A stretch of DNA of 64,000 nt from a candidate division FCPU426 bacterium (GTDB lineage Bacteria > Oederibacteriota > JAAXVQ01 > JAUVAV01), in NCBI GenBank assembly GCA_040756875.1, contig JBFLYH010000001.1, positions 672,001 through 736,000 on the forward strand. The letters run 5' to 3'. The notes beneath the pieces were generated by a model, which was given only the letters and a program-made list of their open reading frames with translations, searched no databases and was not told the origin of the DNA. The position numbers and the translations under genes are program-made. Positions 1 through 64,000 of the stretch are shown here, in pieces (within the stretch, counting starts at the first letter, position 1; the number at the start of each line of letters is the position of its first letter).

Positions 1-277
1 TGAGATCGACATGGCCTTTAGCGAAGCCTTGCATGGTTTTCATCATGCCCTGGCTGATCTGTTCCAGGCCGGCCAAGGGGCCGGGAATCAGCCAAAACAG
101 GAGCGCCAGCACGCTCGTGGACAAAACCGCGGTTACAACGGCGAAAAGGACGGGGACTTTCCACCACGTGGCGGCGAAGTAAAAATAGACGATAATTGCT
201 AGCAAAGAGCCGGCCAGGATGAGAAGCAGACGCCGGGAAATGCCACCGGGCAGAAGGTTTCGCAGCAGACTCGACAC
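1..277 (-). CDS. 5' part of a membrane sensor (two TM helices then a HAMP-like segment; MCP or kinase), runs off the window start
   Basis: Not in the ORF track. GTG at 277 preceded by GAGGTGG. Translates MSSLLRNLLPGGISRRLLLILAGSLLAIIVYFYFAATWWKVPVLFAVVTAVLSTSVLALLFWLIPGPLAGLEQISQGMMKTMQGFAKGHVDL with no stop. Confidence 0.6.
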   Translation of the reverse strand, partial: MSSLLRNLLPGGISRRLLLILAGSLLAIIVYFYFAATWWKVPVLFAVVTAVLSTSVLALLFWLIPGPLAGLEQISQGMMKTMQGFAKGHVDL

Positions 278-390
278 TCGACCACCTCACGACGATTTCA
301 GGATGTCGGGAACCGATATTTTCTAAAAATATTATCATTACCTGTTCAGGATTGCAATCACTTTGCGGCGGACGCACGAAGGAGAAAAAA

Positions 391-1527
391 GTGGGCATTC
401 ATTTCAGGATCGACGGCGTTGACGGAAAGGCGCGCGCCGGCGTGTTGACTTTGCCGGGCAACCGGAATGTCGAAACACCGGTGTTCATGCCGGTCGGGAC
501 CCAGGCGGTGGTGAAATCCCTGGATAGCCACGATTTGGAGGCTTTGCAGGTGCAGCTTCTGCTTGCCAATGCCTATCATTTGCACCTGCGCCCCGGGGCC
601 GAGACCATCGCCGCGGCCGGAGGGCTACACCGTTTTATGGGATGGCCCGGCGGCATCATCACCGATTCCGGGGGTTACCAGGTCTTTTCGCTGGCGGATT
701 TCCGCACCGTGGGCCAGGAGGGGGTTTCCTTTGTGTCCCACCTCGACGGGTCGAAGCACTTTTTTACCCCGGAAACCAACATGGAGTTGCAACATCAGTT
801 GGGCGCGGACATTATCATGGCTTTCGATGTCTGCGTCGCCTATCCGGCCGGCGGGGACGAGGTTCGGCGCGCCGTGGAATTGACGACGGACTGGGCCGGC
901 CGCTGTTTGGACCGGCACGCGCAGCTCGGCGGGGAGCAGGCGCTGTTCGGGATCGTGCAGGGAGGGGTCCTGAAAGAAGCGCGGACCGTATCGGCGCAAG
1001 CGCTCGTGGCAATGGATTTTCCCGGCTATGCCATCGGCGGACTGTCCGTGGGCGAAGGTCCGGAGCTCATGAATGAAATTTTGGACCATTTGCATCCGCT
1101 TTTGCCCGAAGGCAAACCCCGTTACCTGATGGGTGTGGGCACGCCGCTGGATCTGTGGGAGGCCGCGGCCCGGGGTGTGGACATGCTGGACTGCGCCATG
1201 CCCACGCGCATTGCCCGCAATGGCACGCTGTTTACCTCCCGCGGACGGCTGGTGATAAAAAACGCGGCCTATGCCCGGGACGAACGTCCGCCGGACCCGG
1301 ACTGCGCCTGCCCGTTGTGCCGGCGGCACAGCCGCGCTTATTTGCGTCACCTGTTCAATACGCAGGAGCTGACCGCCTTGAGACTTTCCACTTTACACAA
1401 TCTGACGTTCATGCTAAATTTGAGCCGATTTATAAGGAAAAACATCCTCTCCGGCACGTTTGAGTCCGCCCGCCAGGATTTCCTCTCCCAATATGGCCAG
1501 CTCAGCACCCCGGCCGGAGCGGTGTGA
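391..1527 (+). CDS. tgt: tRNA-guanine transglycosylase
   Basis: TPVFMPVGT, TDSGGYQ, FGIVQGG, PRYLMGVG, DCAMPTR and Zn site CACPLC. GTG at 391 after AGGAG. Confidence 0.97.
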   Translation: MGIHFRIDGVDGKARAGVLTLPGNRNVETPVFMPVGTQAVVKSLDSHDLEALQVQLLLANAYHLHLRPGAETIAAAGGLHRFMGWPGGIITDSGGYQVFSLADFRTVGQEGVSFVSHLDGSKHFFTPETNMELQHQLGADIIMAFDVCVAYPAGGDEVRRAVELTTDWAGRCLDRHAQLGGEQALFGIVQGGVLKEARTVSAQALVAMDFPGYAIGGLSVGEGPELMNEILDHLHPLLPEGKPRYLMGVGTPLDLWEAAARGVDMLDCAMPTRIARNGTLFTSRGRLVIKNAAYARDERPPDPDCACPLCRRHSRAYLRHLFNTQELTALRLSTLHNLTFMLNLSRFIRKNILSGTFESARQDFLSQYGQLSTPAGAV

Positions 1528-1558
1528 AGTCATCTCACTTCAAGGAGGATCGTGTTAC

Positions 1559-1942
1559 ATGAATGACATTTGGATGATGGCTATGGGAAATATGGCGCCT
1601 TCCGGATCTGCCGGCTCAGGGGCTGCCGCCGACCCGGCAGCGGGATTCATGTCCTTGCTGCCCCTGCTGTTGATCTTCGTGCTTTTCTACGTTCTTTTCA
1701 TCGTTCCGCAGCGCCGGCAGCAAAAGAAGCACGACGAACTGATCAAAACCCTGCGCAAGGGCGACGAAGTGGTCACCTCGGGCGGCATGTTCGGGACAGT
1801 CGCGGGTTTCAACGAGCGCGAAAACACGGTTTACCTGAAAATGGGCGAAAACGTGAAGATCGAGATTCAACGCCAGTCCATTTCCGGATTGAGAAAAACC
1901 GCGGCGCCCGAGTCCAAAACCGACGTTCCGGCGCCTAAATAA
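1559..1942 (+). CDS. yajC: preprotein translocase subunit YajC
   Basis: One TM helix then PQRRQQKKH..LRKGDEVVTSGGMFG. Follows tgt; RBS AAGGAGG. Confidence 0.95.
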   Translation: MNDIWMMAMGNMAPSGSAGSGAAADPAAGFMSLLPLLLIFVLFYVLFIVPQRRQQKKHDELIKTLRKGDEVVTSGGMFGTVAGFNERENTVYLKMGENVKIEIQRQSISGLRKTAAPESKTDVPAPK

Positions 1943-2030
1943 ATTGCCTTGCAGCAAGCTGCAGGGCATCCGGATATCAAAGGGTTTGATCCGGCCCGGG
2001 CGGCTGGGAAGACCCGCCTGCGAGCGACGC

Positions 2031-3674
2031 ATGAAGCTTAAAGCAGTCACCCTGATTCTTTTCGGTTTGCTGAACGCGTCCGCGGCCTGGCCTGACGCCG
2101 GGCCGGCGCCTTCTGTCTCGGAAGAAGGCCAGTTTCTAAAGCTGGTTGAATTCTATTATGCCCGTCCCCAGCCCCGGTCCCTGCCCGGGGCTCTGAAATA
2201 TTTCGTGGAAAAATACAGCCGCCTGCAACCAGCCGAAGGCGATGACGAACTATTGCGGATGGCCGCGTTCGCCAGGTTTTTCGCCGTGCTGGGCGAACGC
2301 CACTCTGAAATCTGGCGCCATGCGGAGTTGTTGTTCAACCAGGCGAGTTGGCCAAAGCGGCAGGCGCTGTTGGAAATCTTCAGCCGCAACCAGGATGAGT
2401 CTTTGCGGAACAGCCTGAAAGGCTGGGCGGCGGCCGAGGAGGATCCGGACCGGCGAATCTTGCTGGAACGCTGTTTGCTCGCCCAAAAGCCGGTGCTGGA
2501 CGTGATGGACGCCCCGCCGGAAAATCTGACGCGCCTGGCCGAACAATGGGCGTGCTTTTTCGCGGTCGGCGACGTGCGCGTCATCGAACTCAGCCTGGCT
2601 GTGCTGGCCGCGCCTGCCGCCGAGGGGGGCGCCGATCTGCGCGCGCAGCGGCTCCGCGAAACCGCGCTGCAGATGCTGCTGCAGCAGGCCCGGGTGCATG
2701 CCTTGGTCCGCGAAAGCCTGGCCAAAACGCTCGCGACGTCGGAAAACGAAGCGCTGCTGCCCTTGCGCCAATCCCTGGCCTGCCAAGCGCTGCAAGCAGG
2801 GGACGCCGGCGCGTTCGACCAGTGGCTGCCCGCTGCCTGGATCAGCCGTCTGCCTGCCGAGCAGCGGGCGTTCTTCGAGGCCTGCTCCGAAGTCCTGAGG
2901 TCCCGCTCGCAGGCAGTGCCCGGCAAGGTCGCGGCCCTGGCCGCTGTGAACCGCGTCCAGGCCGAATGGCTGAAAGCCCACCATGCGTACCTGCGTTTGC
3001 GCGAGGGAGAAGCAGCGGGACGGACTCAACCGCTGGCCGGCCAGGGGCGGGAACTGTTGCTTAAAGCCAAAAACCGCCTGCTGCAGGATCCGGAAACCGC
3101 TTTCTATACCCTGTGGTCGCTGGAAACCGATCCGCCCCAGGCGCGCGCCGAGTCGTTTTACCACCTGCAGGTGGCTGCCCGGGCCGGCCAGGACCGGCGC
3201 TGGCTGGCGCTCATCCGCCTGCTGCCCCAGGAGGCGCAGGCCGATGTGGACGGGAAGATGTTCCGCTGGACCGACCGCCATCCGCAATGGATTCCTGTGG
3301 AAAGCGGATTTTTAGACGCCCGCATCCGTCAGGCGGTCCAAACCGAGGACCTGGCGCAATTTCTGGACCGCTTTTCCCCCCAGAATCTGGCCAAATTCAG
3401 TCAGAGCGGGAGCCAGCCGTTGATCCGCGCTTCATACGAACCTGTTCCCGATGCCGAGCTCTGGAACAACGTCTTGGAGCCGCTTTTCCCCGGCCAGCGC
3501 CATACGCTTTCCCGTTTGCTCGTGGATGTGGACGCCTCCACCCAGCAGCCCGTAAGGGTTCAGGCCGAAGTCGTCGTCCAGGTGGACGGGCGGATCGTGG
3601 CCCGGGGTGAGGTCGAACAAATTTTTTACGACCCAGGGCCGGATTCGCTCGCCTGGCTGGAGGCACTGCGTTGA
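2031..3674 (+). CDS. hypothetical exported protein, mostly alpha-helical
   Basis: Long ORF with signal peptide MKLKAVTLILFGLLNASAA; stop overlaps the miaB start. Confidence 0.7.
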   Translation: MKLKAVTLILFGLLNASAAWPDAGPAPSVSEEGQFLKLVEFYYARPQPRSLPGALKYFVEKYSRLQPAEGDDELLRMAAFARFFAVLGERHSEIWRHAELLFNQASWPKRQALLEIFSRNQDESLRNSLKGWAAAEEDPDRRILLERCLLAQKPVLDVMDAPPENLTRLAEQWACFFAVGDVRVIELSLAVLAAPAAEGGADLRAQRLRETALQMLLQQARVHALVRESLAKTLATSENEALLPLRQSLACQALQAGDAGAFDQWLPAAWISRLPAEQRAFFEACSEVLRSRSQAVPGKVAALAAVNRVQAEWLKAHHAYLRLREGEAAGRTQPLAGQGRELLLKAKNRLLQDPETAFYTLWSLETDPPQARAESFYHLQVAARAGQDRRWLALIRLLPQEAQADVDGKMFRWTDRHPQWIPVESGFLDARIRQAVQTEDLAQFLDRFSPQNLAKFSQSGSQPLIRASYEPVPDAELWNNVLEPLFPGQRHTLSRLLVDVDASTQQPVRVQAEVVVQVDGRIVARGEVEQIFYDPGPDSLAWLEALR

Positions 3675-5002
3675 TCACCGGCACGTTCTACCTGCATACC
3701 CTCGGCTGCCAAATGAACGAATACGACAGCGAACGCGTGGCTGGCGCGCTCATGGCCGAAGGCTGGCAGGCGGCCGGGCAGCCCGAAGAGGCGGATCTTT
3801 TGCTGATCAATACCTGCACCGTGCGCCAGCTGGCCGAACACAAGGCCTTTTCGCTGCTTGGCCGCTGGGCGCAGTTGAAAGCCCGGAAGCCCGGGCGGCT
3901 GATCGGAATGCTGGGTTGTCTGGCGCAGGACCTGGGCCCGGACGCTTTCCGGCGCGCGCCAGCCCTTGATTTTCTGGCCGGTCCGCGGGCCCTGGCCGAA
4001 GTGCCGCTGCTGGTGGAACGCGCGCGCCAGGGAGCGAGGCCGGCCGAACTGTCGGTGCGGCCTTTTGGCCGGGGAATTACAATGGCACCGGACGCCCCGC
4101 ACGTGTCGGCTTACGTGGCGGTCATGGAAGGGTGCGACCAAGGTTGCGCCTATTGCGCGGTGCCCCAGGCGCGCGGACGGGAACAATCGCGCCCGCTGGA
4201 CGACGTTCTGGCCGAAGTCAGGCGGCGTCTGGACGGCGGAGCCAGGGAAATCGTGCTCCTGGCCCAGAACATCACCCGTTACGGGTTTGATCTCGCTTCG
4301 GACGAGAAGTTGCCCGTGCTCCTGGCCCGTGTCGCGGAGATGCCGGGCTTGAGCCGGCTGCGCTTTTTAACCGGCCATCCCGCGGCCTTTGACGATCGGC
4401 TGCTGCGGGCATGGCAGGACCTGCCGGCTTTGTGCGAGGCCCTGCACCTGCCGCTGCAATCTGGTTCCGACAGCGTGCTGCGCGACATGCGCCGCGGTTA
4501 TACGGCCGGGTATTACCTGCGCCTGGCCGAGCGCCTGCATGCCGCAGTGCCGGGGTTGGCGCTGACCACGGATCTGATCGTGGGATTTCCGGGCGAAACT
4601 GACGCTGATTTCCAGGCCACCCTCGACATGGCAGAGCGCTGCGGCTTTGATTCAGCTTTCTGCTTCAAATATTCGCCGCGCCGGCAAACCCCGGCCGCGG
4701 CGTATCCCGACCAGGTCCCGGAAAGCGTCAAAACCGAACGCCTGGCCGAACTCATGCAGCGGCTTGAGGTCCAAACCCTCGCCAAAAAAGCGGCCCTGGT
4801 GGGCAGGCGCGAACGCGTGCTGTTCGAGGGCCTGGACGCGCGTTCCGGGCAGTATCTGCGGGGACGGACGCGGCGCAACCACCTGGTGCACGTCGCCGGA
4901 CCCGTAGCATGGGTCGGCCGCGAGCTGGAAGTGGACATTACCGCGGCCGGACACTGGTCCCTGAGCGGCCAGGCTGTCACGCCCGGGGAGGGCGGCGCAT
5001 GA
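3671..5002 (+). CDS. miaB: tRNA-2-methylthio-N6-dimethylallyladenosine synthase
   Basis: TLGCQMNEYDSE, NTCTVR, radical SAM CDQGCAYC, HLPLQSGSD, DLIVGFPGET and C-terminal TRAM domain. Confidence 0.96.
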   Translation: MITGTFYLHTLGCQMNEYDSERVAGALMAEGWQAAGQPEEADLLLINTCTVRQLAEHKAFSLLGRWAQLKARKPGRLIGMLGCLAQDLGPDAFRRAPALDFLAGPRALAEVPLLVERARQGARPAELSVRPFGRGITMAPDAPHVSAYVAVMEGCDQGCAYCAVPQARGREQSRPLDDVLAEVRRRLDGGAREIVLLAQNITRYGFDLASDEKLPVLLARVAEMPGLSRLRFLTGHPAAFDDRLLRAWQDLPALCEALHLPLQSGSDSVLRDMRRGYTAGYYLRLAERLHAAVPGLALTTDLIVGFPGETDADFQATLDMAERCGFDSAFCFKYSPRRQTPAAAYPDQVPESVKTERLAELMQRLEVQTLAKKAALVGRRERVLFEGLDARSGQYLRGRTRRNHLVHVAGPVAWVGRELEVDITAAGHWSLSGQAVTPGEGGA

Positions 5003-6048
5003 AGCGGGTCACGGCATATCTCCGGGCGGCTGCCGGCGTTTTTTTCATTCTCGGAATTACCGCTGCGGCGCGGGCTGCGGACAACGAGGAAGCGGCTTAC
5101 CGCGAAGCCGCAGTCTGGTTCAACCAGGGCGACTGGGCCAAGGCCCGCGACGCCTTCACGCGATTTCTCGAGCAATATCCCAAGTCCGGCTGGCAACCGG
5201 CCGTCCAGCTGCGCCTGGCGGATTTGGAGCCGGACACCCCAAAAGCCGTGGAACAGTACCGCCAGGTGCTGCGCCAATGGCCCAAAAGCGAATGGGCCCA
5301 GGACGCGCGCTGGGCCCTGGCGCAAACGCTGTTCGTGGGTGGCGATTTAAAAGCCGCGCTGGCGGAACTGAATTCCATCGGCCCGGAAAGCGGCGGGCGC
5401 CATCCGCACGCCCTGTACCTGGCCGGCCTGTGCCAGCTGCAAAACCGGCAGTACGCGGAAGCCAAGTCCTCCTTCGACGACGTGCTTTCCCAGTATGCCG
5501 CCTCGGAATGGGCCGGCCCGAGTTTGGTGGGGCTGGCTGAAGCCGAATTGGGGATGAACAACGCGCAGGCCGCGCTCAACGCCCTGGACCGGTATCTCCA
5601 GGAAAACCCCCAGGGCGATTTTGCGGCGCAGGCCCTGGCAGCCAAAGCCCGGGCCGCAGAACGCCAGGGCGGCCCGCAGGCTGCCACCGGCATCCTTCAG
5701 GACCTGATGGCGCGTTATGCGGAAAGCTACGAGGCTGAACAGGCCCGCCCGCGCTTGGCCGCCGGCGCGAATGCTCCGGCCCCGGCAACCGGGGAAACCG
5801 GCAAGTACACGGTCCAGGTCGGGGCCTTTGCCAAAGCCGACTACGCCCAAAAACTGGTGGAACGCCTGCGCAAGAAAGGCTACAACGCCTATATCCTGGA
5901 AACCCGCCAGGGGGAGGAAGTGTTCAGCCAGGTGCGCGTCGGCCACTACGCCTCCCGGGAATTTGCTCAAAAGATCGGGGACAAACTGTCCCGCAGCGAC
6001 AAGCTGCCGTATCTGGTCATTCCCTATACGCCCGTGGAAAAGAAGTAG
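4999..6048 (+). CDS. exported TPR (CpoB/BamD-like) protein with C-terminal SPOR domain
   Basis: Signal peptide, repeated F..QYPKS/SEWA TPR units, SPOR motif YTVQVGAF...RVGHY. Confidence 0.85.
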   Translation: MKRVTAYLRAAAGVFFILGITAAARAADNEEAAYREAAVWFNQGDWAKARDAFTRFLEQYPKSGWQPAVQLRLADLEPDTPKAVEQYRQVLRQWPKSEWAQDARWALAQTLFVGGDLKAALAELNSIGPESGGRHPHALYLAGLCQLQNRQYAEAKSSFDDVLSQYAASEWAGPSLVGLAEAELGMNNAQAALNALDRYLQENPQGDFAAQALAAKARAAERQGGPQAATGILQDLMARYAESYEAEQARPRLAAGANAPAPATGETGKYTVQVGAFAKADYAQKLVERLRKKGYNAYILETRQGEEVFSQVRVGHYASREFAQKIGDKLSRSDKLPYLVIPYTPVEKK

Positions 6049-6058
6049 CCAGGATCCC

Positions 6059-8293
6059 ATGACCCCTCCTGCCAACCGTTCCGTACCGCCCCAGGAAACC
6101 AGAACTGAAAAAGCCACTCCCATGATGCAGCAATACCAGCGGATCAAGGACGAGCATCCCGAGGCGCTGCTGGAACTGGGGCGGCTGCAGCCCGCGGAAA
6201 TCCTGCTGCCCGACGACTGGGCGCCTGACCGCAAGGGCAGGCTGGCCGCGGCGGCGGGGGCCGTGCTGACCGACCTTCCGGGGTTCCGCTTCGACGAGGA
6301 TGCGGGTCGCAGCCAGCTGCTGGAATTTTTCCGCCTGGATTCCCTCGAGGGGTCCGGCCTGGCCGCGTACGGTCCGGGACTGGGCGCCTCGGCCGCGGCC
6401 CTGTTCTACCTGGCCGAGACCCAGCGGAGCAGCCTCAGCCATATCCACCGCCTGTCTCCGTACACACTTTCCACGCACATGCGCCTGGATGAGGCCACGA
6501 TCCGGAATCTGGAGCTGGTGCGCAGCCTCAGCGACGGTTCGCGGCGGAACACGTTGCTGGATGTTTTGGATTGCAGCCGCACTTCCATGGGCGCGCGCAA
6601 ATTGCGGCAATGGGTGCTGCGGCCGCTGCTGGACCTGGGCCAGATCCGCGCCCGGCAGGCCGCGGTGGCCGAACTGGCCGAGCCCGGCAGCCGGCGGCAG
6701 GCCCTGACCGACCTGCTGGACCGCACGTACGACCTGGAGCGCCTGGCCGGGCGCGTGGGCGCGCAATCCGCCACCCCCCGCGATTTATCGGCCCTGGCCG
6801 CCACGCTTCGCCTGCTGCCCGAACTCAAGCAGGCGCTCGGCCATTTTTCTTCCGGGCTGCTGGCCGGTTCCGCGCGGACCCTGCCGGAGTGCGCCTCCAC
6901 GGCGGAGTTGTTGAGCCGGGCGCTGGTGGATCAGCCGCCGGTCACCCACAAAGAAGGCGGCGTGATCCGGGCCGGGTACCATGCGGAGGTGGACGAACTC
7001 CGCGACCTCAGCCATTCGGGCCGCAACACCATCGCGTCGCTGCAGGCGCGCGAGAGGGAGCAGACCGGAATCTCCAGCCTGAAAGTGGAGTACAATCAGG
7101 TGTTCGGGTATTACTTCGAGGTCACCAAGGCCAACGCCAAGCTGGTGCCCGAGCACTACCAGCGCAAGCAAACCCTGGTCAACTCCGAACGCTACACCAC
7201 GCCCGAGCTCCTGGAATACGAACGCAAGGTCTTGGGCGCCCAGGACCGCCTGATGGCTCTGGAGGAGGAGCTGTTTCTCGAGCTGCGCCGGAAAGTCAGC
7301 GGGCAGCTGCTCGAAATCCAGCAGGCCGCGGCCGAGGTGGCGCAGCTGGACGCGCTGCTGTCGCTGGCCGAGGCCGCGCTGCGGTACCAATACCAGCGCC
7401 CTGTGGTGGACGACGGCCCGGTGCTGGAGATCCAGGACGGCCGGCACCCGGTGGTGGAGCGGCTGACGCCGGACAAGTTCGTCCCCAACAGCGTGCTGCT
7501 CGACAAGGAGCAAAACAAAGTCCTGATCATCACCGGCCCCAACATGGCCGGCAAATCAACCTACCTGCGGCAGACCGCTTTGATCGTCATCATGGCGCAG
7601 ATCGGCAGCCTGGTGCCCGCGGGTTCGGCCCGCATCGGGCTGGTGGACCGGGTCTTCACCCGAGTCGGCGCGGCGGACAACCTGGCCCAGGGGCAAAGCA
7701 CCTTCATGGTGGAAATGACCGAAACCGCCAATATCCTCCGCCACGCCACCCCGCGCTCCCTGGTCATCCTGGACGAGGTGGGGCGGGGCACCAGCACTTT
7801 CGACGGCGTGTCCATTGCCTGGGCCGTGGCCGAGTATCTGCACGACCGCGCGGACGCCAAAACCCTCTTTGCCACCCACTACTACGAGCTGACCGAACTG
7901 GCCCTGTCCAAGCCGCAGGTGAAAAATTTCAACATCGCGGTCAGGGAATGGAAGGACCAGATTATCTTCCTGCGCAAAATCGTGGCCGGCAGCGCGGACC
8001 GCTCCTACGGCATCCAGGTCGCCCGGTTGGCCGGGCTGCCCAACGAAGTGATCAGCCGGGCCCAGGAAGTGCTTTTGAACCTGGAGAAGGCCAACTACAC
8101 CGAGGCAGGCTCCTCGCGCCTGGCTGAACACGCGGGCGAGTCCCAGGCCGCAGGCGCGGGGCAAATGGGCCTGTTCGAGGACGCTCCGGCCCGGGAATTG
8201 GCGCGCTGGTTCGCGGACCTGGACCCGGAGCGCATGACCCCGCTCGAGGCGCTCAACGCCCTGTCCGCGCTCAAACGCAAATTGGAACCCTGA
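6059..8293 (+). CDS. mutS: DNA mismatch repair protein MutS with an internal in-frame deletion of most of domain I and part of domain II
   Basis: TPMMQQY, TGPNMAGKSTY, STFMVEM, DEVGRGTST, FATHYYEL, SYGIQVA. GDFYE motif absent; 744 aa. Confidence 0.95.
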   Translation: MTPPANRSVPPQETRTEKATPMMQQYQRIKDEHPEALLELGRLQPAEILLPDDWAPDRKGRLAAAAGAVLTDLPGFRFDEDAGRSQLLEFFRLDSLEGSGLAAYGPGLGASAAALFYLAETQRSSLSHIHRLSPYTLSTHMRLDEATIRNLELVRSLSDGSRRNTLLDVLDCSRTSMGARKLRQWVLRPLLDLGQIRARQAAVAELAEPGSRRQALTDLLDRTYDLERLAGRVGAQSATPRDLSALAATLRLLPELKQALGHFSSGLLAGSARTLPECASTAELLSRALVDQPPVTHKEGGVIRAGYHAEVDELRDLSHSGRNTIASLQAREREQTGISSLKVEYNQVFGYYFEVTKANAKLVPEHYQRKQTLVNSERYTTPELLEYERKVLGAQDRLMALEEELFLELRRKVSGQLLEIQQAAAEVAQLDALLSLAEAALRYQYQRPVVDDGPVLEIQDGRHPVVERLTPDKFVPNSVLLDKEQNKVLIITGPNMAGKSTYLRQTALIVIMAQIGSLVPAGSARIGLVDRVFTRVGAADNLAQGQSTFMVEMTETANILRHATPRSLVILDEVGRGTSTFDGVSIAWAVAEYLHDRADAKTLFATHYYELTELALSKPQVKNFNIAVREWKDQIIFLRKIVAGSADRSYGIQVARLAGLPNEVISRAQEVLLNLEKANYTEAGSSRLAEHAGESQAAGAGQMGLFEDAPARELARWFADLDPERMTPLEALNALSALKRKLEP

Positions 8294-8297
8294 CCGC

Positions 8298-9554
8298 ATG
8301 AACAAATGGTCCGGCCTGCTGGGGCGCTTCGGCGCTTACGGTTTTTTCAAGGAACTGGTCTTTTTCGAACCCTTCCTGATCCTGTTCCTGCGCGGGCAAG
8401 GGCTTTCGTTTTTCGCCATCGGCGTCCTGATCGCAACGCGCGAACTGACGACCACGCTGGCCGAGATCCCCACGGGCGTGGCCGCGGATTTGTGGGGGCG
8501 CCGCCGGGCGCTCGTGGCCTCCTTTGCCAGCTTCATCCTCAGCTTCCTGTTTTTCTATTTCAGCCGTTCGTTCGCCGGTTTTTTCCTGGCCATGATGTGG
8601 TTCGGGCTGGGCGAAGCCTACCGTTCAGGCACGCATAAAGCCATGATCCTGGAATATTTGGACCTGCGCCCCGGGGAGGGCCTCAAGGCGGTCACGGCAT
8701 TTGCCTTTGTGCGGGCCTGGTCGCAGATCGGCGCTGCGCTGTCCGCCGTGCTGGCCGCGGCCTTCGTTTTTTGGCAGAGCAACTACCGCGTGGTGTTTCT
8801 GGCCAGCGTCTGGCCGTACATTTTCGGGGGCCTGCTGGTGATGACCTATCCGCGGGAACTGGACGGAGAGCGCGCCCGGAAGGGGACCTGGAAAGCCTGG
8901 TGGCAGTTCACGGTTGATTCCACGCGGCATTTCTTCGAACAGCCCGCGCTGCGGCTGGGGCTCATCAACAGCGCGCTGGACAAAACCCTCTACAAAACCA
9001 GCAAGGATTACCTGCAACCCGTGATCGCGGCCAGCGCCCTGGGGCTGCTGCCGTTTTTACCCGGGCTCCTGCCCCGGGCGACCGTGCCGCAGGTCGTGGC
9101 CGTGGCCGCGGCTGTCATTTACCTGGGGCTGTATCTCGGCAGCGCCCTGGCTTCGAGCCTGAGCGGAAAAATGGAAGCTTTTCTCGGCGGGGAACCTCGG
9201 GCGCTCAACCGCACGTATTTCGGCTATCTGGCGGCGTTTCTTACGGCCCTGCTGGCCCTGCCCGCGGGATGGTGGTGGGCCGTGGTGGCCGCTTTCTGGG
9301 CGATCAGCGCGCTCCAGAATGCGCGCCGCCCCATGATCCTTTCCTATCTGGGCCTGTATATGGAGCGGAGCGAACGCGCGACCATGCTGTCCGTGGAAAC
9401 CGTGATCCAAACCCTGATGACCATGGTCCTGGCGCCTGTCATCGGCGCGCTGGTGGACGCCTTCGGGCTTGGCGCCGTGTTTGCGGCGGGAGTGGCGGTT
9501 TTCGGCCTCGCGGGCTGGGTGGTGCGGCTGCGGGCTGAGGGGCCTAGAGTTTAG
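8298..9554 (+). CDS. MFS transporter
   Basis: About 12 hydrophobic segments; EIPTGVAADLWGRRR motif A. Confidence 0.9.
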   Translation: MNKWSGLLGRFGAYGFFKELVFFEPFLILFLRGQGLSFFAIGVLIATRELTTTLAEIPTGVAADLWGRRRALVASFASFILSFLFFYFSRSFAGFFLAMMWFGLGEAYRSGTHKAMILEYLDLRPGEGLKAVTAFAFVRAWSQIGAALSAVLAAAFVFWQSNYRVVFLASVWPYIFGGLLVMTYPRELDGERARKGTWKAWWQFTVDSTRHFFEQPALRLGLINSALDKTLYKTSKDYLQPVIAASALGLLPFLPGLLPRATVPQVVAVAAAVIYLGLYLGSALASSLSGKMEAFLGGEPRALNRTYFGYLAAFLTALLALPAGWWWAVVAAFWAISALQNARRPMILSYLGLYMERSERATMLSVETVIQTLMTMVLAPVIGALVDAFGLGAVFAAGVAVFGLAGWVVRLRAEGPRV

Positions 9555-10011
9555 CTTTGAGGTCCAACAAGGCCAGGAAGTGTTTGCGCTCTTCGGCGAT
9601 GATGGCGTCGAGCGGGTTTTCACGGCGCGTCAGCAAGAGCGGGCGGGTTTCCTGATAGAAGTGGATGGAGTCCAGCTCGCGCTGGAGCGCGAATGCAATG
9701 GCCGCGTGGACGTCATTGGCCGCGGCCCGGGCCGCGGTTTCCGGGTTGGGGAAAATGACGTTCTTTACGAAGGCGCTGACGTATTCGAGCATTTCCTGCG
9801 GATAACTCTCAAGCGAAGGCCGGTCGGCCAGTTGGGACATCAGCCCGGCAAACGTCTCGCGGTGCTTCACTTCTTCGTCCGCGAGGTGGGTGAAGAGGTC
9901 GGCCGCCTGCTTCTCTTTCGTCTGCTTCGCGGCCAGCCGGTAAAACGCCTCGCCGCGCTCCTCGATCATCACGGCGGCTTTCAGGATCTCCTGGGGGCTA
10001 AGCACGTTCAT
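9544..10011 (-). CDS. ferritin/rubrerythrin-like diiron protein
   Basis: IEERGEAFY, DEEVKH, ELDSIHFY, EERKH four-helix EXXH pattern. Confidence 0.88.
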   Translation of the reverse strand: MNVLSPQEILKAAVMIEERGEAFYRLAAKQTKEKQAADLFTHLADEEVKHRETFAGLMSQLADRPSLESYPQEMLEYVSAFVKNVIFPNPETAARAAANDVHAAIAFALQRELDSIHFYQETRPLLLTRRENPLDAIIAEERKHFLALLDLKAKL

Positions 10012-10519
10012 GGTGTTCCTCCTTGCCGATAGTCGGATGTGCCGTTCTCAGGCATTCCGCCAGCTGTTCCACGGTTTCGGCGACTGCCGGACTGAGGCCG
10101 CTGTCCCATTCCAGGGACGCGGGCTGGATGACCAGCAGCCAGATTTTTATTCCCGGCACACGGGCCGACCAGTAGGCGGCCGCCAGATCGAGCGAAAGCG
10201 CGTGGGTGGAAAGCCCGCCGGCCCTGAGCGACTCCGCGTCCACGATCCAGGCGTCGCCCGGATGGCCGCCCCACTCGGCCGCATCCGCCAAAATCAGGGT
10301 GTCCGGACGCGCGGCGACTACTTTTTCCAGATGGTTTTCCGGAGCCACGCCGGCGTCCGCAGCCTGCCAGCGCCCATGGTCTGCCAGGCGGCTGATCAAA
10401 GCCGGGCCTGCGCCGTCGTCCCCGCGCTGGACATTGCCGATGCCCAGCCAGAAAATCCTGCCTGCCAGGCGCGGCCGGAGTTCGTGTTCCCAGAAATAAT
10501 TCAGCCTGTCAGACTGCAA
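9998..10519 (-). CDS. hycI: hydrogenase maturation endopeptidase (HycI-like)
   Basis: GIGNVQRGDDGAG, APEN, DAA, STHAL. Confidence 0.9.
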   Translation of the reverse strand: MQSDRLNYFWEHELRPRLAGRIFWLGIGNVQRGDDGAGPALISRLADHGRWQAADAGVAPENHLEKVVAARPDTLILADAAEWGGHPGDAWIVDAESLRAGGLSTHALSLDLAAAYWSARVPGIKIWLLVIQPASLEWDSGLSPAVAETVEQLAECLRTAHPTIGKEEHHERA

Positions 10520-11120
10520 GGGCGGTCGCCCTCCGGCAGCGGGGACACTGGATCGTCAGGTGCTGGCCGCGGTGCGGCGCATCCGGATCCGAGGCCACGG
10601 GGTCGGAAACCACGGCCAGGTCCTTGAGCGTGACCAGCATCAGGGTCGAATTGGCGAACGCCAGGGGCCCCAGGCGCCGGATGACCCAGCGCAGCTGGGC
10701 GACCGGCGCGATCACGCAGCCGCAGGCTTCGCACAGCAGCAGCTCCTTTTCCACGCTTTCCTCAAAATCCGCGGGTTTGAAACCGGCGAAGTCGAACTCG
10801 TTGGTCAGGCGGATGCCTTTCTCGGTGGTGCAGTACCGCTCGCACTGGCCGCAGCAGATGCAGGAATCAAGGTGCTGGACCAGGCGGCGCCGGGGCGGCC
10901 GGGCGCTGACGTCGTCCGTCACGTCGATGCAGCGCGCGGGGCAGACTTCGGCGCAGGCGCCGCAGCCGATGCAGTCTTCGGACTGGTAGCGTGGGCGGCC
11001 GCGGAACGAGGGCTGGGCGGTGTACGGCTCGGCCGGGTAGCGGGTGGTGAACGGCGGCGAGAACAGCGCTTTAAGCGCCGTCTTGAGGATCCGGGGCTGC
11101 AGCAGGGCGGGCAGCTTCAT
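10509..11120 (-). CDS. NuoI/MbhN-like 2x[4Fe-4S] subunit with extra Cys pairs
   Basis: FTTRYP..FRGRP, CIGCGACAEVCP, CICCGQCERYC, CEACG, CPRC. ATG at 11120 overlaps the upstream stop. Confidence 0.9.
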   Translation of the reverse strand: MKLPALLQPRILKTALKALFSPPFTTRYPAEPYTAQPSFRGRPRYQSEDCIGCGACAEVCPARCIDVTDDVSARPPRRRLVQHLDSCICCGQCERYCTTEKGIRLTNEFDFAGFKPADFEESVEKELLLCEACGCVIAPVAQLRWVIRRLGPLAFANSTLMLVTLKDLAVVSDPVASDPDAPHRGQHLTIQCPRCRRATALAV

Positions 11121-11443
11121 GGCTGGTCCTCGGCCAGGTCGTCGCGCACGCTGTGGGACCACAGCTGGATGCCCGCGGCGTGCGCGCCTTTGGCCAGCGC
11201 GTCGGCCGCGGTGGGCGAGGTGATGAGGATGAAGAGCAGGCACAGGGCGCTTTGCACCACGGCCGGCCAGGAGTTCACCAGGAGCATGGTGCCGATCAGG
11301 ATCATGCAGGTGCCCATGGTCACGCATTTCGTGGCCGCCTGCAGGCGGTTGTAGAGGTCGGGCAGGCGCACCAGGCCCAGGCAGCCGATCAGGTCAAAGA
11401 GCACCCCGACCACCAGCGCGGACATTCCCAGGATTTTAATCAT
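11117..11443 (-). CDS. mnhG: Mrp/Mnh subunit G (MbhC-like)
   Basis: GLVRLPDLYNRLQAATK, TSPTAA. Confidence 0.9.
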   Translation of the reverse strand: MIKILGMSALVVGVLFDLIGCLGLVRLPDLYNRLQAATKCVTMGTCMILIGTMLLVNSWPAVVQSALCLLFILITSPTAADALAKGAHAAGIQLWSHSVRDDLAEDQP

Positions 11444-11705
11444 CGAACCCCCTGCCTTCCAGGTGCTTGGCCAGGGCCAGGGTGCCGATGAAGCTGAGCA
11501 GGGCCCAGGAAATGGCCACGTTGAGGAAATAGGTCTTGCCGGTGCTCACGGCCAGCAGGGCCGTGAACCCCACCACCACGATGCCCAGCATGTCGATGGC
11601 CACGGTGCGGTCCGGCGGCGTGGGACCGCGCCAAATGCGGTACAGGCAGAACGCCCCGCAGAGGAGCAGCCCGAAAAACAGGAAGCTGAAGAACCAGGAA
11701 ACCAT
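11436..11705 (-). CDS. mnhF: Mrp/Mnh subunit F (MbhB-like)
   Basis: RIWRGPTPPDRTVAID, LSFIGTLALAK. Confidence 0.9.
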   Translation of the reverse strand: MVSWFFSFLFFGLLLCGAFCLYRIWRGPTPPDRTVAIDMLGIVVVGFTALLAVSTGKTYFLNVAISWALLSFIGTLALAKHLEGRGFDD

Positions 11706-11730
11706 AGGGGACTCCTTTCGCGATCCGGCG

Positions 11731-12255
11731 CTATTCGAAAACCCGGCGGATCAGCGCTTCGTAGCGGCCGATGGTGCGGCGCCTGAATTCCTCCTGGTCA
11801 TGGCCCAGGATATTCATCCAATGCACATAGAAGGTCCCGTCGGGCAGGACCTCCACGGTCAGCGTGCCCGGCGTGAGCGTGATGGAATTGGCCAGCACGG
11901 TCAGCGCGGTCTCGGTTTTGAGCGTGGATTTCACTTTCACGATGCCAGGGTGAATCGGGATCTTGGGGTGCAGCACGCGGTAGGCCACGTCGAAATTGGC
12001 TTTGACGAGGTGGTAAAGAAACACGGCCAGGTAGACCATGAACCAGAAATAGCGCACCGGATTGAGCAGGCGGCCGAAGAGCTGCACGGAAAATTCCCGC
12101 ATGACCAGGGCCACCAGCGCAGCCACGCCCAGGCCCACGTAGATGTCCTCGAGCCTGACCTGCCCGGGTTCAGGGCCGAACGGCCAGACCAGGAGCAGCC
12201 ACAGGGCGAAAGAAATCAGGAAGAGCGTTACGCGTTTCCACACGGCCAGTCCCAT
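11731..12255 (-). CDS. mnhE: Mrp/Mnh subunit E (MbhA-like)
   Basis: KANFDVA, HPGIV, LANSITLTPGTLTV, VHW. Confidence 0.92.
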   Translation of the reverse strand: MGLAVWKRVTLFLISFALWLLLVWPFGPEPGQVRLEDIYVGLGVAALVALVMREFSVQLFGRLLNPVRYFWFMVYLAVFLYHLVKANFDVAYRVLHPKIPIHPGIVKVKSTLKTETALTVLANSITLTPGTLTVEVLPDGTFYVHWMNILGHDQEEFRRRTIGRYEALIRRVFE

Positions 12256-12257
12256 GG

Positions 12258-13724
12258 TCAAGGCACCCAGAATCCTTTCTGCAGGGCTGCGGCAGCCGGC
12301 TCGATCAGCCACGGCTGCGCCAATCCGGGAATCACCGCCAGGGCGGACGCGATGCACGCCAGGGCCAGCAGGACCATGGCCGCGCCCATCAGCCAGGGCG
12401 TCCGCGCGGGAGGGGCGTCCGCGCCCTTGCCCTGCGGCCCCCCGAAAAAGGCGTAGCGCTGGACTTTCAGGAACGAGGCCAACGTCAGGATGCTGACCGC
12501 GATCGCCCAGGTTCCCAGCCAGTAATGCCCGCTTTCCACGCAGGCCAGGATGATGATCAGCTTGCTCCAAAAACCGTTGAAAGGCGGAATGCCCGCGATC
12601 GAAAGGGAGGCGATCAGGGACGTGCGGGCCGTGACCGGCAGGGCCCGGTGCAGGCCGCCCAGTTCGTGCAAGTCGCGCGTGCCGGTGGAATACTCGACAG
12701 CGCCCGCGTTCAGGAACAGGAGGGATTTGAACAGCGAGTGGTTAAGCAGGTGGTACAGCGCGCCGACCGCGCCCAGGGGCGTTCCCAGGCTCAGCCCCAG
12801 CACGACATATCCGATCTGGCTGATGCTGTGATAGGCGAACAGCCGCTTCATGTCCCACTGGCCGATGGCCAGGAGCACGCCCACGACCATCGAGAGCACG
12901 GCCAGGCCCTGGAAGATCAGCAGGAGCCGGGGCGCGGGGCCGAAAACATTGAAAATCAGCCGGGCCAGCACGTACACGCCGATGGCCTTGATCAGCACGC
13001 CCGAGAGCATGGCCGAAATCGGGGCCGGCGCCGCGGGATGGGCGTCCGGGAGCCAGGCATGGAAGGGGACGATGGCGCTTTTCACGGCCAGTCCGCTGAT
13101 AAACAGGGCCAACGCGAACAGCACCGGCTGTCCGGCGGGCAGGCTGCGCAGTTTGACGGCGATCTGGCCGAGGTGCAGCGAGCCGGTCAGGGCGTACAGC
13201 AGGCCGATGCCCAGCAGGATCAGGAGCGTGGCCAGGCTGCCCTGGATCAGGTATTTGAAGGACGCTTCCAGCTGCTCCTGGTCGCCCCCGAACGCCACCA
13301 GCGCGTACGAGGCGATGGACGAGAGTTCCACGAAGATATACAAGGTGAACAAATCGTTGGCCAAAACGACGCCGTTCATGCCCGCGATCATGCACAGGAA
13401 CAGGGTGTAATAGCGGAGTTTGGAAGTGTACTGGCGCATGTAGGCGGTCGAGTACATGGCAATCGCCATCCCGACGCCGTTGATGATAAGGAGCAGCAGC
13501 GCGGTCAGGCCGTCCAGGCGGAGCTCAATGCCCAGGGGCACGGGCCAGGCGCCGAGCTGGACGAAGCCGCTGCGGCCGAGGCAGCGGACCGCCATAAGGG
13601 CCAGGGCCAGCAGAGCGGCATTGCCCAGCAGGTCCGGCAGCAGACGCCACCAGCGGCCGACCAGGGGCAGCAGAAAAGCCGTTCCCAGGGGAATCAGAAT
13701 GAAGAGGGGCAACCAGTCCAGCAC
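12258..13724 (-). CDS. mnhD: MrpD/MbhH-like antiporter-type membrane subunit
   Basis: LYIFVE, KSAIVPFHAWLPDAH, KRLFAYHSISQIGY, NHSLFKSLLF, GIPPFNGFWSK. Confidence 0.92.
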   Translation of the reverse strand: MLDWLPLFILIPLGTAFLLPLVGRWWRLLPDLLGNAALLALALMAVRCLGRSGFVQLGAWPVPLGIELRLDGLTALLLLIINGVGMAIAMYSTAYMRQYTSKLRYYTLFLCMIAGMNGVVLANDLFTLYIFVELSSIASYALVAFGGDQEQLEASFKYLIQGSLATLLILLGIGLLYALTGSLHLGQIAVKLRSLPAGQPVLFALALFISGLAVKSAIVPFHAWLPDAHPAAPAPISAMLSGVLIKAIGVYVLARLIFNVFGPAPRLLLIFQGLAVLSMVVGVLLAIGQWDMKRLFAYHSISQIGYVVLGLSLGTPLGAVGALYHLLNHSLFKSLLFLNAGAVEYSTGTRDLHELGGLHRALPVTARTSLIASLSIAGIPPFNGFWSKLIIILACVESGHYWLGTWAIAVSILTLASFLKVQRYAFFGGPQGKGADAPPARTPWLMGAAMVLLALACIASALAVIPGLAQPWLIEPAAAALQKGFWVP

Positions 13725-14071
13725 TAGCCTCTGAGCCTCCTTAATTCCTTGATGTTGATAGTGTGGTGGCGTTCATAGATGCGGATGGTCAGGGCGACCA
13801 TCAGGATCAGAAGCCCCAAGCCGATCACGATGGAGGTGAGGACCATGGCCTGGGGCAACGGGTCCACCGCGCGGCCCGCGAAAGCGGCCAGGTCTTCGCC
13901 GGCTTTCATCACCGGAGGCTCGCCACCCTGGCGGTAGCCGGTCAAAATCAGGAACAGGTGCACGCCCGCCTCCATGATCACGAACCCGATGATCATTTTC
14001 ACCAAATTGCGCTTGAGCAGCAGGCCGTAAAGGCCCACGCCGACCAGGAACAGGCTGAGAATGTACAGCAT
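13724..14071 (-). CDS. mnhC: Mrp/Mnh subunit C (MbhG-like)
   Basis: NLVKMIIG, VDPLPQAMVLTSIVIG. Confidence 0.92.
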   Translation of the reverse strand: MLYILSLFLVGVGLYGLLLKRNLVKMIIGFVIMEAGVHLFLILTGYRQGGEPPVMKAGEDLAAFAGRAVDPLPQAMVLTSIVIGLGLLILMVALTIRIYERHHTINIKELRRLRG

Positions 14072-14072
14072 G

Positions 14073-14555
14073 TCAGGCTTCCTCCGGATCTTCCAGCGCG
14101 TGGTCCCGATGCGCGCCCGGCGGCAGGACGACTTTCACCGCCGATAAAATGACGAATACCACGAACAGCGTCGTGGCCACCATCAAGCTGATGCACAGAT
14201 TGTAGAACATAATGAGGCCGGAGCTGATCAACCGGAAATGATCCTCGGCCGGGGTGGGGAGGAAGTTGTTAAAAAAGCCCCGTCCCCAGAACCAGCCGGC
14301 CGCAGCCAGGCCCAGCAGCGCGAGGGCGCTGACGCTGGACAGGCCGGCGGCCACGTTTTTGCTGAGCAGGCGGTTCTCGGCGGTCTTGCCTTCGGCCAGG
14401 AACACCAGGATGAAGGCGCAGGCGATGATCACGCCGCCCGCGAAACCGCCGCTGTGTTCCAAATGGCCATAGACCGTGAAATAGATCCCCAGGAGCAGGA
14501 TCGGGCCCTTGAGCCAGCGCGCCACGGTTTTGACGATCATGCTCATGCCTGGCAT
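14073..14555 (-). CDS. mnhB: Mrp/Mnh subunit B (MbhF-like)
   Basis: SMIVKTVAR, YGHLEHSGGFAGG (variant of GHxxPGGGF), four TM helices. Confidence 0.85.
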   Translation of the reverse strand: MPGMSMIVKTVARWLKGPILLLGIYFTVYGHLEHSGGFAGGVIIACAFILVFLAEGKTAENRLLSKNVAAGLSSVSALALLGLAAAGWFWGRGFFNNFLPTPAEDHFRLISSGLIMFYNLCISLMVATTLFVVFVILSAVKVVLPPGAHRDHALEDPEEA

Positions 14556-14575
14556 CGAACCGCCTCCTTGGGCCC

Positions 14576-15151
14576 TCAGGCCGCGTCCGACTCGCGGTCC
14601 TGCTCGCGTGTCCGTTTGTGCGGCTGCCGCCGCAGGATGGCCAGCGCCCCGATGACCGCGCAGAACAGGATCGCGATCTGCGCCAGAGCGTCGAAGGCCC
14701 TGAAGTCCAGCAATACGGCGCTGATGATGTTCGGCGCGCCGGTTTTTTCCAGGCCGTCGGCCAGATAGGCGGCCGAAGGCGAATCCGGGAACCGTTCCAT
14801 GACCGAGTGTCCAAAGGCCGGAAACTCGATGAACAGCTGGGAGACGAACACGCCCAGCAGCATGATCAGGACCAGGGCCAGGATGCCGCCGAGTTTTTCG
14901 CGGTGGTTCTCCTGCACCTGGAAATCGCGGTGGAACGTGGCCCGGATCAGGATGATCAGAAGCAGCACCTCGACCACGATCTGGGTAATGGCGATTTCCA
15001 GGGCGCCGAGGAACAGAAAGGCGATGCACAGCAGCAGGCCCAGGGCGCCCAGGCTGATGATGGAGGAGAGCAGGTTGGTCGTCTCCAGGGCGATCAGGGC
15101 GCTGATCAGCATCAGCACGACCAGGATCATGAGGAACAGTTCCAATGTCAT
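14576..15151 (-). CDS. MbhD/MbhE-like fusion (MrpA C-terminal region, DUF4040-like)
   Basis: AITQIVVE and TGAPNIISAVLLDFRAFD. Confidence 0.85.
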   Translation of the reverse strand: MTLELFLMILVVLMLISALIALETTNLLSSIISLGALGLLLCIAFLFLGALEIAITQIVVEVLLLIILIRATFHRDFQVQENHREKLGGILALVLIMLLGVFVSQLFIEFPAFGHSVMERFPDSPSAAYLADGLEKTGAPNIISAVLLDFRAFDALAQIAILFCAVIGALAILRRQPHKRTREQDRESDAA

Positions 15152-15152
15152 G

Positions 15153-16964
15153 TCATCCTCGCAGCAAAAACAGCATTACCACCAGGCCGAACAGGACCCA
15201 GGTGAGGTACCAGGGCAGGCGGCCGGTGTGAAGTTCTTTCAAGGCTTCGGAAAAATACATGACCAGGCCCGTACCCACGGCGTACAGGTCGAAATACTTC
15301 TTTTCCGCCAGGCGGTAAGCCGCGGCCAAAGGCGGCAGATCGGAAACGGTCCGGTAAAAATCAACGCCGGTAAGCTGCACGGCTTCGTCGTCCAGGGTTT
15401 CGCCGCCGATATAAGTGGCGGCCTCGCGCACCCGGCCGATGCGGGTGAAGACATACATCAGCAGTCCGGCTGCCATGGCCGCGAGCAGCAAAGCTGTGGC
15501 CGGGCCTGCCCACCACAGCCCCGGAGCGGACACGGGCGCGGATAAGGACGGAAAGATGAAGAGCGGCAGCGGCAGCCGGAACGCCGCCACGCCGAAGGCC
15601 ACGCAGCCGGCGGCCAGCAACACCACGGGCAGAATCATGCGCCAGCCGGCTTCGCGGGCTGTGGGGGCCGAGCCGGTCCGGCGGAGAAAGACGCTGTGCA
15701 GAACCTTCACGAAGCTCGCCAGGGTCAGGGCCGAACCGAACATGGCCACGGCCAGCCAGACCACCCACCACGCGCCGCCGCGGCCGCCCAGTTCGATGAG
15801 CCCCTGGTAGATCATCCACTTGGAGGCGAAACCGTTCAAGGGTGGCAGGCCTGAGATGGCCAGCGAGGCGACCAGGGTGGACAGGAAAGTCAAGGGCATG
15901 ACTTTGGCGAGTCCGCCCAGCCGCTCCAGGTCCGTGGTGCCGGCCTGGGTTTCGACGTTGCCCGCGCAGAGAAAGAGGCAGGATTTATACATGGCGTGGT
16001 TCAGCATGTGGAACAGACCGCCGGCCAGGCCCAGGGGCAGGCCGGTGCCGATGCCCAGCAGCATATAGCCCACCTGGCTGACCGCATGGTAGGAAAGCAG
16101 GCGTTTGAGATCGTGCTGCACGAGGGCCATCATCACGGCAGCCAGCACGGTGGCCGCGCCCACGGCCAGCAATACGAATTGCATGGCGCCATTGAGCTGA
16201 AAGAGGCCGGTGGAGGCGCGGAAAAGCAGGTAGATGCCCAGAAGTTTGTCCAGGGAAGCGGGCAGAAAGGCCGTCACCGGCGCGTCCGCGTGTTCGCCGA
16301 AATCCGGCACCCAGGTGTGCAAGGGCATGGCCCCGGCTTTGGCAAAGGCCGCGAGGGCGAAGGCGAGAAAAGCGGTGTGGCTCACCGCGCCGGAGAGCGG
16401 AATGGCCGGGCCATCCAGCCGCAGGGAACCGGTCAGGTGCCAGATCAGGCCGATGCCCAGGAGCAGCACGGCATCAGAGCCGCCGACCAGGATGAAGCTT
16501 TTTTTGGCGGCCGCAGCGGCCTGGGGGCCGCGCAGGGAAATCAAGAGATAGAGCGTGACGCCGAGAAACCCCCAGAACACCAGCAGCAAGATAAGGTCGT
16601 TCGCCAGCACGGCGCCGTTCGCGGCGCCCAGGGTGGCCAGCAGATATCCGTAATACTCGCGGTGCTTGGCGGGCCGCGGGAGGTAACCCCAGGAATAGAA
16701 CGCGATCAGGAGAGTAAAAGCCGAGACGACCAGCATGACAAAGGCGCTGAGGTGGTCGAGCCTGAACGCCAAAATGCCGGCCAGGTCCAGTTTGGCGGCC
16801 CCCCCGGCAAACAGCGTCCACGCCAGCCACGTCACGCCCGCGGCCAGCGCCACCGCCAGGAGCGGAGCCAGGCGGGACAGGAAGCGGGGCAGCAGCAGGC
16901 ACAGCGCGGCGCCCGCCAAGGGCAGCGCGACCGGCCAGAGCAGCGGATGAATTTCAATCGGCAT
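15153..16964 (-). CDS. NuoL/MrpA/HyfB-like large antiporter-type subunit
   Basis: KAGAMPLHTW, DLKRLLSYHAVSQVGY, NHAMYKSCLF, GLPPLNGFASKW, long C-terminal helix ending HTGRLPWY. Confidence 0.92.
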   Translation of the reverse strand: MPIEIHPLLWPVALPLAGAALCLLLPRFLSRLAPLLAVALAAGVTWLAWTLFAGGAAKLDLAGILAFRLDHLSAFVMLVVSAFTLLIAFYSWGYLPRPAKHREYYGYLLATLGAANGAVLANDLILLLVFWGFLGVTLYLLISLRGPQAAAAAKKSFILVGGSDAVLLLGIGLIWHLTGSLRLDGPAIPLSGAVSHTAFLAFALAAFAKAGAMPLHTWVPDFGEHADAPVTAFLPASLDKLLGIYLLFRASTGLFQLNGAMQFVLLAVGAATVLAAVMMALVQHDLKRLLSYHAVSQVGYMLLGIGTGLPLGLAGGLFHMLNHAMYKSCLFLCAGNVETQAGTTDLERLGGLAKVMPLTFLSTLVASLAISGLPPLNGFASKWMIYQGLIELGGRGGAWWVVWLAVAMFGSALTLASFVKVLHSVFLRRTGSAPTAREAGWRMILPVVLLAAGCVAFGVAAFRLPLPLFIFPSLSAPVSAPGLWWAGPATALLLAAMAAGLLMYVFTRIGRVREAATYIGGETLDDEAVQLTGVDFYRTVSDLPPLAAAYRLAEKKYFDLYAVGTGLVMYFSEALKELHTGRLPWYLTWVLFGLVVMLFLLRG

Positions 16965-16973
16965 GGTTCGCCT

Positions 16974-18188
16974 TCACGCAGGGAGTTTCGGGCCTTCGGA
17001 CCCGAGCAGTCTTTTCAGCCGTTCCGTTTTTTGCTGCGACAGCCTGATCAAGTCGTCGGCCGACCATTGGCGCTGGTCCGTGCCGGCCTTCACGGCGGCC
17101 AGGCGTTCGGTGCAGCAATAGCAGGGGTCCACAGCCGCCAGGATGATTGTGGCGTCGGCCACGCTGTGGCCGATCACCGCCTCGCGGTCGGTGATGACGT
17201 TCATATAGCTGGGGGCGCGGATTTTATGGCGCACCGGCCGGTTGCTGCCGTCGCTTTGGATGTAATGGAAGACTTCGCCGCGGGGCGCTTCGTAGTGTCC
17301 GATGCCTTCGCCGGCCTTGACTTCCTTGGGGTTGGAATCCACGGGCCCGGGCGTGGTGCGCAACCGTACCAGGCACTGCTCGATGATTTTGATGGATTCG
17401 AACATCTCCAGAATCCTGACCACGGCCTTGTCGAATACGTCGCCGTTGCCCGCGGTGATGACTTTCCAATCCACCAGGCCGTAGGCCGCGTGCGGATGGT
17501 CGCGGCGGACGTCGATATCCACGCCCGATGCGCGGGCCGTGGGGCCGAGTGCGCCGTAAGCGAGGATTTGCTGGCGGGTCAGCACGCCCACGCCCTTGGT
17601 CCTGGCCTGGAGCACCGGGTCCTCGGCCACGGCCCGGTGGAACAATTGCAAGGGGCCTTTCAGCCCGTCCAGCATGGCCTGGATCTTGGGAATGTCCTCG
17701 GGTTTGATGTCGCGGCGGACCCCGCCGGCTTTCATGATGCCGTAATGGTTGCGGTTGCCGGTGATGAGCTCCAGGATGTTGAGCAGGTCCTCGCGGTGGC
17801 GCCAGACCCACATCCAGATGGTGTTGAAGCCGAGGAAGTGGCCGGCCAGCCCCAGCCACAGCAGGTGCGAGTGCAGGCGCTCCAGCTCGCCGATGACGGA
17901 GCGGATGTACAGGGCGCGTTCCGGCACTTCGATGTCGCCCGCGTCCTCGATGGCCTGCACGCAGGCCAGGGGATGGGAAGTGGAGCAAATGCCGCAGATG
18001 CGCTCGACCAGGAACACCGTCTGGTCGTAATGCTTGGACTCGGACAGTTTTTCGATGCCGCGGTGGTTGTATCCCAGCTCGATGTCGAGGCCCACCACGG
18101 TTTCGCCCTCCACGTGCAGGCGGAAAAATTCCGGCTCCTCCTGCAAGGCGTGATAGGGTCCAATGGGGATGATGGTTTTTTTAGTCAT
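16974..18188 (-). CDS. group 4 [NiFe] hydrogenase large subunit
   Basis: GPYH, GYNHRGIEK, L1 ERICGICSTSH, ELERLHSHL, EAPRGE, RAPSY, L2 DPCYCCTER plus a 42-aa C-terminal extension. Confidence 0.95.
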   Translation of the reverse strand: MTKKTIIPIGPYHALQEEPEFFRLHVEGETVVGLDIELGYNHRGIEKLSESKHYDQTVFLVERICGICSTSHPLACVQAIEDAGDIEVPERALYIRSVIGELERLHSHLLWLGLAGHFLGFNTIWMWVWRHREDLLNILELITGNRNHYGIMKAGGVRRDIKPEDIPKIQAMLDGLKGPLQLFHRAVAEDPVLQARTKGVGVLTRQQILAYGALGPTARASGVDIDVRRDHPHAAYGLVDWKVITAGNGDVFDKAVVRILEMFESIKIIEQCLVRLRTTPGPVDSNPKEVKAGEGIGHYEAPRGEVFHYIQSDGSNRPVRHKIRAPSYMNVITDREAVIGHSVADATIILAAVDPCYCCTERLAAVKAGTDQRQWSADDLIRLSQQKTERLKRLLGSEGPKLPA

Positions 18189-18654
18189 GGGCGTCCGCCG
18201 GTTTGGGGTATTCCGCTTTTTTATAATCCCGGCGCAGGGGGTATTGCCCCTCGGGCCAGTCTTCCTTGAGCAGCAGGTGGGCCAGGCCGGGATGGTTGCG
18301 GAAGTTGATGCCGAGCAGCTCCCACATCTCCCGCTCGATCCATTCCGCCGCCTTCAACACCGGGGTCAGGGAGTCGATTTCGGGCCGCGTCCGGTCCAGT
18401 CGGACGCGCACGGTCAACAGGCAATCCGAAGCGTCGAAGGCCCAATGATAGAGGATCTCCATCGCTTCCAGCAGGTCGATGCCGCTGGCGATTTGAAAGC
18501 GCGCGCCCAGGCCGTCATATAGCAGGCGGGCGACTTCGACGATGTGCTCCGGCGCCACCTCCACGAACAGGCGTTTGGGGGATTTGACGTGCCAGCGCAG
18601 CAGTTTGGCCCCCAGTTCGGTTTGCAGGCGGGGCAGGATCTCTTCACGGTTCAC
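18181..18654 (-). CDS. NuoC/MbhK-like subunit
   Basis: AEWIEREMWELLGINFRNHP...YPLRRD. Confidence 0.92.
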   Translation of the reverse strand: MNREEILPRLQTELGAKLLRWHVKSPKRLFVEVAPEHIVEVARLLYDGLGARFQIASGIDLLEAMEILYHWAFDASDCLLTVRVRLDRTRPEIDSLTPVLKAAEWIEREMWELLGINFRNHPGLAHLLLKEDWPEGQYPLRRDYKKAEYPKPADAHD

Positions 18655-18657
18655 GGT

Positions 18658-19080
18658 TCAGGCGCTCCTCAGTTTGGTCAGCAGTTTGACGATGCCCGCG
18701 ATCATGGCCTCGGGTTTGGGCGGACAGCCGGGGATATAGGCGTCGATCGGGATATAGCGCCCCACCGGTTGGTCCCAATTGTAAGAATCCTTGAACATCA
18801 GTCCGCTGCAGGCGCAGCCGCCGATGGCCACGACCACGACCGGCTTGGGCGCCTGCTCGTACACGAGCTTGGCGCGCAACGCCGATTTTTTATTGAATAC
18901 CCCGGACAAGAGGATCACGTCCGCGTGGCGGATGCTGCCGACCAGGACCAGGCCGAAGCGTTCCAGATCGTATTTGGGCGTCAGCGCGTCCAGGATTTCG
19001 ATGTCGCAGTTGTTGCAGGCGCTGCCGGCCATGTGGAAGACGTTCAGGGAGCGAGTGAGGATCTGAAGGGCGAGCCCCAT
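18658..19080 (-). CDS. hydrogenase small subunit (NuoB/MbhJ-like)
   Basis: ACNNCDIE, RHADV, GGCACSG, IPGCPPKPE. Confidence 0.95.
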   Translation of the reverse strand: MGLALQILTRSLNVFHMAGSACNNCDIEILDALTPKYDLERFGLVLVGSIRHADVILLSGVFNKKSALRAKLVYEQAPKPVVVVAIGGCACSGLMFKDSYNWDQPVGRYIPIDAYIPGCPPKPEAMIAGIVKLLTKLRSA

Positions 19081-19081
19081 G

Positions 19082-20014
19082 TCACCACCCTCCCAGGGCC
19101 AGGCCGACGGCGACAGCAGCCGCCACGGTCAATGGCCCCCAGAAAAATTTGACCGCCTGATCGATGCGCACGCGGGGCGCGGTGTTGCGGATCAGGGTGA
19201 GCACGATCACGATCCCCAGGTATTTCGCGATGCCGGCCGCCAGGCCGGCCCAGCCCTGCTGCAGCCCCATTCCGCCCCCGAACAGGGCCACGAGAAAGAC
19301 CGGCAGGGTGAACAGCATCATGGCCTTGGTCAGTTTAAAGAGCGCCAGCGGCACGCCGGAATACTCGATGTAGGCGCCGCCGGTCAGTTCGGTCTCAGCT
19401 TCCGGCAGGTCGAAGGGAACCTGCGTCAGCTTGGCCTGGATGCAAAAAACCGAGACCAGCAGGGCGATGACGCCCGAGGCGGCCAGGGCCGAGGGTTCTA
19501 CGGCCAGAATATCGCCGAGACGCAGGCTCTTGGCCCGAATGACCGGCACCAGCACGGCCAGGACGAACGGAAGCTCGTATCCCATGACCAGCTTCATCTC
19601 GCGGCTGCCGCCCAGCGACGCCAGGGGATTGCGGGAGGAGAAGGCGCCCAGCACGGTCCCGACCGCGGGCATGGTCAGCAGATACAGCAGCACGATCACG
19701 TCGCCCACGAAGCCCTGGTGGGGGGCCAGCTGGGAGCGCCAGATGATCGTGGACGCCAGGGTCACCGCGCCCAGCCCCAGGAGCGGCGCGGACAGGAAGA
19801 GCCATTTGGCGCCACCGGCCGGGACGATGGTTTCCTTGATCAGCAGCTTCAAGAAGTCGTACCAGGGCTGCAGGAAAGGCGGCCCGACGCGCATCTGCAC
19901 GCGCGCGGTCACCTTGCGGTCGATCCAAGACGTCACCAAGCCGGCCGAGGCCGTAAAGAGCAGGCCCGGGAAAACCAGCACTTGCGCCAGCCAGTGGAGA
20001 TAGTCCGTGGTCAT
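19082..20014 (-). CDS. NuoH/MbhM-like membrane subunit
   Basis: DRKVTARVQMRVGPP, QPWYDFLKL, PFDLPEAETEL..G..IEYSG, PRVRIDQ. Confidence 0.93.
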   Translation of the reverse strand: MTTDYLHWLAQVLVFPGLLFTASAGLVTSWIDRKVTARVQMRVGPPFLQPWYDFLKLLIKETIVPAGGAKWLFLSAPLLGLGAVTLASTIIWRSQLAPHQGFVGDVIVLLYLLTMPAVGTVLGAFSSRNPLASLGGSREMKLVMGYELPFVLAVLVPVIRAKSLRLGDILAVEPSALAASGVIALLVSVFCIQAKLTQVPFDLPEAETELTGGAYIEYSGVPLALFKLTKAMMLFTLPVFLVALFGGGMGLQQGWAGLAAGIAKYLGIVIVLTLIRNTAPRVRIDQAVKFFWGPLTVAAAVAVGLALGGW

Positions 20015-20017
20015 CGC

Positions 20018-20506
20018 TTACACCGCCTGCTTGACCCAGCGCGGGGCGCGCACCAGCAGGTGTTCGCCGAGGGCAAAGACGCCCTGCGCCTCATTGGGTT
20101 CCTGATCGGTCATCTGAATCGCCTGCCGGCAGCAGCTGGACAGGCACTGCGGGTCCGCGCCGGGCTGCTGGCTCCGGCACATTTCGCACGGAACGACGAA
20201 GTAGGGCAGCGTGTCCGGATAGATCGTGCCGAACGGACAGGCATGCGAACAGCTCTTGCAGCTGACGCAGCGGAGATTGTAGCGTTTCATCAAGCCGTCC
20301 GCCTGGCGCTCCAGGGCTTCGAAACGGCAGGCGGCCACGCAATTCGGCTCTTCGCAGCGCCGGCACAAAAAGGCGAAATAAGCCAGTTCGCGCAAGGTCA
20401 GGATGCCCTGGTGGGCCAGGCGGGGCGTGTACAGGCGGCCGCACTGAACCGAGCATTCCTCGCACGTTTCGCATTGGGCCAGGTCAACCAGCAAACGTTT
20501 GGGCAT
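20018..20506 (-). CDS. four-cluster Fe-S protein (DmsB/CooF/HycB-like)
   Basis: CETCEECSVQC, CRRCEEPNCVAAC, CVSCKSCSHACP, CEMC..PQCLSSC. Confidence 0.88.
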   Translation of the reverse strand: MPKRLLVDLAQCETCEECSVQCGRLYTPRLAHQGILTLRELAYFAFLCRRCEEPNCVAACRFEALERQADGLMKRYNLRCVSCKSCSHACPFGTIYPDTLPYFVVPCEMCRSQQPGADPQCLSSCCRQAIQMTDQEPNEAQGVFALGEHLLVRAPRWVKQAV

Positions 20507-20524
20507 GCGTGTTAAGCCGCAGGG

Positions 20525-21349
20525 TCAATCCCAGATCTGCGGCAGCTCCTTTATCTGGCTGTAGGCGAAAACCGGGCCTTCCTTGCAGGCGTAGAAGGTG
20601 CCCAGGCGGCAATGGCCGCATTTGCCCACGCCGCAACTCATGTTTTTTTCCATGGACAGATAAATGTTCTCGGGCGCCACGCCCAGTTGCAGCAGTTTCA
20701 GGGTGGCGAATTTCATCATGATGGGCGGACCGCAGACGATTGCCACGCCCTGATCCGGATGAAACGCCAGCTGGTCGGGTTCCAGAATGGTCGTCACCAC
20801 GCCCTGGCGGCCTGACCAGGTGTCGTCCCCTTTGTCCACGGTCACCTGGACATCCAGCTGGTTCCTGTCCCAGGCCGAGGCCAGGGCGTTTTTATACACG
20901 ATGTCCTTGGGCGTCCGCGCGCCGTAACGCACGAACACTTTGCGGTATTGATCCAGATTCTCAAATAGGGCGAAAAGCAGGGCGCGCAGGGGCGCCAGCC
21001 CCACGCCGCCGCCGACGATCAATACTTCGCGCCCGCGGAATTTGTCCAGGGGATACGCCTTGCCCAGCGGGCCGCGGATGCCGATGGTCGCGCCCGGCTG
21101 CAGCGCGTGGATCTTCTGGGTCACCAGGCCTGCGCGCATGATGGTGATTTCCAGCTTGTCCTTCACCGCCGGGGAAGAGGAGGGCGTGAACGGCGCTTCG
21201 CCCACGCCGGGGATGGTAAGTTCGACGAACTGCCCGGCCAGAAAAGGAATGGGTTCGGCCGGGCGCAGGCAGAAAGTCTTGATGGTGGGCGTCTCCTCGC
21301 TGACGGCTTCCACGCGGGCTGAAACCGGCAAATACAGTCGGGAGCTCAT
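20525..21349 (-). CDS. FAD/NAD(P)-binding [2Fe-2S] oxidoreductase (AsrB/HydG/FlxA/PyrK family)
   Basis: GQFVEL..PGVGEAP, RGPLG, GGGVGLAP, CGPPIMM, EKNMSCGVGKCGHC..YAC. Confidence 0.92.
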   Translation of the reverse strand: MSSRLYLPVSARVEAVSEETPTIKTFCLRPAEPIPFLAGQFVELTIPGVGEAPFTPSSSPAVKDKLEITIMRAGLVTQKIHALQPGATIGIRGPLGKAYPLDKFRGREVLIVGGGVGLAPLRALLFALFENLDQYRKVFVRYGARTPKDIVYKNALASAWDRNQLDVQVTVDKGDDTWSGRQGVVTTILEPDQLAFHPDQGVAIVCGPPIMMKFATLKLLQLGVAPENIYLSMEKNMSCGVGKCGHCRLGTFYACKEGPVFAYSQIKELPQIWD

Positions 21350-22371
21350 GCCAGGGCCTTTCTCAGCACGTCGCGGATGTCGATTCTGCCCGTGCAGGCT
21401 TCGGCGCACCGTCCGCAGCCGTCGCAGGCGTAGCGGCCCAGGAGCGCCGGAAAGAAGTTGAATTTTTTATCGAACCTATTGTACAGCCGCTCGGTGCGGT
21501 GCGCGCGGGGGTTGGCGCCGCCGGCCACGCGGGCGAAATTCTTGTGCAGGCAGGAATCCCACTGCTTCAAACGCCCGGGCGCCTGGTCCGAAGAACGGCC
21601 GTCGCGCAAAAGAAAGCAATGGCAGGTGCAACAGATGTAGTTGCAGGCGCCGCACTCCACGCAGTCCGCCGCGAATTCTTTCCAGAAGTCCGCTTCCTCG
21701 GTTTTGACGACAGCCTGCCTCAGATCCTGGCCGGGTCGCAGGCCGCGGCTTTCGGCCTGGCCGGCCACGCGGTGGTACAACGCTTGGCGGTTTTGATCGC
21801 GCTGCCGCAACCGTTCATCGGCGGGGGCGGCAAGCGCCGGCTTGAAGGAGGCGATCAAGGCTTGGCCGCGTTCCGATCCGGGTTCGACCACGCAACCGTT
21901 CTCCAGCACCGACAGATTCACGTCGAATCCGGCCTTGGGATACGGCTGCTCTCCAACCGCCGGACAGAAGCAGGATTCGCGGCAATCGGTGCAATCGCAG
22001 GAAACAATCAGCGTTTGTTCGCGCAAGCGCGCGTAATAGGGGTCGACCGGTTCGTTTTTCAAAAAAACGAAATCGTGTATCGCCAGCGCGGAAAGATCGC
22101 AGTTTTTAACGCCAATCACGACGCGGGGGGTAAGGTCAGCGGGTTGAACGGCTTGAAACACCGGGCCGAGCGTCTCGCGGGGAGGGAAAACCAGCGCTTT
22201 CAAAGGTTCCAAAGGACGGTAGCGGTCAAGCACATGGCGGTTGGGGTCCCAGGCGGTTGTGCGTTCGAGATGCAATTGATCGTTTTCGGAAGCAGAAGCA
22301 AAAACCGTTCGGCCTGAGGTCAGGTGAGCGATGAAGGAATCCCGATGCGCTTGAGGAAGCCAAAAAAGCAT
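21346..22371 (-). CDS. [4Fe-4S] protein (AsrA/HydB/FlxB family)
   Basis: GVKNCDL, DPYY, CRESCFC, CVECGACNYICCTCHCF, WDSC, CDGCGRCAEAC. Confidence 0.92.
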   Translation of the reverse strand: MLFWLPQAHRDSFIAHLTSGRTVFASASENDQLHLERTTAWDPNRHVLDRYRPLEPLKALVFPPRETLGPVFQAVQPADLTPRVVIGVKNCDLSALAIHDFVFLKNEPVDPYYARLREQTLIVSCDCTDCRESCFCPAVGEQPYPKAGFDVNLSVLENGCVVEPGSERGQALIASFKPALAAPADERLRQRDQNRQALYHRVAGQAESRGLRPGQDLRQAVVKTEEADFWKEFAADCVECGACNYICCTCHCFLLRDGRSSDQAPGRLKQWDSCLHKNFARVAGGANPRAHRTERLYNRFDKKFNFFPALLGRYACDGCGRCAEACTGRIDIRDVLRKALA

Positions 22372-22435
22372 CCGTTCAGTCCATCTCGAGATGTGATCGG
22401 CTTGCTGTGGGTTTGGAGGAAAAAGCGTTCATGAC

Positions 22436-22463
22436 ATTATATTTTTTTACTTAAATAAATCAA
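22436..22463 (-). promoter_or_regulatory. sigma70-type promoter for the hydrogenase structural operon
   Basis: Minus strand TTGATT-N16-TATAAT in the AT-rich gap between hypE and the AsrA-like gene. Confidence 0.6.
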
Positions 22464-22487
22464 TGAGAATATTGCAAAAGCAGGCTC

Positions 22488-23504
22488 TCAGCAGATGCGC
22501 GGCAGCAATTCGCCGGCAGGCAAATCGACCAGTCGTTCGCCGCCCGCGCGCGTGCGCAACCTGACGAGGCCGGGGGATTCCGCCACCACGGACCCGATGA
22601 CCGCGGCCTGTTGGCCCAGGGGGTGGGAACGCAACGCTTCGAGCAAGGTCGGCGTTTCTTTGGGATTGCACACGACCAGTGCCTTGCCTTCATTAGCCAC
22701 ATCCAGGGGGTCCAGGCCGAACAAGGAGCAAGCGCCGCGCACTTCGGCCCGGATCGGCAGGGAACGCTCATTCAGCACTACGCCAACGTTGGAAGCGCGG
22801 GCAATGTCGCAGACCGCCGCAGCCACGCCGCCGCGGGTCGGATCGCGCAGCACGTGCAAGGCGGCGGGATGGTGTTCGAACACCGGCTTGAGGAGCGCCC
22901 ACAGCGGAGCGACATCGCTCGTCAATTCGGTTTCGAAGCGGACCCCTTGGCGGTGGCTGAGCACTGCCACGCCATGGTCGCCGATCGTACCTGTGACAAT
23001 GACCTCATCCCCGGGCCTGGCGTTCGAACTCGACGTGTCGACGCCTGGCAGGCAGCGGCCAATTCCTGCGGTATTAATGTACAGGCCGTTGGCCTGGCCG
23101 CGCTGAACGACTTTGGTGTCGCCCGTGGCCAGCCTCACCTCATTGTCCTGCAAAACCGCGGCCAGCGATTCCAGGATGCGCTGCAGATCAGTCGTGGGCA
23201 GTCCTTCCTCGATGATCAACCCCAGGCTCAAGAAAAGGGGTTTGCCGCCCTGCATGACCAAATCATTGATCGTGCCGCAGGCAGCCAACCTGCCAATATC
23301 ACCGCCGGGAAAAAACAGCGGATCAACGACGTATGAATCCGTAGTAAAAGCCGTTTGACCAGCTGGCAGGGAAAGGCAAGCGCTGTCGTCCAGGGGCGTC
23401 AGCAGGATGTCTTTGAAAAGCGGGATGATCAACTGCTGCAGGAGGTCCTGGCTTTGCCTGCCGCCGCTGCCGTGAGCCAGCAAAATCCGATCGGTCAGTC
23501 CCAT
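22488..23504 (-). CDS. hypE: hydrogenase maturation protein HypE
   Basis: LAHGSGG, TTDSYVVDPLFFPGGDIG, GDTKVV, RDPTRGG, C-terminal LPRIC. Confidence 0.97.
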   Translation of the reverse strand: MGLTDRILLAHGSGGRQSQDLLQQLIIPLFKDILLTPLDDSACLSLPAGQTAFTTDSYVVDPLFFPGGDIGRLAACGTINDLVMQGGKPLFLSLGLIIEEGLPTTDLQRILESLAAVLQDNEVRLATGDTKVVQRGQANGLYINTAGIGRCLPGVDTSSSNARPGDEVIVTGTIGDHGVAVLSHRQGVRFETELTSDVAPLWALLKPVFEHHPAALHVLRDPTRGGVAAAVCDIARASNVGVVLNERSLPIRAEVRGACSLFGLDPLDVANEGKALVVCNPKETPTLLEALRSHPLGQQAAVIGSVVAESPGLVRLRTRAGGERLVDLPAGELLPRIC

Positions 23505-23506
23505 GC

Positions 23507-24631
23507 TCAGGCCCTTTCGGGCGCGGCGGAAGCGCCAGACGCCATTCGGCCATAACGGTAATAGGCGGCGCAAGTGCCTTCGCTTGAAACCATGCACGGG
23601 CCTTGCGGCTCCTCCGGCGTGCAACCGGAGGCGAAGAGCGGGCATTGTCCGGGTAAGACCAGGGCTTGCAGCACTTCTCCACAGCGGCAGGCAGGATTTT
23701 CGACGGCCGCAGGCACCTGGGTTTCAGGATAAAGCCGGTCTGCGTCCCAGGCGCTGAATTCGGGACGGAGTTTAAGCCCGCTTTCGGGTATCCACCCCAA
23801 ACCCCGCCAGCGGGACGGGGACGGCTCGAACACCGATTCCCATAATTGCCGTGCCCGTAAAAGCCCGCCGGGTTTTACGCTGCGATGGTATTGGATCTCC
23901 ACCTCGGCCCGATGACCGCAGGATTGACGCAATAGCATCAACACCCCTGCCACCATGTCGCCGGGTTCGAATCCAGCCACTACGCAGGGCAAATGGTGGC
24001 TTTTGGCCAGAAACGCATAGGGCTCGGGGCCGATCATGACGCTGACATGGCCAGGGCAGAGCAGGCCGTCAAGTTTAAGGGCAGGCGACCGCAATAAAGC
24101 CGCCAAGGCAGGCGGCATCAATTTAAGTGCGCATAGGAACGACACGTTGTCAAGCCGGCGCTCGGCAGCCTGCAACACTGAAACCGCGATGGCAGGAATC
24201 GTCGTTTCGAATCCGATGGCCAGGAAGACAAAACGACGCTGCGGCTCTTGGGCGGCCCAGGCCAGAGCGTCCAGGGGCGAATAGGCGACCCTGACCTCCG
24301 CTCCACCGGCCCGTTCGCGCTCCAGCGACGATCTGCTGCCAGGAACGCGCAGCAGATCACCGAAAGTGACGATGACCACATCTTGAAGGCGCGCCAGGGC
24401 CACGGCTTGGTCGATAAAATCCGCCGGGGTCACGCAGACCGGGCATCCAGGACCTGAGAGGAGCGAGATCGATTCCGGCAGCAAGGTGCGGAGGCCGGAA
24501 CGAAAAGCGGCCATGGTATGGGTGCCGCATACCTCCATATATTTGACGGGGCGGCCGAACTGCCGCGCGAGTTGATGCATTTCCAGCAATTGGGCCTTCA
24601 GACCTGGCGAGGGGGCCGGAGAAACTGTCAT
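23507..24631 (-). CDS. hypD: hydrogenase maturation protein HypD
   Basis: MEVCGTHT, GPGCPVC, GFETT, PGHVS, GPCMVSSEGTCAAYY. Confidence 0.97.
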   Translation of the reverse strand: MTVSPAPSPGLKAQLLEMHQLARQFGRPVKYMEVCGTHTMAAFRSGLRTLLPESISLLSGPGCPVCVTPADFIDQAVALARLQDVVIVTFGDLLRVPGSRSSLERERAGGAEVRVAYSPLDALAWAAQEPQRRFVFLAIGFETTIPAIAVSVLQAAERRLDNVSFLCALKLMPPALAALLRSPALKLDGLLCPGHVSVMIGPEPYAFLAKSHHLPCVVAGFEPGDMVAGVLMLLRQSCGHRAEVEIQYHRSVKPGGLLRARQLWESVFEPSPSRWRGLGWIPESGLKLRPEFSAWDADRLYPETQVPAAVENPACRCGEVLQALVLPGQCPLFASGCTPEEPQGPCMVSSEGTCAAYYRYGRMASGASAAPERA

Positions 24632-24846
24632 AGCGTTGATTCCAATTCTTGTTGCAGGGAAAGATACTCGTCCAGATCCTCTTGGGTCCAACGTTGAATG
24701 GCGAACCCGGCGTGCACCAGAACAAAGTCACCCACTTGAACCTCGGGCAATAACCCCAGATGCACCTCGCGCCGGACGCCGTCGGTTTCGGCGGTGGCGG
24801 TCAAACCAGAACGGCGGATGATTTTCGCAGGGGCGGCTAGGCACAT
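24628..24846 (-). CDS. hypC: hydrogenase maturation chaperone HypC
   Basis: MCLAAP...VGDFVLVHAGFAI. Confidence 0.96.
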   Translation of the reverse strand: MCLAAPAKIIRRSGLTATAETDGVRREVHLGLLPEVQVGDFVLVHAGFAIQRWTQEDLDEYLSLQQELESTL

Positions 24847-27140
24847 GGAACGGTCCTTTGCGGATGAGTGGTGGCGGGGTTGGCAATGGCGGCCAGGGCA
24901 ATAACTGCCTGCCCGAGAGACAATCCTCCGTCGTTGGCGGGGAAGAGCCGGGGATGGAAGACTTGCAAGCCGTTTTGCACGAGTTCCGTGCGGACCAACC
25001 CCAGCAATAAATCGTTTTGAAAAACTCCGCCACTCAAAACCACGCGATCTAAATGATGTTCCGCCGCCAGTATAACACACATCCGTGAAATCGCCCCGGC
25101 CAGCGTCCGATGGAACCGCATGGCCATTCGGGCCCGGTCATCATGAGTTTTAAGATCGCGCAAGAGTTCATGGAGCATCGGTTTGAAATCAAGGATCCGG
25201 CTTTTCCCGTTTTGGCTTATTTCAAAAGAATATAATGACTTTTCGGATTGTTCCGCCAAGGCTTGGAGGCGCACGGCTGCCTGGCCTTCATAGGTCAAGG
25301 TATGGTCAAAGCCTAGCAAGGCGGCAACTGCATCAAATAGCCGGCCTGCACTGGAGGTCACGGGAAAGGGATAAGCGGACTGTAGGAGTGCAGTGAGATG
25401 TTCTTTTTCGTAGGAGGTTAAGGAGGGCAAGCTGTTATGGACTTGAGTGCCCCAGTCACTGCCCAACAAGTCGAATAAGTAACTGACAGCCATGCGGGCA
25501 GGATGCAGGATGGCTTGTTCTCCCCCTGGAAGCGGCAGGGGTTTCAAATGACCAGCCCGTAAAAAACCATGGTAGGAGGCGATCAGAAATTCACCTCCCC
25601 ACAAGGTTTGATCAAGGCCATATCCACTGCCATCCCAAGCAACGCCAATGACCTTTTCCTGCAAGCCGTGTTCGGCCATGACAGCTGCAATATGGGCATG
25701 ATGATGCTGAACCGGGAGGCCCGTTTGGCCCAATGTTTGTGCCCAACGGGAGGAGTGGTAATCAGGATGCATATCATACGCAAGGTAACGGGGATTTATT
25801 TCCAGAAGGCTTTTCCAATCGGTTACTTGATGCTGATATGCCAGGAAGGAGGCATAGTCTGAAATATTCCCGAGGTGTTGTGATACCCATGCTTGGCGTC
25901 CTCGTGTCAGGCAGAAAGTGTTTTTTAAATCCCCACCACAAGCTAAAATCGACGGGCCATCAAGAGGGAGCTGACATACATCCGGGACATATCCTCGGGC
26001 ACGACGTATTACCACGTTCCCGAAATCGCTTGTTTTTATTACCGAATCGTCGCAAGTCCGCAATATGGGGCGATTATGGCACAAGGCGTAATCGGCGACT
26101 GGTCCAAGGATTCGTTTTAATTCAGTCTCATCCCGTACAATGGGCTCTTCCGAAAAATTGCCGCTGGTCATCACCAGCGGACTTATTTCTGCCAGCAGAA
26201 GGTGGTGCAAAGGAGTATAAGGCAGCATAACGCCTACATCCGGAGTGTCCGGTGAAAGAAGGTCAGGCAAAAGCGAAGCAGGCAGACGACGACAAATAAC
26301 GATAGGTAGTGATGGCAGCGATAATTCCCGGCGTATATTCTCAGTGACTTGGCAATTGGATTCGATCTGATCGATGCTGGCAAACATGACAGCCAATGGC
26401 TTGTGGGGGCGGTTTTTACGGGTCCTTAATTGTGCAATCACTTCAGGTTTTAAAGCATCGCAAGCCAAATGGTAGCCGCCGAGTCCTTTAATGGCTACAA
26501 TTGCCCCGGCAGCCAGCAAACGGGCGCTTTCCAGCAGGGGATCTCCATTTTGGACATTACCCGAGGCATCTACGAGAACCAATTTAGGGCCGCAGTTCGG
26601 ACAGGCATTTGGTTGGGCGTCAAACCGCCGGTCCATGGGATCCGAATATTCACTCTCGCATTCCTGGCATTGGGAAAAAACAGACATAGAAGTAAACGCT
26701 CGGTCATAGGGAAGATCGCGGATGATTGTAAATCGAGGCCCGCAATTGGTACAATTCGTGAATTCATAGCGATAACGCCGGTTGGAAGGCGTTTCAATCT
26801 CCACCCGGCATTGATCACATAAGGCTAAATCTGGTGGAAAGACCAATGAAGGCTCAGCTGATGGCAGGCTTTGATTGATTGAAAACGGAGGCATATTTGT
26901 AACTGGCAATTCCTCGAAAGTAATATGGTCTATCCTGGCTTGGGGAGGTGGCGACTCTTTTATTTTCATGAAAAACCTTTCAACAATGGCATTTTCGCCT
27001 TGAACCTCAACTTCAACACCTGCAGATGTGTTTTTAACCCCTCCTAAAAGACCCATAAAATTGGCATAACGAAAAATGGTGGGCCTGAAGCCAACGCCTT
27101 GGACACGTCCTGTTATTTTAGCCTTTATTCTTTGAATCAT
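24837..27140 (-). CDS. hypF: carbamoyltransferase HypF
   Basis: GRVQGVGFRP, two Zn fingers, KGLGGYH, QHHHAH, SSAGRLFDA, GGVFQN, NDGGLSLGQ. Confidence 0.97.
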   Translation of the reverse strand: MIQRIKAKITGRVQGVGFRPTIFRYANFMGLLGGVKNTSAGVEVEVQGENAIVERFFMKIKESPPPQARIDHITFEELPVTNMPPFSINQSLPSAEPSLVFPPDLALCDQCRVEIETPSNRRYRYEFTNCTNCGPRFTIIRDLPYDRAFTSMSVFSQCQECESEYSDPMDRRFDAQPNACPNCGPKLVLVDASGNVQNGDPLLESARLLAAGAIVAIKGLGGYHLACDALKPEVIAQLRTRKNRPHKPLAVMFASIDQIESNCQVTENIRRELSLPSLPIVICRRLPASLLPDLLSPDTPDVGVMLPYTPLHHLLLAEISPLVMTSGNFSEEPIVRDETELKRILGPVADYALCHNRPILRTCDDSVIKTSDFGNVVIRRARGYVPDVCQLPLDGPSILACGGDLKNTFCLTRGRQAWVSQHLGNISDYASFLAYQHQVTDWKSLLEINPRYLAYDMHPDYHSSRWAQTLGQTGLPVQHHHAHIAAVMAEHGLQEKVIGVAWDGSGYGLDQTLWGGEFLIASYHGFLRAGHLKPLPLPGGEQAILHPARMAVSYLFDLLGSDWGTQVHNSLPSLTSYEKEHLTALLQSAYPFPVTSSAGRLFDAVAALLGFDHTLTYEGQAAVRLQALAEQSEKSLYSFEISQNGKSRILDFKPMLHELLRDLKTHDDRARMAMRFHRTLAGAISRMCVILAAEHHLDRVVLSGGVFQNDLLLGLVRTELVQNGLQVFHPRLFPANDGGLSLGQAVIALAAIANPATTHPQRTVPCA

Positions 27141-27142
27141 AG

Positions 27143-27796
27143 TTAATAGTTAATAATCCATTCGCAGAAATCTAGTATTCCTCTATCCATCAAGGCAGAA
27201 ACTTGAAATATCTTGATTTTACTGTTAATTTCATGAATGAATCCTATTGTTGAATCCAGATCATATTTGAGATGGGGCAATAGATCTGTTTTAGTAATAA
27301 TAACAGCTTTAGCTTCATGAAAAAGTAGTGGATACTTAATTGGTTTGTCTTCCCCTTCAGTAACGCTTAGTACGGCTATTTTAGCATCTTCTCCAAGGTC
27401 AAATTCTGCTGGGCAAACCATATTTCCAACATTTTCAACAAAAATTAATTTAATTGCAGACAAATCCAAATCATTTAAAGCTTGGTGGATTAAACTAGCT
27501 TCTAAATGGCAAGAACCTCCTGTTAATAGCTGGCTAACTTTTATGCCCAATTTATCAAGTCTTTCAGAATCACGGGTGGTTTCTACATCACCTTCAAGAA
27601 CTGCAAATCTGATTTTTTTATTGAGCAGATGTTTATTCAATCCTTCTAGTAATGAAGTTTTTCCAGCACCTGGCGAACCGATTAAATTAAACATTTTTAT
27701 CATTTTGTTTTTCAATAAAGATTTGTTTTCTCTAGCGATGGAATTATTTTCATGAAGGATATCACGATATATTTTAATACTAATATTATTTAACAT
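27143..27796 (-). CDS. hypB: hydrogenase nickel GTPase HypB
   Basis: GSPGAGKT, GSCHL, ENVGNMVCPAEFDLGE, EGEDKPIKYP. Confidence 0.96.
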   Translation of the reverse strand: MLNNISIKIYRDILHENNSIARENKSLLKNKMIKMFNLIGSPGAGKTSLLEGLNKHLLNKKIRFAVLEGDVETTRDSERLDKLGIKVSQLLTGGSCHLEASLIHQALNDLDLSAIKLIFVENVGNMVCPAEFDLGEDAKIAVLSVTEGEDKPIKYPLLFHEAKAVIITKTDLLPHLKYDLDSTIGFIHEINSKIKIFQVSALMDRGILDFCEWIINY

Positions 27797-28170
27797 TAAT
27801 TGTTCTCCTCAATCTCAATAGATTCAATAAATAATTCTTTGCCATTTGTGATATCTATAGATATTGAATTGCATTTTACACAAACATATTTATTAAAGGG
27901 AATTTCTCCAGTATATCCGCAATTATTGCATGATATTTTTAATGGTATAATATCAATATTTAATTCAGATCCAAACAAATATGAATCGATAGTTAAAGTT
28001 CTATATGCAAATTTTAAATACTCTGGTATCACTTGGCGTAAACTCCCAATTTTAATATTTATTTTTTTTATTGAAGTATTTTTTTCATTATAATTACTTT
28101 TTAAAAAAATATTCTTTATCTCTGAATTAATTATATTAATTAAACTCGTGCATATAGAAAATTCATGCAT
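27796..28170 (-). CDS. hypA: hydrogenase nickel chaperone HypA
   Basis: MHE start, CNNC and CVKC, GKELFIESIE. Confidence 0.93.
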   Translation of the reverse strand: MHEFSICTSLINIINSEIKNIFLKSNYNEKNTSIKKINIKIGSLRQVIPEYLKFAYRTLTIDSYLFGSELNIDIIPLKISCNNCGYTGEIPFNKYVCVKCNSISIDITNGKELFIESIEIEENN

Positions 28171-29464
28171 TTTAACCTCTTTAAATAAATTAAATATTAA
28201 ATATTCCTTTTGTATCTTTAAAAAACACCAGTAAATGATAATGAATATTAAATAAATTAAAAAATTAACATTTTTAAAAACAAAAATACAACATGAATAA
28301 ATTTTAAATAAAAGTGATAATAAAGAGAGTAACATTATTAATAAATAAATATTTACTAATAATCACAAAATAAAATTTAGATTCTGCCAATTATTCAAAT
28401 ATTTTACTATAAATAATTTATTAAGTTTTACATTTAAAAAGCATGTTATTCAATATATCAGTATCCATGGGCTTGTTATATGTGGAATAGGTGAATGGTT
28501 TGCCCAGACATGTAAGCATCGACTTATGGTCTAGGGATTTACTCTATTAATACTATCAGACATGTTTTTAAATGAATCCGGAATGATATCGAATTGTCTG
28601 ATGCTAAATTTTATTTTAGGCAATTCATTATTCCGCATTCTCATTATTTAAGATACTCTTTTATTTTTAGTACCTATGGTATCCCTGGTCGACGTAAAGC
28701 CAGACTGTTTTCTTTGTTGTACGGCAATTGCATCATTCAGATAAACAAGTGATATACATATAATAAAACCATCCAAGCCTCGGAGAAAAGTCGATCGATC
28801 ATTTAAGACGTGTTTCGTAAGAATGTCATGCAATGTCTGATTCAATGAATTGAATTCAACGAAATTTTATTTTCAAAATAGTGTCTGAGAATCGCAGAAT
28901 CTTGAAATGAAATGATCTCTAAAATATCGTCGTTTCGGGATCCGATAAAGCCACAGGAATTTTAGCAAACAGAATAAAATGATGCCATGAATCAATTTGC
29001 CGACATTTTCTTAATGAAGTTATTATATAGGGAAGAAAGGAAAATTCAATGTAAACGTCAAACGTTGCAGTAAAAATCACCTATGTTGTGAGGCCCAAAA
29101 GTATTGTTGAAAGAAAAATAATATTATAGAGATATTACATAAATGAAATAATGGAAAATAATATAACATACTTAGAATAATGGTTTAATATGCATTATTG
29201 ATAAGGTGAATAAATGAATTACAAAATTAGATATTATGTAATTTCACGCATATAGAATAATATTATATTAATAGGAATAATGATTAAATGCGAGTATATT
29301 AACTTCATTGTGAATTTAAAATTATTGAATGGTTTCGTTTATTGTTGGGGATTTTTGTTGTTCGTACTTAATTAGGGATTGTTCTTTAGGCGGGAGGAGA
29401 GGGAACACTTTTCTATAATTGCTTCTTAGAATTTAAACATGGATGTGATAAAATTTCAAAACTT
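28171..29464. other. very AT-rich divergent intergenic region (about 1.3 kb)
   Basis: 28261-28320 has 7 G+C in 60 nt; no convincing ORF. Confidence 0.8.
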
Positions 29465-30727
29465 ATGAATACCTTCAAACGGATAAATACTGCTGCGACA
29501 ATCGCATTCGTTTCGGGCGCTTCATGCGGTTTGTTGATATTTTGGTTATTGCTCATCTTCGACATTGCTCGATTACCAAAATGGTTTAGCGGAATGGCCG
29601 CTATTATCCTGGCTACCAGTCTATCCATTTGGTTAATAAAGCATTTTTTCACTCTTTCCTTGAAGAAAACCTCTGAATTACTAGGCGAAATAGCACTTTT
29701 CAAAGCCCCTACCACTTCCGACAAGTTCCGGGAAGTTTTTTTAAACGACGTAATCAATCGAGTTGTCGATCAATTGAAGGGACAGCAAAACACAAGTAAA
29801 CAAATACAGCAAACCTTGAACGGAATCATCGAAGGGTGGAATCGCACCCTTCGCACTCATCAGACGGATTGGGATCTTTGGCAGAAGCAACTGGCTTTGC
29901 TCAATCAGCATTTCGATCAAATCAAGTCCCAATGCAAGAAAATCCTGGTTGTCAATCAGTCCCTGATTAAATCGGATAACGGACTGGCCAGTTCGATGGA
30001 AGAAATGGCCAGAGATGTCATGCTAACCAGTCAGACGGCCAATGAGGGGATTCGTTCAGTTGGCAGGGAGATACGGGCTATTAGCGATTTAAAAACCACG
30101 ATGGGTTCTTCGGCGACGGTTATCAAAGATCTGGGAGAGCTTTCCAAGCATGTAGGACAGTTTATTTCCACTATTGCCGCCATAAGTCATCGCACGCAAT
30201 TGTTGGCATTGAATGCGGGTATTGAAGCAGCCCGCGCCGGCGAAGCAGGCCGCGGATTCTCCGTGGTGGCGAATGAAATCCGGACTTTATCCGAATCCTC
30301 AAAAAAAACCACCGAGGATATCGCCGCCCTTATCAGGGAGATCGAACAAAGAACCCAAAATGTCATCGATTTGATGCAAAATACCAAAAAACTCGAGGAG
30401 AATATACGCGTCGTTTACACGGCAGGCGATACCTTCATGGATATTGTACGGGAAGTGAAGCAGATCCACACCGTGGTGGATCAGGTCAATCAGACTTTGC
30501 AGTCTACCAGCAATGATAGCGAATTGTTGTATGCAATGATGGTTAAATTAAAAGAAGAGATTGATAGAACTGACCGTTCGCTCCATATCGTCAACGAATC
30601 GAATAAGCACCAGCAAGAATCATGGGAAGCCATTCAGACTTTCAAAACAGAAACCGCAAACCAATTTCTCGATCCGGGCTCTCAACCGAATTTGGAATCC
30701 GGACGTCCTGATATACTTGACGCCTAA
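29465..30727 (+). CDS. methyl-accepting chemotaxis protein
   Basis: Two N-terminal TM helices; [33 protein letters not shown] hairpin tip. Confidence 0.93.
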
Positions 30728-30773
30728 GGCCGATTCTTTTACAGTATAAGGGTGGGGAAAGGGGAAATCTCGA

Positions 30774-31127
30774 ATGAAAAATGTTGAGATGCAAGTTGAA
30801 ATGGCCGGTCCCAAGAAAGATATCGCGGTTATCAGAGTGTATGGTTATGTTGACTCTGATACTTCGCGAAGTGTCAGCAAGTTTTTAGAGGATGTGATTA
30901 AAAGCGGCCATTATCGCATTATTTTTGATTTGGAACGGACGGAATATATCAGCAGTGCCGGCTGGGGTATTTTTATTGGAGAAGTCAGAAGTCTTAGGGA
31001 AAACGGCGGGGATTTAAAACTGGCGGGAATGACGCCGGAAGTGGAAGAAATCTTTAAAATGCTGGAATTTTTCAATGTGTTAAAGTCATTTGATACGGTT
31101 AAAGCAGCCATTTCCGATTATGCCTGA
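30774..31127 (+). CDS. STAS-domain anti-sigma factor antagonist
   Basis: GYVDSDT, FDLERTEYISSAGW, GGDLKL. Confidence 0.9.
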   Translation: MKNVEMQVEMAGPKKDIAVIRVYGYVDSDTSRSVSKFLEDVIKSGHYRIIFDLERTEYISSAGWGIFIGEVRSLRENGGDLKLAGMTPEVEEIFKMLEFFNVLKSFDTVKAAISDYA

Positions 31128-31794
31128 AACAAGCCCTGCCTTGAAGTGGGCGGTTTTTCAAGTCGGTTTGCTGGAGACGAATTGTTACTTGGCTTGGGAT
31201 TCGGAAAGTCGGGAGGCTTTCGTTATTGATCCCGGTTCCCCCTCGAAAAGCCTGGAAGCGGCGATTGAGGCCAATGGGTTGCATTTAATAGCAATCATCA
31301 ACACCCACGGGCACTCAGATCATATCGGAGGAAACGCCCGTTTAAAAAAAATCACCGGCGCCCCGGTATATCTGCATCCCGATGACAGTGCGATCGCCGA
31401 GGACCCCAGGTCAAACCTTTCGATACGGTGGGGATTTCCCGTAAAATATCCTAAAATGGATAGAACTTTAATTCCCGGTGAAGACATCGTGCTGAATAAA
31501 ACCGAATTCAAAATATGGCATACACCCGGGCATACACCCGGCTCGATCTGTCTGGTTGCAAACGACTTTATCTTCACCGGTGATACTCTTTTTGCCCATT
31601 CGATTGGCAGAACTGACCTCCCGGGAGGAAATGCCCAACAAATGAGTGAAAGCATTAAAAAATTCAACGCAGTGAAAGACAATGTCGCCTTATTTCCAGG
31701 ACATGGTCCGCTCTCGACTTTCCTAAAGACAAGGCAGCAAAACCCCTTTCTCAACGCGCTTAGCGACATCGTACCGGAAGAGAGCATTCAATGA
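31120..31794 (+). CDS. MBL-fold metallo-hydrolase (glyoxalase II/YcbL-like)
   Basis: TNCY, THGHSDHIGG, HTPGHTPGS, FTGDTLF, PGHG. Confidence 0.92.
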   Translation: MPETSPALKWAVFQVGLLETNCYLAWDSESREAFVIDPGSPSKSLEAAIEANGLHLIAIINTHGHSDHIGGNARLKKITGAPVYLHPDDSAIAEDPRSNLSIRWGFPVKYPKMDRTLIPGEDIVLNKTEFKIWHTPGHTPGSICLVANDFIFTGDTLFAHSIGRTDLPGGNAQQMSESIKKFNAVKDNVALFPGHGPLSTFLKTRQQNPFLNALSDIVPEESIQ

Positions 31795-32552
31795 AGATTA
31801 ATGAGATGTTTGTAGTTTTGTCATTTTTTATCTTTATAAATATTGGAAATTATTGCTTTGCCCAAAAGGCCGAATCAAATTATGCCATAGAGAATAATGA
31901 AAGCGACGGTCAAATCGTCTCTAACAGCCACTATCTTTCCGAATTGCGCATTCTTCATGAAGGAGCCATTTTCATATTCAAACGCTATGCCACCTTGGAA
32001 GCGCTGATTTCCGCCAGGGAAAACGGATCCGAAGAGAATCAGTGTTTTTGGATAGGGGCTTCATCGCTCGTACCCGGTGTGGGCCAAATGATCAATCATG
32101 ACTATCTGCAGGGAGGATTGCTGCTTTTCGCTTCCTCTTTGTCATGGAGCACCGTTCATCAGCTGGAGTTCACACGTAAAAGGCAGAGTGGGACGGAAGC
32201 TTTCCAACCTTTTTATATTGCCTCACTGTTCCTGAGGGATGGAATCATGACGTACGCTATGCTTCATGCCACCAACAGGCACTATCGTGAGTATCATGAC
32301 CGGACGGCGGCGATGTGGACTGGTACAGCATCGCTTTTGCCCGGTCTCGGGCAGGCGATAAACGGGGATTGGTGGGAAGCCGGTGGATTGTTTGCGGGTT
32401 GGGCTCTATCGACCGCCGTGGTTTCATACTTTGAGTCGATGATTTTTCAAAGTGGCAATGACAGTTTATTGGTAGAGGAAACAGAACATCCTCGTTTTAA
32501 CATTTGCTGGGTTCCGGGCGGCGCGACACTGGGCGTGACCATAGGATGGTGA
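31791..32552 (+). CDS. hypothetical envelope protein with a duplicated SLxPGxGQxIN membrane motif
   Basis: Signal-like N-terminus; WIGASSLVPGVGQMIN and WTGTASLLPGLGQAIN. Confidence 0.75.
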   Translation: MKINEMFVVLSFFIFINIGNYCFAQKAESNYAIENNESDGQIVSNSHYLSELRILHEGAIFIFKRYATLEALISARENGSEENQCFWIGASSLVPGVGQMINHDYLQGGLLLFASSLSWSTVHQLEFTRKRQSGTEAFQPFYIASLFLRDGIMTYAMLHATNRHYREYHDRTAAMWTGTASLLPGLGQAINGDWWEAGGLFAGWALSTAVVSYFESMIFQSGNDSLLVEETEHPRFNICWVPGGATLGVTIGW

Positions 32553-32557
32553 GAAGT

Positions 32558-34618
32558 ATGTCAGATGAGGTTTGGACCGTCAAAACCACGGACGCATGGG
32601 ACCGCAAAGATTGGATAAACAGCGTTGTTATTGCTGTGATTGCTTCTTTTGTCCGAATAATTTATTTTTTATCGGTTAAAAAACAGCTTTTTTTCACCAA
32701 TCCCATAATTGATTCCTACAATTTCCATCAATGGGCCATCGAGATTTCCAAAGGACATCTGTTGGGGACGGGCCCATATACCCAGAGCCCTTTTTATGCT
32801 TATTTTTTAAGCTTATTTTACGCCATCTTCGGTTCTAACACGCTAATTATTAGTGCACTCCAACTTTTATTAGGCGCTCTGGGTTGCGTTTTATTGTATT
32901 GGTTGGGGAGGAATTTATTCTCACGCTGGGTTGGCTTTTTAGCCGGGCTGGGCAATAGTCTGTATGGTGTGGCATTTTTCCACGAAGGAACCCTTTTAAC
33001 CGTCGTATTGATTCATATTTTAAATATCTCTCTGCTTTTAACGCTTTATTGGGCCTCTCGCCAGTCCTCCTGGAAATCCTGGAGCATCCCTGGCGTTCTA
33101 TTGGGGTTATCGACCCTGACACGGCCGAATATACTTATTTTCAGTGTGGTTATATTTGCCTGGATTTGGTGGCTGAATCGAAGCGCTGCTAAATTAAAAT
33201 TATTGTTTCCGTACGTCGCTTTTTTTCTTGGATTGCTAGTCACCCTACTGCCAGTAACCATCAGAAACATTATTGTCGTCCACGAACCCATATTGACCGT
33301 GGCGACCGGCGGTCTAAACTTCTATTTGGGAAATTCACGCCAATCAACAGGGTTTCTCGTCCCGTTCGGGGAATTAGGCTTGTCAGCCCGGACGATCGTG
33401 GATGATTTCAAACAGGAAGCGGAAAGACGCAAGGGTGGAACGCTGACGTATCAGGCGGCAAGCCGGTTTTGGACTTTGGAAACCCTCAAGGAAATCCGTC
33501 AGGATTTCGACCATTGGCAGCAATTGCTGTTAAACAAGCTTTTGTTGTTCCTCAATGGCTATGAATTAACCACTAGCATCAATTACTATTCAATTCGACA
33601 AATAGTCCCCCTGATGCGCTGGCCGTGGCTTTCCTTTGGAGTCGTATCGCCTCTGGCACTTTTGGGATTTGTCCTTTTTAGAAAGCGGTGGCGCACATTG
33701 TTTCCGCTTCTCGGATTGGTTGCGGTGTATTTGTTTTCCAATGTCGTTATTTTCGTATCATCGGAGTATCGATTCGCGATTGTACCGGTTTTTCTTTTAT
33801 TCGCGTCGGCCTCGGTGATGGAAATCATACGCAGGATACGGGAAAGCGGCTGGAAACAATTGGCCGCCCCCTTGATTTTATTGGCTTTTTTTGCGGTTTT
33901 AACGAATATGGACCTCTTGTCGACAGAAGCGCGTAATTATCGCTATGCCACATCCCATTATAATTTTGGCAGTCTGCTCATGCGCCTTGAGAATTATCCT
34001 CAAGCTGCAGAAGAGTATACCCAAGCCAGGAACTATCTGCCGGATAATTTCAATCTGGCATTGGCCCAATCCGACGCGTATTATAAAGCCGGCGAGTATC
34101 AACGGGCGCTCCAGGCGGCTCAGGAAGCCTATCGTATTGATCCCGAACACCCCAGTATTTTAACGACCTATGCCAATGCCTTGACTGCTGCCGGCCAATA
34201 TGATCGGGCCATTGAGATGCGTTTGATGGCCGTCATGCGAAATCCCAGGGACGGCCTGACGCATTTTAACCTGGGTGTGACTTATTTGTGGGCGGGAAAA
34301 CCGGCTGAAGCGGAACGCGCTTTTCAAAAAGCCATACAATTCGACGCTAAATATGATGAAGAGAGCGCCCGCATGAAGGAAAAAGTGCTGATGAATCAAA
34401 GCCGCGGTCCGGTGGCGTCGAACGGTGAAAATATCCGGCCGGATGCAATTTCGAACTCGCTTCTGCCTTCCGCCCAACCGCAATCCCAGCCAGTACAATA
34501 TCAACAGTATCAGCAATACCAGCAATATCAGCAGTATCAGCAATATCAACAGTACCAGCAGCAGTATCAGCCTCCGCCTATGCAATATCAACCGCCCGTT
34601 CAATATCAGCAGCGATAA
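32558..34618 (+). CDS. GT-C (ArnT/PMT family 39-like) membrane glycosyltransferase with TPR repeats and a Q/Y-rich tail
   Basis: IDS.NFHQWA, PFYAYFL, LTRPN, NFYLGN, EYRF, many TM helices; TPRs HYNFG and HFNLG. Confidence 0.85.
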   Translation: MSDEVWTVKTTDAWDRKDWINSVVIAVIASFVRIIYFLSVKKQLFFTNPIIDSYNFHQWAIEISKGHLLGTGPYTQSPFYAYFLSLFYAIFGSNTLIISALQLLLGALGCVLLYWLGRNLFSRWVGFLAGLGNSLYGVAFFHEGTLLTVVLIHILNISLLLTLYWASRQSSWKSWSIPGVLLGLSTLTRPNILIFSVVIFAWIWWLNRSAAKLKLLFPYVAFFLGLLVTLLPVTIRNIIVVHEPILTVATGGLNFYLGNSRQSTGFLVPFGELGLSARTIVDDFKQEAERRKGGTLTYQAASRFWTLETLKEIRQDFDHWQQLLLNKLLLFLNGYELTTSINYYSIRQIVPLMRWPWLSFGVVSPLALLGFVLFRKRWRTLFPLLGLVAVYLFSNVVIFVSSEYRFAIVPVFLLFASASVMEIIRRIRESGWKQLAAPLILLAFFAVLTNMDLLSTEARNYRYATSHYNFGSLLMRLENYPQAAEEYTQARNYLPDNFNLALAQSDAYYKAGEYQRALQAAQEAYRIDPEHPSILTTYANALTAAGQYDRAIEMRLMAVMRNPRDGLTHFNLGVTYLWAGKPAEAERAFQKAIQFDAKYDEESARMKEKVLMNQSRGPVASNGENIRPDAISNSLLPSAQPQSQPVQYQQYQQYQQYQQYQQYQQYQQQYQPPPMQYQPPVQYQQR
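34496..34570 (+). repeat. in-frame 9-bp tandem repeat CARTAYCAR encoding (QYQ)n
   Basis: Seven consecutive units at 34496-34558, one extra CAG, an eighth unit at 34562-34570. Confidence 0.95.
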
Positions 34619-34639
34619 AAAGCTTAAGGAATCTCAACT

Positions 34640-36400
34640 ATGAGGAAGCCCTCCCAGACGCAGGGAATACGGCTACTTTCACCGGATGTGGCAAACTTGA
34701 TCGCAGCCGGGGAGGTTGTCGAACGGCCGGCGGCCGTTGTAAAAGAGCTAATAGAAAACGCGTTGGATGCCGGCGCGTTGAATATTGAAGTGACGTCCCA
34801 CCAGGCGGGTTTTGGTGAATTGAAAGTAGTGGACGATGGAAAGGGAATCCCTTCCCACGAGGCCGAGCTCGCGTTACAACGGCATGCGACGAGTAAAATA
34901 TACCAGGCTGAGGACCTACAGCAGATCGAAACTTACGGATTTCGCGGAGAAGCATTGGCTGCGATTTCCTCGGTTAGCAAAATCGAAATGCTCACCCGCT
35001 TGAAGTCCCATAGTGATGGCTTTCTTGTCCAGGCGGAAGGAGGCAGAATACTTCAAACCCGGCAGGCGGGTTGCGCGCCCGGCACATCAGTGGCAGTCAG
35101 GGAGTTGTTCTACAACACGCCGGCGCGGCGCCGTTTTATGAAGAGCGATAGCACTGAAGAGTCACACATTGTCACGGCGGTTGAGTTAGCAGCGCTTGCC
35201 AATCTGGACGTTTCTTTTAAACTGACCTGCAATAATCGGGAGATCTTGTTCTGCCCGCCGAGCCAAACGCTGGAAACGCGTTTGCGTGATTTGTACCAAA
35301 AATCCACTCCGAAACGACTGTTGGAGGTGTATTTAGAAGCCGGTGGAGTGGAGATTAAAGGCGTGCTAGGGTCGGTTGCCGAGCACCAGGGCACCAGGAA
35401 CTATATGCGATGGTTTGTGAATCAAAGACCAGTGGAACACCGAGGTATCTCCCATGCTGTCCTGCAGGTTTATCAGCCATTATTGCCCAAAGGAAAGTTT
35501 CCTTTTGCTTTCATATTTGTTGAACTGCCGCCCCAGTTGGTGGATGTAAATGTACACCCGACCAAGCGCGAAGTTAAGTTTAGGGATGAATCTGCCATTC
35601 ATAAAATTATACTCAACGCGGTAAAAACGGCTCTGGAACCTTCAAATCCTGCTTCGTGGATTCCGCCGACTATTAAAGACCTGCCCACAGAATCACCGGC
35701 ACCTAAAACGAACCAAAGCCTGCCGTTTGATGTCAACGCCTGGAACCCTAGCCAAGTGCGGGAATCCATTGCGACTTACTTTAACTCAAGTTTAGATGAA
35801 AATTCGTCACTTGAACAGAATACCAGTGTACCTGGGCATTTCCTTAACATTTTAGGTTTAGTTGGAAAAAAATATTTTGCCGGATATGATGAGGAAGGCT
35901 TTTTCATAATAGATCAACATGCTGCTCATGAGAGATTGATCTATGAAGAATTATTGAATAATAGTGGAGATATTAAAAAGCAATTATTGCTGGTTCCAAT
36001 ACAGGTTGAATTAAATGCCGGCGAATTCAATTTATTAATGGGGATAAAAGAAATACTGGATAAATCAGGGATTGATTTCACAGTTGCCGGTAAAAATGTA
36101 ATCATGATAAATTCTCAACCGCATTTTTTCAATGGCGATATTTATTTGGTAATAAAAGAAATATTAGAAACAGGCCATGAAAATGATAAAATAGATCATA
36201 AAATCCAGGAAAAAATATTTAAAGCTATTGCTTGTAAATCTGCCGTTAAAGCAGGAGAAAGACTGCATGAAGTTCAAATACAAACGCTTATTCAAAGATT
36301 GAAACAGCATAATATCATACAGACGTGTCCTCATGGGCGACCATATATTTTCAGGATATCTTGGTCAGAATTGGATAAAATATTTAAAAGGAACTATTAA
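34640..36400 (+). CDS. mutL: DNA mismatch repair protein MutL
   Basis: IAAGEVVERP, KELIENALDA, GFRGEAL, DVNVHPTK, endonuclease motifs DQHAAHER, ACK, CPHGRP. Confidence 0.97.
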   Translation: MRKPSQTQGIRLLSPDVANLIAAGEVVERPAAVVKELIENALDAGALNIEVTSHQAGFGELKVVDDGKGIPSHEAELALQRHATSKIYQAEDLQQIETYGFRGEALAAISSVSKIEMLTRLKSHSDGFLVQAEGGRILQTRQAGCAPGTSVAVRELFYNTPARRRFMKSDSTEESHIVTAVELAALANLDVSFKLTCNNREILFCPPSQTLETRLRDLYQKSTPKRLLEVYLEAGGVEIKGVLGSVAEHQGTRNYMRWFVNQRPVEHRGISHAVLQVYQPLLPKGKFPFAFIFVELPPQLVDVNVHPTKREVKFRDESAIHKIILNAVKTALEPSNPASWIPPTIKDLPTESPAPKTNQSLPFDVNAWNPSQVRESIATYFNSSLDENSSLEQNTSVPGHFLNILGLVGKKYFAGYDEEGFFIIDQHAAHERLIYEELLNNSGDIKKQLLLVPIQVELNAGEFNLLMGIKEILDKSGIDFTVAGKNVIMINSQPHFFNGDIYLVIKEILETGHENDKIDHKIQEKIFKAIACKSAVKAGERLHEVQIQTLIQRLKQHNIIQTCPHGRPYIFRISWSELDKIFKRNY

Positions 36401-36457
36401 TTAAAATATCCACTATTATTACTATCATTATAACTTTAACATTCAGAATAAAAATAA

Positions 36458-37408
36458 ATGTGTTCAGAAAGAAACATTAAAATGGCCTCTCGTCAGTGGG
36501 ATATAATCGCTATTGTAGGTCCCACTTCCTCCGGTAAAACGGAATTATCCCTAGAATTAGCGGATATGCTTAATGGTGAAATCATTTCTGCGGATTCTCG
36601 CCAAATTTACATGGAAATAAGTATTGGCACAGGAAAGCCAAGTAATGACCAATTAACCAAAATTAAACATTATTTAATATCGGAAATTTCTCCGGCTATT
36701 AAAATGACTGCATATGAATTTAGTAAAATGGCCGATGATATATATAAAAAAATAATCGAGAGAAAAAAGCAATGCTTTTTAGTTGGCGGAACAGGATTGT
36801 GGATAAAGGCATTTTGCGAAGGATTGCATCCGACGCCACCTCCGGATCCTGAGTATAGGAATGTTGTATTATCTGAAATTTCTAAAAATGGTTTGAACTC
36901 AATTTACCAGGAGTTAATGTCACGCGATCCTGGCTTAATTGGGAAGATTAAACCAAATGATAAAGTGCGAATTATCAGAGCTATGGAAATCCTTTATAAT
37001 TCAGGCTCTGTTCCCTCTGAAATATACCGGAACACACTTGGAAAAAAATATAATATTCTTTGGATTGGATGCTACAAACCAAAGGAAGTGTTGTACCAAA
37101 TAGCGGAACAAAAAATAAATCTCTGGATTGCGAACGGTTGGATCGAAGAAGTCAGGGAACTATCTATAAAATATGGTCCTGATTTGCCGGCCATGCAAAC
37201 CCTGGGTTATTTTCATATATTACGTTATATTGCCGGCTCAATTACAAAAGAAAATATGATAATGAATATTAAGCTGGATACCCGGCATTATATTAAACGA
37301 CAGTTTACGTGGTTTAGATCCAACAAGCAAATTCACTGGGTAGATACCCGGAAAACGATAGCTGAACAAGTCAATGAAGTATTGGGAGCCGTTTCAAGGA
37401 TTTGCTAA
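36458..37408 (+). CDS. miaA: tRNA dimethylallyltransferase
   Basis: GPTSSGKT, SADSRQIY, IGTGKP, VGGTGL, KRQFTWF. Start may be 36482. Confidence 0.96.
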   Translation: MCSERNIKMASRQWDIIAIVGPTSSGKTELSLELADMLNGEIISADSRQIYMEISIGTGKPSNDQLTKIKHYLISEISPAIKMTAYEFSKMADDIYKKIIERKKQCFLVGGTGLWIKAFCEGLHPTPPPDPEYRNVVLSEISKNGLNSIYQELMSRDPGLIGKIKPNDKVRIIRAMEILYNSGSVPSEIYRNTLGKKYNILWIGCYKPKEVLYQIAEQKINLWIANGWIEEVRELSIKYGPDLPAMQTLGYFHILRYIAGSITKENMIMNIKLDTRHYIKRQFTWFRSNKQIHWVDTRKTIAEQVNEVLGAVSRIC

Positions 37409-37434
37409 CACTGAAAAGTATAATACCGGAGGTG

Positions 37435-38433
37435 ATGGACTTGGCGTCAGATCTTTGGGTGGCATTGCAGACCTGCAATCCTGTGCCTGGCCGAACGCCC
37501 GCAGGACTGACACGATGGGCGATTATTTTACGCGCATGCGTTTTTTCGATGACCGTAACTTCCGGGCTGATCGGAGTCATGCTGGCATGGCGCAGCGGTT
37601 TTTTTTCATGGCCTTTGTCTATTTTGGTCGTTTTGGGCCTGTTGCTTGCCCACGCCGCCAACAATGTTTTAAACGATCTGATGGATTTTCGAAGCGGCGT
37701 GGATACTGCAGACTATCACCGAGTCAAGTATGCTCCACATCCCATCCATGCCGGCTGGCTCACTGCCCGCGCCATGTTTTTGGTTTTTATTGCACTGTCT
37801 TTCGCGGATTTGGTCATTCTGGTCATATTAACGGGGGCAAGGGGACTTCCGGTCGCTGGTTTTGCGTTAGCTGGTTTTTTAATCAGCGTGGCTTATGTGG
37901 GCGGTAAGTTTTCGCTTAAATTTCTCGGATTGGGTGAGGCCGCAGTATTTGTGGTTTGGGGGCCGTTGATGATCGGAGGGACCTATTGGGTAATGGCGGG
38001 TTCGATCCCTTCACGGATTTTATGGGCTTCCATTCCGTATGCCCTTTTAGTGACTACAGTCATTCTAGGCAAGCACATTGACAAATTGGAAGCTGATAAA
38101 TCCAAGGGAATTAAAACACTCCCGGTTCTGCTCGGGGCCAAAAACGCGCTTGCCCTGATTTACAGTCTGATGGGACTTTTCTACCTGATCCTGTTATGCG
38201 AAAGCGTCCTGAACATCCTTCCGGCCGCTTCGTTACTGGCATTATTTTCGCTTCCGCGCGCGTTCTTGGTTTGGAAAACGCTCCGCCAACCGAAACCGGC
38301 CGAAGCGCCGAAGGATTGGCCGATCTGGCCGCTGTGGTATGTCGGTTGGTGCTTTCATCTGGTCCGCTTGGCCGGAGGCTTGATGTTGATGGGATTCTTC
38401 GGACAGGTTATTCTGGAACGGTTTTTCCGTTGA
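37435..38433 (+). CDS. menA: UbiA-family prenyltransferase, MenA-like
   Basis: NVLNDLMDFRSGVD, LGLGE, D.EADKSKGIKTL, multiple TM helices; GGAGGTG RBS. Confidence 0.8.
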   Translation: MDLASDLWVALQTCNPVPGRTPAGLTRWAIILRACVFSMTVTSGLIGVMLAWRSGFFSWPLSILVVLGLLLAHAANNVLNDLMDFRSGVDTADYHRVKYAPHPIHAGWLTARAMFLVFIALSFADLVILVILTGARGLPVAGFALAGFLISVAYVGGKFSLKFLGLGEAAVFVVWGPLMIGGTYWVMAGSIPSRILWASIPYALLVTTVILGKHIDKLEADKSKGIKTLPVLLGAKNALALIYSLMGLFYLILLCESVLNILPAASLLALFSLPRAFLVWKTLRQPKPAEAPKDWPIWPLWYVGWCFHLVRLAGGLMLMGFFGQVILERFFR

Positions 38434-38468
38434 AGAGATTTACAGATCGACGGATGAAGGTGGAACCG

Positions 38469-38822
38469 TTATGAGAGATCTTCTTCGGCGAGTGCGGCTT
38501 GAATGTGCTGGCTTAAAGCCGCCAAGGCGTCAGGGTCGATAACCGGCGGAAGATTCTGAGCGGATTCGGGTTTTCCGGAGGAGCCGGAGCCTGCGGGTTC
38601 GGCACGATGGGCGCGAAGCCTGAAAATTTCATCCGCGAGATTGATGCCCGCCAGGATGCTGATCTTTAAGGGGCTGGTTAGATGGGTATTCTCAGATATT
38701 TCCCTCATTTTTTCGTCGAGATATCGGGCGAGGGTGAAAATGTAATTGTCGTCTGCTTCGCCGCGAATGGCATATTCGCTGCCGAAAATGGTTACTTTGA
38801 CGGACGGGCGCTCTTCACTCAT
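38469..38822 (-). CDS. zapA: cell division protein ZapA
   Basis: VTIFGSEYAI, LARYLDEKM, ILAGINLADE. Confidence 0.9.
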   Translation of the reverse strand: MSEERPSVKVTIFGSEYAIRGEADDNYIFTLARYLDEKMREISENTHLTSPLKISILAGINLADEIFRLRAHRAEPAGSGSSGKPESAQNLPPVIDPDALAALSQHIQAALAEEDLS

Positions 38823-39093
38823 TCTTGATTTGCTCCACGATCCCGGCCTGGGCATGTTCCAATTCGCCGATCAACCGGCCGATGATGGCTATGGCTTTTT
38901 TCCGCTCTTTATATAACCGCTCGATTTCCCGCTCTAATGATTGGGTCTGAAGGGTTCCGGCCCGGTCGTCTTTAACCCTCAACCGCTCGGCTTCCAGTGC
39001 GCGGGTCCGCCACTTCTTGGCTTCTTCCCGGGTTTGACGCAAGGCGGAGATCAATTGATCGACTTGCTGGATGAGTTGCGTCCACAGATCCAT
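38815..39093 (-). CDS. small coiled-coil protein (ZapB-like)
   Basis: MDLWTQLIQQVDQLI heptad pattern; lies between pheT and zapA. Confidence 0.7.
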   Translation of the reverse strand: MDLWTQLIQQVDQLISALRQTREEAKKWRTRALEAERLRVKDDRAGTLQTQSLEREIERLYKERKKAIAIIGRLIGELEHAQAGIVEQIKNE

Positions 39094-39130
39094 GGTTAGA
39101 GTCCAAACTGCCGCCTGTCGCGGCGAACGA

Positions 39131-41551
39131 TTAGCGCTGCGACGCGCCGAAGCGTTCTTGCAACCGTTGAAGGATGCGCGCCTGAAGCGAATTGACTTCC
39201 TCGTCCTGTAAAGTCCGGTCAAACGCCTGGAACGTCAGCGAAAAGGCCAAGCTCTTGTTGCCGGTTTTCAGGCCTTCGCCTTGATAGAGGTCGAAGGGAA
39301 GGACGCGTTGCACCAACCCTTGGCCCAACTCCTCGATGCTGCGTCGGACGTCTCCGGCCAGAGTGTCGGCGGGAACGGAGAGGGCGATGTCGCGGACAAC
39401 AGAAGGGTAGCGGGAAAAAGGGCTCATGCTTGGTACCCGGATCCAGCGGTCGGATAGCGCTTCCAAGTCCAGTTCGGCGATCAAGAGGGGATGCTTGGAC
39501 TTGAAATGTTCCTGACATTCCGGATGCAGGGTGCCGGCCCAGCCGATTTCCTTTTCGGAAATTTGAAGGTGGAAACTGGCATTGGGATGAAGAAAGGGCA
39601 GCGGGTCGGGAATGAATTCCAGCGGCAGGGCGATCGGCAAGTGTTCCCAGAGCCCTTCCAGCACTCCTTTTAGATCGTAAAATCCCGTCTCGGGGGGAGT
39701 GGGGCCGTCCTGCCAATGCCTGGGATGCTTCGCGCCGGCCAGGGCGATCCCCACATGAACGGGTTCGAACGGCAGCGTTTGCCCGGGCGCCGGAACAAAG
39801 ACGGCGCCGCATTCAAACAACCAAATCCGGTCCTGGCCCCGCCGTTGATTGTATATGATATTGTTAATCAATCCCGGCAATAAAGCGGGACGCAGCAGGG
39901 CGGCGTCTTCGCTCAAGGGGTTTTGCAGGGCTAGGGAAGCGCGCCAGGGATGTTCCGGCGGAAGACGCAAAGCCGACCAGCTGGCTGCGCCGCAAAAGCT
40001 GTAATTGATCACTTCAGTCAATCCCGAGCCGACCAGCAGACGTCTGCATTGCTGGCGGAACTGCCTGCGGGAGTCCTGTTCGGGCGATACCAGCGGTACC
40101 CGAGGCTGGCGGATGGGAATTTGGTCATATCCCATGACTTCGGCCAAATCCTCGATCATATCCTCTTCGAATGATATGTCGGAGCGGAAACTGGGAACAT
40201 GAACCCGATAGGTGTGAGCTTGGGGCGTGGATTCCGTCAGGAAACCAAGACGAGAAAGCGCCTTGAGCGAGGGCGAAGCGGGCAGGGAGGCGCCCAGGAC
40301 TTTTTCCGCACGGTCCAAGCGGAGGGTGACCATGCGCGGCGTGTATTTTTCCGGATAAAGCTCGGCAACGCCCTTGAGTATCTCGCCTCCGGCCAATTCT
40401 GCTATCAACTGGGCGGCGCGGTCCAGCGCCAGCAACAGCCCCAGCTCGGGATCGGTGCCGCGTTCGAAACGGTAGGAAGATTCGGATTTGCAATTGGTCA
40501 GGCGGCTCATCCGACGGACGACCTTTGGATCGAACCATGCGGCTTCGAGCAGGATATTTTTAGTGTGTTCCTGCACTTCGGTGTCTTTGCCGCCCATGAC
40601 ACCCGCCAAGGCCACAGCCTGCTTGGCGTCGGCAATGACCAATTCCGCGCCGGTCAGCGTCCTCGCTTGGCCGTCAAGCGTGGTGATTTTTTCACCCGCA
40701 GCTGCCTTGCGGGCCCGGATTACGCCGCCGGAGAGACGATCGTAATCAAAGGCATGGAGGGGATGGCCGATTTCCATCAACAGGTAATTGGTGATATCGA
40801 CGATGTTGTTGATGGGGCGGACCCCGACGGCTTCCAGGCGCTGCTGCATCCAGCGCGGGGAAGGCGAAACGGTAACATTGGTGATCATGCGGGCGCAATA
40901 GCGGCGGCAGCCCGATTGGGGTTCCACTTCGACCTTGATGCGGGAGACGGTAGGAACGGCGCTTTCGGCCAAGGAGACCGATGGCAGCGTCAGGGGCCGG
41001 TCCAGCACTGCGGACAAATGGCGGGCGATGCCAAGATGGGAAAGACAATCGGGGCGGTTGGGCGTTACGTCCACTTCCAACAGCGTATCATTGAGCCCTA
41101 AGAGCTGGGAAACCGGGCTTCCGAGCTGGCTGTCGGCCGGAAGGTGCATGATGCCTTCGCTTGAGGGGGCTATTCCCAGCTCGGATTCCGAACAAATCAT
41201 GCCATTGGATTCAACCCCGCGAATCTTGGCCCGGTTGATTTGCAGACCGCCGGGCAGAGTGGTCCCGGGCAAAGCCACAGGGACGATGTCTCCGGGAGCG
41301 ATGTTTTTAGCGCCGCAGACGATTTGCAGGGTTTCGCCGGGGATTTCGACCTGGGTGAGGCTCAATTTATCCGCGTTGGGATGGCGGGCGACATTCTGAA
41401 TGCGGCCGACAACGATTTTTTCCATGCCCTGACCGCGGGATTCGACCGCAGACACTTCCAACCCGCTCAAGGTCAAGCGTTCAGCCAAAATACGGGGTTC
41501 AATATCCCGCATATCGACAAATTCAGATAACCACGCAATCGAAACGCGCAA
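39131..41551 (-). CDS. pheT: phenylalanine-tRNA ligase beta subunit
   Basis: HPNADKL, IVCGAKN, TPNRPD, SYRFERG, RDIAL..KSLAF. TTG start after GGAGGA. Confidence 0.97.
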   Translation of the reverse strand: MRVSIAWLSEFVDMRDIEPRILAERLTLSGLEVSAVESRGQGMEKIVVGRIQNVARHPNADKLSLTQVEIPGETLQIVCGAKNIAPGDIVPVALPGTTLPGGLQINRAKIRGVESNGMICSESELGIAPSSEGIMHLPADSQLGSPVSQLLGLNDTLLEVDVTPNRPDCLSHLGIARHLSAVLDRPLTLPSVSLAESAVPTVSRIKVEVEPQSGCRRYCARMITNVTVSPSPRWMQQRLEAVGVRPINNIVDITNYLLMEIGHPLHAFDYDRLSGGVIRARKAAAGEKITTLDGQARTLTGAELVIADAKQAVALAGVMGGKDTEVQEHTKNILLEAAWFDPKVVRRMSRLTNCKSESSYRFERGTDPELGLLLALDRAAQLIAELAGGEILKGVAELYPEKYTPRMVTLRLDRAEKVLGASLPASPSLKALSRLGFLTESTPQAHTYRVHVPSFRSDISFEEDMIEDLAEVMGYDQIPIRQPRVPLVSPEQDSRRQFRQQCRRLLVGSGLTEVINYSFCGAASWSALRLPPEHPWRASLALQNPLSEDAALLRPALLPGLINNIIYNQRRGQDRIWLFECGAVFVPAPGQTLPFEPVHVGIALAGAKHPRHWQDGPTPPETGFYDLKGVLEGLWEHLPIALPLEFIPDPLPFLHPNASFHLQISEKEIGWAGTLHPECQEHFKSKHPLLIAELDLEALSDRWIRVPSMSPFSRYPSVVRDIALSVPADTLAGDVRRSIEELGQGLVQRVLPFDLYQGEGLKTGNKSLAFSLTFQAFDRTLQDEEVNSLQARILQRLQERFGASQR

Positions 41552-41752
41552 AAGAGTCCTCCTATAAATTGATGGATTTTTTCACAAGAAGTACGGGTTG
41601 TCAAGCGGTTAAAGTCCGGCCTTAAGTCCGAAAAAAGGCGTTTTTCCGTTCCATTTTTGCCATTCTTGAAGTAAACTATCAGGGTTTTGATAAAAGCTTG
41701 TTTTGTGCCTTCCGCACCGGCGGAGGCTCAATTATTTAAAAAATCGGACCCA

Positions 41753-43585
41753 ATGAATATGCCTGATGTCCTTCCTGACTACCAATGGCTCCTGACGACG
41801 CCTTCGGCCGAACATTGGCGGCGTATCGGCATCCAGCGCCGCGCGGGCCTGGTTCTGCCTTTGTTTTCAATCCGTTCCAGGCAGAGCGTGGGTATCGGTG
41901 AATTGACGGATTTGCCTTTGGTGGTTGACTGGTGCCTTTTATCCGGCATCAGCCTTCTCCAATTGCTGCCATTGAACGACGTCGGCTTCAACTTCACACC
42001 CTACGATGCGCAAAGCTCCCTGGCTCTGGATCCCATGTACCTGGGATTAACCCAATTGGAAGAAGTGCCGGCCAGCCGGTTTGCCCCACAAATCGAAGAG
42101 TTGCGCAAACGGTTTCCCGGCCGGGGACCACGGGTTGACTACGAGATTAAAAAAGCCAAACTGGAACTGCTGCGGAGCATCTTTCAATCCCAATCGTGGG
42201 AAGCGAGCTGGGCGTTTGACGATTTCAAGCGACAGTGCGCGGGTTGGCTGTCGGATTACGGCTGCTTCAAGTTGTTGAAGACGAGAAACCACGAACAACC
42301 TTGGTGGGACTGGCCTGTGGAGTTCCGTAGAAAAAACACCGATGCGGTTCGGGCTTTTTGCTGTGAACAAGCCCTGGAACTGGAATTTCACGCCTGGCTG
42401 CAGTGGCAGTTGTTCGAACAGTTCAGGAAAGTCAAGGCGTACGCCCAAAACCACGGCATCTTCGTCATGGGGGACATTCCGTTTCTGGTCTCGCGGGATA
42501 GCACGGATGTTTGGGCGCATCAGGATTACTTCAAACAGCATCTTTCCGCCGGCGCGCCGCCGGATATGTACCATGCCGAAGGCCAGCGGTGGGGAATGCC
42601 GCCCTATGACTGGGAAGCCATCGCCGCCAGCGGATACGATTATCTGATCGAAAAACTGCAATACGCCCAGAATTTTTACGACCTTTTCCGGATCGACCAC
42701 TTCATCGGCATTTTCCGGATCTGGACTTTCCCGGCCGACGGCAACGGCCAGGGCGCATTCGATCCGAGCGACCAGGAACGCTGGGAAGCGCATGGGACGG
42801 CCTTGTTGCGCATTATGCTGGCGCACACACGGATGCTTCCTTGCGCGGAGGATTTGGGCACGGTTCCCGACTGTTCCTACCGGGTTCTCAAGCAATACGG
42901 CATCGTCGGCATGGATATCCAGCGTTGGGAGCGCGATTGGGAGCGGACATTTGAATTCAAGCCGGCTGAAACCTACCGGATTCATTCCATGGCCATGATC
43001 GCCACCCACGACATGCTGGACCTGCGGGGCTGGTGGGAGCACGAAGCCGGAACTATCGAAGCCGGCGTATTCAAACGCAAATGCCGGGACCGAGGGTTGG
43101 AAGTCGGCCCTATTATGGAGAAAGCCTTCAGGTCTCCAAAAGCGGATTCGGAACGGCTGCGCTGGCACCGGCAACTCCGTACGCGGGAAGACTGGCTGGC
43201 CATCCTCGGGCGTCCGGAACAAGAAGTGAAGGATCTGCTCGATCTCTATTCGGGCACGGTTTCGGAAAAAGAGTTGTATTGGAAATATCTGGGTTTGCCG
43301 GGCGAAGCGTCCGAGGCATTTACGCCCGCCCTGGCTGAAGCCGCGCTTTTAAAAATCAATCAGACCTCTTCGGTCTTTTCACTGCAACTGCTGACGGACT
43401 GGCTTTCCATGACGGATTTTTTTAAGGACTGCAGTTCTTTGGATTGCAGGGTCAACCGGCCCGGAACCATCAGCGCGGACAATTGGAGCTTGGTCATGCC
43501 GTTCACACTGGAGGAGCTATTGGAAAATTCCGTTCACCGGCGCATCCGGCGCATCCTCGAGCAAACCGGGCGGGTTTCCGCATGA
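41753..43585 (+). CDS. malQ: 4-alpha-glucanotransferase (GH77)
   Basis: QLLPLND, GDIPF, GAPPD, GQRWGMP, RIDH, AEDLG, THD, NRPGT..NW. Confidence 0.93.
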   Translation: MNMPDVLPDYQWLLTTPSAEHWRRIGIQRRAGLVLPLFSIRSRQSVGIGELTDLPLVVDWCLLSGISLLQLLPLNDVGFNFTPYDAQSSLALDPMYLGLTQLEEVPASRFAPQIEELRKRFPGRGPRVDYEIKKAKLELLRSIFQSQSWEASWAFDDFKRQCAGWLSDYGCFKLLKTRNHEQPWWDWPVEFRRKNTDAVRAFCCEQALELEFHAWLQWQLFEQFRKVKAYAQNHGIFVMGDIPFLVSRDSTDVWAHQDYFKQHLSAGAPPDMYHAEGQRWGMPPYDWEAIAASGYDYLIEKLQYAQNFYDLFRIDHFIGIFRIWTFPADGNGQGAFDPSDQERWEAHGTALLRIMLAHTRMLPCAEDLGTVPDCSYRVLKQYGIVGMDIQRWERDWERTFEFKPAETYRIHSMAMIATHDMLDLRGWWEHEAGTIEAGVFKRKCRDRGLEVGPIMEKAFRSPKADSERLRWHRQLRTREDWLAILGRPEQEVKDLLDLYSGTVSEKELYWKYLGLPGEASEAFTPALAEAALLKINQTSSVFSLQLLTDWLSMTDFFKDCSSLDCRVNRPGTISADNWSLVMPFTLEELLENSVHRRIRRILEQTGRVSA

Positions 43586-43887
43586 GGAGCGACTCACGGT
43601 CCGGTGTAAAGACCGCGCAACGTCTCCTCCGCTGGGCGGGAGTCTGCTTGCTTGCCTTGCAACTGCAACTTCCCGCGGTTTGGGCCGCCACCACTGTGCA
43701 GGAAAACGTCCCGCCAAAGCGGGCTCAGGTTTCCATCCTCAATATCGCGCTTTTTTATGCCGGCGTGATCGGCGCCGTGATCGGCGCCTGCACCGGCTGG
43801 GTCAATTGGATCGCTGCGCCGCGATGGGACGCCCCCCAGAATGCCCCGCTGGACGAACCTGAACTTAAACCCACCCCAAAACCCTGA
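43582..43887 (+). CDS. small hypothetical membrane protein
   Basis: ATG overlaps the malQ stop; two hydrophobic segments. Confidence 0.55.
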   Translation: MRSDSRSGVKTAQRLLRWAGVCLLALQLQLPAVWAATTVQENVPPKRAQVSILNIALFYAGVIGAVIGACTGWVNWIAAPRWDAPQNAPLDEPELKPTPKP

Positions 43888-43944
43888 ATCATGCCGCCAT
43901 TCGCGCGCCCGGACCTGCAGCGCCGTTTGGTTATTTGTGCTCCC

Positions 43945-44946
43945 ATGCGTAACCTGCGAACCTTTGGGATAGCAGTGGCCGTTTTTATAATGTGGAGCAG
44001 TACCGCGAGCGCCAATCCGTCGCAGGGCCGGACGGCATCGGAACTTGAAAACCCCTACAGTTGGGAGGAATCCGAACATCCCGGAACCGCCGGTCAGGAA
44101 TCCGCCCATCCCCGGCCCACTCCGCCCGGTCCGCCCACACCCACGCCTGATTCGTCACGTCAGGATTCTTTTTATGAAAGGTATTTTAGGAAGGGGAAAC
44201 GGATCGAGGGGCCTGATTTGCCCACCTTGCCCAGCACACCGCGGCCGGTTCCGACCATCGCCGTGAAACAAACGACGCCTGTCAGTCCGGCCGACCGTCA
44301 GGCAGAGGAGATTGCCTCTTTGATGCAGGATTTGGTCGCCGAACCCCATCGCCGCCAGGCGGCGGTTGAGCGGCTGTCCATGATCGGAGCCCCGGCGGTT
44401 CCGGCCCTTCGGCGCGCTTTGCAGAATCCCTATAAATTCGCCCGCATCGGCGCCTTGGAGGCTTTGGGATATATCCATTCCCAGGAAGCGCTGCCTGATA
44501 TCCTGCGTTGTCTGAAGGACAAGGAGGAAAACGTGAGGGCCGAAGCGTTGAAGACGCTGGCGCGTTTACGCCACCGGACGGCGGTTTCCGCCATTGCTGA
44601 AAGGCTGGCGGACCCGCAACCGCGGGTCCGAAGGGAGGCGGTGCTGGCCTTGGGACGAATCAAAGGGTCCGGGGCCCAAGCGGCGTTGATCACGGCGGCC
44701 AGGAGCAACCTGCCCGAGATCCGGGGAATGGCTTGCGAAGAGTTGTCCGCCTTTCCGACATCCGAGAGCGTCCAGACGCTTTTGGAGGCCACCGCGGATT
44801 CCGACCGCGAAACCCGCCTGGCTGCCATCCGGTCCTTGGGCGACATCGGAGACCCGGCGGCCAGGGCGCGCCTGCAGACGCTAGGCCGCGACCAGGACCG
44901 CATGGTGCGCCAAGCCGCCCAACAAGCTTTGGAAAATCTGGAATGA
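43945..44946 (+). CDS. exported HEAT-repeat protein
   Basis: Signal peptide, Pro-rich linker, repeated D..VR.EA..ALG. Confidence 0.85.
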   Translation: MRNLRTFGIAVAVFIMWSSTASANPSQGRTASELENPYSWEESEHPGTAGQESAHPRPTPPGPPTPTPDSSRQDSFYERYFRKGKRIEGPDLPTLPSTPRPVPTIAVKQTTPVSPADRQAEEIASLMQDLVAEPHRRQAAVERLSMIGAPAVPALRRALQNPYKFARIGALEALGYIHSQEALPDILRCLKDKEENVRAEALKTLARLRHRTAVSAIAERLADPQPRVRREAVLALGRIKGSGAQAALITAARSNLPEIRGMACEELSAFPTSESVQTLLEATADSDRETRLAAIRSLGDIGDPAARARLQTLGRDQDRMVRQAAQQALENLE

Positions 44947-46085
44947 CCCAACCCTTCGTCCAACCTGAATTTATTTCCGCCCAAACGGATTGGGACGATT
45001 TGGCCAAGCGCCTGACCGGCGCCAAGCACTTGGCTTTGGATCTGGAAAGCAACGGATATTTCCGTTATCCTGAGCGGATCTGCCTGCTGCAAATCGCCGT
45101 CGAGGAAGGGATCTATCTGGTTGACACACTGACCGTGCGCGATCTTCGGGCCCTGGGATCGCTGCTCAACGACGCTCACTGCCTGAAAATCATGCACGCG
45201 TGCGACAACGACCTGCGCGTGCTTGACCGCGATTACGGCTTTCGCGTCCGCTCCGTTTACGATACGGCGGTGGCCGCCCGTTTCACCGGGCTTGACCGTT
45301 TGGGCCTGGCCACCGTCCTCCAAACGGTGTTGGGAATCGAATTGCCGAAATCCAAAGCTCTGCAGCGGCAGGACTGGACCCTCAGGCCCCTGGCAAAGTC
45401 ATCGCTTGAATACGCCGCAGGCGATGTGGCCTATCTCTTCGACCTGCAGGCCGAACTGAACCAGCGGTTGCAGGCCTTGGGGCGCTCGGAATGGGTCCGG
45501 GAAGAATGCGAACGGATGGAAGCCATCCGCCGCGCTCCCGAAACCAGACCGGAGGATCTTCTGTGGTCAATATCAGGAAGCCGGAGCCTGACAAATCGCG
45601 AACGCGCGGTTCTGCGGGAACTGGTGATGTGGCGCGACCGTCTCTGCCGCCAGGCGGACCGTGTCCCTTTCCGTGTCGTCAGTGACGAAGTCCTCCTCGG
45701 CCTTGCCCGCGACCCCAAACAGGACTTTCAAGCCCTCAAAGAGCTTAACGCGGTCCGCGCCCTGGGTGCGCTTTCTTCGCTCCGGCAGGCGCTGAATCAG
45801 GGGCGCACGGCCCCGCCGATCCCCCTGCCTGCAACCCAGGCAGGGCGGCGGCAGCGGAGGTCGCCTGCTTTTCTTCGCCGTCTTAAGGAATTAAAAGCCT
45901 GGCGGGTGTCTAAAGGCAAGGCGCTGGGATTGGATCAAGCCGTGATTTGGCCGCTGCCCAGCCTGGAACGAATGGCTGAAAATCCAAGCCTGGAGACGCC
46001 GAACGGGGAAGTACGCCAATGGCAACATACCGAGTTTTCGCGGGAAGTGGAACATTTGTTGCGTGTCTGGGAGGGGGAATCCTAG
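44943..46085 (+). CDS. rnd: ribonuclease D family 3'-5' exonuclease with HRDC domains
   Basis: ALDLES, CLLQI, HACDND, YDT, DWTLRPL, YAAGDV, WRD. Confidence 0.88.
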   Translation: MTQPFVQPEFISAQTDWDDLAKRLTGAKHLALDLESNGYFRYPERICLLQIAVEEGIYLVDTLTVRDLRALGSLLNDAHCLKIMHACDNDLRVLDRDYGFRVRSVYDTAVAARFTGLDRLGLATVLQTVLGIELPKSKALQRQDWTLRPLAKSSLEYAAGDVAYLFDLQAELNQRLQALGRSEWVREECERMEAIRRAPETRPEDLLWSISGSRSLTNRERAVLRELVMWRDRLCRQADRVPFRVVSDEVLLGLARDPKQDFQALKELNAVRALGALSSLRQALNQGRTAPPIPLPATQAGRRQRRSPAFLRRLKELKAWRVSKGKALGLDQAVIWPLPSLERMAENPSLETPNGEVRQWQHTEFSREVEHLLRVWEGES

Positions 46086-46135
46086 TCCGGCTGCGGCCGA
46101 AGAACCATCCGGGATCGCGGAAAAGGGGCTAACCC

Positions 46136-46780
46136 ATGAAACGAAACGTCATGCTGCGGGTCATCTTGAAAAGTGCGATGTTCTGTGCCTGCTGGTCGCT
46201 CGCCATAGGGGTTGCCCTCATGGGACCGACAGGGTGGGCGGCCCAAACAGCGGAAAGGAACGTTCGTCCCGCCGATGCGGAACGGTCCTTCCTTTTATCG
46301 TCCAATCTTAAGGAGTGCATCCGGATTTCAAACCTGACGTTGACGCAAAACGGAAAAGAACTGGAATGGTACGAACAAACCGGGACGGAAGAACGCCGTG
46401 AAAATCTCAGGCAGCGGCCTATTCTCAAACCGGTGGATCCGAACGGACTCTTCAGCCGCGGCCGTGAAATCGTCGCCCGGGTGGAACGCGGGCAGGAGAT
46501 GCGTCTTGCGCTCGCCTTGGAGAAGGCGGGTTTGGACGCAGCGAAAGGCGAATTAGTCAGACGACCGGTGGTTGACCTTTATTATTATATGACTCCAGGC
46601 CAGGATCGCGAATACCATGCGGCCGATTCCGGAGGGGCCTACCGCATTCTTATTCCGCCGAGACCCTACTGCCGCCAGGTGCGCTGCCAGATCCGGTCGG
46701 GGAACGAGCGCCATGAACTGATCCTGGTGTTCATGAACCGGCGCCTGCCGGTCACGCTCCAAGCCGGGGCCCGGGAGTGA
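46136..46780 (+). CDS. hypothetical exported protein
   Basis: Signal-like N-terminus; AAGGGG RBS. Confidence 0.65.
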   Translation: MKRNVMLRVILKSAMFCACWSLAIGVALMGPTGWAAQTAERNVRPADAERSFLLSSNLKECIRISNLTLTQNGKELEWYEQTGTEERRENLRQRPILKPVDPNGLFSRGREIVARVERGQEMRLALALEKAGLDAAKGELVRRPVVDLYYYMTPGQDREYHAADSGGAYRILIPPRPYCRQVRCQIRSGNERHELILVFMNRRLPVTLQAGARE

Positions 46781-46863
46781 TTTTTTTGCAGACAAACCGC
46801 CCTGGTTCTGTGTAAAACCTTTCTTATCTAGGTTTCCTTCGTTTACAAGCGAGAAAGCGAGGT

Positions 46864-47793
46864 TTGGCCATGGACGTTTTTCAGCTGGATATGGGGAAGT
46901 ACATGCAAAACTTCTTGGATTTCATCGTCACCGCGGGCCCGAAAATTCTGCTGACCCTGTTTCTGTTTTCCCTTCTCAATGTGGTGGTGAAATACCTCGT
47001 CCGGACCGTTGAAAATTTGTTTTTCAAACGGCTTTCCAAGAAAAACGCCGACCAGCAAACGGTGGACGAAGAATTGAAAAAGCGCCTGCAAACCATCATC
47101 AATCTCATGCGCAAGACGATTTACGCGGTGCTGTGGGTGATCGCCGGGCTGATCGTCCTTTCGCAGCTGGGAATCAACATCGGGCCTTTGGTCGCCACGG
47201 CGGGCGTCCTGGGGCTGGCCGTCAGTTTCGGGGCGCAGAGCCTGATCAAGGATCTGATCAGTGGCTTGTTCATCATCCTGGAAAACCAAATCCGGCTGGG
47301 CGACGTGGCTATCATCAACGGCACCGGCGGTTTGGTGGAATCGATCAACTTGCGCACGATCATCCTGCGGGATCTGGCGGGCGTGGTGCACGTCTTTCCG
47401 GCCGGGTCGATCAACACCATCGCCAACATGACCTTGGGCTGGTCGGCGTACGTGTTCGACATCGGCGTAGCCTACAAGGAAGACACGGATAAGGTTTCCC
47501 AGGTCATGACAGAGGTTTTGGAGGAATTGAGGGTCGACGAGCGCTTCGGCCCGATGATTCTGGAACCGTTGGAACTGTTCGGGGTGGATGATTTCGCGGA
47601 TTCGGCCGTGGTGATCAAAGCCCGCGTCAAAACCAAGCCGTTGAAGCAATGGGATGTCGCCCGGGAATACCGGCGCCGTTTGAAGAAGGCCTTTGACGCC
47701 CGCGGCATCGAGATACCTTTCCCGCATATGAGCCTGTATTTCGGGGAAGCCAGCAAAGCATTCCGCGTTCTCCAGGAACCAGCAGGGCGTTGA
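46864..47793 (+). CDS. small-conductance mechanosensitive channel (MscS/YbiO-like)
   Basis: AGVLGLAVSFGAQSLIKDLISG, G.VESINLR, GIEIPFP. Confidence 0.93.
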   Translation: MAMDVFQLDMGKYMQNFLDFIVTAGPKILLTLFLFSLLNVVVKYLVRTVENLFFKRLSKKNADQQTVDEELKKRLQTIINLMRKTIYAVLWVIAGLIVLSQLGINIGPLVATAGVLGLAVSFGAQSLIKDLISGLFIILENQIRLGDVAIINGTGGLVESINLRTIILRDLAGVVHVFPAGSINTIANMTLGWSAYVFDIGVAYKEDTDKVSQVMTEVLEELRVDERFGPMILEPLELFGVDDFADSAVVIKARVKTKPLKQWDVAREYRRRLKKAFDARGIEIPFPHMSLYFGEASKAFRVLQEPAGR

Positions 47794-47808
47794 AACCGTG
47801 CTTTGGGT

Positions 47809-47837
47809 TTGACAGGGGAGGGGAACATCGATAGAAT
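47809..47837 (+). promoter_or_regulatory. sigma70-type promoter
   Basis: TTGACA-N17-TAGAAT just upstream of AAGGAGG and the glutaredoxin ATG. Confidence 0.75.
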
Positions 47838-47857
47838 ACCCAGCCAAGGAGGCGGAC

Positions 47858-48106
47858 ATGAGACTGAAGTTTTATTCCCTTTCGACCTGCATCTGGTGCC
47901 GCAAGACCAGGACTTACCTGGATGAAAACAACATCAGCTACGCGGAAGTCACGGTGGATAAACTGACGGGCGGAGAACGCGAAGAAGCCCTGCGGGAGCT
48001 TGCCCGGTTCAATCCCAATAAAAGCTTTCCCACCTTGGTCTTCGAGAACGGAAAAATCGTGATCGGATACAAGCCGGACGATATTCGGGACGCGTTGAAG
48101 AAATAA
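47858..48106 (+). CDS. glutaredoxin/NrdH-like protein
   Basis: CIWC, SFPT, IGY. Confidence 0.9.
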   Translation: MRLKFYSLSTCIWCRKTRTYLDENNISYAEVTVDKLTGGEREEALRELARFNPNKSFPTLVFENGKIVIGYKPDDIRDALKK

Positions 48107-48110
48107 ACCC

Positions 48111-48551
48111 ATGGAACCCGAGCGGATTGCCCGGCTGCGCACAACGCTGGAAAAACGCCGCGGATACTCGCTCAATCCCGATTCGGACATGACGGACGCC
48201 CTGTTGGATGGGTTGTTGGTCAACACCGATAGGTACGGATATGCTTTCTGCCCCTGCCGCCTGGCTTCCGGGACCTACGAACAGGACCGGGATCTGATCT
48301 GCCCCTGCAATTACCGCGATCAGGACGTAAACGAATACGGAGCCTGCTATTGCGGGCTGTATGTCAGCCAGGAGGTGGTCATGGGCAAGAAAAGCGTTGA
48401 ATCCATTCCGGAACGGCGCGGAGCGCCGTCGTCCCCCCTCCAGCTCTGGCGGTGCCAGGTTTGCGGTTATCTCTGCGTGCGCCCCCACCCGCCCAATGTC
48501 TGCCCCATCTGCGGCGTTTCACACGATCGTTTCGAAGCTTATAATCTCTGA
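48111..48551 (+). CDS. ferredoxin:thioredoxin reductase catalytic domain fused to a rubredoxin-like domain
   Basis: YG..FCPCR, ICPC, GACYCGLY, then WRCQVCGY..PPNVCPICG. Confidence 0.9.
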   Translation: MEPERIARLRTTLEKRRGYSLNPDSDMTDALLDGLLVNTDRYGYAFCPCRLASGTYEQDRDLICPCNYRDQDVNEYGACYCGLYVSQEVVMGKKSVESIPERRGAPSSPLQLWRCQVCGYLCVRPHPPNVCPICGVSHDRFEAYNL

Positions 48552-48574
48552 ACATCCCGCCTTATGCTCGCGTC

Positions 48575-48603
48575 TTGACAGCCCTCCGGGCTTACGCTAA
48601 CAT
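48575..48603 (+). promoter_or_regulatory. sigma70-type promoter
   Basis: TTGACA-N17-TAACAT upstream of the 48636 gene. Confidence 0.6.
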
Positions 48604-48635
48604 GAATAAATCTATGTTCTCCTGGGGAGGATAAG

Positions 48636-48959
48636 ATGTCCCGGAAATGGCACGGAATCGCTTGGGTGATGCTCGTGAGTCTGCTTTCCGGCTGTGTTAC
48701 GATCGGCCGCCCCGTTCCTTGGGAAGCGGCTTCCCAGATTGTGGTGGGGAAAACCACCCGCGCGGAGATAGAACAACGGCTGGGTCCTCCGTACCGCACC
48801 GGCCTGGATTCCGGAAACCCTTCGGTTACCTATTTGCACTACCGTTTGGGGCTGTTTTCCCAGCCCATCACCACGGATCTGACGGTCGTATACATGCCAG
48901 ACGGCCTGGTCAAGTCGTATACCTTCAACACCAACCAGAGCCAGAACGAGGAAGAATAA
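48636..48959 (+). CDS. SmpA/OmlA (BamE-like) lipoprotein
   Basis: Lipobox LSGC; GKTTRAEIEQRLGPP. Confidence 0.8.
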   Translation: MSRKWHGIAWVMLVSLLSGCVTIGRPVPWEAASQIVVGKTTRAEIEQRLGPPYRTGLDSGNPSVTYLHYRLGLFSQPITTDLTVVYMPDGLVKSYTFNTNQSQNEEE

Positions 48960-48987
48960 GCGCGGGGGATTTCGGGGAGGTTTCAAA

Positions 48988-50220
48988 ATGGCCAGCTCTT
49001 TACATCCGCTTCTGACGGCGAGATATGTCGCCGGCTACAGGACCATGGCGTTCTCCGGAGCCTGGGGCAGGTGGCAGACCGATCCGGCGCGCGTCCAGGC
49101 CGAATTCCACCATGATCCAGGGTGCATGCTGCCCAACGGCGAACACGACATCGCTTCGGTTTACATGCCGGTGGTAGGGCCTTACGATTCCGGAGATCCG
49201 GATTTGTGCGAGTACCATATTCTGCTGGCCAAGAGCGCCGGCCTGGACGGGTTCCTGGTCGACTGGTTCGGCCCGGAAATGTCCGTATCCGAGGTGCAGA
49301 ACGAAGCGCAAGTCCAGGCGCTGCTGCATATGGCCGAGAAGCTTGATTTCAAGATCGCCCTTTCCTTTTTCGACCGTTCCTGTTTCCCGCCCATGCGTCC
49401 TGCCGTAAAAGACCGCCAGCAGGCAGTGGCGGCAGCGCACGACGCCCTGCTTCACGCCCAAAACAAATATTTTTCGTCCCCTGCGTATCTTCGCTGGCAG
49501 GGCAGGCCGCTGTTGGCGCTCCAAAACCAGGGCCCGGCTGGTGCCGACTGGTCGGCGCCGCATTTTTCGGCCGCAGAATGGGATCAAATCCGCACGGGAC
49601 TCAAGGAAAACATCTTCCTGATCCAAAATTATCACCCCGGAATGTCGGAAGCGGATTTTACCGTCTGGGACAGCGTATATCCCGATCTGCCCACCTACCT
49701 GGGGGAATATGACACGGATGAGAAATACTGGGAAAAATGCGCGCATGCGCTGGGTAAAAACCGGTATCAGCTCATCAGCGGCATGGTGACGCCGGGATAC
49801 GATGACCGGGGTTGCGGCGGCCGCGACCTGAACAAGCCCCAGGTTTTCTCCCGCCGTCAGGGTGAAAAGTATTCGGCGACCTGGGAAGACAATCTGAACC
49901 ACGGCGCCCAGTTCATCCAAATCGGCACGTGGAACGATTTCAACCTGGGGACGGGCATTGAACCCGTGAAGGAACTTCTGCTGCATAAAAACGCCGCCGT
50001 GCCGGGGTGGGGTTACCGTGAATTGCTCACGACCCGCGAGTATACGCTTCGTTTCCGCCAGCACAAACTGTGGCCGCTGCCGGCGATCTTCCTACCCGAA
50101 CGCCTTTATCGGCTGCGCAAAAGCGGCGCCCCCACCACCCGCGGAGACCGGATTCGTCTCTATTTGTTGGAAGGGGACATCACCGGTTCTTCTTTGGGGC
50201 TCGAACATGCGGGGGTTTGA
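48988..50220 (+). CDS. glycoside hydrolase, GH99/GH71-like
   Basis: DIASVYMP.VGPYDS.DP, AGLDGFLVDW, PGYDDR, QIGTWNDF..GTGIEP. Confidence 0.75.
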   Translation: MASSLHPLLTARYVAGYRTMAFSGAWGRWQTDPARVQAEFHHDPGCMLPNGEHDIASVYMPVVGPYDSGDPDLCEYHILLAKSAGLDGFLVDWFGPEMSVSEVQNEAQVQALLHMAEKLDFKIALSFFDRSCFPPMRPAVKDRQQAVAAAHDALLHAQNKYFSSPAYLRWQGRPLLALQNQGPAGADWSAPHFSAAEWDQIRTGLKENIFLIQNYHPGMSEADFTVWDSVYPDLPTYLGEYDTDEKYWEKCAHALGKNRYQLISGMVTPGYDDRGCGGRDLNKPQVFSRRQGEKYSATWEDNLNHGAQFIQIGTWNDFNLGTGIEPVKELLLHKNAAVPGWGYRELLTTREYTLRFRQHKLWPLPAIFLPERLYRLRKSGAPTTRGDRIRLYLLEGDITGSSLGLEHAGV

Positions 50221-50312
50221 CCCGGTTCGTTCGGGCATGCGATGAACGGCCGTTCATTCATGAAAACGTCAGTAACGATTCATCCTGCGAGCAGAATCCG
50301 GAGCCCGCTGAT

Positions 50313-51926
50313 ATGATGCCCACTTCCACCCCGCGATCCGTCCTTCGGCACGCCGCCTTACTGGCTGCGTCAATCGGGTTCCTGTTGTCGGCCGCGCCTG
50401 GCCGGGCCGCGGTGTATGAAAAATACATCCTGGTGGTCCCGCTGCGCCCTGCCAATGCCGCCGCGCAAAAGCAAGCCTGGTTCGGCCCGGCTTTTCGCAC
50501 CGCCCTCCAACAGGCCGCCCTGTCCATGCAGACCCTGGTTTTCTTGAAGGATGATGAATTATCGGCCCTGCAAAAGGAATTCGGGTTCGGCGCGGGAGAA
50601 CCGGAACCCGGCCAAATGGAACGGGTGGCGGACAGCAAGGAAATCGCCGTGCTTCACGGCAGCTACCGCCTGGAAGGAGACAGCCTGGTCGTTGAATGCC
50701 AGGTGATCGCCGGCAGAAACGTCGAAGGCAGGACCTTTAAAGTGGCAGGGTCCACGCGGGCCCTGCGTCCGCTTTTCTCGAGTATCTGGGAGCAAGTCTG
50801 CAAAAACCTCAACCTGACCGTTACGGAAAGGGAAGCGGAGCTGTTAAAGCTTATTCCCGGAACTGATTCGTGGGCCGCGCTGGAAGCCTACCAGCAGGCG
50901 TGGGTGGCAGCCGGCGCAAATCCAGAAAGCTCAGAAGCCTGCCGGGCCGCGCTGCCGCATCTGGAACGGTCTTTGAAGCAGGATCCGAAGTTCGTTCCAG
51001 CTCTGGCCCTGCGCAGCGAATGCCTGTGGACCTTGGACGGCCCCCGGGCGGCGACAGCCAAAAAAGGCTCGCGGCCGCCGGCGATGCGCGATCTGGACCG
51101 CTGCCTTAAACTGCAACCCGAAAACCCGCTGGTGATGAATGCGCACGAACGCTTTCTGATCGATCAAAAAGCCTACGAGGAAGCAAGGGTCGAAGGCGAA
51201 AAAAACCTTTCCCTGTATCCCACCAATTACCGGAACTACCTTCAGCTGGCCGAGGCTTATCGCCGTTTGAAACGCGTCCCCGACGCCGAACGCCTGTTGA
51301 TTTCCGGTCTGGACCAACAGGGCACGGATTTTCAAAAAATGCCCTTCAACCTTTCTCTCGGCCTGCTGCTTTTGAAAAGCAAGGACGAGCATGCCGAGAT
51401 CTACCTGCGGGACGTGCTGAAGCTGATCCCGAAAAACGCCAAGCTGAGATACCTCCGGGCCGGGGCCTTGTACCGTTTGCAGCGGTATCTGGACGCCATG
51501 CACGAGGTTCAGCAGGCCGAAGCCGTCAAAAGCTGGGCGGAATTATTGAAACTCAAGGCGCTGATCGCCACGGCGCTGGGCAACCGGTTTTATGAAGAGG
51601 GGGATTTCGACCGCGCCTACTCCTATACCACCATCGCCATGAATTTGCGGCCGAATCATTTCGAGGTGCTCCTGTTGCTGGCCAAGGTCATGCGAAAAAA
51701 GGGCTTCCATGAACAGGCGCGCCAGCAACTGGATGCCGCCCAACGCGCGGCCCGGAAGAGCCATCCCAAGGATCATATGTGGCTGGGCACTGAATACGTG
51801 GCGCAGGGATTCCGCGACGAGGGCGCCAAGGAGTATACCCTCTATCTGAAACTCAACCCCAAAGCGCCGGAACGCCGCCGTCTGATTTCGCTGATCCGAC
51901 AACTTCAGGGCGAAACCGATGAATGA
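50313..51926 (+). CDS. exported TPR-repeat protein
   Basis: Signal peptide, N-terminal alpha/beta domain, TPRs (DPKF, PEN, LNPKAP). Start uncertain. Confidence 0.8.
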   Translation: MMPTSTPRSVLRHAALLAASIGFLLSAAPGRAAVYEKYILVVPLRPANAAAQKQAWFGPAFRTALQQAALSMQTLVFLKDDELSALQKEFGFGAGEPEPGQMERVADSKEIAVLHGSYRLEGDSLVVECQVIAGRNVEGRTFKVAGSTRALRPLFSSIWEQVCKNLNLTVTEREAELLKLIPGTDSWAALEAYQQAWVAAGANPESSEACRAALPHLERSLKQDPKFVPALALRSECLWTLDGPRAATAKKGSRPPAMRDLDRCLKLQPENPLVMNAHERFLIDQKAYEEARVEGEKNLSLYPTNYRNYLQLAEAYRRLKRVPDAERLLISGLDQQGTDFQKMPFNLSLGLLLLKSKDEHAEIYLRDVLKLIPKNAKLRYLRAGALYRLQRYLDAMHEVQQAEAVKSWAELLKLKALIATALGNRFYEEGDFDRAYSYTTIAMNLRPNHFEVLLLLAKVMRKKGFHEQARQQLDAAQRAARKSHPKDHMWLGTEYVAQGFRDEGAKEYTLYLKLNPKAPERRRLISLIRQLQGETDE

Positions 51927-52653
51927 AAGCCGAAAAACCGCCGCCCGGGCGGTGGCCGGGGCATTGTGTGTCATGTTCGCCGGCGTTTTGACGGCTTCGG
52001 CCCGCACGGAAAAACCGACGGTCGTGGTCGAGGATTTTTTCCGGCTCCTGTCCCAGAAGCAGTACGCCGAGGCGGCCGAATTGCTCAGCTCAGCCGACCT
52101 GCAAAACCTGGAAAGCCTACGCAAAAAAACCGCCAAAGCCGGAAAGCGCACCCAGGCCGTGCCGGACATCGAAACCGTGCTGTCCGATCTTTTCTTCCTC
52201 ATGTTCAGCGACGAAAACAAGAAGATGATGAAGAAGGCCCAGGATGGCGAAACCATCCTTCCGAGGCGGATTCATTTTTTCGTGCCTGGCCAGCATTACA
52301 TTGTCGGCCGTTACGCCGTGGTGTTCACGCGTGAAACCTACGAGCTGGCACCGGAACTGACCGGTCCGGTCCGGGATGATCCCCGCAAACTCTGGATCGA
52401 TCCGACCAACGAACTTTCCAAAGTGCGCGACGAAGCGTACTTCAAACAGTGGTGGGTTTGGGAAGGGGACCGGCTGACCATGCCGGGCGTGGTTTGGCTG
52501 GTCAAGGAAAACCGGATCTGGCGCATCGATTTATTGTCAGGCGTTGTTCCCCGGGAATCTTTCCGGAAAATATTGCGTTGGCATTTCGGCCGCGAAATTC
52601 TCGAAGAAAAGAAGAAAGCGGAAACCCCGCCGGCGGCACGCCCCGCCAAATGA
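51919..52653 (+). CDS. hypothetical exported protein
   Basis: Signal peptide; P..VVEDFF..L...Y.EA and LVKE...WRI suggest an NTF2-like fold. Confidence 0.7.
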   Translation: MNESRKTAARAVAGALCVMFAGVLTASARTEKPTVVVEDFFRLLSQKQYAEAAELLSSADLQNLESLRKKTAKAGKRTQAVPDIETVLSDLFFLMFSDENKKMMKKAQDGETILPRRIHFFVPGQHYIVGRYAVVFTRETYELAPELTGPVRDDPRKLWIDPTNELSKVRDEAYFKQWWVWEGDRLTMPGVVWLVKENRIWRIDLLSGVVPRESFRKILRWHFGREILEEKKKAETPPAARPAK

Positions 52654-52654
52654 T

Positions 52655-53419
52655 TTAAGGCGGTGACCGCGGCAAAGGAACCAGCAGGCGCCCTCCGGAA
52701 GAAGCGAATTCCATCTCGCCGGAAACCACAGTGCTTCCCTTGAGCTTGGGAGAAAGGGCCGGCCCGTCGACAGCCAGGGACAGTGAGGCGGTTTGGCCGG
52801 CCGCGACCGTCAGTTCGGACACGGCGGGTTTAAGCGAACGGGCTTTGCCCGCCTGGCTGATTTCGGCCCGCATCCGCCGCAACAAGATGGGAAAGTCGTT
52901 GGGATTGCCGATGGAAAGCAACACTTCCTGGCGCTCCCGCGTCTTGAGCGTGCGTACTTTGACCAAAGCCACGACCGGCAGTTTCGGGGCGAGCCGGTTG
53001 AAACGCTGTTTGAACGGCAGCGGCGCTTGCTGCCATTGGCTGGCCGAAGTCAACTGACCTGAAACCGTGAATTCTTGCGGTCCGGTTGCGGCAGATGTTT
53101 CGGCCGGCAGGCGCAGTTCAGCCGAAAGGGTCCTTTCTCCGTAGGCAGGCACCATGGGGAGGCGGGTGGTCTGGCTCTGGCGCGAAGTTTTGGCTCCGGC
53201 AGTCAGGGCGATGTCCAGACGGGAAAACAGCAGGGTCATGGGATTCATATTGCGGATTTTTAATTCCACTACGTATGAAGAAGTTTCCGGACTGGCCCAG
53301 TCCAATGACAGTCCGGTCACCTCCACTTGCGGATTTTGCAGGGCGGGATTCAGGCTGGCGCACCCGATCGCCAGAAAACACGGCAGGCAGCATACCAGAC
53401 GTTTCCAACGTCCTAACAT
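52655..53419 (-). CDS. LEA_2/WHy-domain lipoprotein (two domains)
   Basis: Lipobox AIGC; IRNMNP and IGNPNDFP. Confidence 0.75.
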   Translation of the reverse strand: MLGRWKRLVCCLPCFLAIGCASLNPALQNPQVEVTGLSLDWASPETSSYVVELKIRNMNPMTLLFSRLDIALTAGAKTSRQSQTTRLPMVPAYGERTLSAELRLPAETSAATGPQEFTVSGQLTSASQWQQAPLPFKQRFNRLAPKLPVVALVKVRTLKTRERQEVLLSIGNPNDFPILLRRMRAEISQAGKARSLKPAVSELTVAAGQTASLSLAVDGPALSPKLKGSTVVSGEMEFASSGGRLLVPLPRSPP

Positions 53420-53528
53420 GCGTTTTTCTCCTTTTCCTTCCTATTCAATCCGGCCTGCGTTTGCATTCTTGCAGAAAAACGGGGCTTTGGCAACTCCAAA
53501 CCCGGAACACGGCCTCGAAAGACGGCTC

Positions 53529-53557
53529 TTGATTTAAGGCGGTTTTTGTTTTATAAA
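53529..53557 (+). promoter_or_regulatory. possible sigma70-type promoter of the ECF sigma gene
   Basis: TTGATT-N17-TATAAA. Confidence 0.4.
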
Positions 53558-53621
53558 CAGTTCGGTTCCATTTGTATTTTTATTGCGGGCACAACGAACC
53601 CCGCGGGAAGTCAGGGGTCTA

Positions 53622-54218
53622 ATGGTTGGCAAGGTTCTGCAACAAGGCGATTTAATCGACCGCGCTCGCTTGGGTGACCGCGATGCTTTCGAAGCGCTGG
53701 TCAGGACTCATACGAATTATGTGTATAATTTGGCCTATAGTTTAACCAGCGGCAACCGTTCGGAAACGGACGATCTCACGCAGATGACGTTTATCCGGGC
53801 TTTTCAGGCCATGGCCCGTTTCGAGGGGCGTTCGGAATTTAAAACCTGGCTGCATCGCATTACGGTTAATTTGTGGAAAAACATGGTGCGCAGCCAGAAA
53901 CGCCGTAAATATTTTCAGCATCATTCGATTGACGAGGCGCCGTCTGAGGATTCCTCGAGCAGGCCTTTGGAACTGGTTGAAACCGGCCTGGATCCGGGCG
54001 AACGCTACACGCACCAGGAAACGTCGCGCATTGTCCGGGAGGCGATTCATCAGCTGCCTTCCGACGAAAGGGAAGTTGTGGTTTTACGGGATTTGGAAGG
54101 GTATGCCTATGAGGAAATCGCCCGTCTGTGCCGTATTCCGCTGGGTACGGTTAAATCGCGGTTGGCGCGGGCTCGCCGCCTGTTGCGCACCGCCCTGGAT
54201 CCCGTGCTGAGGAGCTGA
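53622..54218 (+). CDS. ECF RNA polymerase sigma factor
   Basis: GDRDAFEALV, DLTQMTF, FKTWLHRI, YEEIA...GTVKSRLARAR. Start uncertain. Confidence 0.95.
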   Translation: MVGKVLQQGDLIDRARLGDRDAFEALVRTHTNYVYNLAYSLTSGNRSETDDLTQMTFIRAFQAMARFEGRSEFKTWLHRITVNLWKNMVRSQKRRKYFQHHSIDEAPSEDSSSRPLELVETGLDPGERYTHQETSRIVREAIHQLPSDEREVVVLRDLEGYAYEEIARLCRIPLGTVKSRLARARRLLRTALDPVLRS

Positions 54219-54219
54219 A

Positions 54220-55221
54220 ATGGATTGCCGCGAGTGTTATGAACTGCTGCCTTTGTACGTTGACCACAATCTTTCCGCGTCGGAAATAAGCGAAATCAAG
54301 GCGCATTTGGAGCTCTGCCAGCCTTGCAGCCAAGAGTTCGCCAAACTCGAAGCGACGGTCAACATGGTTTGCGGGCTCTCCTGCGTGGAAGCGCCATCGG
54401 ATTTCCACCAGCGTTTCATGGCCCGCTTCAACCGGGAGTGCAAACCCTCACGCAGCTGGAACATGTGGGGAACCATGGCGTTGAGCACGGCGGCCGCTGC
54501 CATGGTGCTGCTGATGGTGGTGGTTTTCTACAACCCGCTGCCACCCATTACCGTGGCAAGCCGTGATTCCCATCTCGCGAAACCTAAAGCAACCAGCCCC
54601 ACCCAGGCCCCGGAGCCCGAATTGGCGGCCGCCAAGATGGACGCGCAACCGCAAAACGCCGAGCAGGCCGCCAGATCCTCAAACGAGGACAGCCGGGCGG
54701 CGCTCGAGGAGGCGCTCTCGCTCCCTGCTCCGGCTGCACCGCGGGAGGCGGCCCGACGGTCCGCCGGCCTGAGCCCATTGATCACAGCCGTTGATTTTCC
54801 TGGAGGCGGAGCCCTCGCCAGCCGTAAGCGCGAAGCCGCTCCTGCCGCCGACCAGGCCGCGCCCTTGGTGCGGTGGTCCGGGGAATGGAGCGGTGACACC
54901 AGCTTGGTCCAGGAACCTGTCAACAAAGTGCTGCGCTCCTCGGAAGCGCTGCAGGAATTATGGAAAACGGCAGGCCTGAAATCCCTGGCCATGCCCGAAG
55001 TCGACTGGCGGCGGGAGATGATTGGCGCCATCTTCCTGGGCCAACAACCGACCGGCGGCTATGAGATCCAACTCAAGGAACTCCAGCGCAATCCAAACGC
55101 CCTGGAGGTCAAATACGCCGTACGCTCTCCGCAGGACGCGGCGGCAGGTCGTCCGACCAGCCCTTTCTTGATTTTCCGTTTGCCGGCCACCCCTGCGCCG
55201 GTGCAGTTCACCGAAGAGTAA
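54220..55221 (+). CDS. zinc-binding anti-sigma factor with a TM helix and C-terminal PrcB-like domain
   Basis: MDC..HLELCQPC (HxxxCxxC), TM helix, PEVDW..AIFLGQQPTGGYEI. Confidence 0.85.
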   Translation: MDCRECYELLPLYVDHNLSASEISEIKAHLELCQPCSQEFAKLEATVNMVCGLSCVEAPSDFHQRFMARFNRECKPSRSWNMWGTMALSTAAAAMVLLMVVVFYNPLPPITVASRDSHLAKPKATSPTQAPEPELAAAKMDAQPQNAEQAARSSNEDSRAALEEALSLPAPAAPREAARRSAGLSPLITAVDFPGGGALASRKREAAPAADQAAPLVRWSGEWSGDTSLVQEPVNKVLRSSEALQELWKTAGLKSLAMPEVDWRREMIGAIFLGQQPTGGYEIQLKELQRNPNALEVKYAVRSPQDAAAGRPTSPFLIFRLPATPAPVQFTEE

Positions 55222-55240
55222 TCACCCCAAGGAGCACATC

Positions 55241-56345
55241 GTGGCCAACGCAGAATTGACTCAACTATCCTCTCGACTCGAGAAAATGCGGGGGTATCTT
55301 TGACATCGCGGGCAAACAAGCCGCGATCCGCAAGTTGGAAGAGGACCTTTCCCAGCCCAACGTTTGGAATGACCGCCATCAAGCCAAAACCTTGAATGCA
55401 GAGCTTTCCCGCCTCCGCAAGGACCTGCAGGCTTTCGAGGGCCTGACCCGGCAGCTCGTTGACCTGCAAACCGCCGAGGAATTATTGGCCGAAACCAAAG
55501 ACCCTGACCTGGAATTGCAGCGGGACCTGGAACAGGGATTGGGCCGACTCCGCCAGACCCTCGAGGATTATGAACTGCGGTTCCTGCTGGCCGGGCCGAA
55601 CGACCGCGACGACGCCATCGTCTCCATCCATCCCGGCGCAGGCGGCACGGAGTCCCAGGATTGGGCCCAGATGCTGTACCGCATGTACACGCGCTGGGCC
55701 GACCGGAAAGGGTACCAGGTTTCCTTGCTGGATTACCTGCCGGGGGAAGAGGCGGGCATCAAGTCCGTGACCTTCGAGGTGCGCGGCGATTACGCTTTCG
55801 GCTATCTGCGGGCGGAAAAGGGCGTCCACCGGCTCGTGCGCATCTCGCCTTTCGACGCCAACAAGCGCCGCCACACGTCCTTTGCCTCGCTGGACGTCAT
55901 TCCGGACATCGAGGACGAGGTCGAGATCGAAGTCAGGGACGAGGATGTGCGGATCGACGTGTTCCGGTCGTCCGGAGCGGGCGGCCAGCACGTCAACAAA
56001 ACCGAATCCGCGGTGCGCATCACCCATTTGCCCACCGGCATTGTCGTCCAGTGCCAGGAGGACCGGTCCCAAATAAAGAACCGGGCCAACGCCATGAAAG
56101 TGCTGAAAGCCCGGCTGTACATGCGCGCGCAAGAGGAAAAGGCCGAAAAAACCAAACAGTTGTACGGAGAAAAGAAGGAAATAGCTTTTGGCAGCCAGAT
56201 CCGCTCCTATGTCTTCCAACCGTACAGCCTGATCAAGGATCACCGCACCAACCACGAAGTCGGCGATGTTCAGCGCGTCATGGACGGGGATCTCGATCCG
56301 TTCATCGAGGCGTTTTTACGGCAGTCTCAAACTGTCGGCGCCTGA
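55241..56345 (+). CDS. prfB: peptide chain release factor 2 (programmed +1 frameshift)
   Basis: GTG at 55241 after AAGGAG; 20 codons ending MRGYL at CTT TGA C; +1 frame holds GGTESQDW, SPF, GGQ. Confidence 0.97.
55290..55304 (+). promoter_or_regulatory. prfB +1 ribosomal frameshift site
   Basis: GGGGGTATCTTTGAC: internal SD plus CTT-TGA-C. Confidence 0.95.
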
Positions 56346-57166
56346 TGTCCCGCGCGTTCGCCGGCGGTTTGCTCCTGCTTTCGGCCCTCCTGGCCCTGTG
56401 GCCTGTCCCGGCCGAAGGCTATGCGTTTTCCCGCCTGCTGGTTTACGATGTTCGCGGACGCGACCAGGAAGAAACCGCGCTGGTTTTGGAACAGCGCGGG
56501 GAAGAGGTCACGGTCTGGTTCAAGAACTATCTTGGCCGGCGAACCGGCCCGGTTCCCCTGGCGGAATACCAGTCCTGTTTTGAAACCCTCCGCACGATCC
56601 GCGAATTCGCCCTCAAGCCCGAATACCGGGGAAAGCCCCTGCGCGCCACCGCGGCCCATGGCCTGATCACCCTGGCGTGGCAGGACGAAAAAGGGAAGCA
56701 AATCCAATCCATCCGCTACTATGCGCCCGAACACACCCTGGATGATTTTCGCGCCGCCTTCAACCGCATCTGGGCCCTTTCCCGTTACGCCATCCTTTCG
56801 ATCGGATCGCTGGAAAGCCCCCGCTCGGAATACGTAGAGGAAGGCGTTTATTTTCTCTCCGGTTCCGGCTGGATGACCGTGGCCGAGATCCAGGACGTCG
56901 TCGAGTTCTACCGCACCAGCGGGCAAGGCGAACGCATGGCCCGCGCGGTCTGGCGTTCGCTGGATTTGAGCTATGCCAGCGCCGGCGCGTTCGCCCGGCG
57001 CAATTTTCTGGAATACTGCGTCGAAAAAAGCATGCTGCGCCTGGGCGACAGCGCCCGCAATTTTCTGGCCGGACGAGAGCAAAGTCCCCGGACCCGCAAA
57101 GGCCGCCTGGCCGAAAAAATCCAAAGTGCCTTGAAGGCCGACCCGCCACCAGCCAATAACCCGTAG
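56345..57166 (+). CDS. hypothetical exported protein
   Basis: ATG overlaps the prfB stop; signal peptide MSRAFAGGLLLLSALLALWPVPAEG. Confidence 0.75.
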   Translation: MSRAFAGGLLLLSALLALWPVPAEGYAFSRLLVYDVRGRDQEETALVLEQRGEEVTVWFKNYLGRRTGPVPLAEYQSCFETLRTIREFALKPEYRGKPLRATAAHGLITLAWQDEKGKQIQSIRYYAPEHTLDDFRAAFNRIWALSRYAILSIGSLESPRSEYVEEGVYFLSGSGWMTVAEIQDVVEFYRTSGQGERMARAVWRSLDLSYASAGAFARRNFLEYCVEKSMLRLGDSARNFLAGREQSPRTRKGRLAEKIQSALKADPPPANNP

Positions 57167-57230
57167 CGAAACCCGGCGAATCATTCTATAATGGACGCTG
57201 TCGTCCCCGACCATCATCCCCGCAAGGAGA

Positions 57231-58178
57231 GTGTCAATGACATCGCGTCATCGCGATCTGCTTTTACTGGCCGGAGGACTGGCCGGTTTTGGAATCCTGA
57301 TGCTGTTGGCCCTGCTCAGCCTGGCCAGGATGTCCGGCGGCTACGTCGGCTTGGTCCAAATCGAAGGGGTGCTGCTTGAAGACCGGACTGCGGTCAAACA
57401 GCTGCACCGCCTCCGGGATCACCCCCGGGTCAAGGCTGTGGTCATTCATCTCAACACCCCGGGCGGCACACTGGCCTCGGCCCAGTCCATTGCCGAGGAA
57501 ATCTCGAAACTCCGCCGCTCGGGAATCCCCGTGGTCGCCTCCATGGCGGAGATTTGCGCTTCGGCCGGCTACTTCATCAGCTGTGCGGCTGACCGCAGTT
57601 TAGCGGCGCCCGGCTCCATCACAGGTTCCATCGGAGCGATTTTGCGCTATCCCGAAGCCGGAGAGCTGATGCGCAAGATCGGCGTGCGCATGGAGGTGGT
57701 GAAGAGCGGAGACTACAAGGACATGGGCGATTTTTCCCGGCCTCTGACTGCATCCGAAAAACGCCTGCTGCAGGACATGCTGGACGATTTGCACGCCCAA
57801 TTCGTGGATATGGTGCTGAACGCACGCGGCGACAAGCTGGCCGCCGCCTTGGCTAAAAAAAGAGGCGTGCAGCTTACGGATCTGGCGCCCGAGGAAGTCA
57901 AAGCCGAACTCCTGGGCCTGGCAGACGGGCGGGTTTTTTCGGGACGGCAGGCGCAGGCCTTGGGCCTGGTGGATCAACTGGGAAACCTTGATGACGCCGT
58001 GGAAACGGCGGCCCGTCTGGCCGGCCTCCGCGGCAAACCCCGTGTCTGGAGGGAAAAACCTCCTTCGCTCTGGCAGCAATGGTTGCAGGCTTCCCCCTGG
58101 TCCGGCGGCAGCCGCTCAACGGACTGGCGGCTGGACGCAATCAAAGCCTGGCTGCGGCAATGGCTACAGGCGCTGTGA
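57231..58178 (+). CDS. sppA: signal peptide peptidase SppA (S49, short type)
   Basis: NTPGG, CASAGY, GSIG, KSGDYKD, DGRVFSG.QA..LGLVD. Confidence 0.93.
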   Translation: MSMTSRHRDLLLLAGGLAGFGILMLLALLSLARMSGGYVGLVQIEGVLLEDRTAVKQLHRLRDHPRVKAVVIHLNTPGGTLASAQSIAEEISKLRRSGIPVVASMAEICASAGYFISCAADRSLAAPGSITGSIGAILRYPEAGELMRKIGVRMEVVKSGDYKDMGDFSRPLTASEKRLLQDMLDDLHAQFVDMVLNARGDKLAAALAKKRGVQLTDLAPEEVKAELLGLADGRVFSGRQAQALGLVDQLGNLDDAVETAARLAGLRGKPRVWREKPPSLWQQWLQASPWSGGSRSTDWRLDAIKAWLRQWLQAL

Positions 58179-61084
58179 AATTCAGAAGACGCTTGACGGC
58201 CGCACGGATCGCCTGCGTTCTGGGAACGGCCGTGCTCCTCATTTTGCCGGCCCCGGCCGGCGTTTGGGGATTCGGCAAAAACAAGACCCAAACCCGCGAC
58301 CTGGAATGGCGGGTTTTCGAGACGGCGCATTTTGAAATTCACTACTATCCCGAAGAAGAGGCCTTGGCCCGGGAAGTGTGCCGATATGCGGAGGAAGCCT
58401 ACCAGCACGACACCCGTCTGCTAAGGGAGCGGCCGGCCGAAAAGACCCCGCTCTTCCTCTACCGCAACCAGGTTGATTTCCAACAGACGAACATCCTCCC
58501 GTCCGTCATCGGCGTGGGCACCGGCGGTTTTACCGAGGCCTACAAGAATCGCGTCGCCCTGCCGGCCCCGGATTCGCCCGTGTCCCTCCGCCAGGTCATT
58601 TTCCACGAGTTCACGCACGTACTGCAGTTTAACATTCTCTACGGCGAAGGCATGCGCTCCTTCCGCGTCTACAAAGGATATCTCATCCCGTTGTGGGTGA
58701 TCGAAGGCCTGGCGGAATACGCCGCGCAGGATTGGAACGCCGAGGCGGAAATGGTCATGCGGGACGCCGTGCTGAACGACCGGTTGCAGCCCCTGCCGCT
58801 TTTGGAGGGATTCAGCCACCTGGAAGACGTGTATTTAGCCTACAAACAAGCCCAGTTGACGATGGAATACATTGCCGAACGTTACGGCGAAGAAAAGCTG
58901 GCCTCCCTGTTCAAACGGTTTAAAAGCCAGATCTCGCTTTCTCAAATTTTGCGCGAAACCCTTGGGCTTGGCCTGCAGGAGTTGAACGAGGAATTCTTCT
59001 ACTGGGTGCGGCAGCGCTACTGGCGGCGCACGGCAAACCTGCAGTGGCCCTCTGCCTACGGCAATCCCATGGAACCGGCGCAACCCGGGCGCCCGCACGT
59101 ATCGGTGGGCGCGGCGTATTCTCCGGACGGGCGCTATCTGGCGTACGTGTCGAACAAGGACCAGAACTGGCGGATCTATCTGAAAACCAGGAATCAGGGA
59201 TATCCCGCGCGACCCATCACCTCGCAATTATTCGAAACCTTTGGGTTGCGCGGCCGGCCCCTCACCTGGTCGCCGGACAGCCGCCGTCTGGCTTTCGCAG
59301 CCCAAACCGAAGGGAAGACACAATTATATTTTCTCGATGTCGCCAGCCGCCGTCTGGAGGCGCACGACCTCCCGGCGGATTATTTTTTCTCGCCGGCCTG
59401 GTCCCCGCAAGGCGACCGGCTGGCCGTCATCGGCGTGCGCAACGGGGTAAGCGACGTGTATGTATGGAATCCATCCTCGGGCGAATTCACGCCGGTTACC
59501 CGCGACCGCGAAGCCAATAACTCGCCGGTCTGGTCTCCAGATGGCACCCAACTGGTATTCACCTCCGAGCAGGGGGAACACTGGCAGATCCTGCAGGTGG
59601 CCGCCGGCCAGCCGGAAGCCGAACCCCAGCCACTGACCCGCGGGTCATGCAACCATATGACGCCCGTATTTTCCACGGACGGGAAGCAGCTTTATTTCGC
59701 CTCGGATCTTTCGGGTGAGTTCAACCTCTACCGCATGGACATGGCCACCCGGGCATGGACCCAGCTGACGTCCGTGCCCACCGCGGCCTTGCAGCCCGCC
59801 CCGGCTCCGGAAGGGCAAAAACTGGCGTTTGCCCTGTACGCCAAGGGGTCAGAGGACATCTGGCTCATGCCGGACAATCCGCCGTCAGCGCACGAAGTGA
59901 ATCCAGATCAAGCCAAGCCCACGGTGGTGGCTGCGGCGCCTCCGGCCCCCCTGTACGAACCTGAACCGACCGAGGAAGAGGAGCCTGAGGAATCCGAGCC
60001 CCAGCCGGCTGAAACCCCGGCCCCCGACTCCGCCCCCTTGATCCAGGATTCGCACGCCTACCATTTTCGCTTCAGCCCGGATCTGCTTTTTCTGCTCGCC
60101 GGCTATGACAGCTCCCAAGGGCTGATCGGCGGCGGCTACCTCACAGCCAGCGATTACCTGGGCAACCACAATGTCAGCCTGATCAGCGACTTCGTTCCCG
60201 GTTACCAGACCCGGACCCAGCTGACCTATGCCAATCTCACCTATCCGGTGGATATCCTGCTTTCCGCCAGTTACCGTAAAAATTACTACCGCCTCCTGGA
60301 CCTGGAAACCAACACCCTGACCGACGAATTCAACGACGAGGAAATCGGCGGTGCCCTGGGGTTGCAGCGTCCGTTTTCCCTCTACGACCGTGTGGAAATG
60401 CAGTTCGTTGTGCGCAATCTGCGGCGCGTTCAGGACGAATCAGTGCTCGACCGGCGGGTGACGAGCCTGAGTCTCTCCCTCGTTCATGACAGCACGGTCT
60501 GGTATGATTTCGATCCCACCAACGGGTCCCGTCGCAGCCTTTCCGTGGTATGGGCGGACCGTCTGCTGGGAGGCATGGAAAACTACTCCCTGCTGCAAGC
60601 CAATGCCCAGGTTTTTAAAAGCCTGGATTTTCTCAGCCCCTATCTGGTGGGCAGCGTGCGTTTGCTGGCCGCGGCCAGCCTGGGACCCGAGCATCCGGTT
60701 TTTCTTTTTGGCGGGATCGGTCTGCTGCCTGAATCGGTGACCATCCGCGGCTACCGCTACGGTGAACTCCTGGGCAGCCAGATCGGCACGCTCAACTTCG
60801 AGTTGCGGTTTCCCCTGGCCCGTAACATCAATTACACGCTCTGGCCACTCGACTTTTTACTGCTGAAGACTTTTCAAATGGTGATTTTCGACGACCTGGG
60901 GGTGGTCACGAACGACATTGCCCGTTATACTTCCTCAGACCTGAGGAATTCCGCGGGCGTCGGATTGCGCTTGCACACTTTTTTGCTCGGCAAAGAGCTG
61001 CTCACCATCCGGTTTGACTATTCCCAGCGCACTGACCGTCCGGGAGATGCTGTTTATGTCTGGGGAATAGGGCAATCATTTTAA
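58175..61084 (+). CDS. zincin-like peptidase + TolB/PD40 propeller + Omp85-type beta-barrel protein
   Basis: Signal peptide; HEFTH..WVIEGLAEY; repeated WSPDG; IRGY, ELRFPL, GVGLR, terminal GQSF. Confidence 0.85.
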   Translation: MKFRRRLTAARIACVLGTAVLLILPAPAGVWGFGKNKTQTRDLEWRVFETAHFEIHYYPEEEALAREVCRYAEEAYQHDTRLLRERPAEKTPLFLYRNQVDFQQTNILPSVIGVGTGGFTEAYKNRVALPAPDSPVSLRQVIFHEFTHVLQFNILYGEGMRSFRVYKGYLIPLWVIEGLAEYAAQDWNAEAEMVMRDAVLNDRLQPLPLLEGFSHLEDVYLAYKQAQLTMEYIAERYGEEKLASLFKRFKSQISLSQILRETLGLGLQELNEEFFYWVRQRYWRRTANLQWPSAYGNPMEPAQPGRPHVSVGAAYSPDGRYLAYVSNKDQNWRIYLKTRNQGYPARPITSQLFETFGLRGRPLTWSPDSRRLAFAAQTEGKTQLYFLDVASRRLEAHDLPADYFFSPAWSPQGDRLAVIGVRNGVSDVYVWNPSSGEFTPVTRDREANNSPVWSPDGTQLVFTSEQGEHWQILQVAAGQPEAEPQPLTRGSCNHMTPVFSTDGKQLYFASDLSGEFNLYRMDMATRAWTQLTSVPTAALQPAPAPEGQKLAFALYAKGSEDIWLMPDNPPSAHEVNPDQAKPTVVAAAPPAPLYEPEPTEEEEPEESEPQPAETPAPDSAPLIQDSHAYHFRFSPDLLFLLAGYDSSQGLIGGGYLTASDYLGNHNVSLISDFVPGYQTRTQLTYANLTYPVDILLSASYRKNYYRLLDLETNTLTDEFNDEEIGGALGLQRPFSLYDRVEMQFVVRNLRRVQDESVLDRRVTSLSLSLVHDSTVWYDFDPTNGSRRSLSVVWADRLLGGMENYSLLQANAQVFKSLDFLSPYLVGSVRLLAAASLGPEHPVFLFGGIGLLPESVTIRGYRYGELLGSQIGTLNFELRFPLARNINYTLWPLDFLLLKTFQMVIFDDLGVVTNDIARYTSSDLRNSAGVGLRLHTFLLGKELLTIRFDYSQRTDRPGDAVYVWGIGQSF

Positions 61085-61192
61085 GAAACATTCCAAATCT
61101 TCCGATTAATTATTTATCCAGGATCATCCCCCAATAAGCATTAATTTGCATGAAATACTCGGGCACAGTGGCTGTGTTTTTCCATAGTTTGC

Positions 61193-61221
61193 TTGATACG
61201 GGTTTTAAGTAGTGGTATATT
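61193..61221 (+). promoter_or_regulatory. sigma70-type promoter with extended -10
   Basis: TTGATA-N17-TATATT with TG upstream of the -10. Confidence 0.6.
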
Positions 61222-61265
61222 GGAGGAAGTTTTTAGGGAAATGATTTGTCAAATAACCTGCAAAA

Positions 61266-62459
61266 ATGGTACTCATGCAGCCATCCTATTTAAAAACATT
61301 GCTGCTTTTGACCGGGTTCCTCGGGTTATTCTCATGGGCCCAAGGAACCACTTGGTTTGAATTATCCGGAAAAATGGCCAGTGACAATAACATCTATTCC
61401 TACGTCATTCCTTATGCGGACAATTACGCGCAAATCGACTTCAGGGCCAACCACAAGGATAAAATCACCCGCAGCACCCATTATGCTCTGAACTACAGCC
61501 TCAGCACCGCTATGTACGATGAGTATAAAATGAAAAATTATCTCAACAACATTCTGGGCGGAAGCCTCGAGGAGGATCTCAGCGACAGTCTGGTGGCTTT
61601 GTTCAACGCGAATGTCAACCATTTCGATTATAACGACAGCGTCAATTCCAAATATGATTACCTGATGCTCACCACCCAGGCGGCCCTGCGGTTTTACATT
61701 TTCGCCTTCGATTTCACCAGCGTGGATTGGGGTTTAGAGTACAGCATGTACAATCTTCCGAATTACAATTTCGAGAAGGAAGGGTGGACACCCAGCCTGT
61801 CATTTCTGGAGGAAGTGGCCGAATACAACGGGTTCGGGAGCTATCTGACGATCAAGCAGGCCCTGCCGTATACCCTGGATCTGGAACTGACCGGCAAAAT
61901 CAGCTTCCAGCATTGCCCGGAACGCCCGCTCTTCGCCAGCGCCACGCAGAACGATTTTTCCAGCGAATACCGCCAGGATTTGGAGACCACGCTGCTGGTC
62001 AAACTGACCAAACGCGTGACGGCGAATTCATTCTTCAGCCTGGCCACGTGCTTCAACGAGCTTCAGTCCAACGCCAACGCCCAGGTCTATGACACGTCAT
62101 TGGGCGGCGTCATTCTGCAGGAGGAGTATTACCGCCGTTCCAAGCTGAACGTGATTTTAGACAGCATGATCTGCTTCGGGCCGGAAAACAGTTTCTTCAG
62201 AATCTACGCCACCTACCGCCAACTGACCTACAGCAACCGCAAAGCTCAGGACGCCGGCGGCAATCTGCTGCCGGAAACGCGCGCGGACAACGAATACAGC
62301 GCGCTGGTTGAATTCAACCAGCGCCTGGGCTATTTGTGGAAGTTCAACTGCCTGCTCAAACTCGGATACCAGTATACGCAAAACCTGACCAACGACTACC
62401 TCTACAACTACAAGCGCGACGCCGTTTATCTGGGGCTTACGTCGTATTTGTATTTATGA
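61266..62459 (+). CDS. putative outer-membrane beta-barrel protein
   Basis: Signal peptide; Tyr/Asn-rich amphipathic strands; DNN near the N-terminus; ends YNYKRDAVYLGLTSYLYL. Confidence 0.7.
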   Translation: MVLMQPSYLKTLLLLTGFLGLFSWAQGTTWFELSGKMASDNNIYSYVIPYADNYAQIDFRANHKDKITRSTHYALNYSLSTAMYDEYKMKNYLNNILGGSLEEDLSDSLVALFNANVNHFDYNDSVNSKYDYLMLTTQAALRFYIFAFDFTSVDWGLEYSMYNLPNYNFEKEGWTPSLSFLEEVAEYNGFGSYLTIKQALPYTLDLELTGKISFQHCPERPLFASATQNDFSSEYRQDLETTLLVKLTKRVTANSFFSLATCFNELQSNANAQVYDTSLGGVILQEEYYRRSKLNVILDSMICFGPENSFFRIYATYRQLTYSNRKAQDAGGNLLPETRADNEYSALVEFNQRLGYLWKFNCLLKLGYQYTQNLTNDYLYNYKRDAVYLGLTSYLYL

Positions 62460-62485
62460 ATGCGCAAGCCAGCGAAAGGGGGCCA

Positions 62486-64000
62486 ATGTTCATGAGACGC
62501 GCGGTATCTGCGGCCGTGTTTATCCTCGGCTTCCTCTCCTGCGTTCTTCCCCCGGCGCGAGCCGTGTGGGATATTGAAACCGTAGACTCGGCGGGGGACA
62601 CGGGCTGGTACTGTTCCCTGACCATGGATGCCTCCGACCGCCCGCATATTGCCTACTATTACCGCACGAGCGCTGATTTGAAATACGCGTACTGGAACGG
62701 GAGCGGTTGGGAAATCTCGGTCGTTGACGGAGCTGCGGTTTCCTGCGGCCAATATAGCTCTCTCGCGCTGGGCGCGTCTGGGTATCCCCGCATCGCCTAC
62801 CGCAATTCCAGCGGCTATATTGCCTGCGCCCTGTGGAACGGGACTTCCTGGGACCTTCAAACCAGCGGCGACACGACCCCGGTGGGGTTCGGAACCTCCA
62901 TTGCCGTGGGCTCGGACAATTCGGTCCACATCAGCTACGCGAATACGAGCTACAACAGCCACCGTTATTCCTATTACAACGGAACTTCCTGGTCCTGGGC
63001 CGAAATCCTGCCCAACGGCTATTTTATGGAGACTTCGCTGGCTTTGGACAGCGGCAATTATCCCTGGATCGCCGCTTATTCCGCCTCGGCCGACAACGTG
63101 CAGGTGCGTTATTGGAACGGAGCCGCCTGGCTGTCCAACAATCCGCCCGACACTTCCGAGGACGACGGATACTGGCCTGCACTTAAAATCGACTCGGCCG
63201 GCGTCAAGCACGTCAGTTATTGCTACTATTGGCGTTATTATGATGATGACCCTAATAATTTCAGCCTGTATACCGGGGATTTGAGATACCGCACATACAA
63301 CGGCGCGACCTGGAGCACGCCGCAAGTCGTGGACACGGCTTCCAACACGTACTCCTGCACGGGCTGGTTTACCTCCCTGGCCGTCGACACGGGCAACTAC
63401 GCGCACATCAGCTACCATGACCACGAGCACTGGGTTTTAAAATACGCGACCAATGCCACGGGCTCCTGGGTGGCGCAAACCATCGATCCCATGACCGCAC
63501 AGTACTTCAACACCTCCATTGCCCTCGATTCCGCGAACCATCCCAGCATCTGCTATTATGACCAGGTCAACAAGGACCTCAAATATGCCCGCTGGGTGAA
63601 CGGGCCCTATACGATCAGCGGAACCATTGTTGACGGCATCGGCACTCCCATCGCGGGCATCTATGTGACCCTGACCGGCAATGGCATTGAATCAAACTAC
63701 ATTACGGGCAGCGACGGCGTCTACCGGTTCGCCGGGATGCCGGCCAACGGTTCCAACACCTACACCATTACCCCCATGCTGGCAGGATATATCTTCAGCC
63801 CGGGCAACCGGACCTATACCAATCTGAGCGCCGATCAGCCGAACCAGGACTATATGATCTCTGCCGCATCCGGATATTTTATCCGCGGCTATTTGGTCGA
63901 CAACCAGGGATACGTCCTGCAGGATGCCCTTGTGACCTTGTCCGGCAGTTCGGCCGGCACGCGCAACACCGGCACCACCGGCTATTACGAATTCACCAAT
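62486..64000 (+). CDS. secreted protein: 7-blade beta-propeller followed by carboxypeptidase-regulatory-like repeats (3' end outside the window)
   Basis: Not in the ORF track. ATG at 62486 after AAGGGGG; signal peptide MFMRRAVSAAVFILGFLSCVLPPARA; repeats W...VD..G..SLA.D....PHI.Y; then YTISGTIVD..G.Y.F. No stop seen. Confidence 0.85.
   Translation, partial: MFMRRAVSAAVFILGFLSCVLPPARAVWDIETVDSAGDTGWYCSLTMDASDRPHIAYYYRTSADLKYAYWNGSGWEISVVDGAAVSCGQYSSLALGASGYPRIAYRNSSGYIACALWNGTSWDLQTSGDTTPVGFGTSIAVGSDNSVHISYANTSYNSHRYSYYNGTSWSWAEILPNGYFMETSLALDSGNYPWIAAYSASADNVQVRYWNGAAWLSNNPPDTSEDDGYWPALKIDSAGVKHVSYCYYWRYYDDDPNNFSLYTGDLRYRTYNGATWSTPQVVDTASNTYSCTGWFTSLAVDTGNYAHISYHDHEHWVLKYATNATGSWVAQTIDPMTAQYFNTSIALDSANHPSICYYDQVNKDLKYARWVNGPYTISGTIVDGIGTPIAGIYVTLTGNGIESNYITGSDGVYRFAGMPANGSNTYTITPMLAGYIFSPGNRTYTNLSADQPNQDYMISAASGYFIRGYLVDNQGYVLQDALVTLSGSSAGTRNTGTTGYYEFTN

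What the first reader, a model, noticed from the sequence alone, without database searches (positions are those of the whole stretch)
9544..22463. Mrp/Mbh-type group 4 [NiFe] hydrogenase co-encoded with an NAD(P)H-diaphorase module
Seen: 18 tightly coupled genes on one strand in the order AsrA-like, AsrB-like (FAD/NAD(P), 2Fe-2S), four-cluster ferredoxin, NuoH, B, C, large subunit (both Ni-binding CxxC motifs intact), NuoL-like, MbhDE, MnhB, C, D, E, F, G, NuoI, protease, ferritin-like. Established: Pyrococcus Mbh and Ech couple ferredoxin to H2, whereas the AsrAB/HydBG/FlxBA pair normally serves soluble group 3b hydrogenases, Asr or Flx-Hdr. Inference: this complex may link H2 and NAD(P)(H) directly to an ion gradient, either by H2 oxidation to NAD(P)H or by gradient-driven H2 evolution from NAD(P)H. 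That would make it a complex I analogue with a non-NuoEFG input. Related clusters may exist in other uncultured bacteria; I know of no biochemical characterisation.
Basis: partly seen in the sequence, partly recalled or inferred. Interest (0 to 1): 0.8.

Follow-up and report, generated by a model that had tools for sequence, protein, structure and literature searches.

The report
Known "Hun" membrane hydrogenase operon

Summary
Observation confirmed. Eighteen co-directional, tightly packed genes (9544-22371, minus strand) encode HunA-P, a HycI protease and a ferritin-like protein. HunG keeps both Ni-binding motifs (CGIC, DPCYCC). hypABFCDE lie directly upstream.

HunA and HunB are full-length homologues of the beta and gamma subunits of the NADPH-oxidising P. 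furiosus hydrogenase I (PDB 9nez; E 3e-31 and 7e-52). This pair plus a HycB-like ferredoxin precede hunG in 51 of 51 related loci with enough upstream DNA, from MAGs labelled as many phyla. No other [NiFe] hydrogenase, AsrA-like gene or siroheme sulfite reductase was found in the genome.

The architecture is already in print: "Hun" (10.1101/536078), "Mbh-Mrp-oxidoreductase type" (10.1101/765248) and Saganbacteria (PMC6349859). NADH or NADPH as a partner was floated in PMC6469976 and PMC13582414. This scan met the same design at least eight times on other DNA. My searches found no biochemistry.

Verdict: a new member of a known, uncharacterised kind. NAD(P)H coupling is plausible (about 0.55) and untested.

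The parts
22436..22463 (-). sigma-70-like promoter candidate in the 116-nt hypE-hunA gap
   Evidence: TTGATT-16-TATAAT, 10 of 12. It is the only minus-strand site in 9000-23000. A consensus match only.
21346..22371 (-). hunA: AsrA/HydB-like iron-sulfur subunit (341 aa)
   Evidence: Pfam Fer4_22. PDB 9nez_B sulfhydrogenase 1 beta, E 3.2e-31 over residues 5-340. 14 invariant Cys in 54 homologues.
20525..21349 (-). hunB: AsrB/HydG-like FAD, NAD(P) and [2Fe-2S] subunit (274 aa from the ATG that overlaps the hunA stop)
   Evidence: Pfam FAD_binding_6, NAD_binding_1 and DHODB_Fe-S_bind. PDB 9nez_C sulfhydrogenase 1 gamma, E 7.2e-52. GGxGxxP, CGP and Cx4Cx2C present in 60 of 60 sequences.
20018..20506 (-). 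hunC: HycB/CooF-type ferredoxin with four Cys groups (162 aa)
   Evidence: Pfam Fer4_11. PDB matches to HycB (7z0s_B, 3e-08), HDCR HycB3/4 and the 8c0z_C adaptor. Cys positions.
19082..20014 (-). hunD: NuoH/MbhM-like membrane subunit
   Evidence: Pfam NADHdh, 9.4e-66.
18658..19080 (-). hunE: NuoB-like hydrogenase small subunit
   Evidence: Pfam Oxidored_q6. Cys22, Cys25, Cys89/91 and Cys119 available for one [4Fe-4S].
18181..18654 (-). hunF: NuoC-like subunit
   Evidence: Pfam Complex1_30kDa.
16974..18188 (-). hunG: group 4 [NiFe] hydrogenase large subunit (404 aa)
   Evidence: Pfam Complex1_49kDa and NiFeSe_Hases. CGIC and DPCYCC motifs. Closest solved chains are MbhL 6cfw_L (5.7e-82) and HycE 7z0s_E (2.7e-77).
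15153..16964 (-). hunH: NuoL/MrpA-like antiporter subunit (603 aa)
   Evidence: Pfam Proton_antipo_M and Proton_antipo_N.
14576..15151 (-). hunI: MbhD+MbhE-like subunit
   Evidence: Pfam MbhD and MbhE.
14073..14579 (-). hunJ: MnhB-like subunit (start codon uncertain)
   Evidence: Pfam MnhB on the longer ORF 14073-15029. Homologues align from about 14579.
13724..14071 (-). hunK: MnhC/NuoK-like subunit
   Evidence: Pfam Oxidored_q2.
12258..13724 (-). hunL: MnhD/NuoM-like antiporter subunit (488 aa)
   Evidence: Pfam Proton_antipo_M.
11731..12261 (-). hunM: MnhE-like subunit (start codon uncertain)
   Evidence: Pfam MNHE, 9.7e-41.
11436..11705 (-). hunN: MrpF-like subunit
   Evidence: Pfam MrpF_PhaF.
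11117..11443 (-). hunO: MnhG-like subunit
   Evidence: Pfam PhaG_MnhG_YufB.
10509..11120 (-). hunP: NuoI/HycF-like 2x[4Fe-4S] subunit (start codon uncertain)
   Evidence: Pfam Fer4 families. Best solved match is HycF 7z0s_F (1.5e-18), ahead of MbhN 6cfw_N (4.9e-12).
9998..10519 (-). hycI: large-subunit C-terminal maturation protease
   Evidence: Pfam HycI. NCBIfam hydrog_prot 95.7 bits, above its cut-off of 47.45. Follows hunP in 30 of 46 related loci with room.
9544..10011 (-). Ferritin-like (rubrerythrin-fold) protein with no Cys; a lineage-specific accessory
   Evidence: Pfam Rubrerythrin, 2.9e-11. Found after hunP in 1 of 44 named loci and in relatives G001 and G011.
22488..28335 (-). hypA, hypB, hypF, hypC, hypD, hypE: the full [NiFe] maturation set directly upstream on the same strand
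   Evidence: Pfam HypA, cobW/HypB, HypF domains, HypD and AIRS (HypE). NCBIfam HypC for 24628-24870.

Best explanation
The locus is a complete hun operon (hunA-P) followed by hycI and a ferritin-like gene, and preceded by hypABFCDE. It encodes the only [NiFe] hydrogenase found in a strictly anaerobic, uncultured groundwater bacterium.

Shown:
- A Mbh/FHL-like catalytic core: HunD, E, F, G and P, with an intact NiFe site.
- A full Mrp-type antiporter set: HunH-O, with two large antiporter-like subunits.
- A three-protein input arm. HunB has FAD-binding, NAD(P)-binding and [2Fe-2S] motifs. HunA carries iron-sulfur motifs. Both are homologous to the gamma and beta subunits of the NADPH-oxidising P. 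furiosus hydrogenase I. HunC is a HycB-like ferredoxin with four Cys groups.

Inferred mechanism:
- NAD(P)H exchanges a hydride with the FAD of HunB.
- Electrons then pass through the HunB [2Fe-2S] cluster, the HunA clusters, the HunC clusters, HunP and HunE to the NiFe site of HunG, where H+/H2 turn over.
- As in Mbh, that chemistry at the membrane interface is coupled to H+/Na+ movement through HunD and the Mrp module.

From standard potentials recalled from my own knowledge (-320 mV against -414 mV), NADH to H2 costs about +18 kJ/mol at 1 atm H2. The complex would therefore work in one of three ways. It could evolve H2 from NAD(P)H with energy conservation only at the very low H2 levels of sediments and groundwater. 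It could spend the ion gradient to push H2 out. Or it could run backwards as an H2:NAD(P)+ reductase that builds a gradient.

Confidence that this is a Hun operon is about 0.95. Confidence that NAD(P)(H) is a physiological partner is about 0.55. The figure below is for the whole statement.
For: - Gene content and order.
- NiFe motifs and cleavable tail. CGIC and DPCYCC are present in 77 of 77 HunG sequences (the window plus 76 loci).
- HunB against 9nez_C, E 7.2e-52; HunA against 9nez_B, E 3.2e-31 over its full length.
- The FNR-type motifs GGxGxxP and CGP and the Cx4Cx2C cluster motif are present in 60 of 60 HunB sequences. The stretch PGVGEAPFTPSS is at least 80-95% conserved. Such conservation is not expected if the flavoprotein were a mere wire.
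- hunA+B+C lie upstream of hunG in 51 of 51 loci with at least 4.7 kb of upstream DNA; 29 of the 80 loci lacked room. All 16 genes are present in 31 of 32 loci with room.
- The same order holds in all 4 relatives that carry the orthologue.
- The 3 full-length Mbh-type paralogue loci of relatives (39-44% LSU identity) carry no hunABC. Two relatives, G005 and G006, hold both Hun and such an Mbh-type cluster, which argues that the two are not redundant.
- HunP resembles HycF, which binds an adaptor, more than MbhN, which binds ferredoxin (1.5e-18 against 4.9e-12). HunC resembles HycB.
- No alternative partner in the genome: one PF00374 hit, one Fer4_22 gene, no NIR_SIR.
- Published support: co-transcription of the hydrogenase with the adjacent oxidoreductase in Atribacteria, and 'ferredoxin or NADH' as donors (PMC6469976, passage read). 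SHI-beta/gamma homologues beside Mrp-linked group 4 clusters were read as an NADP+/NADPH branch (PMC13582414, section 16 read).
Against: - My paper searches found no enzymology, purification or genetics for any Hun complex.
- The authors who named Hun assign reduced ferredoxin as donor to HunABC (10.1101/536078, section 8).
- HunC, or HunP, could itself take ferredoxin.
- NAD(P)H to H2 is uphill at standard conditions (own knowledge).
- This genome shows no Rnf/Nqr match yet has three PFOR-type genes. Ferredoxin re-oxidation therefore needs an outlet, and Hun could be it.
- The genome also has three [FeFe] hydrogenase genes, two of them next to NuoF-like genes. These may already handle NADH.
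- I could not decide NADH against NADPH specificity from sequence.
- Physical attachment of HunAB to the core was not tested, because the complex predictor was unavailable.
Confidence: 0.55

Rival explanations
1. Ferredoxin-only Hun, the published model. Reduced ferredoxin from PFOR-type enzymes donates to HunABC. These act purely as an iron-sulfur wire to the NiFe site, and H2 evolution pumps ions as in Pyrococcus Mbh. The FAD/NAD(P) fold of HunB would be vestigial or structural.
For: - Proposed in 10.1101/536078, section 8.
- HydDB lists group 4g as putatively ferredoxin-coupled (PMC5037454, passages read).
- The genome has 3 PFOR-type genes and no Rnf/Nqr match.
- HunC is a polyferredoxin of the kind that can accept ferredoxin electrons.
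Against: - The nucleotide- and flavin-binding motifs of HunB are kept in 60 of 60 sequences from MAGs labelled as many phyla.
- Its closest solved relative oxidises NADPH (reference to Xiao et al. 2025 seen only as a citation in PMC13582414).
- Ferredoxin-type Mbh clusters in relatives do without hunABC.
Confidence: 0.2
2. Three-way redox hub. The arm accepts both ferredoxin (at HunC or HunP) and NAD(P)H (at HunB). The complex then either confurcates both onto H+, or lets ferredoxin electrons leave as H2 (ion-coupled) or as NAD(P)H, depending on H2 pressure. That would replace the Rnf that is missing here.
For: - No Rnf/Nqr match in a genome scored 100% complete.
- A branched iron-sulfur network, with a bifurcation/confurcation role, was proposed from AlphaFold models for related clusters that also carry an Fdh-like protein (PMC13582414, section 16).
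- HunC has four Cys groups, more than a linear wire needs.
Against: - The PyrK/HydG-type FAD is not a known bifurcating site (own knowledge of NfnSL).
- Pfam recognised no second flavin-binding domain in the arm.
- This window has no Fdh-like gene.
- No experimental data.
Confidence: 0.17
3. Sulfur-linked enzyme. HunAB act as a sulfur/polysulfide or sulfite-related reductase module (as sulfhydrogenase or Asr), using H2 or the ion gradient.
For: - The beta/gamma relatives belong to an enzyme named sulfhydrogenase.
- PMC6469976 mentions 'and/or reduce sulfur compounds'.
- HunA and HunB match the AsrA/AsrB models.
Against: - AsrA and AsrB scores are far below the equivalog cut-offs (121 against 323; 208.5 against 288.6).
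- No siroheme NIR_SIR protein was found anywhere in the genome.
- The large subunit keeps a full NiFe site and has a dedicated protease and hyp genes.
Confidence: 0.04
4. Neighbours only. HunAB serve a soluble partner encoded elsewhere (group 3b hydrogenase, Asr, Hdr/Flx) and sit beside the hydrogenase by chance or for co-regulation.
For:
Against: - 51 of 51 synteny across MAGs labelled as many phyla.
- A 4-nt hunA/hunB overlap and gaps of 3-18 nt on to hunD.
- Only one AsrA-like gene and one [NiFe] hydrogenase in the genome.
- According to that note, the Hdr-like operon has its own NADPH module.
Confidence: 0.04

Closest known systems
Hun Ni-Fe hydrogenase-Na+/H+ antiporter supercomplex, hunA-P (Glass et al., bioRxiv 10.1101/536078; abstract, section 8 and matching passages read; figures and Table S5 not seen)
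   Same: - 16 genes in the same order.
- HunAB are AsrAB-like and AsrC is absent.
- HunC is a ferredoxin.
- HunG carries the CGIC and CYCC motifs.
- Mrp-like HunH-O, with HunP last.
   Different: - Here hycI and a ferritin-like gene are appended, and hypABFCDE lie directly upstream.
- The host is a high-GC groundwater lineage, not one of those named in the passages I read.
- The paper assumes ferredoxin as donor. I favour NAD(P)(H).
'Mbh-Mrp-oxidoreductase type' group 4 hydrogenases of Elusimicrobia (10.1101/765248) and the 'enigmatic' Saganbacteria RX5A cluster with cooF, asrA and asrB (PMC6349859); passages read, supplementary figures not seen
   Same: Hydrogenase plus Mrp-like subunits plus an AsrA/AsrB/CooF-type oxidoreductase module. 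The function is stated as unknown.
   Different: The Saganbacteria cluster also has a molybdopterin oxidoreductase, which this window lacks.
Group 4b clusters with SHI-beta/gamma homologues and an Fdh-like protein (Front Microbiol 2026, PMC13582414; section 16 read; Supplementary Figure 1B not seen)
   Same: Antiporter-linked group 4 hydrogenase with homologues of the NADPH-oxidising SHI beta/gamma pair. An NADP+/NADPH branch was proposed.
   Different: Those clusters include an Fdh-like subunit and, in part, selenocysteine. I did not establish whether their large subunits belong to the HunG clade.
Pyrococcus furiosus membrane-bound hydrogenase Mbh (PDB 6CFW; HydDB group 4d)
   Same: Closest solved large subunit (E 5.7e-82). 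NuoH-, NuoB-, NuoC- and NuoI-like core. Mrp-derived membrane subunits. Ion-coupled H2 evolution is the model for the coupling.
   Different: - Mbh takes ferredoxin directly and has no HunABC.
- Gene order differs.
- Hun has two large antiporter-like subunits.
- Mbh-type paralogues in relatives share only 39-46% LSU identity.
Pyrococcus furiosus soluble hydrogenase I (sulfhydrogenase; group 3b; PDB 9NEZ/9NF0)
   Same: HunA and HunB are full-length homologues of its beta and gamma subunits.
   Different: The catalytic pair is group 4 and membrane-bound, not group 3b. NCBIfam HydA scores 26 bits against a cut-off of 880, and HunA/B fall far below the HydB/HydG and ShyB/ShyC cut-offs.
E. coli formate hydrogenlyase (PDB 7Z0S)
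   Same: The HunC/HycB, HunP/HycF and HunG/HycE likeness suggests the same way of docking an input module through a polyferredoxin.
   Different: The input enzyme is a flavoprotein pair, not formate dehydrogenase. A full Mrp module is present.

Membership tests
Hun supercomplex operon (Glass et al.) | 16 genes hunA-P in the published order: AsrAB-like, ferredoxin, NuoH/B/C/D-like, antiporter-like and Mrp-like genes, NuoI-like last | tested here: met
   compared with section 8 of 10.1101/536078
Hun supercomplex operon (Glass et al.) | HunG metal-site motifs CGIC and CYCC | tested here: met
   RICGICSTSH and DPCYCCTER; present in 77 of 77 clade members
Hun supercomplex operon (Glass et al.) | AsrC absent from the operon | tested here: met
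   No such gene in 9544-22371; no NIR_SIR match in the whole genome
Hun supercomplex operon (Glass et al.) | HydDB assignment of HunG to group 4g | not testable with these tools
   HydDB is not on hand. Tree: the HunG clade sits on a long branch apart from the Mbh-type paralogues.
Mrp-Mbh type group 4 [NiFe] hydrogenase (P. furiosus Mbh, group 4d) | Group 4 large subunit with both CxxC motifs, a NuoB-like small subunit, and Mrp-like membrane subunits | tested here: met
Mrp-Mbh type group 4 [NiFe] hydrogenase (P. furiosus Mbh, group 4d) | Ferredoxin as direct donor, with no added oxidoreductase module | tested here: not met
   hunABC are always present (51 of 51). True Mbh-type loci of relatives lack them. 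The donor itself was not assayed.
Group 3b NAD(P)-linked hydrogenase / sulfhydrogenase | beta and gamma (HydB/HydG) subunits | tested here: inconclusive
   Clear homology, but scores are far below the NCBIfam equivalog cut-offs: 151/690 and 121/750 for HunA, 177/650 and 168/600 for HunB
Group 3b NAD(P)-linked hydrogenase / sulfhydrogenase | Group 3 large (alpha) and small (delta) subunits | tested here: not met
   The large subunit is NuoD/MbhL-like. It is the only PF00374 hit in the genome.
Anaerobic sulfite reductase AsrABC | AsrA and AsrB equivalogs plus the siroheme subunit AsrC | tested here: not met
   AsrA 120.8 bits against 323; AsrB 208.5 against 288.6; no NIR_SIR in the genome
Respiratory complex I (Nuo) | NuoEFG NADH-input module and a quinone-reducing NuoD without a NiFe site | tested here: not met
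   No NuoE/F/G in the operon. The two NuoF-like genes lie elsewhere, beside [FeFe] hydrogenase genes. HunG keeps the NiFe cysteines.
FNR/PyrK-type NAD(P)H flavoprotein (HunB) | FAD-binding and NAD(P)-binding domains with GGxGxxP and CGP motifs, and a C-terminal [2Fe-2S] Cys motif | tested here: met
   Pfam domains above cut-off; motifs in 60 of 60 sequences. Cofactor and nucleotide binding themselves are not testable here.

The most novel reading that the evidence does not exclude
Hun is a reversible, Na+/H+-translocating NAD(P)H:H+ oxidoreductase, in effect a hydrogen-evolving complex I with a HydBG-type instead of a NuoEFG-type input. It would let fermenters in low-H2 sediments and aquifers conserve energy from NAD(P)H oxidation, or spend the ion gradient to vent NAD(P)H electrons as H2. 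If so, metabolic models that book this widespread enzyme as ferredoxin-dependent would be wrong.
Probability: 0.45. Interest if true: 0.7.

Novelty: new member of a known kind. Interest (0 to 1): 0.33.

Why it matters
The HunG clade is large. The best 80 all share at least 60% identity and come from MAGs labelled Omnitrophota, Planctomycetota, Elusimicrobiota, Fibrobacterota, Clostridia, Nitrospirota, Proteobacteria and others.

Published reconstructions book this enzyme as a ferredoxin-dependent Mbh (PMC8542988; 10.1101/536078). If NAD(P)H is the real partner, the energy and redox budgets of many uncultured anaerobes change. It would also give a second, independent solution to coupling pyridine-nucleotide oxidation to ion translocation.

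For this window the value is confirmatory. It adds a clean, complete copy with its own maturation genes in a genome scored 100% complete. It also adds counts that show the flavoprotein arm is an invariant part of the clade.

Tried and rejected
- Complex prediction of HunA with HunC (alignments A1 and A2) was not possible.
- Expression: no RNA holder listed. The only holder of the stretch is a DNA run marked as a possible source.
- The paper search for the SHI structure paper returned 0 papers. I know Xiao et al. 2025 only as a reference in PMC13582414.
- I expected the 3.8-kb insert between hunB and hunC in L056 to be the molybdopterin protein mentioned by Glass et al. Pfam shows a pilin-type N_methyl protein and two ORFs without matches, so none of my 80 loci documents that variant.
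- NADH against NADPH preference: the stretch after the second strand of the NAD domain (GART.KD) resembles both NADPH-using SHI-gamma and NADH-using NqrF in the alignments. No call can be made.
- HydDB classification could not be run.
- Chance or mis-annotation is rejected: every gene has a family match above its cut-off.
- A group 3b, Asr or second AsrA-like partner elsewhere is rejected for this genome.
- Assembly chimera as the cause of the AT-rich hypA/hypB is rejected, because the sister genome shows the same trough in synteny.
- Structure prediction, fold search, the search for homologous proteins, the search of protein representatives and the protein-atlas search were not used. The sequence matches to solved chains were already decisive for fold and family.

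Full report
**The observation**

- The large subunit (16974-18188) carries RICGICSTSH near the N-terminus and DPCYCCTER near the C-terminus. A tail of about 40 residues follows, of the kind a HycI-type protease removes. A HycI gene sits two genes before the end of the operon.
- The small subunit has the cysteines for one [4Fe-4S] cluster.
- The NuoI-like protein has two CxxCxxCxxxC motifs.
- The ferredoxin has four Cys groups.
- With my choice of start codons, gene junctions from hunA to the last gene lie between -14 and +25 nt. hunA and hunB overlap as ATGA.
- The 116-nt gap before hunA holds the only minus-strand promoter-like site found in 9000-23000. The scan as a whole is not above its shuffles (3 found, 2.1 expected).
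- Upstream on the same strand lie hypA, hypB, hypF, hypC, hypD and hypE.

**What the input arm is**

The two proteins called AsrA- and AsrB-like match the beta and gamma subunits of Pyrococcus furiosus sulfhydrogenase 1 (PDB 9nez). HunA matches with E 3.2e-31 over residues 5-340. HunB matches with E 7.2e-52. For HunA this is the only solved chain matched. For HunB the next hits are NqrF and PyrK, at 1e-20 to 1e-16.

NCBIfam places both proteins between the ShyB/HydB/AsrA models and the AsrB/HydG/ShyC models, always far below the equivalog cut-offs. They are a clade of their own within that superfamily.

In 60 HunB sequences (this window plus 59 loci), the motifs GGxGxxP, CGP and Cx4Cx2C are present in 60 of 60. 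The stretch around PGVGEAPFTPSS is at least 80-95% conserved. HunA has 14 invariant cysteines in 54 sequences.

The ferredoxin HunC resembles HycB, the HDCR HycB3/4 proteins and an aldehyde-oxidoreductase adaptor. The NuoI-like HunP resembles HycF of formate hydrogenlyase (1.5e-18) more than MbhN (4.9e-12). This points to an FHL-like way of docking an input module through a polyferredoxin. That step is inference. The complex predictor was not available.

**Linkage**

Among 41 genomes of the same phylum, orthologues of the large subunit (78-89% identity) occur in four besides the window's own. All four have the same gene order from hunA to hunP. In all 99 genomes held for the phylum, the Hun-type large subunit (E at most 1e-140) is in 5 of 99, all in one order.

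The best 80, at 60-81% identity, come from MAGs labelled as more than a dozen phyla.
- 51 of the 80 have at least 4.7 kb upstream of hunG, and 51 of those 51 carry hunA, hunB and hunC there. The other 29 lack the room.
- 32 have room for all 16 genes, and 31 have them. By the listing, the exception is L087, which lacks the Mrp genes.

These loci were chosen by likeness to HunG. The count therefore says that the arm is invariant within this clade, not within group 4.

The Mbh-type paralogues of relatives (39-46% identity) have the Pyrococcus-like order and no hunABC in the three full-length loci examined. Two relatives hold both kinds.

In a FastTree phylogeny the HunG clade sits on a long branch from those paralogues. 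The window groups with its four relatives inside a crown of mixed phylum labels. This fits one acquisition by this order followed by vertical descent.

**Genome context**

The genome (3.22 Mb, 7 contigs, completeness 100) shows:
- no heme-copper or bd oxidase match;
- three PFOR-type genes;
- no Rnf/Nqr match;
- three [FeFe] hydrogenase genes, two of them next to the only two NuoF-like genes;
- two further NuoD-like genes on another contig;
- one [NiFe] hydrogenase, which is this one;
- one AsrA-like gene, which is hunA;
- no siroheme sulfite reductase family member.

I did not check it.

**Mechanism**

The best-supported reading is a hydrogenase whose electrons enter or leave through a HydG-type flavoprotein. 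The path would be NAD(P)H, HunB FAD and [2Fe-2S], HunA, HunC, HunP, HunE, then the NiFe site. H+/H2 turnover would be coupled to H+/Na+ movement through HunD and a complete Mrp set with two large antiporter-like subunits.

The homologies and the linkage are shown. The order of the wire, the nucleotide, the direction and the coupling are inferred.

From standard potentials (own knowledge), NADH to H2 costs about +18 kJ/mol at 1 atm H2. It becomes favourable only at roughly 1e-4 atm or below, and earlier for a reduced NADPH pool. Three modes are possible: energy-conserving H2 evolution at very low H2, gradient-driven H2 evolution, or H2-driven NAD(P)+ reduction. I cannot choose between them.

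The main rival is the published ferredoxin model. The lack of Rnf alongside three PFOR-type genes speaks for some ferredoxin outlet. A mixed, three-way hub is a further possibility.

**Comparison with what is known**

The architecture is published.
- Glass et al. (10.1101/536078; abstract, section 8 and matching passages read) describe a 16-subunit complex 'Hun'. It has AsrAB-like HunAB, no AsrC, HunG with CGIC and CYCC, and a HydDB group 4g call. They report it in Atribacteria, Firmicutes, Omnitrophica, Elusimicrobia, Bacteroidetes and cultured Kosmotoga, and they assign ferredoxin as donor.
- Matheus Carnevali et al. (PMC6349859, passages) call a Saganbacteria cluster with cooF, asrA and asrB 'enigmatic'.
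- Meheust et al. (10.1101/765248, passages) name a 'Mbh-Mrp-oxidoreductase type' of unknown function.
- Bird et al. (PMC6469976, passage) report co-transcription with the oxidoreductase in Atribacteria and write 'ferredoxin or NADH'.
- A 2026 paper (PMC13582414, section 16) links SHI-beta/gamma homologues beside group 4 clusters to an NADP+/NADPH branch.
- Williams et al. (PMC8542988, passages) book the Omnitrophota enzyme as group 4g, ferredoxin-driven.

I could not see the figures or supplements of these papers. They may show gene maps that bear on the identity of the clades.

Eight of the nine paper searches that ran found no purification or assay of such a complex. The ninth sought the SHI structure paper and returned nothing. 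The scan's own notes list at least eight earlier reports of the same design on other DNA, with the same conclusion.

**Verdict**

The locus is a further member of a known but biochemically untested family. What is particular to this copy is minor: hycI plus a Cys-free ferritin-like gene at the 3' end, and the hyp set directly upstream. The ferritin-like gene was seen after hunP only in this lineage, in 1 of 44 named loci plus relatives G001 and G011.

Noticed in passing
window 26800-29600 (hypB 27143-27796, hypA 27796-28335): There is a deep local GC trough. hypA is 20% GC and hypB 32%, while hypF is 50% and hypD, hypE and hun are 61-64%. The sister genome G001 shows the same trough over its syntenic hypB/hypA (20-26% at hypA) and the same neighbouring MCP gene. 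It is therefore a real, conserved feature and not an assembly chimera. The cause is unexplained.
   Followed up: partly
window 28336-38000: About 10 kb of lower GC (mean 43%, with a second dip to 31% near 36000-36800) lies next to the hyp genes and includes an MCP gene at 29465-30727. The content was not examined further.
   Followed up: no
L087:4086-12681 (MAG labelled Auribacterota): A Hun-clade locus with hunA, hunB, a TPR protein, hunC, D, E, F and G, then directly hunP and hycI. It has no Mrp or antiporter genes although the contig continues. This is an Ech-like minimal variant of Hun.
   Followed up: partly
L056:3378-6850 (MAG labelled Nitrospirota): A 3.8-kb insert lies between hunB and hunC. 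It encodes a pilin-type N_methyl protein and two ORFs (668 and 310 aa) with no Pfam match.
   Followed up: partly
L033, L034, L097: Gene-order variants in which the NuoI-like gene follows hunG directly and hycI comes after hunO.
   Followed up: no
G005 (L021 and L022) and G006 (L020 and L023): Two relatives carry both a Hun operon and a separate Pyrococcus-like Mbh cluster (mnhE-F-G...B-C-D, nuoB-C-D-H-I, hycI) without hunABC.
   Followed up: partly
L027:5104-15049 (G037, same phylum): An AsrA/AsrB-like pair (31% and 38% identity to HunA and HunB) sits next to a distant [NiFe] large-subunit match (23% identity), and is followed by an Ech-like cluster (40% LSU identity). This may be a group 3b hydrogenase beside a group 4 one.
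   Followed up: no
G000:C1:281498-284352 and C1:1362042-1365030: The only two NuoF-like genes of the genome each lie about 2 kb from an [FeFe] hydrogenase gene, as in HydABC-type enzymes. A third [FeFe] hydrogenase gene is at C1:39946-40839.
   Followed up: no
(HunG tree): HunG sequences 73-81% identical to the window's come from MAGs labelled Victivallales, Chitinispirillaceae, Latescibacterota, Planctomycetota, Anaerolineaceae, Kiritimatiellia, Gemmatimonadota and several Proteobacteria. Within the window's own phylum only 5 of 99 genomes have it. The 13-kb operon appears to move between phyla as a unit. MAG labels were not verified.
   Followed up: partly
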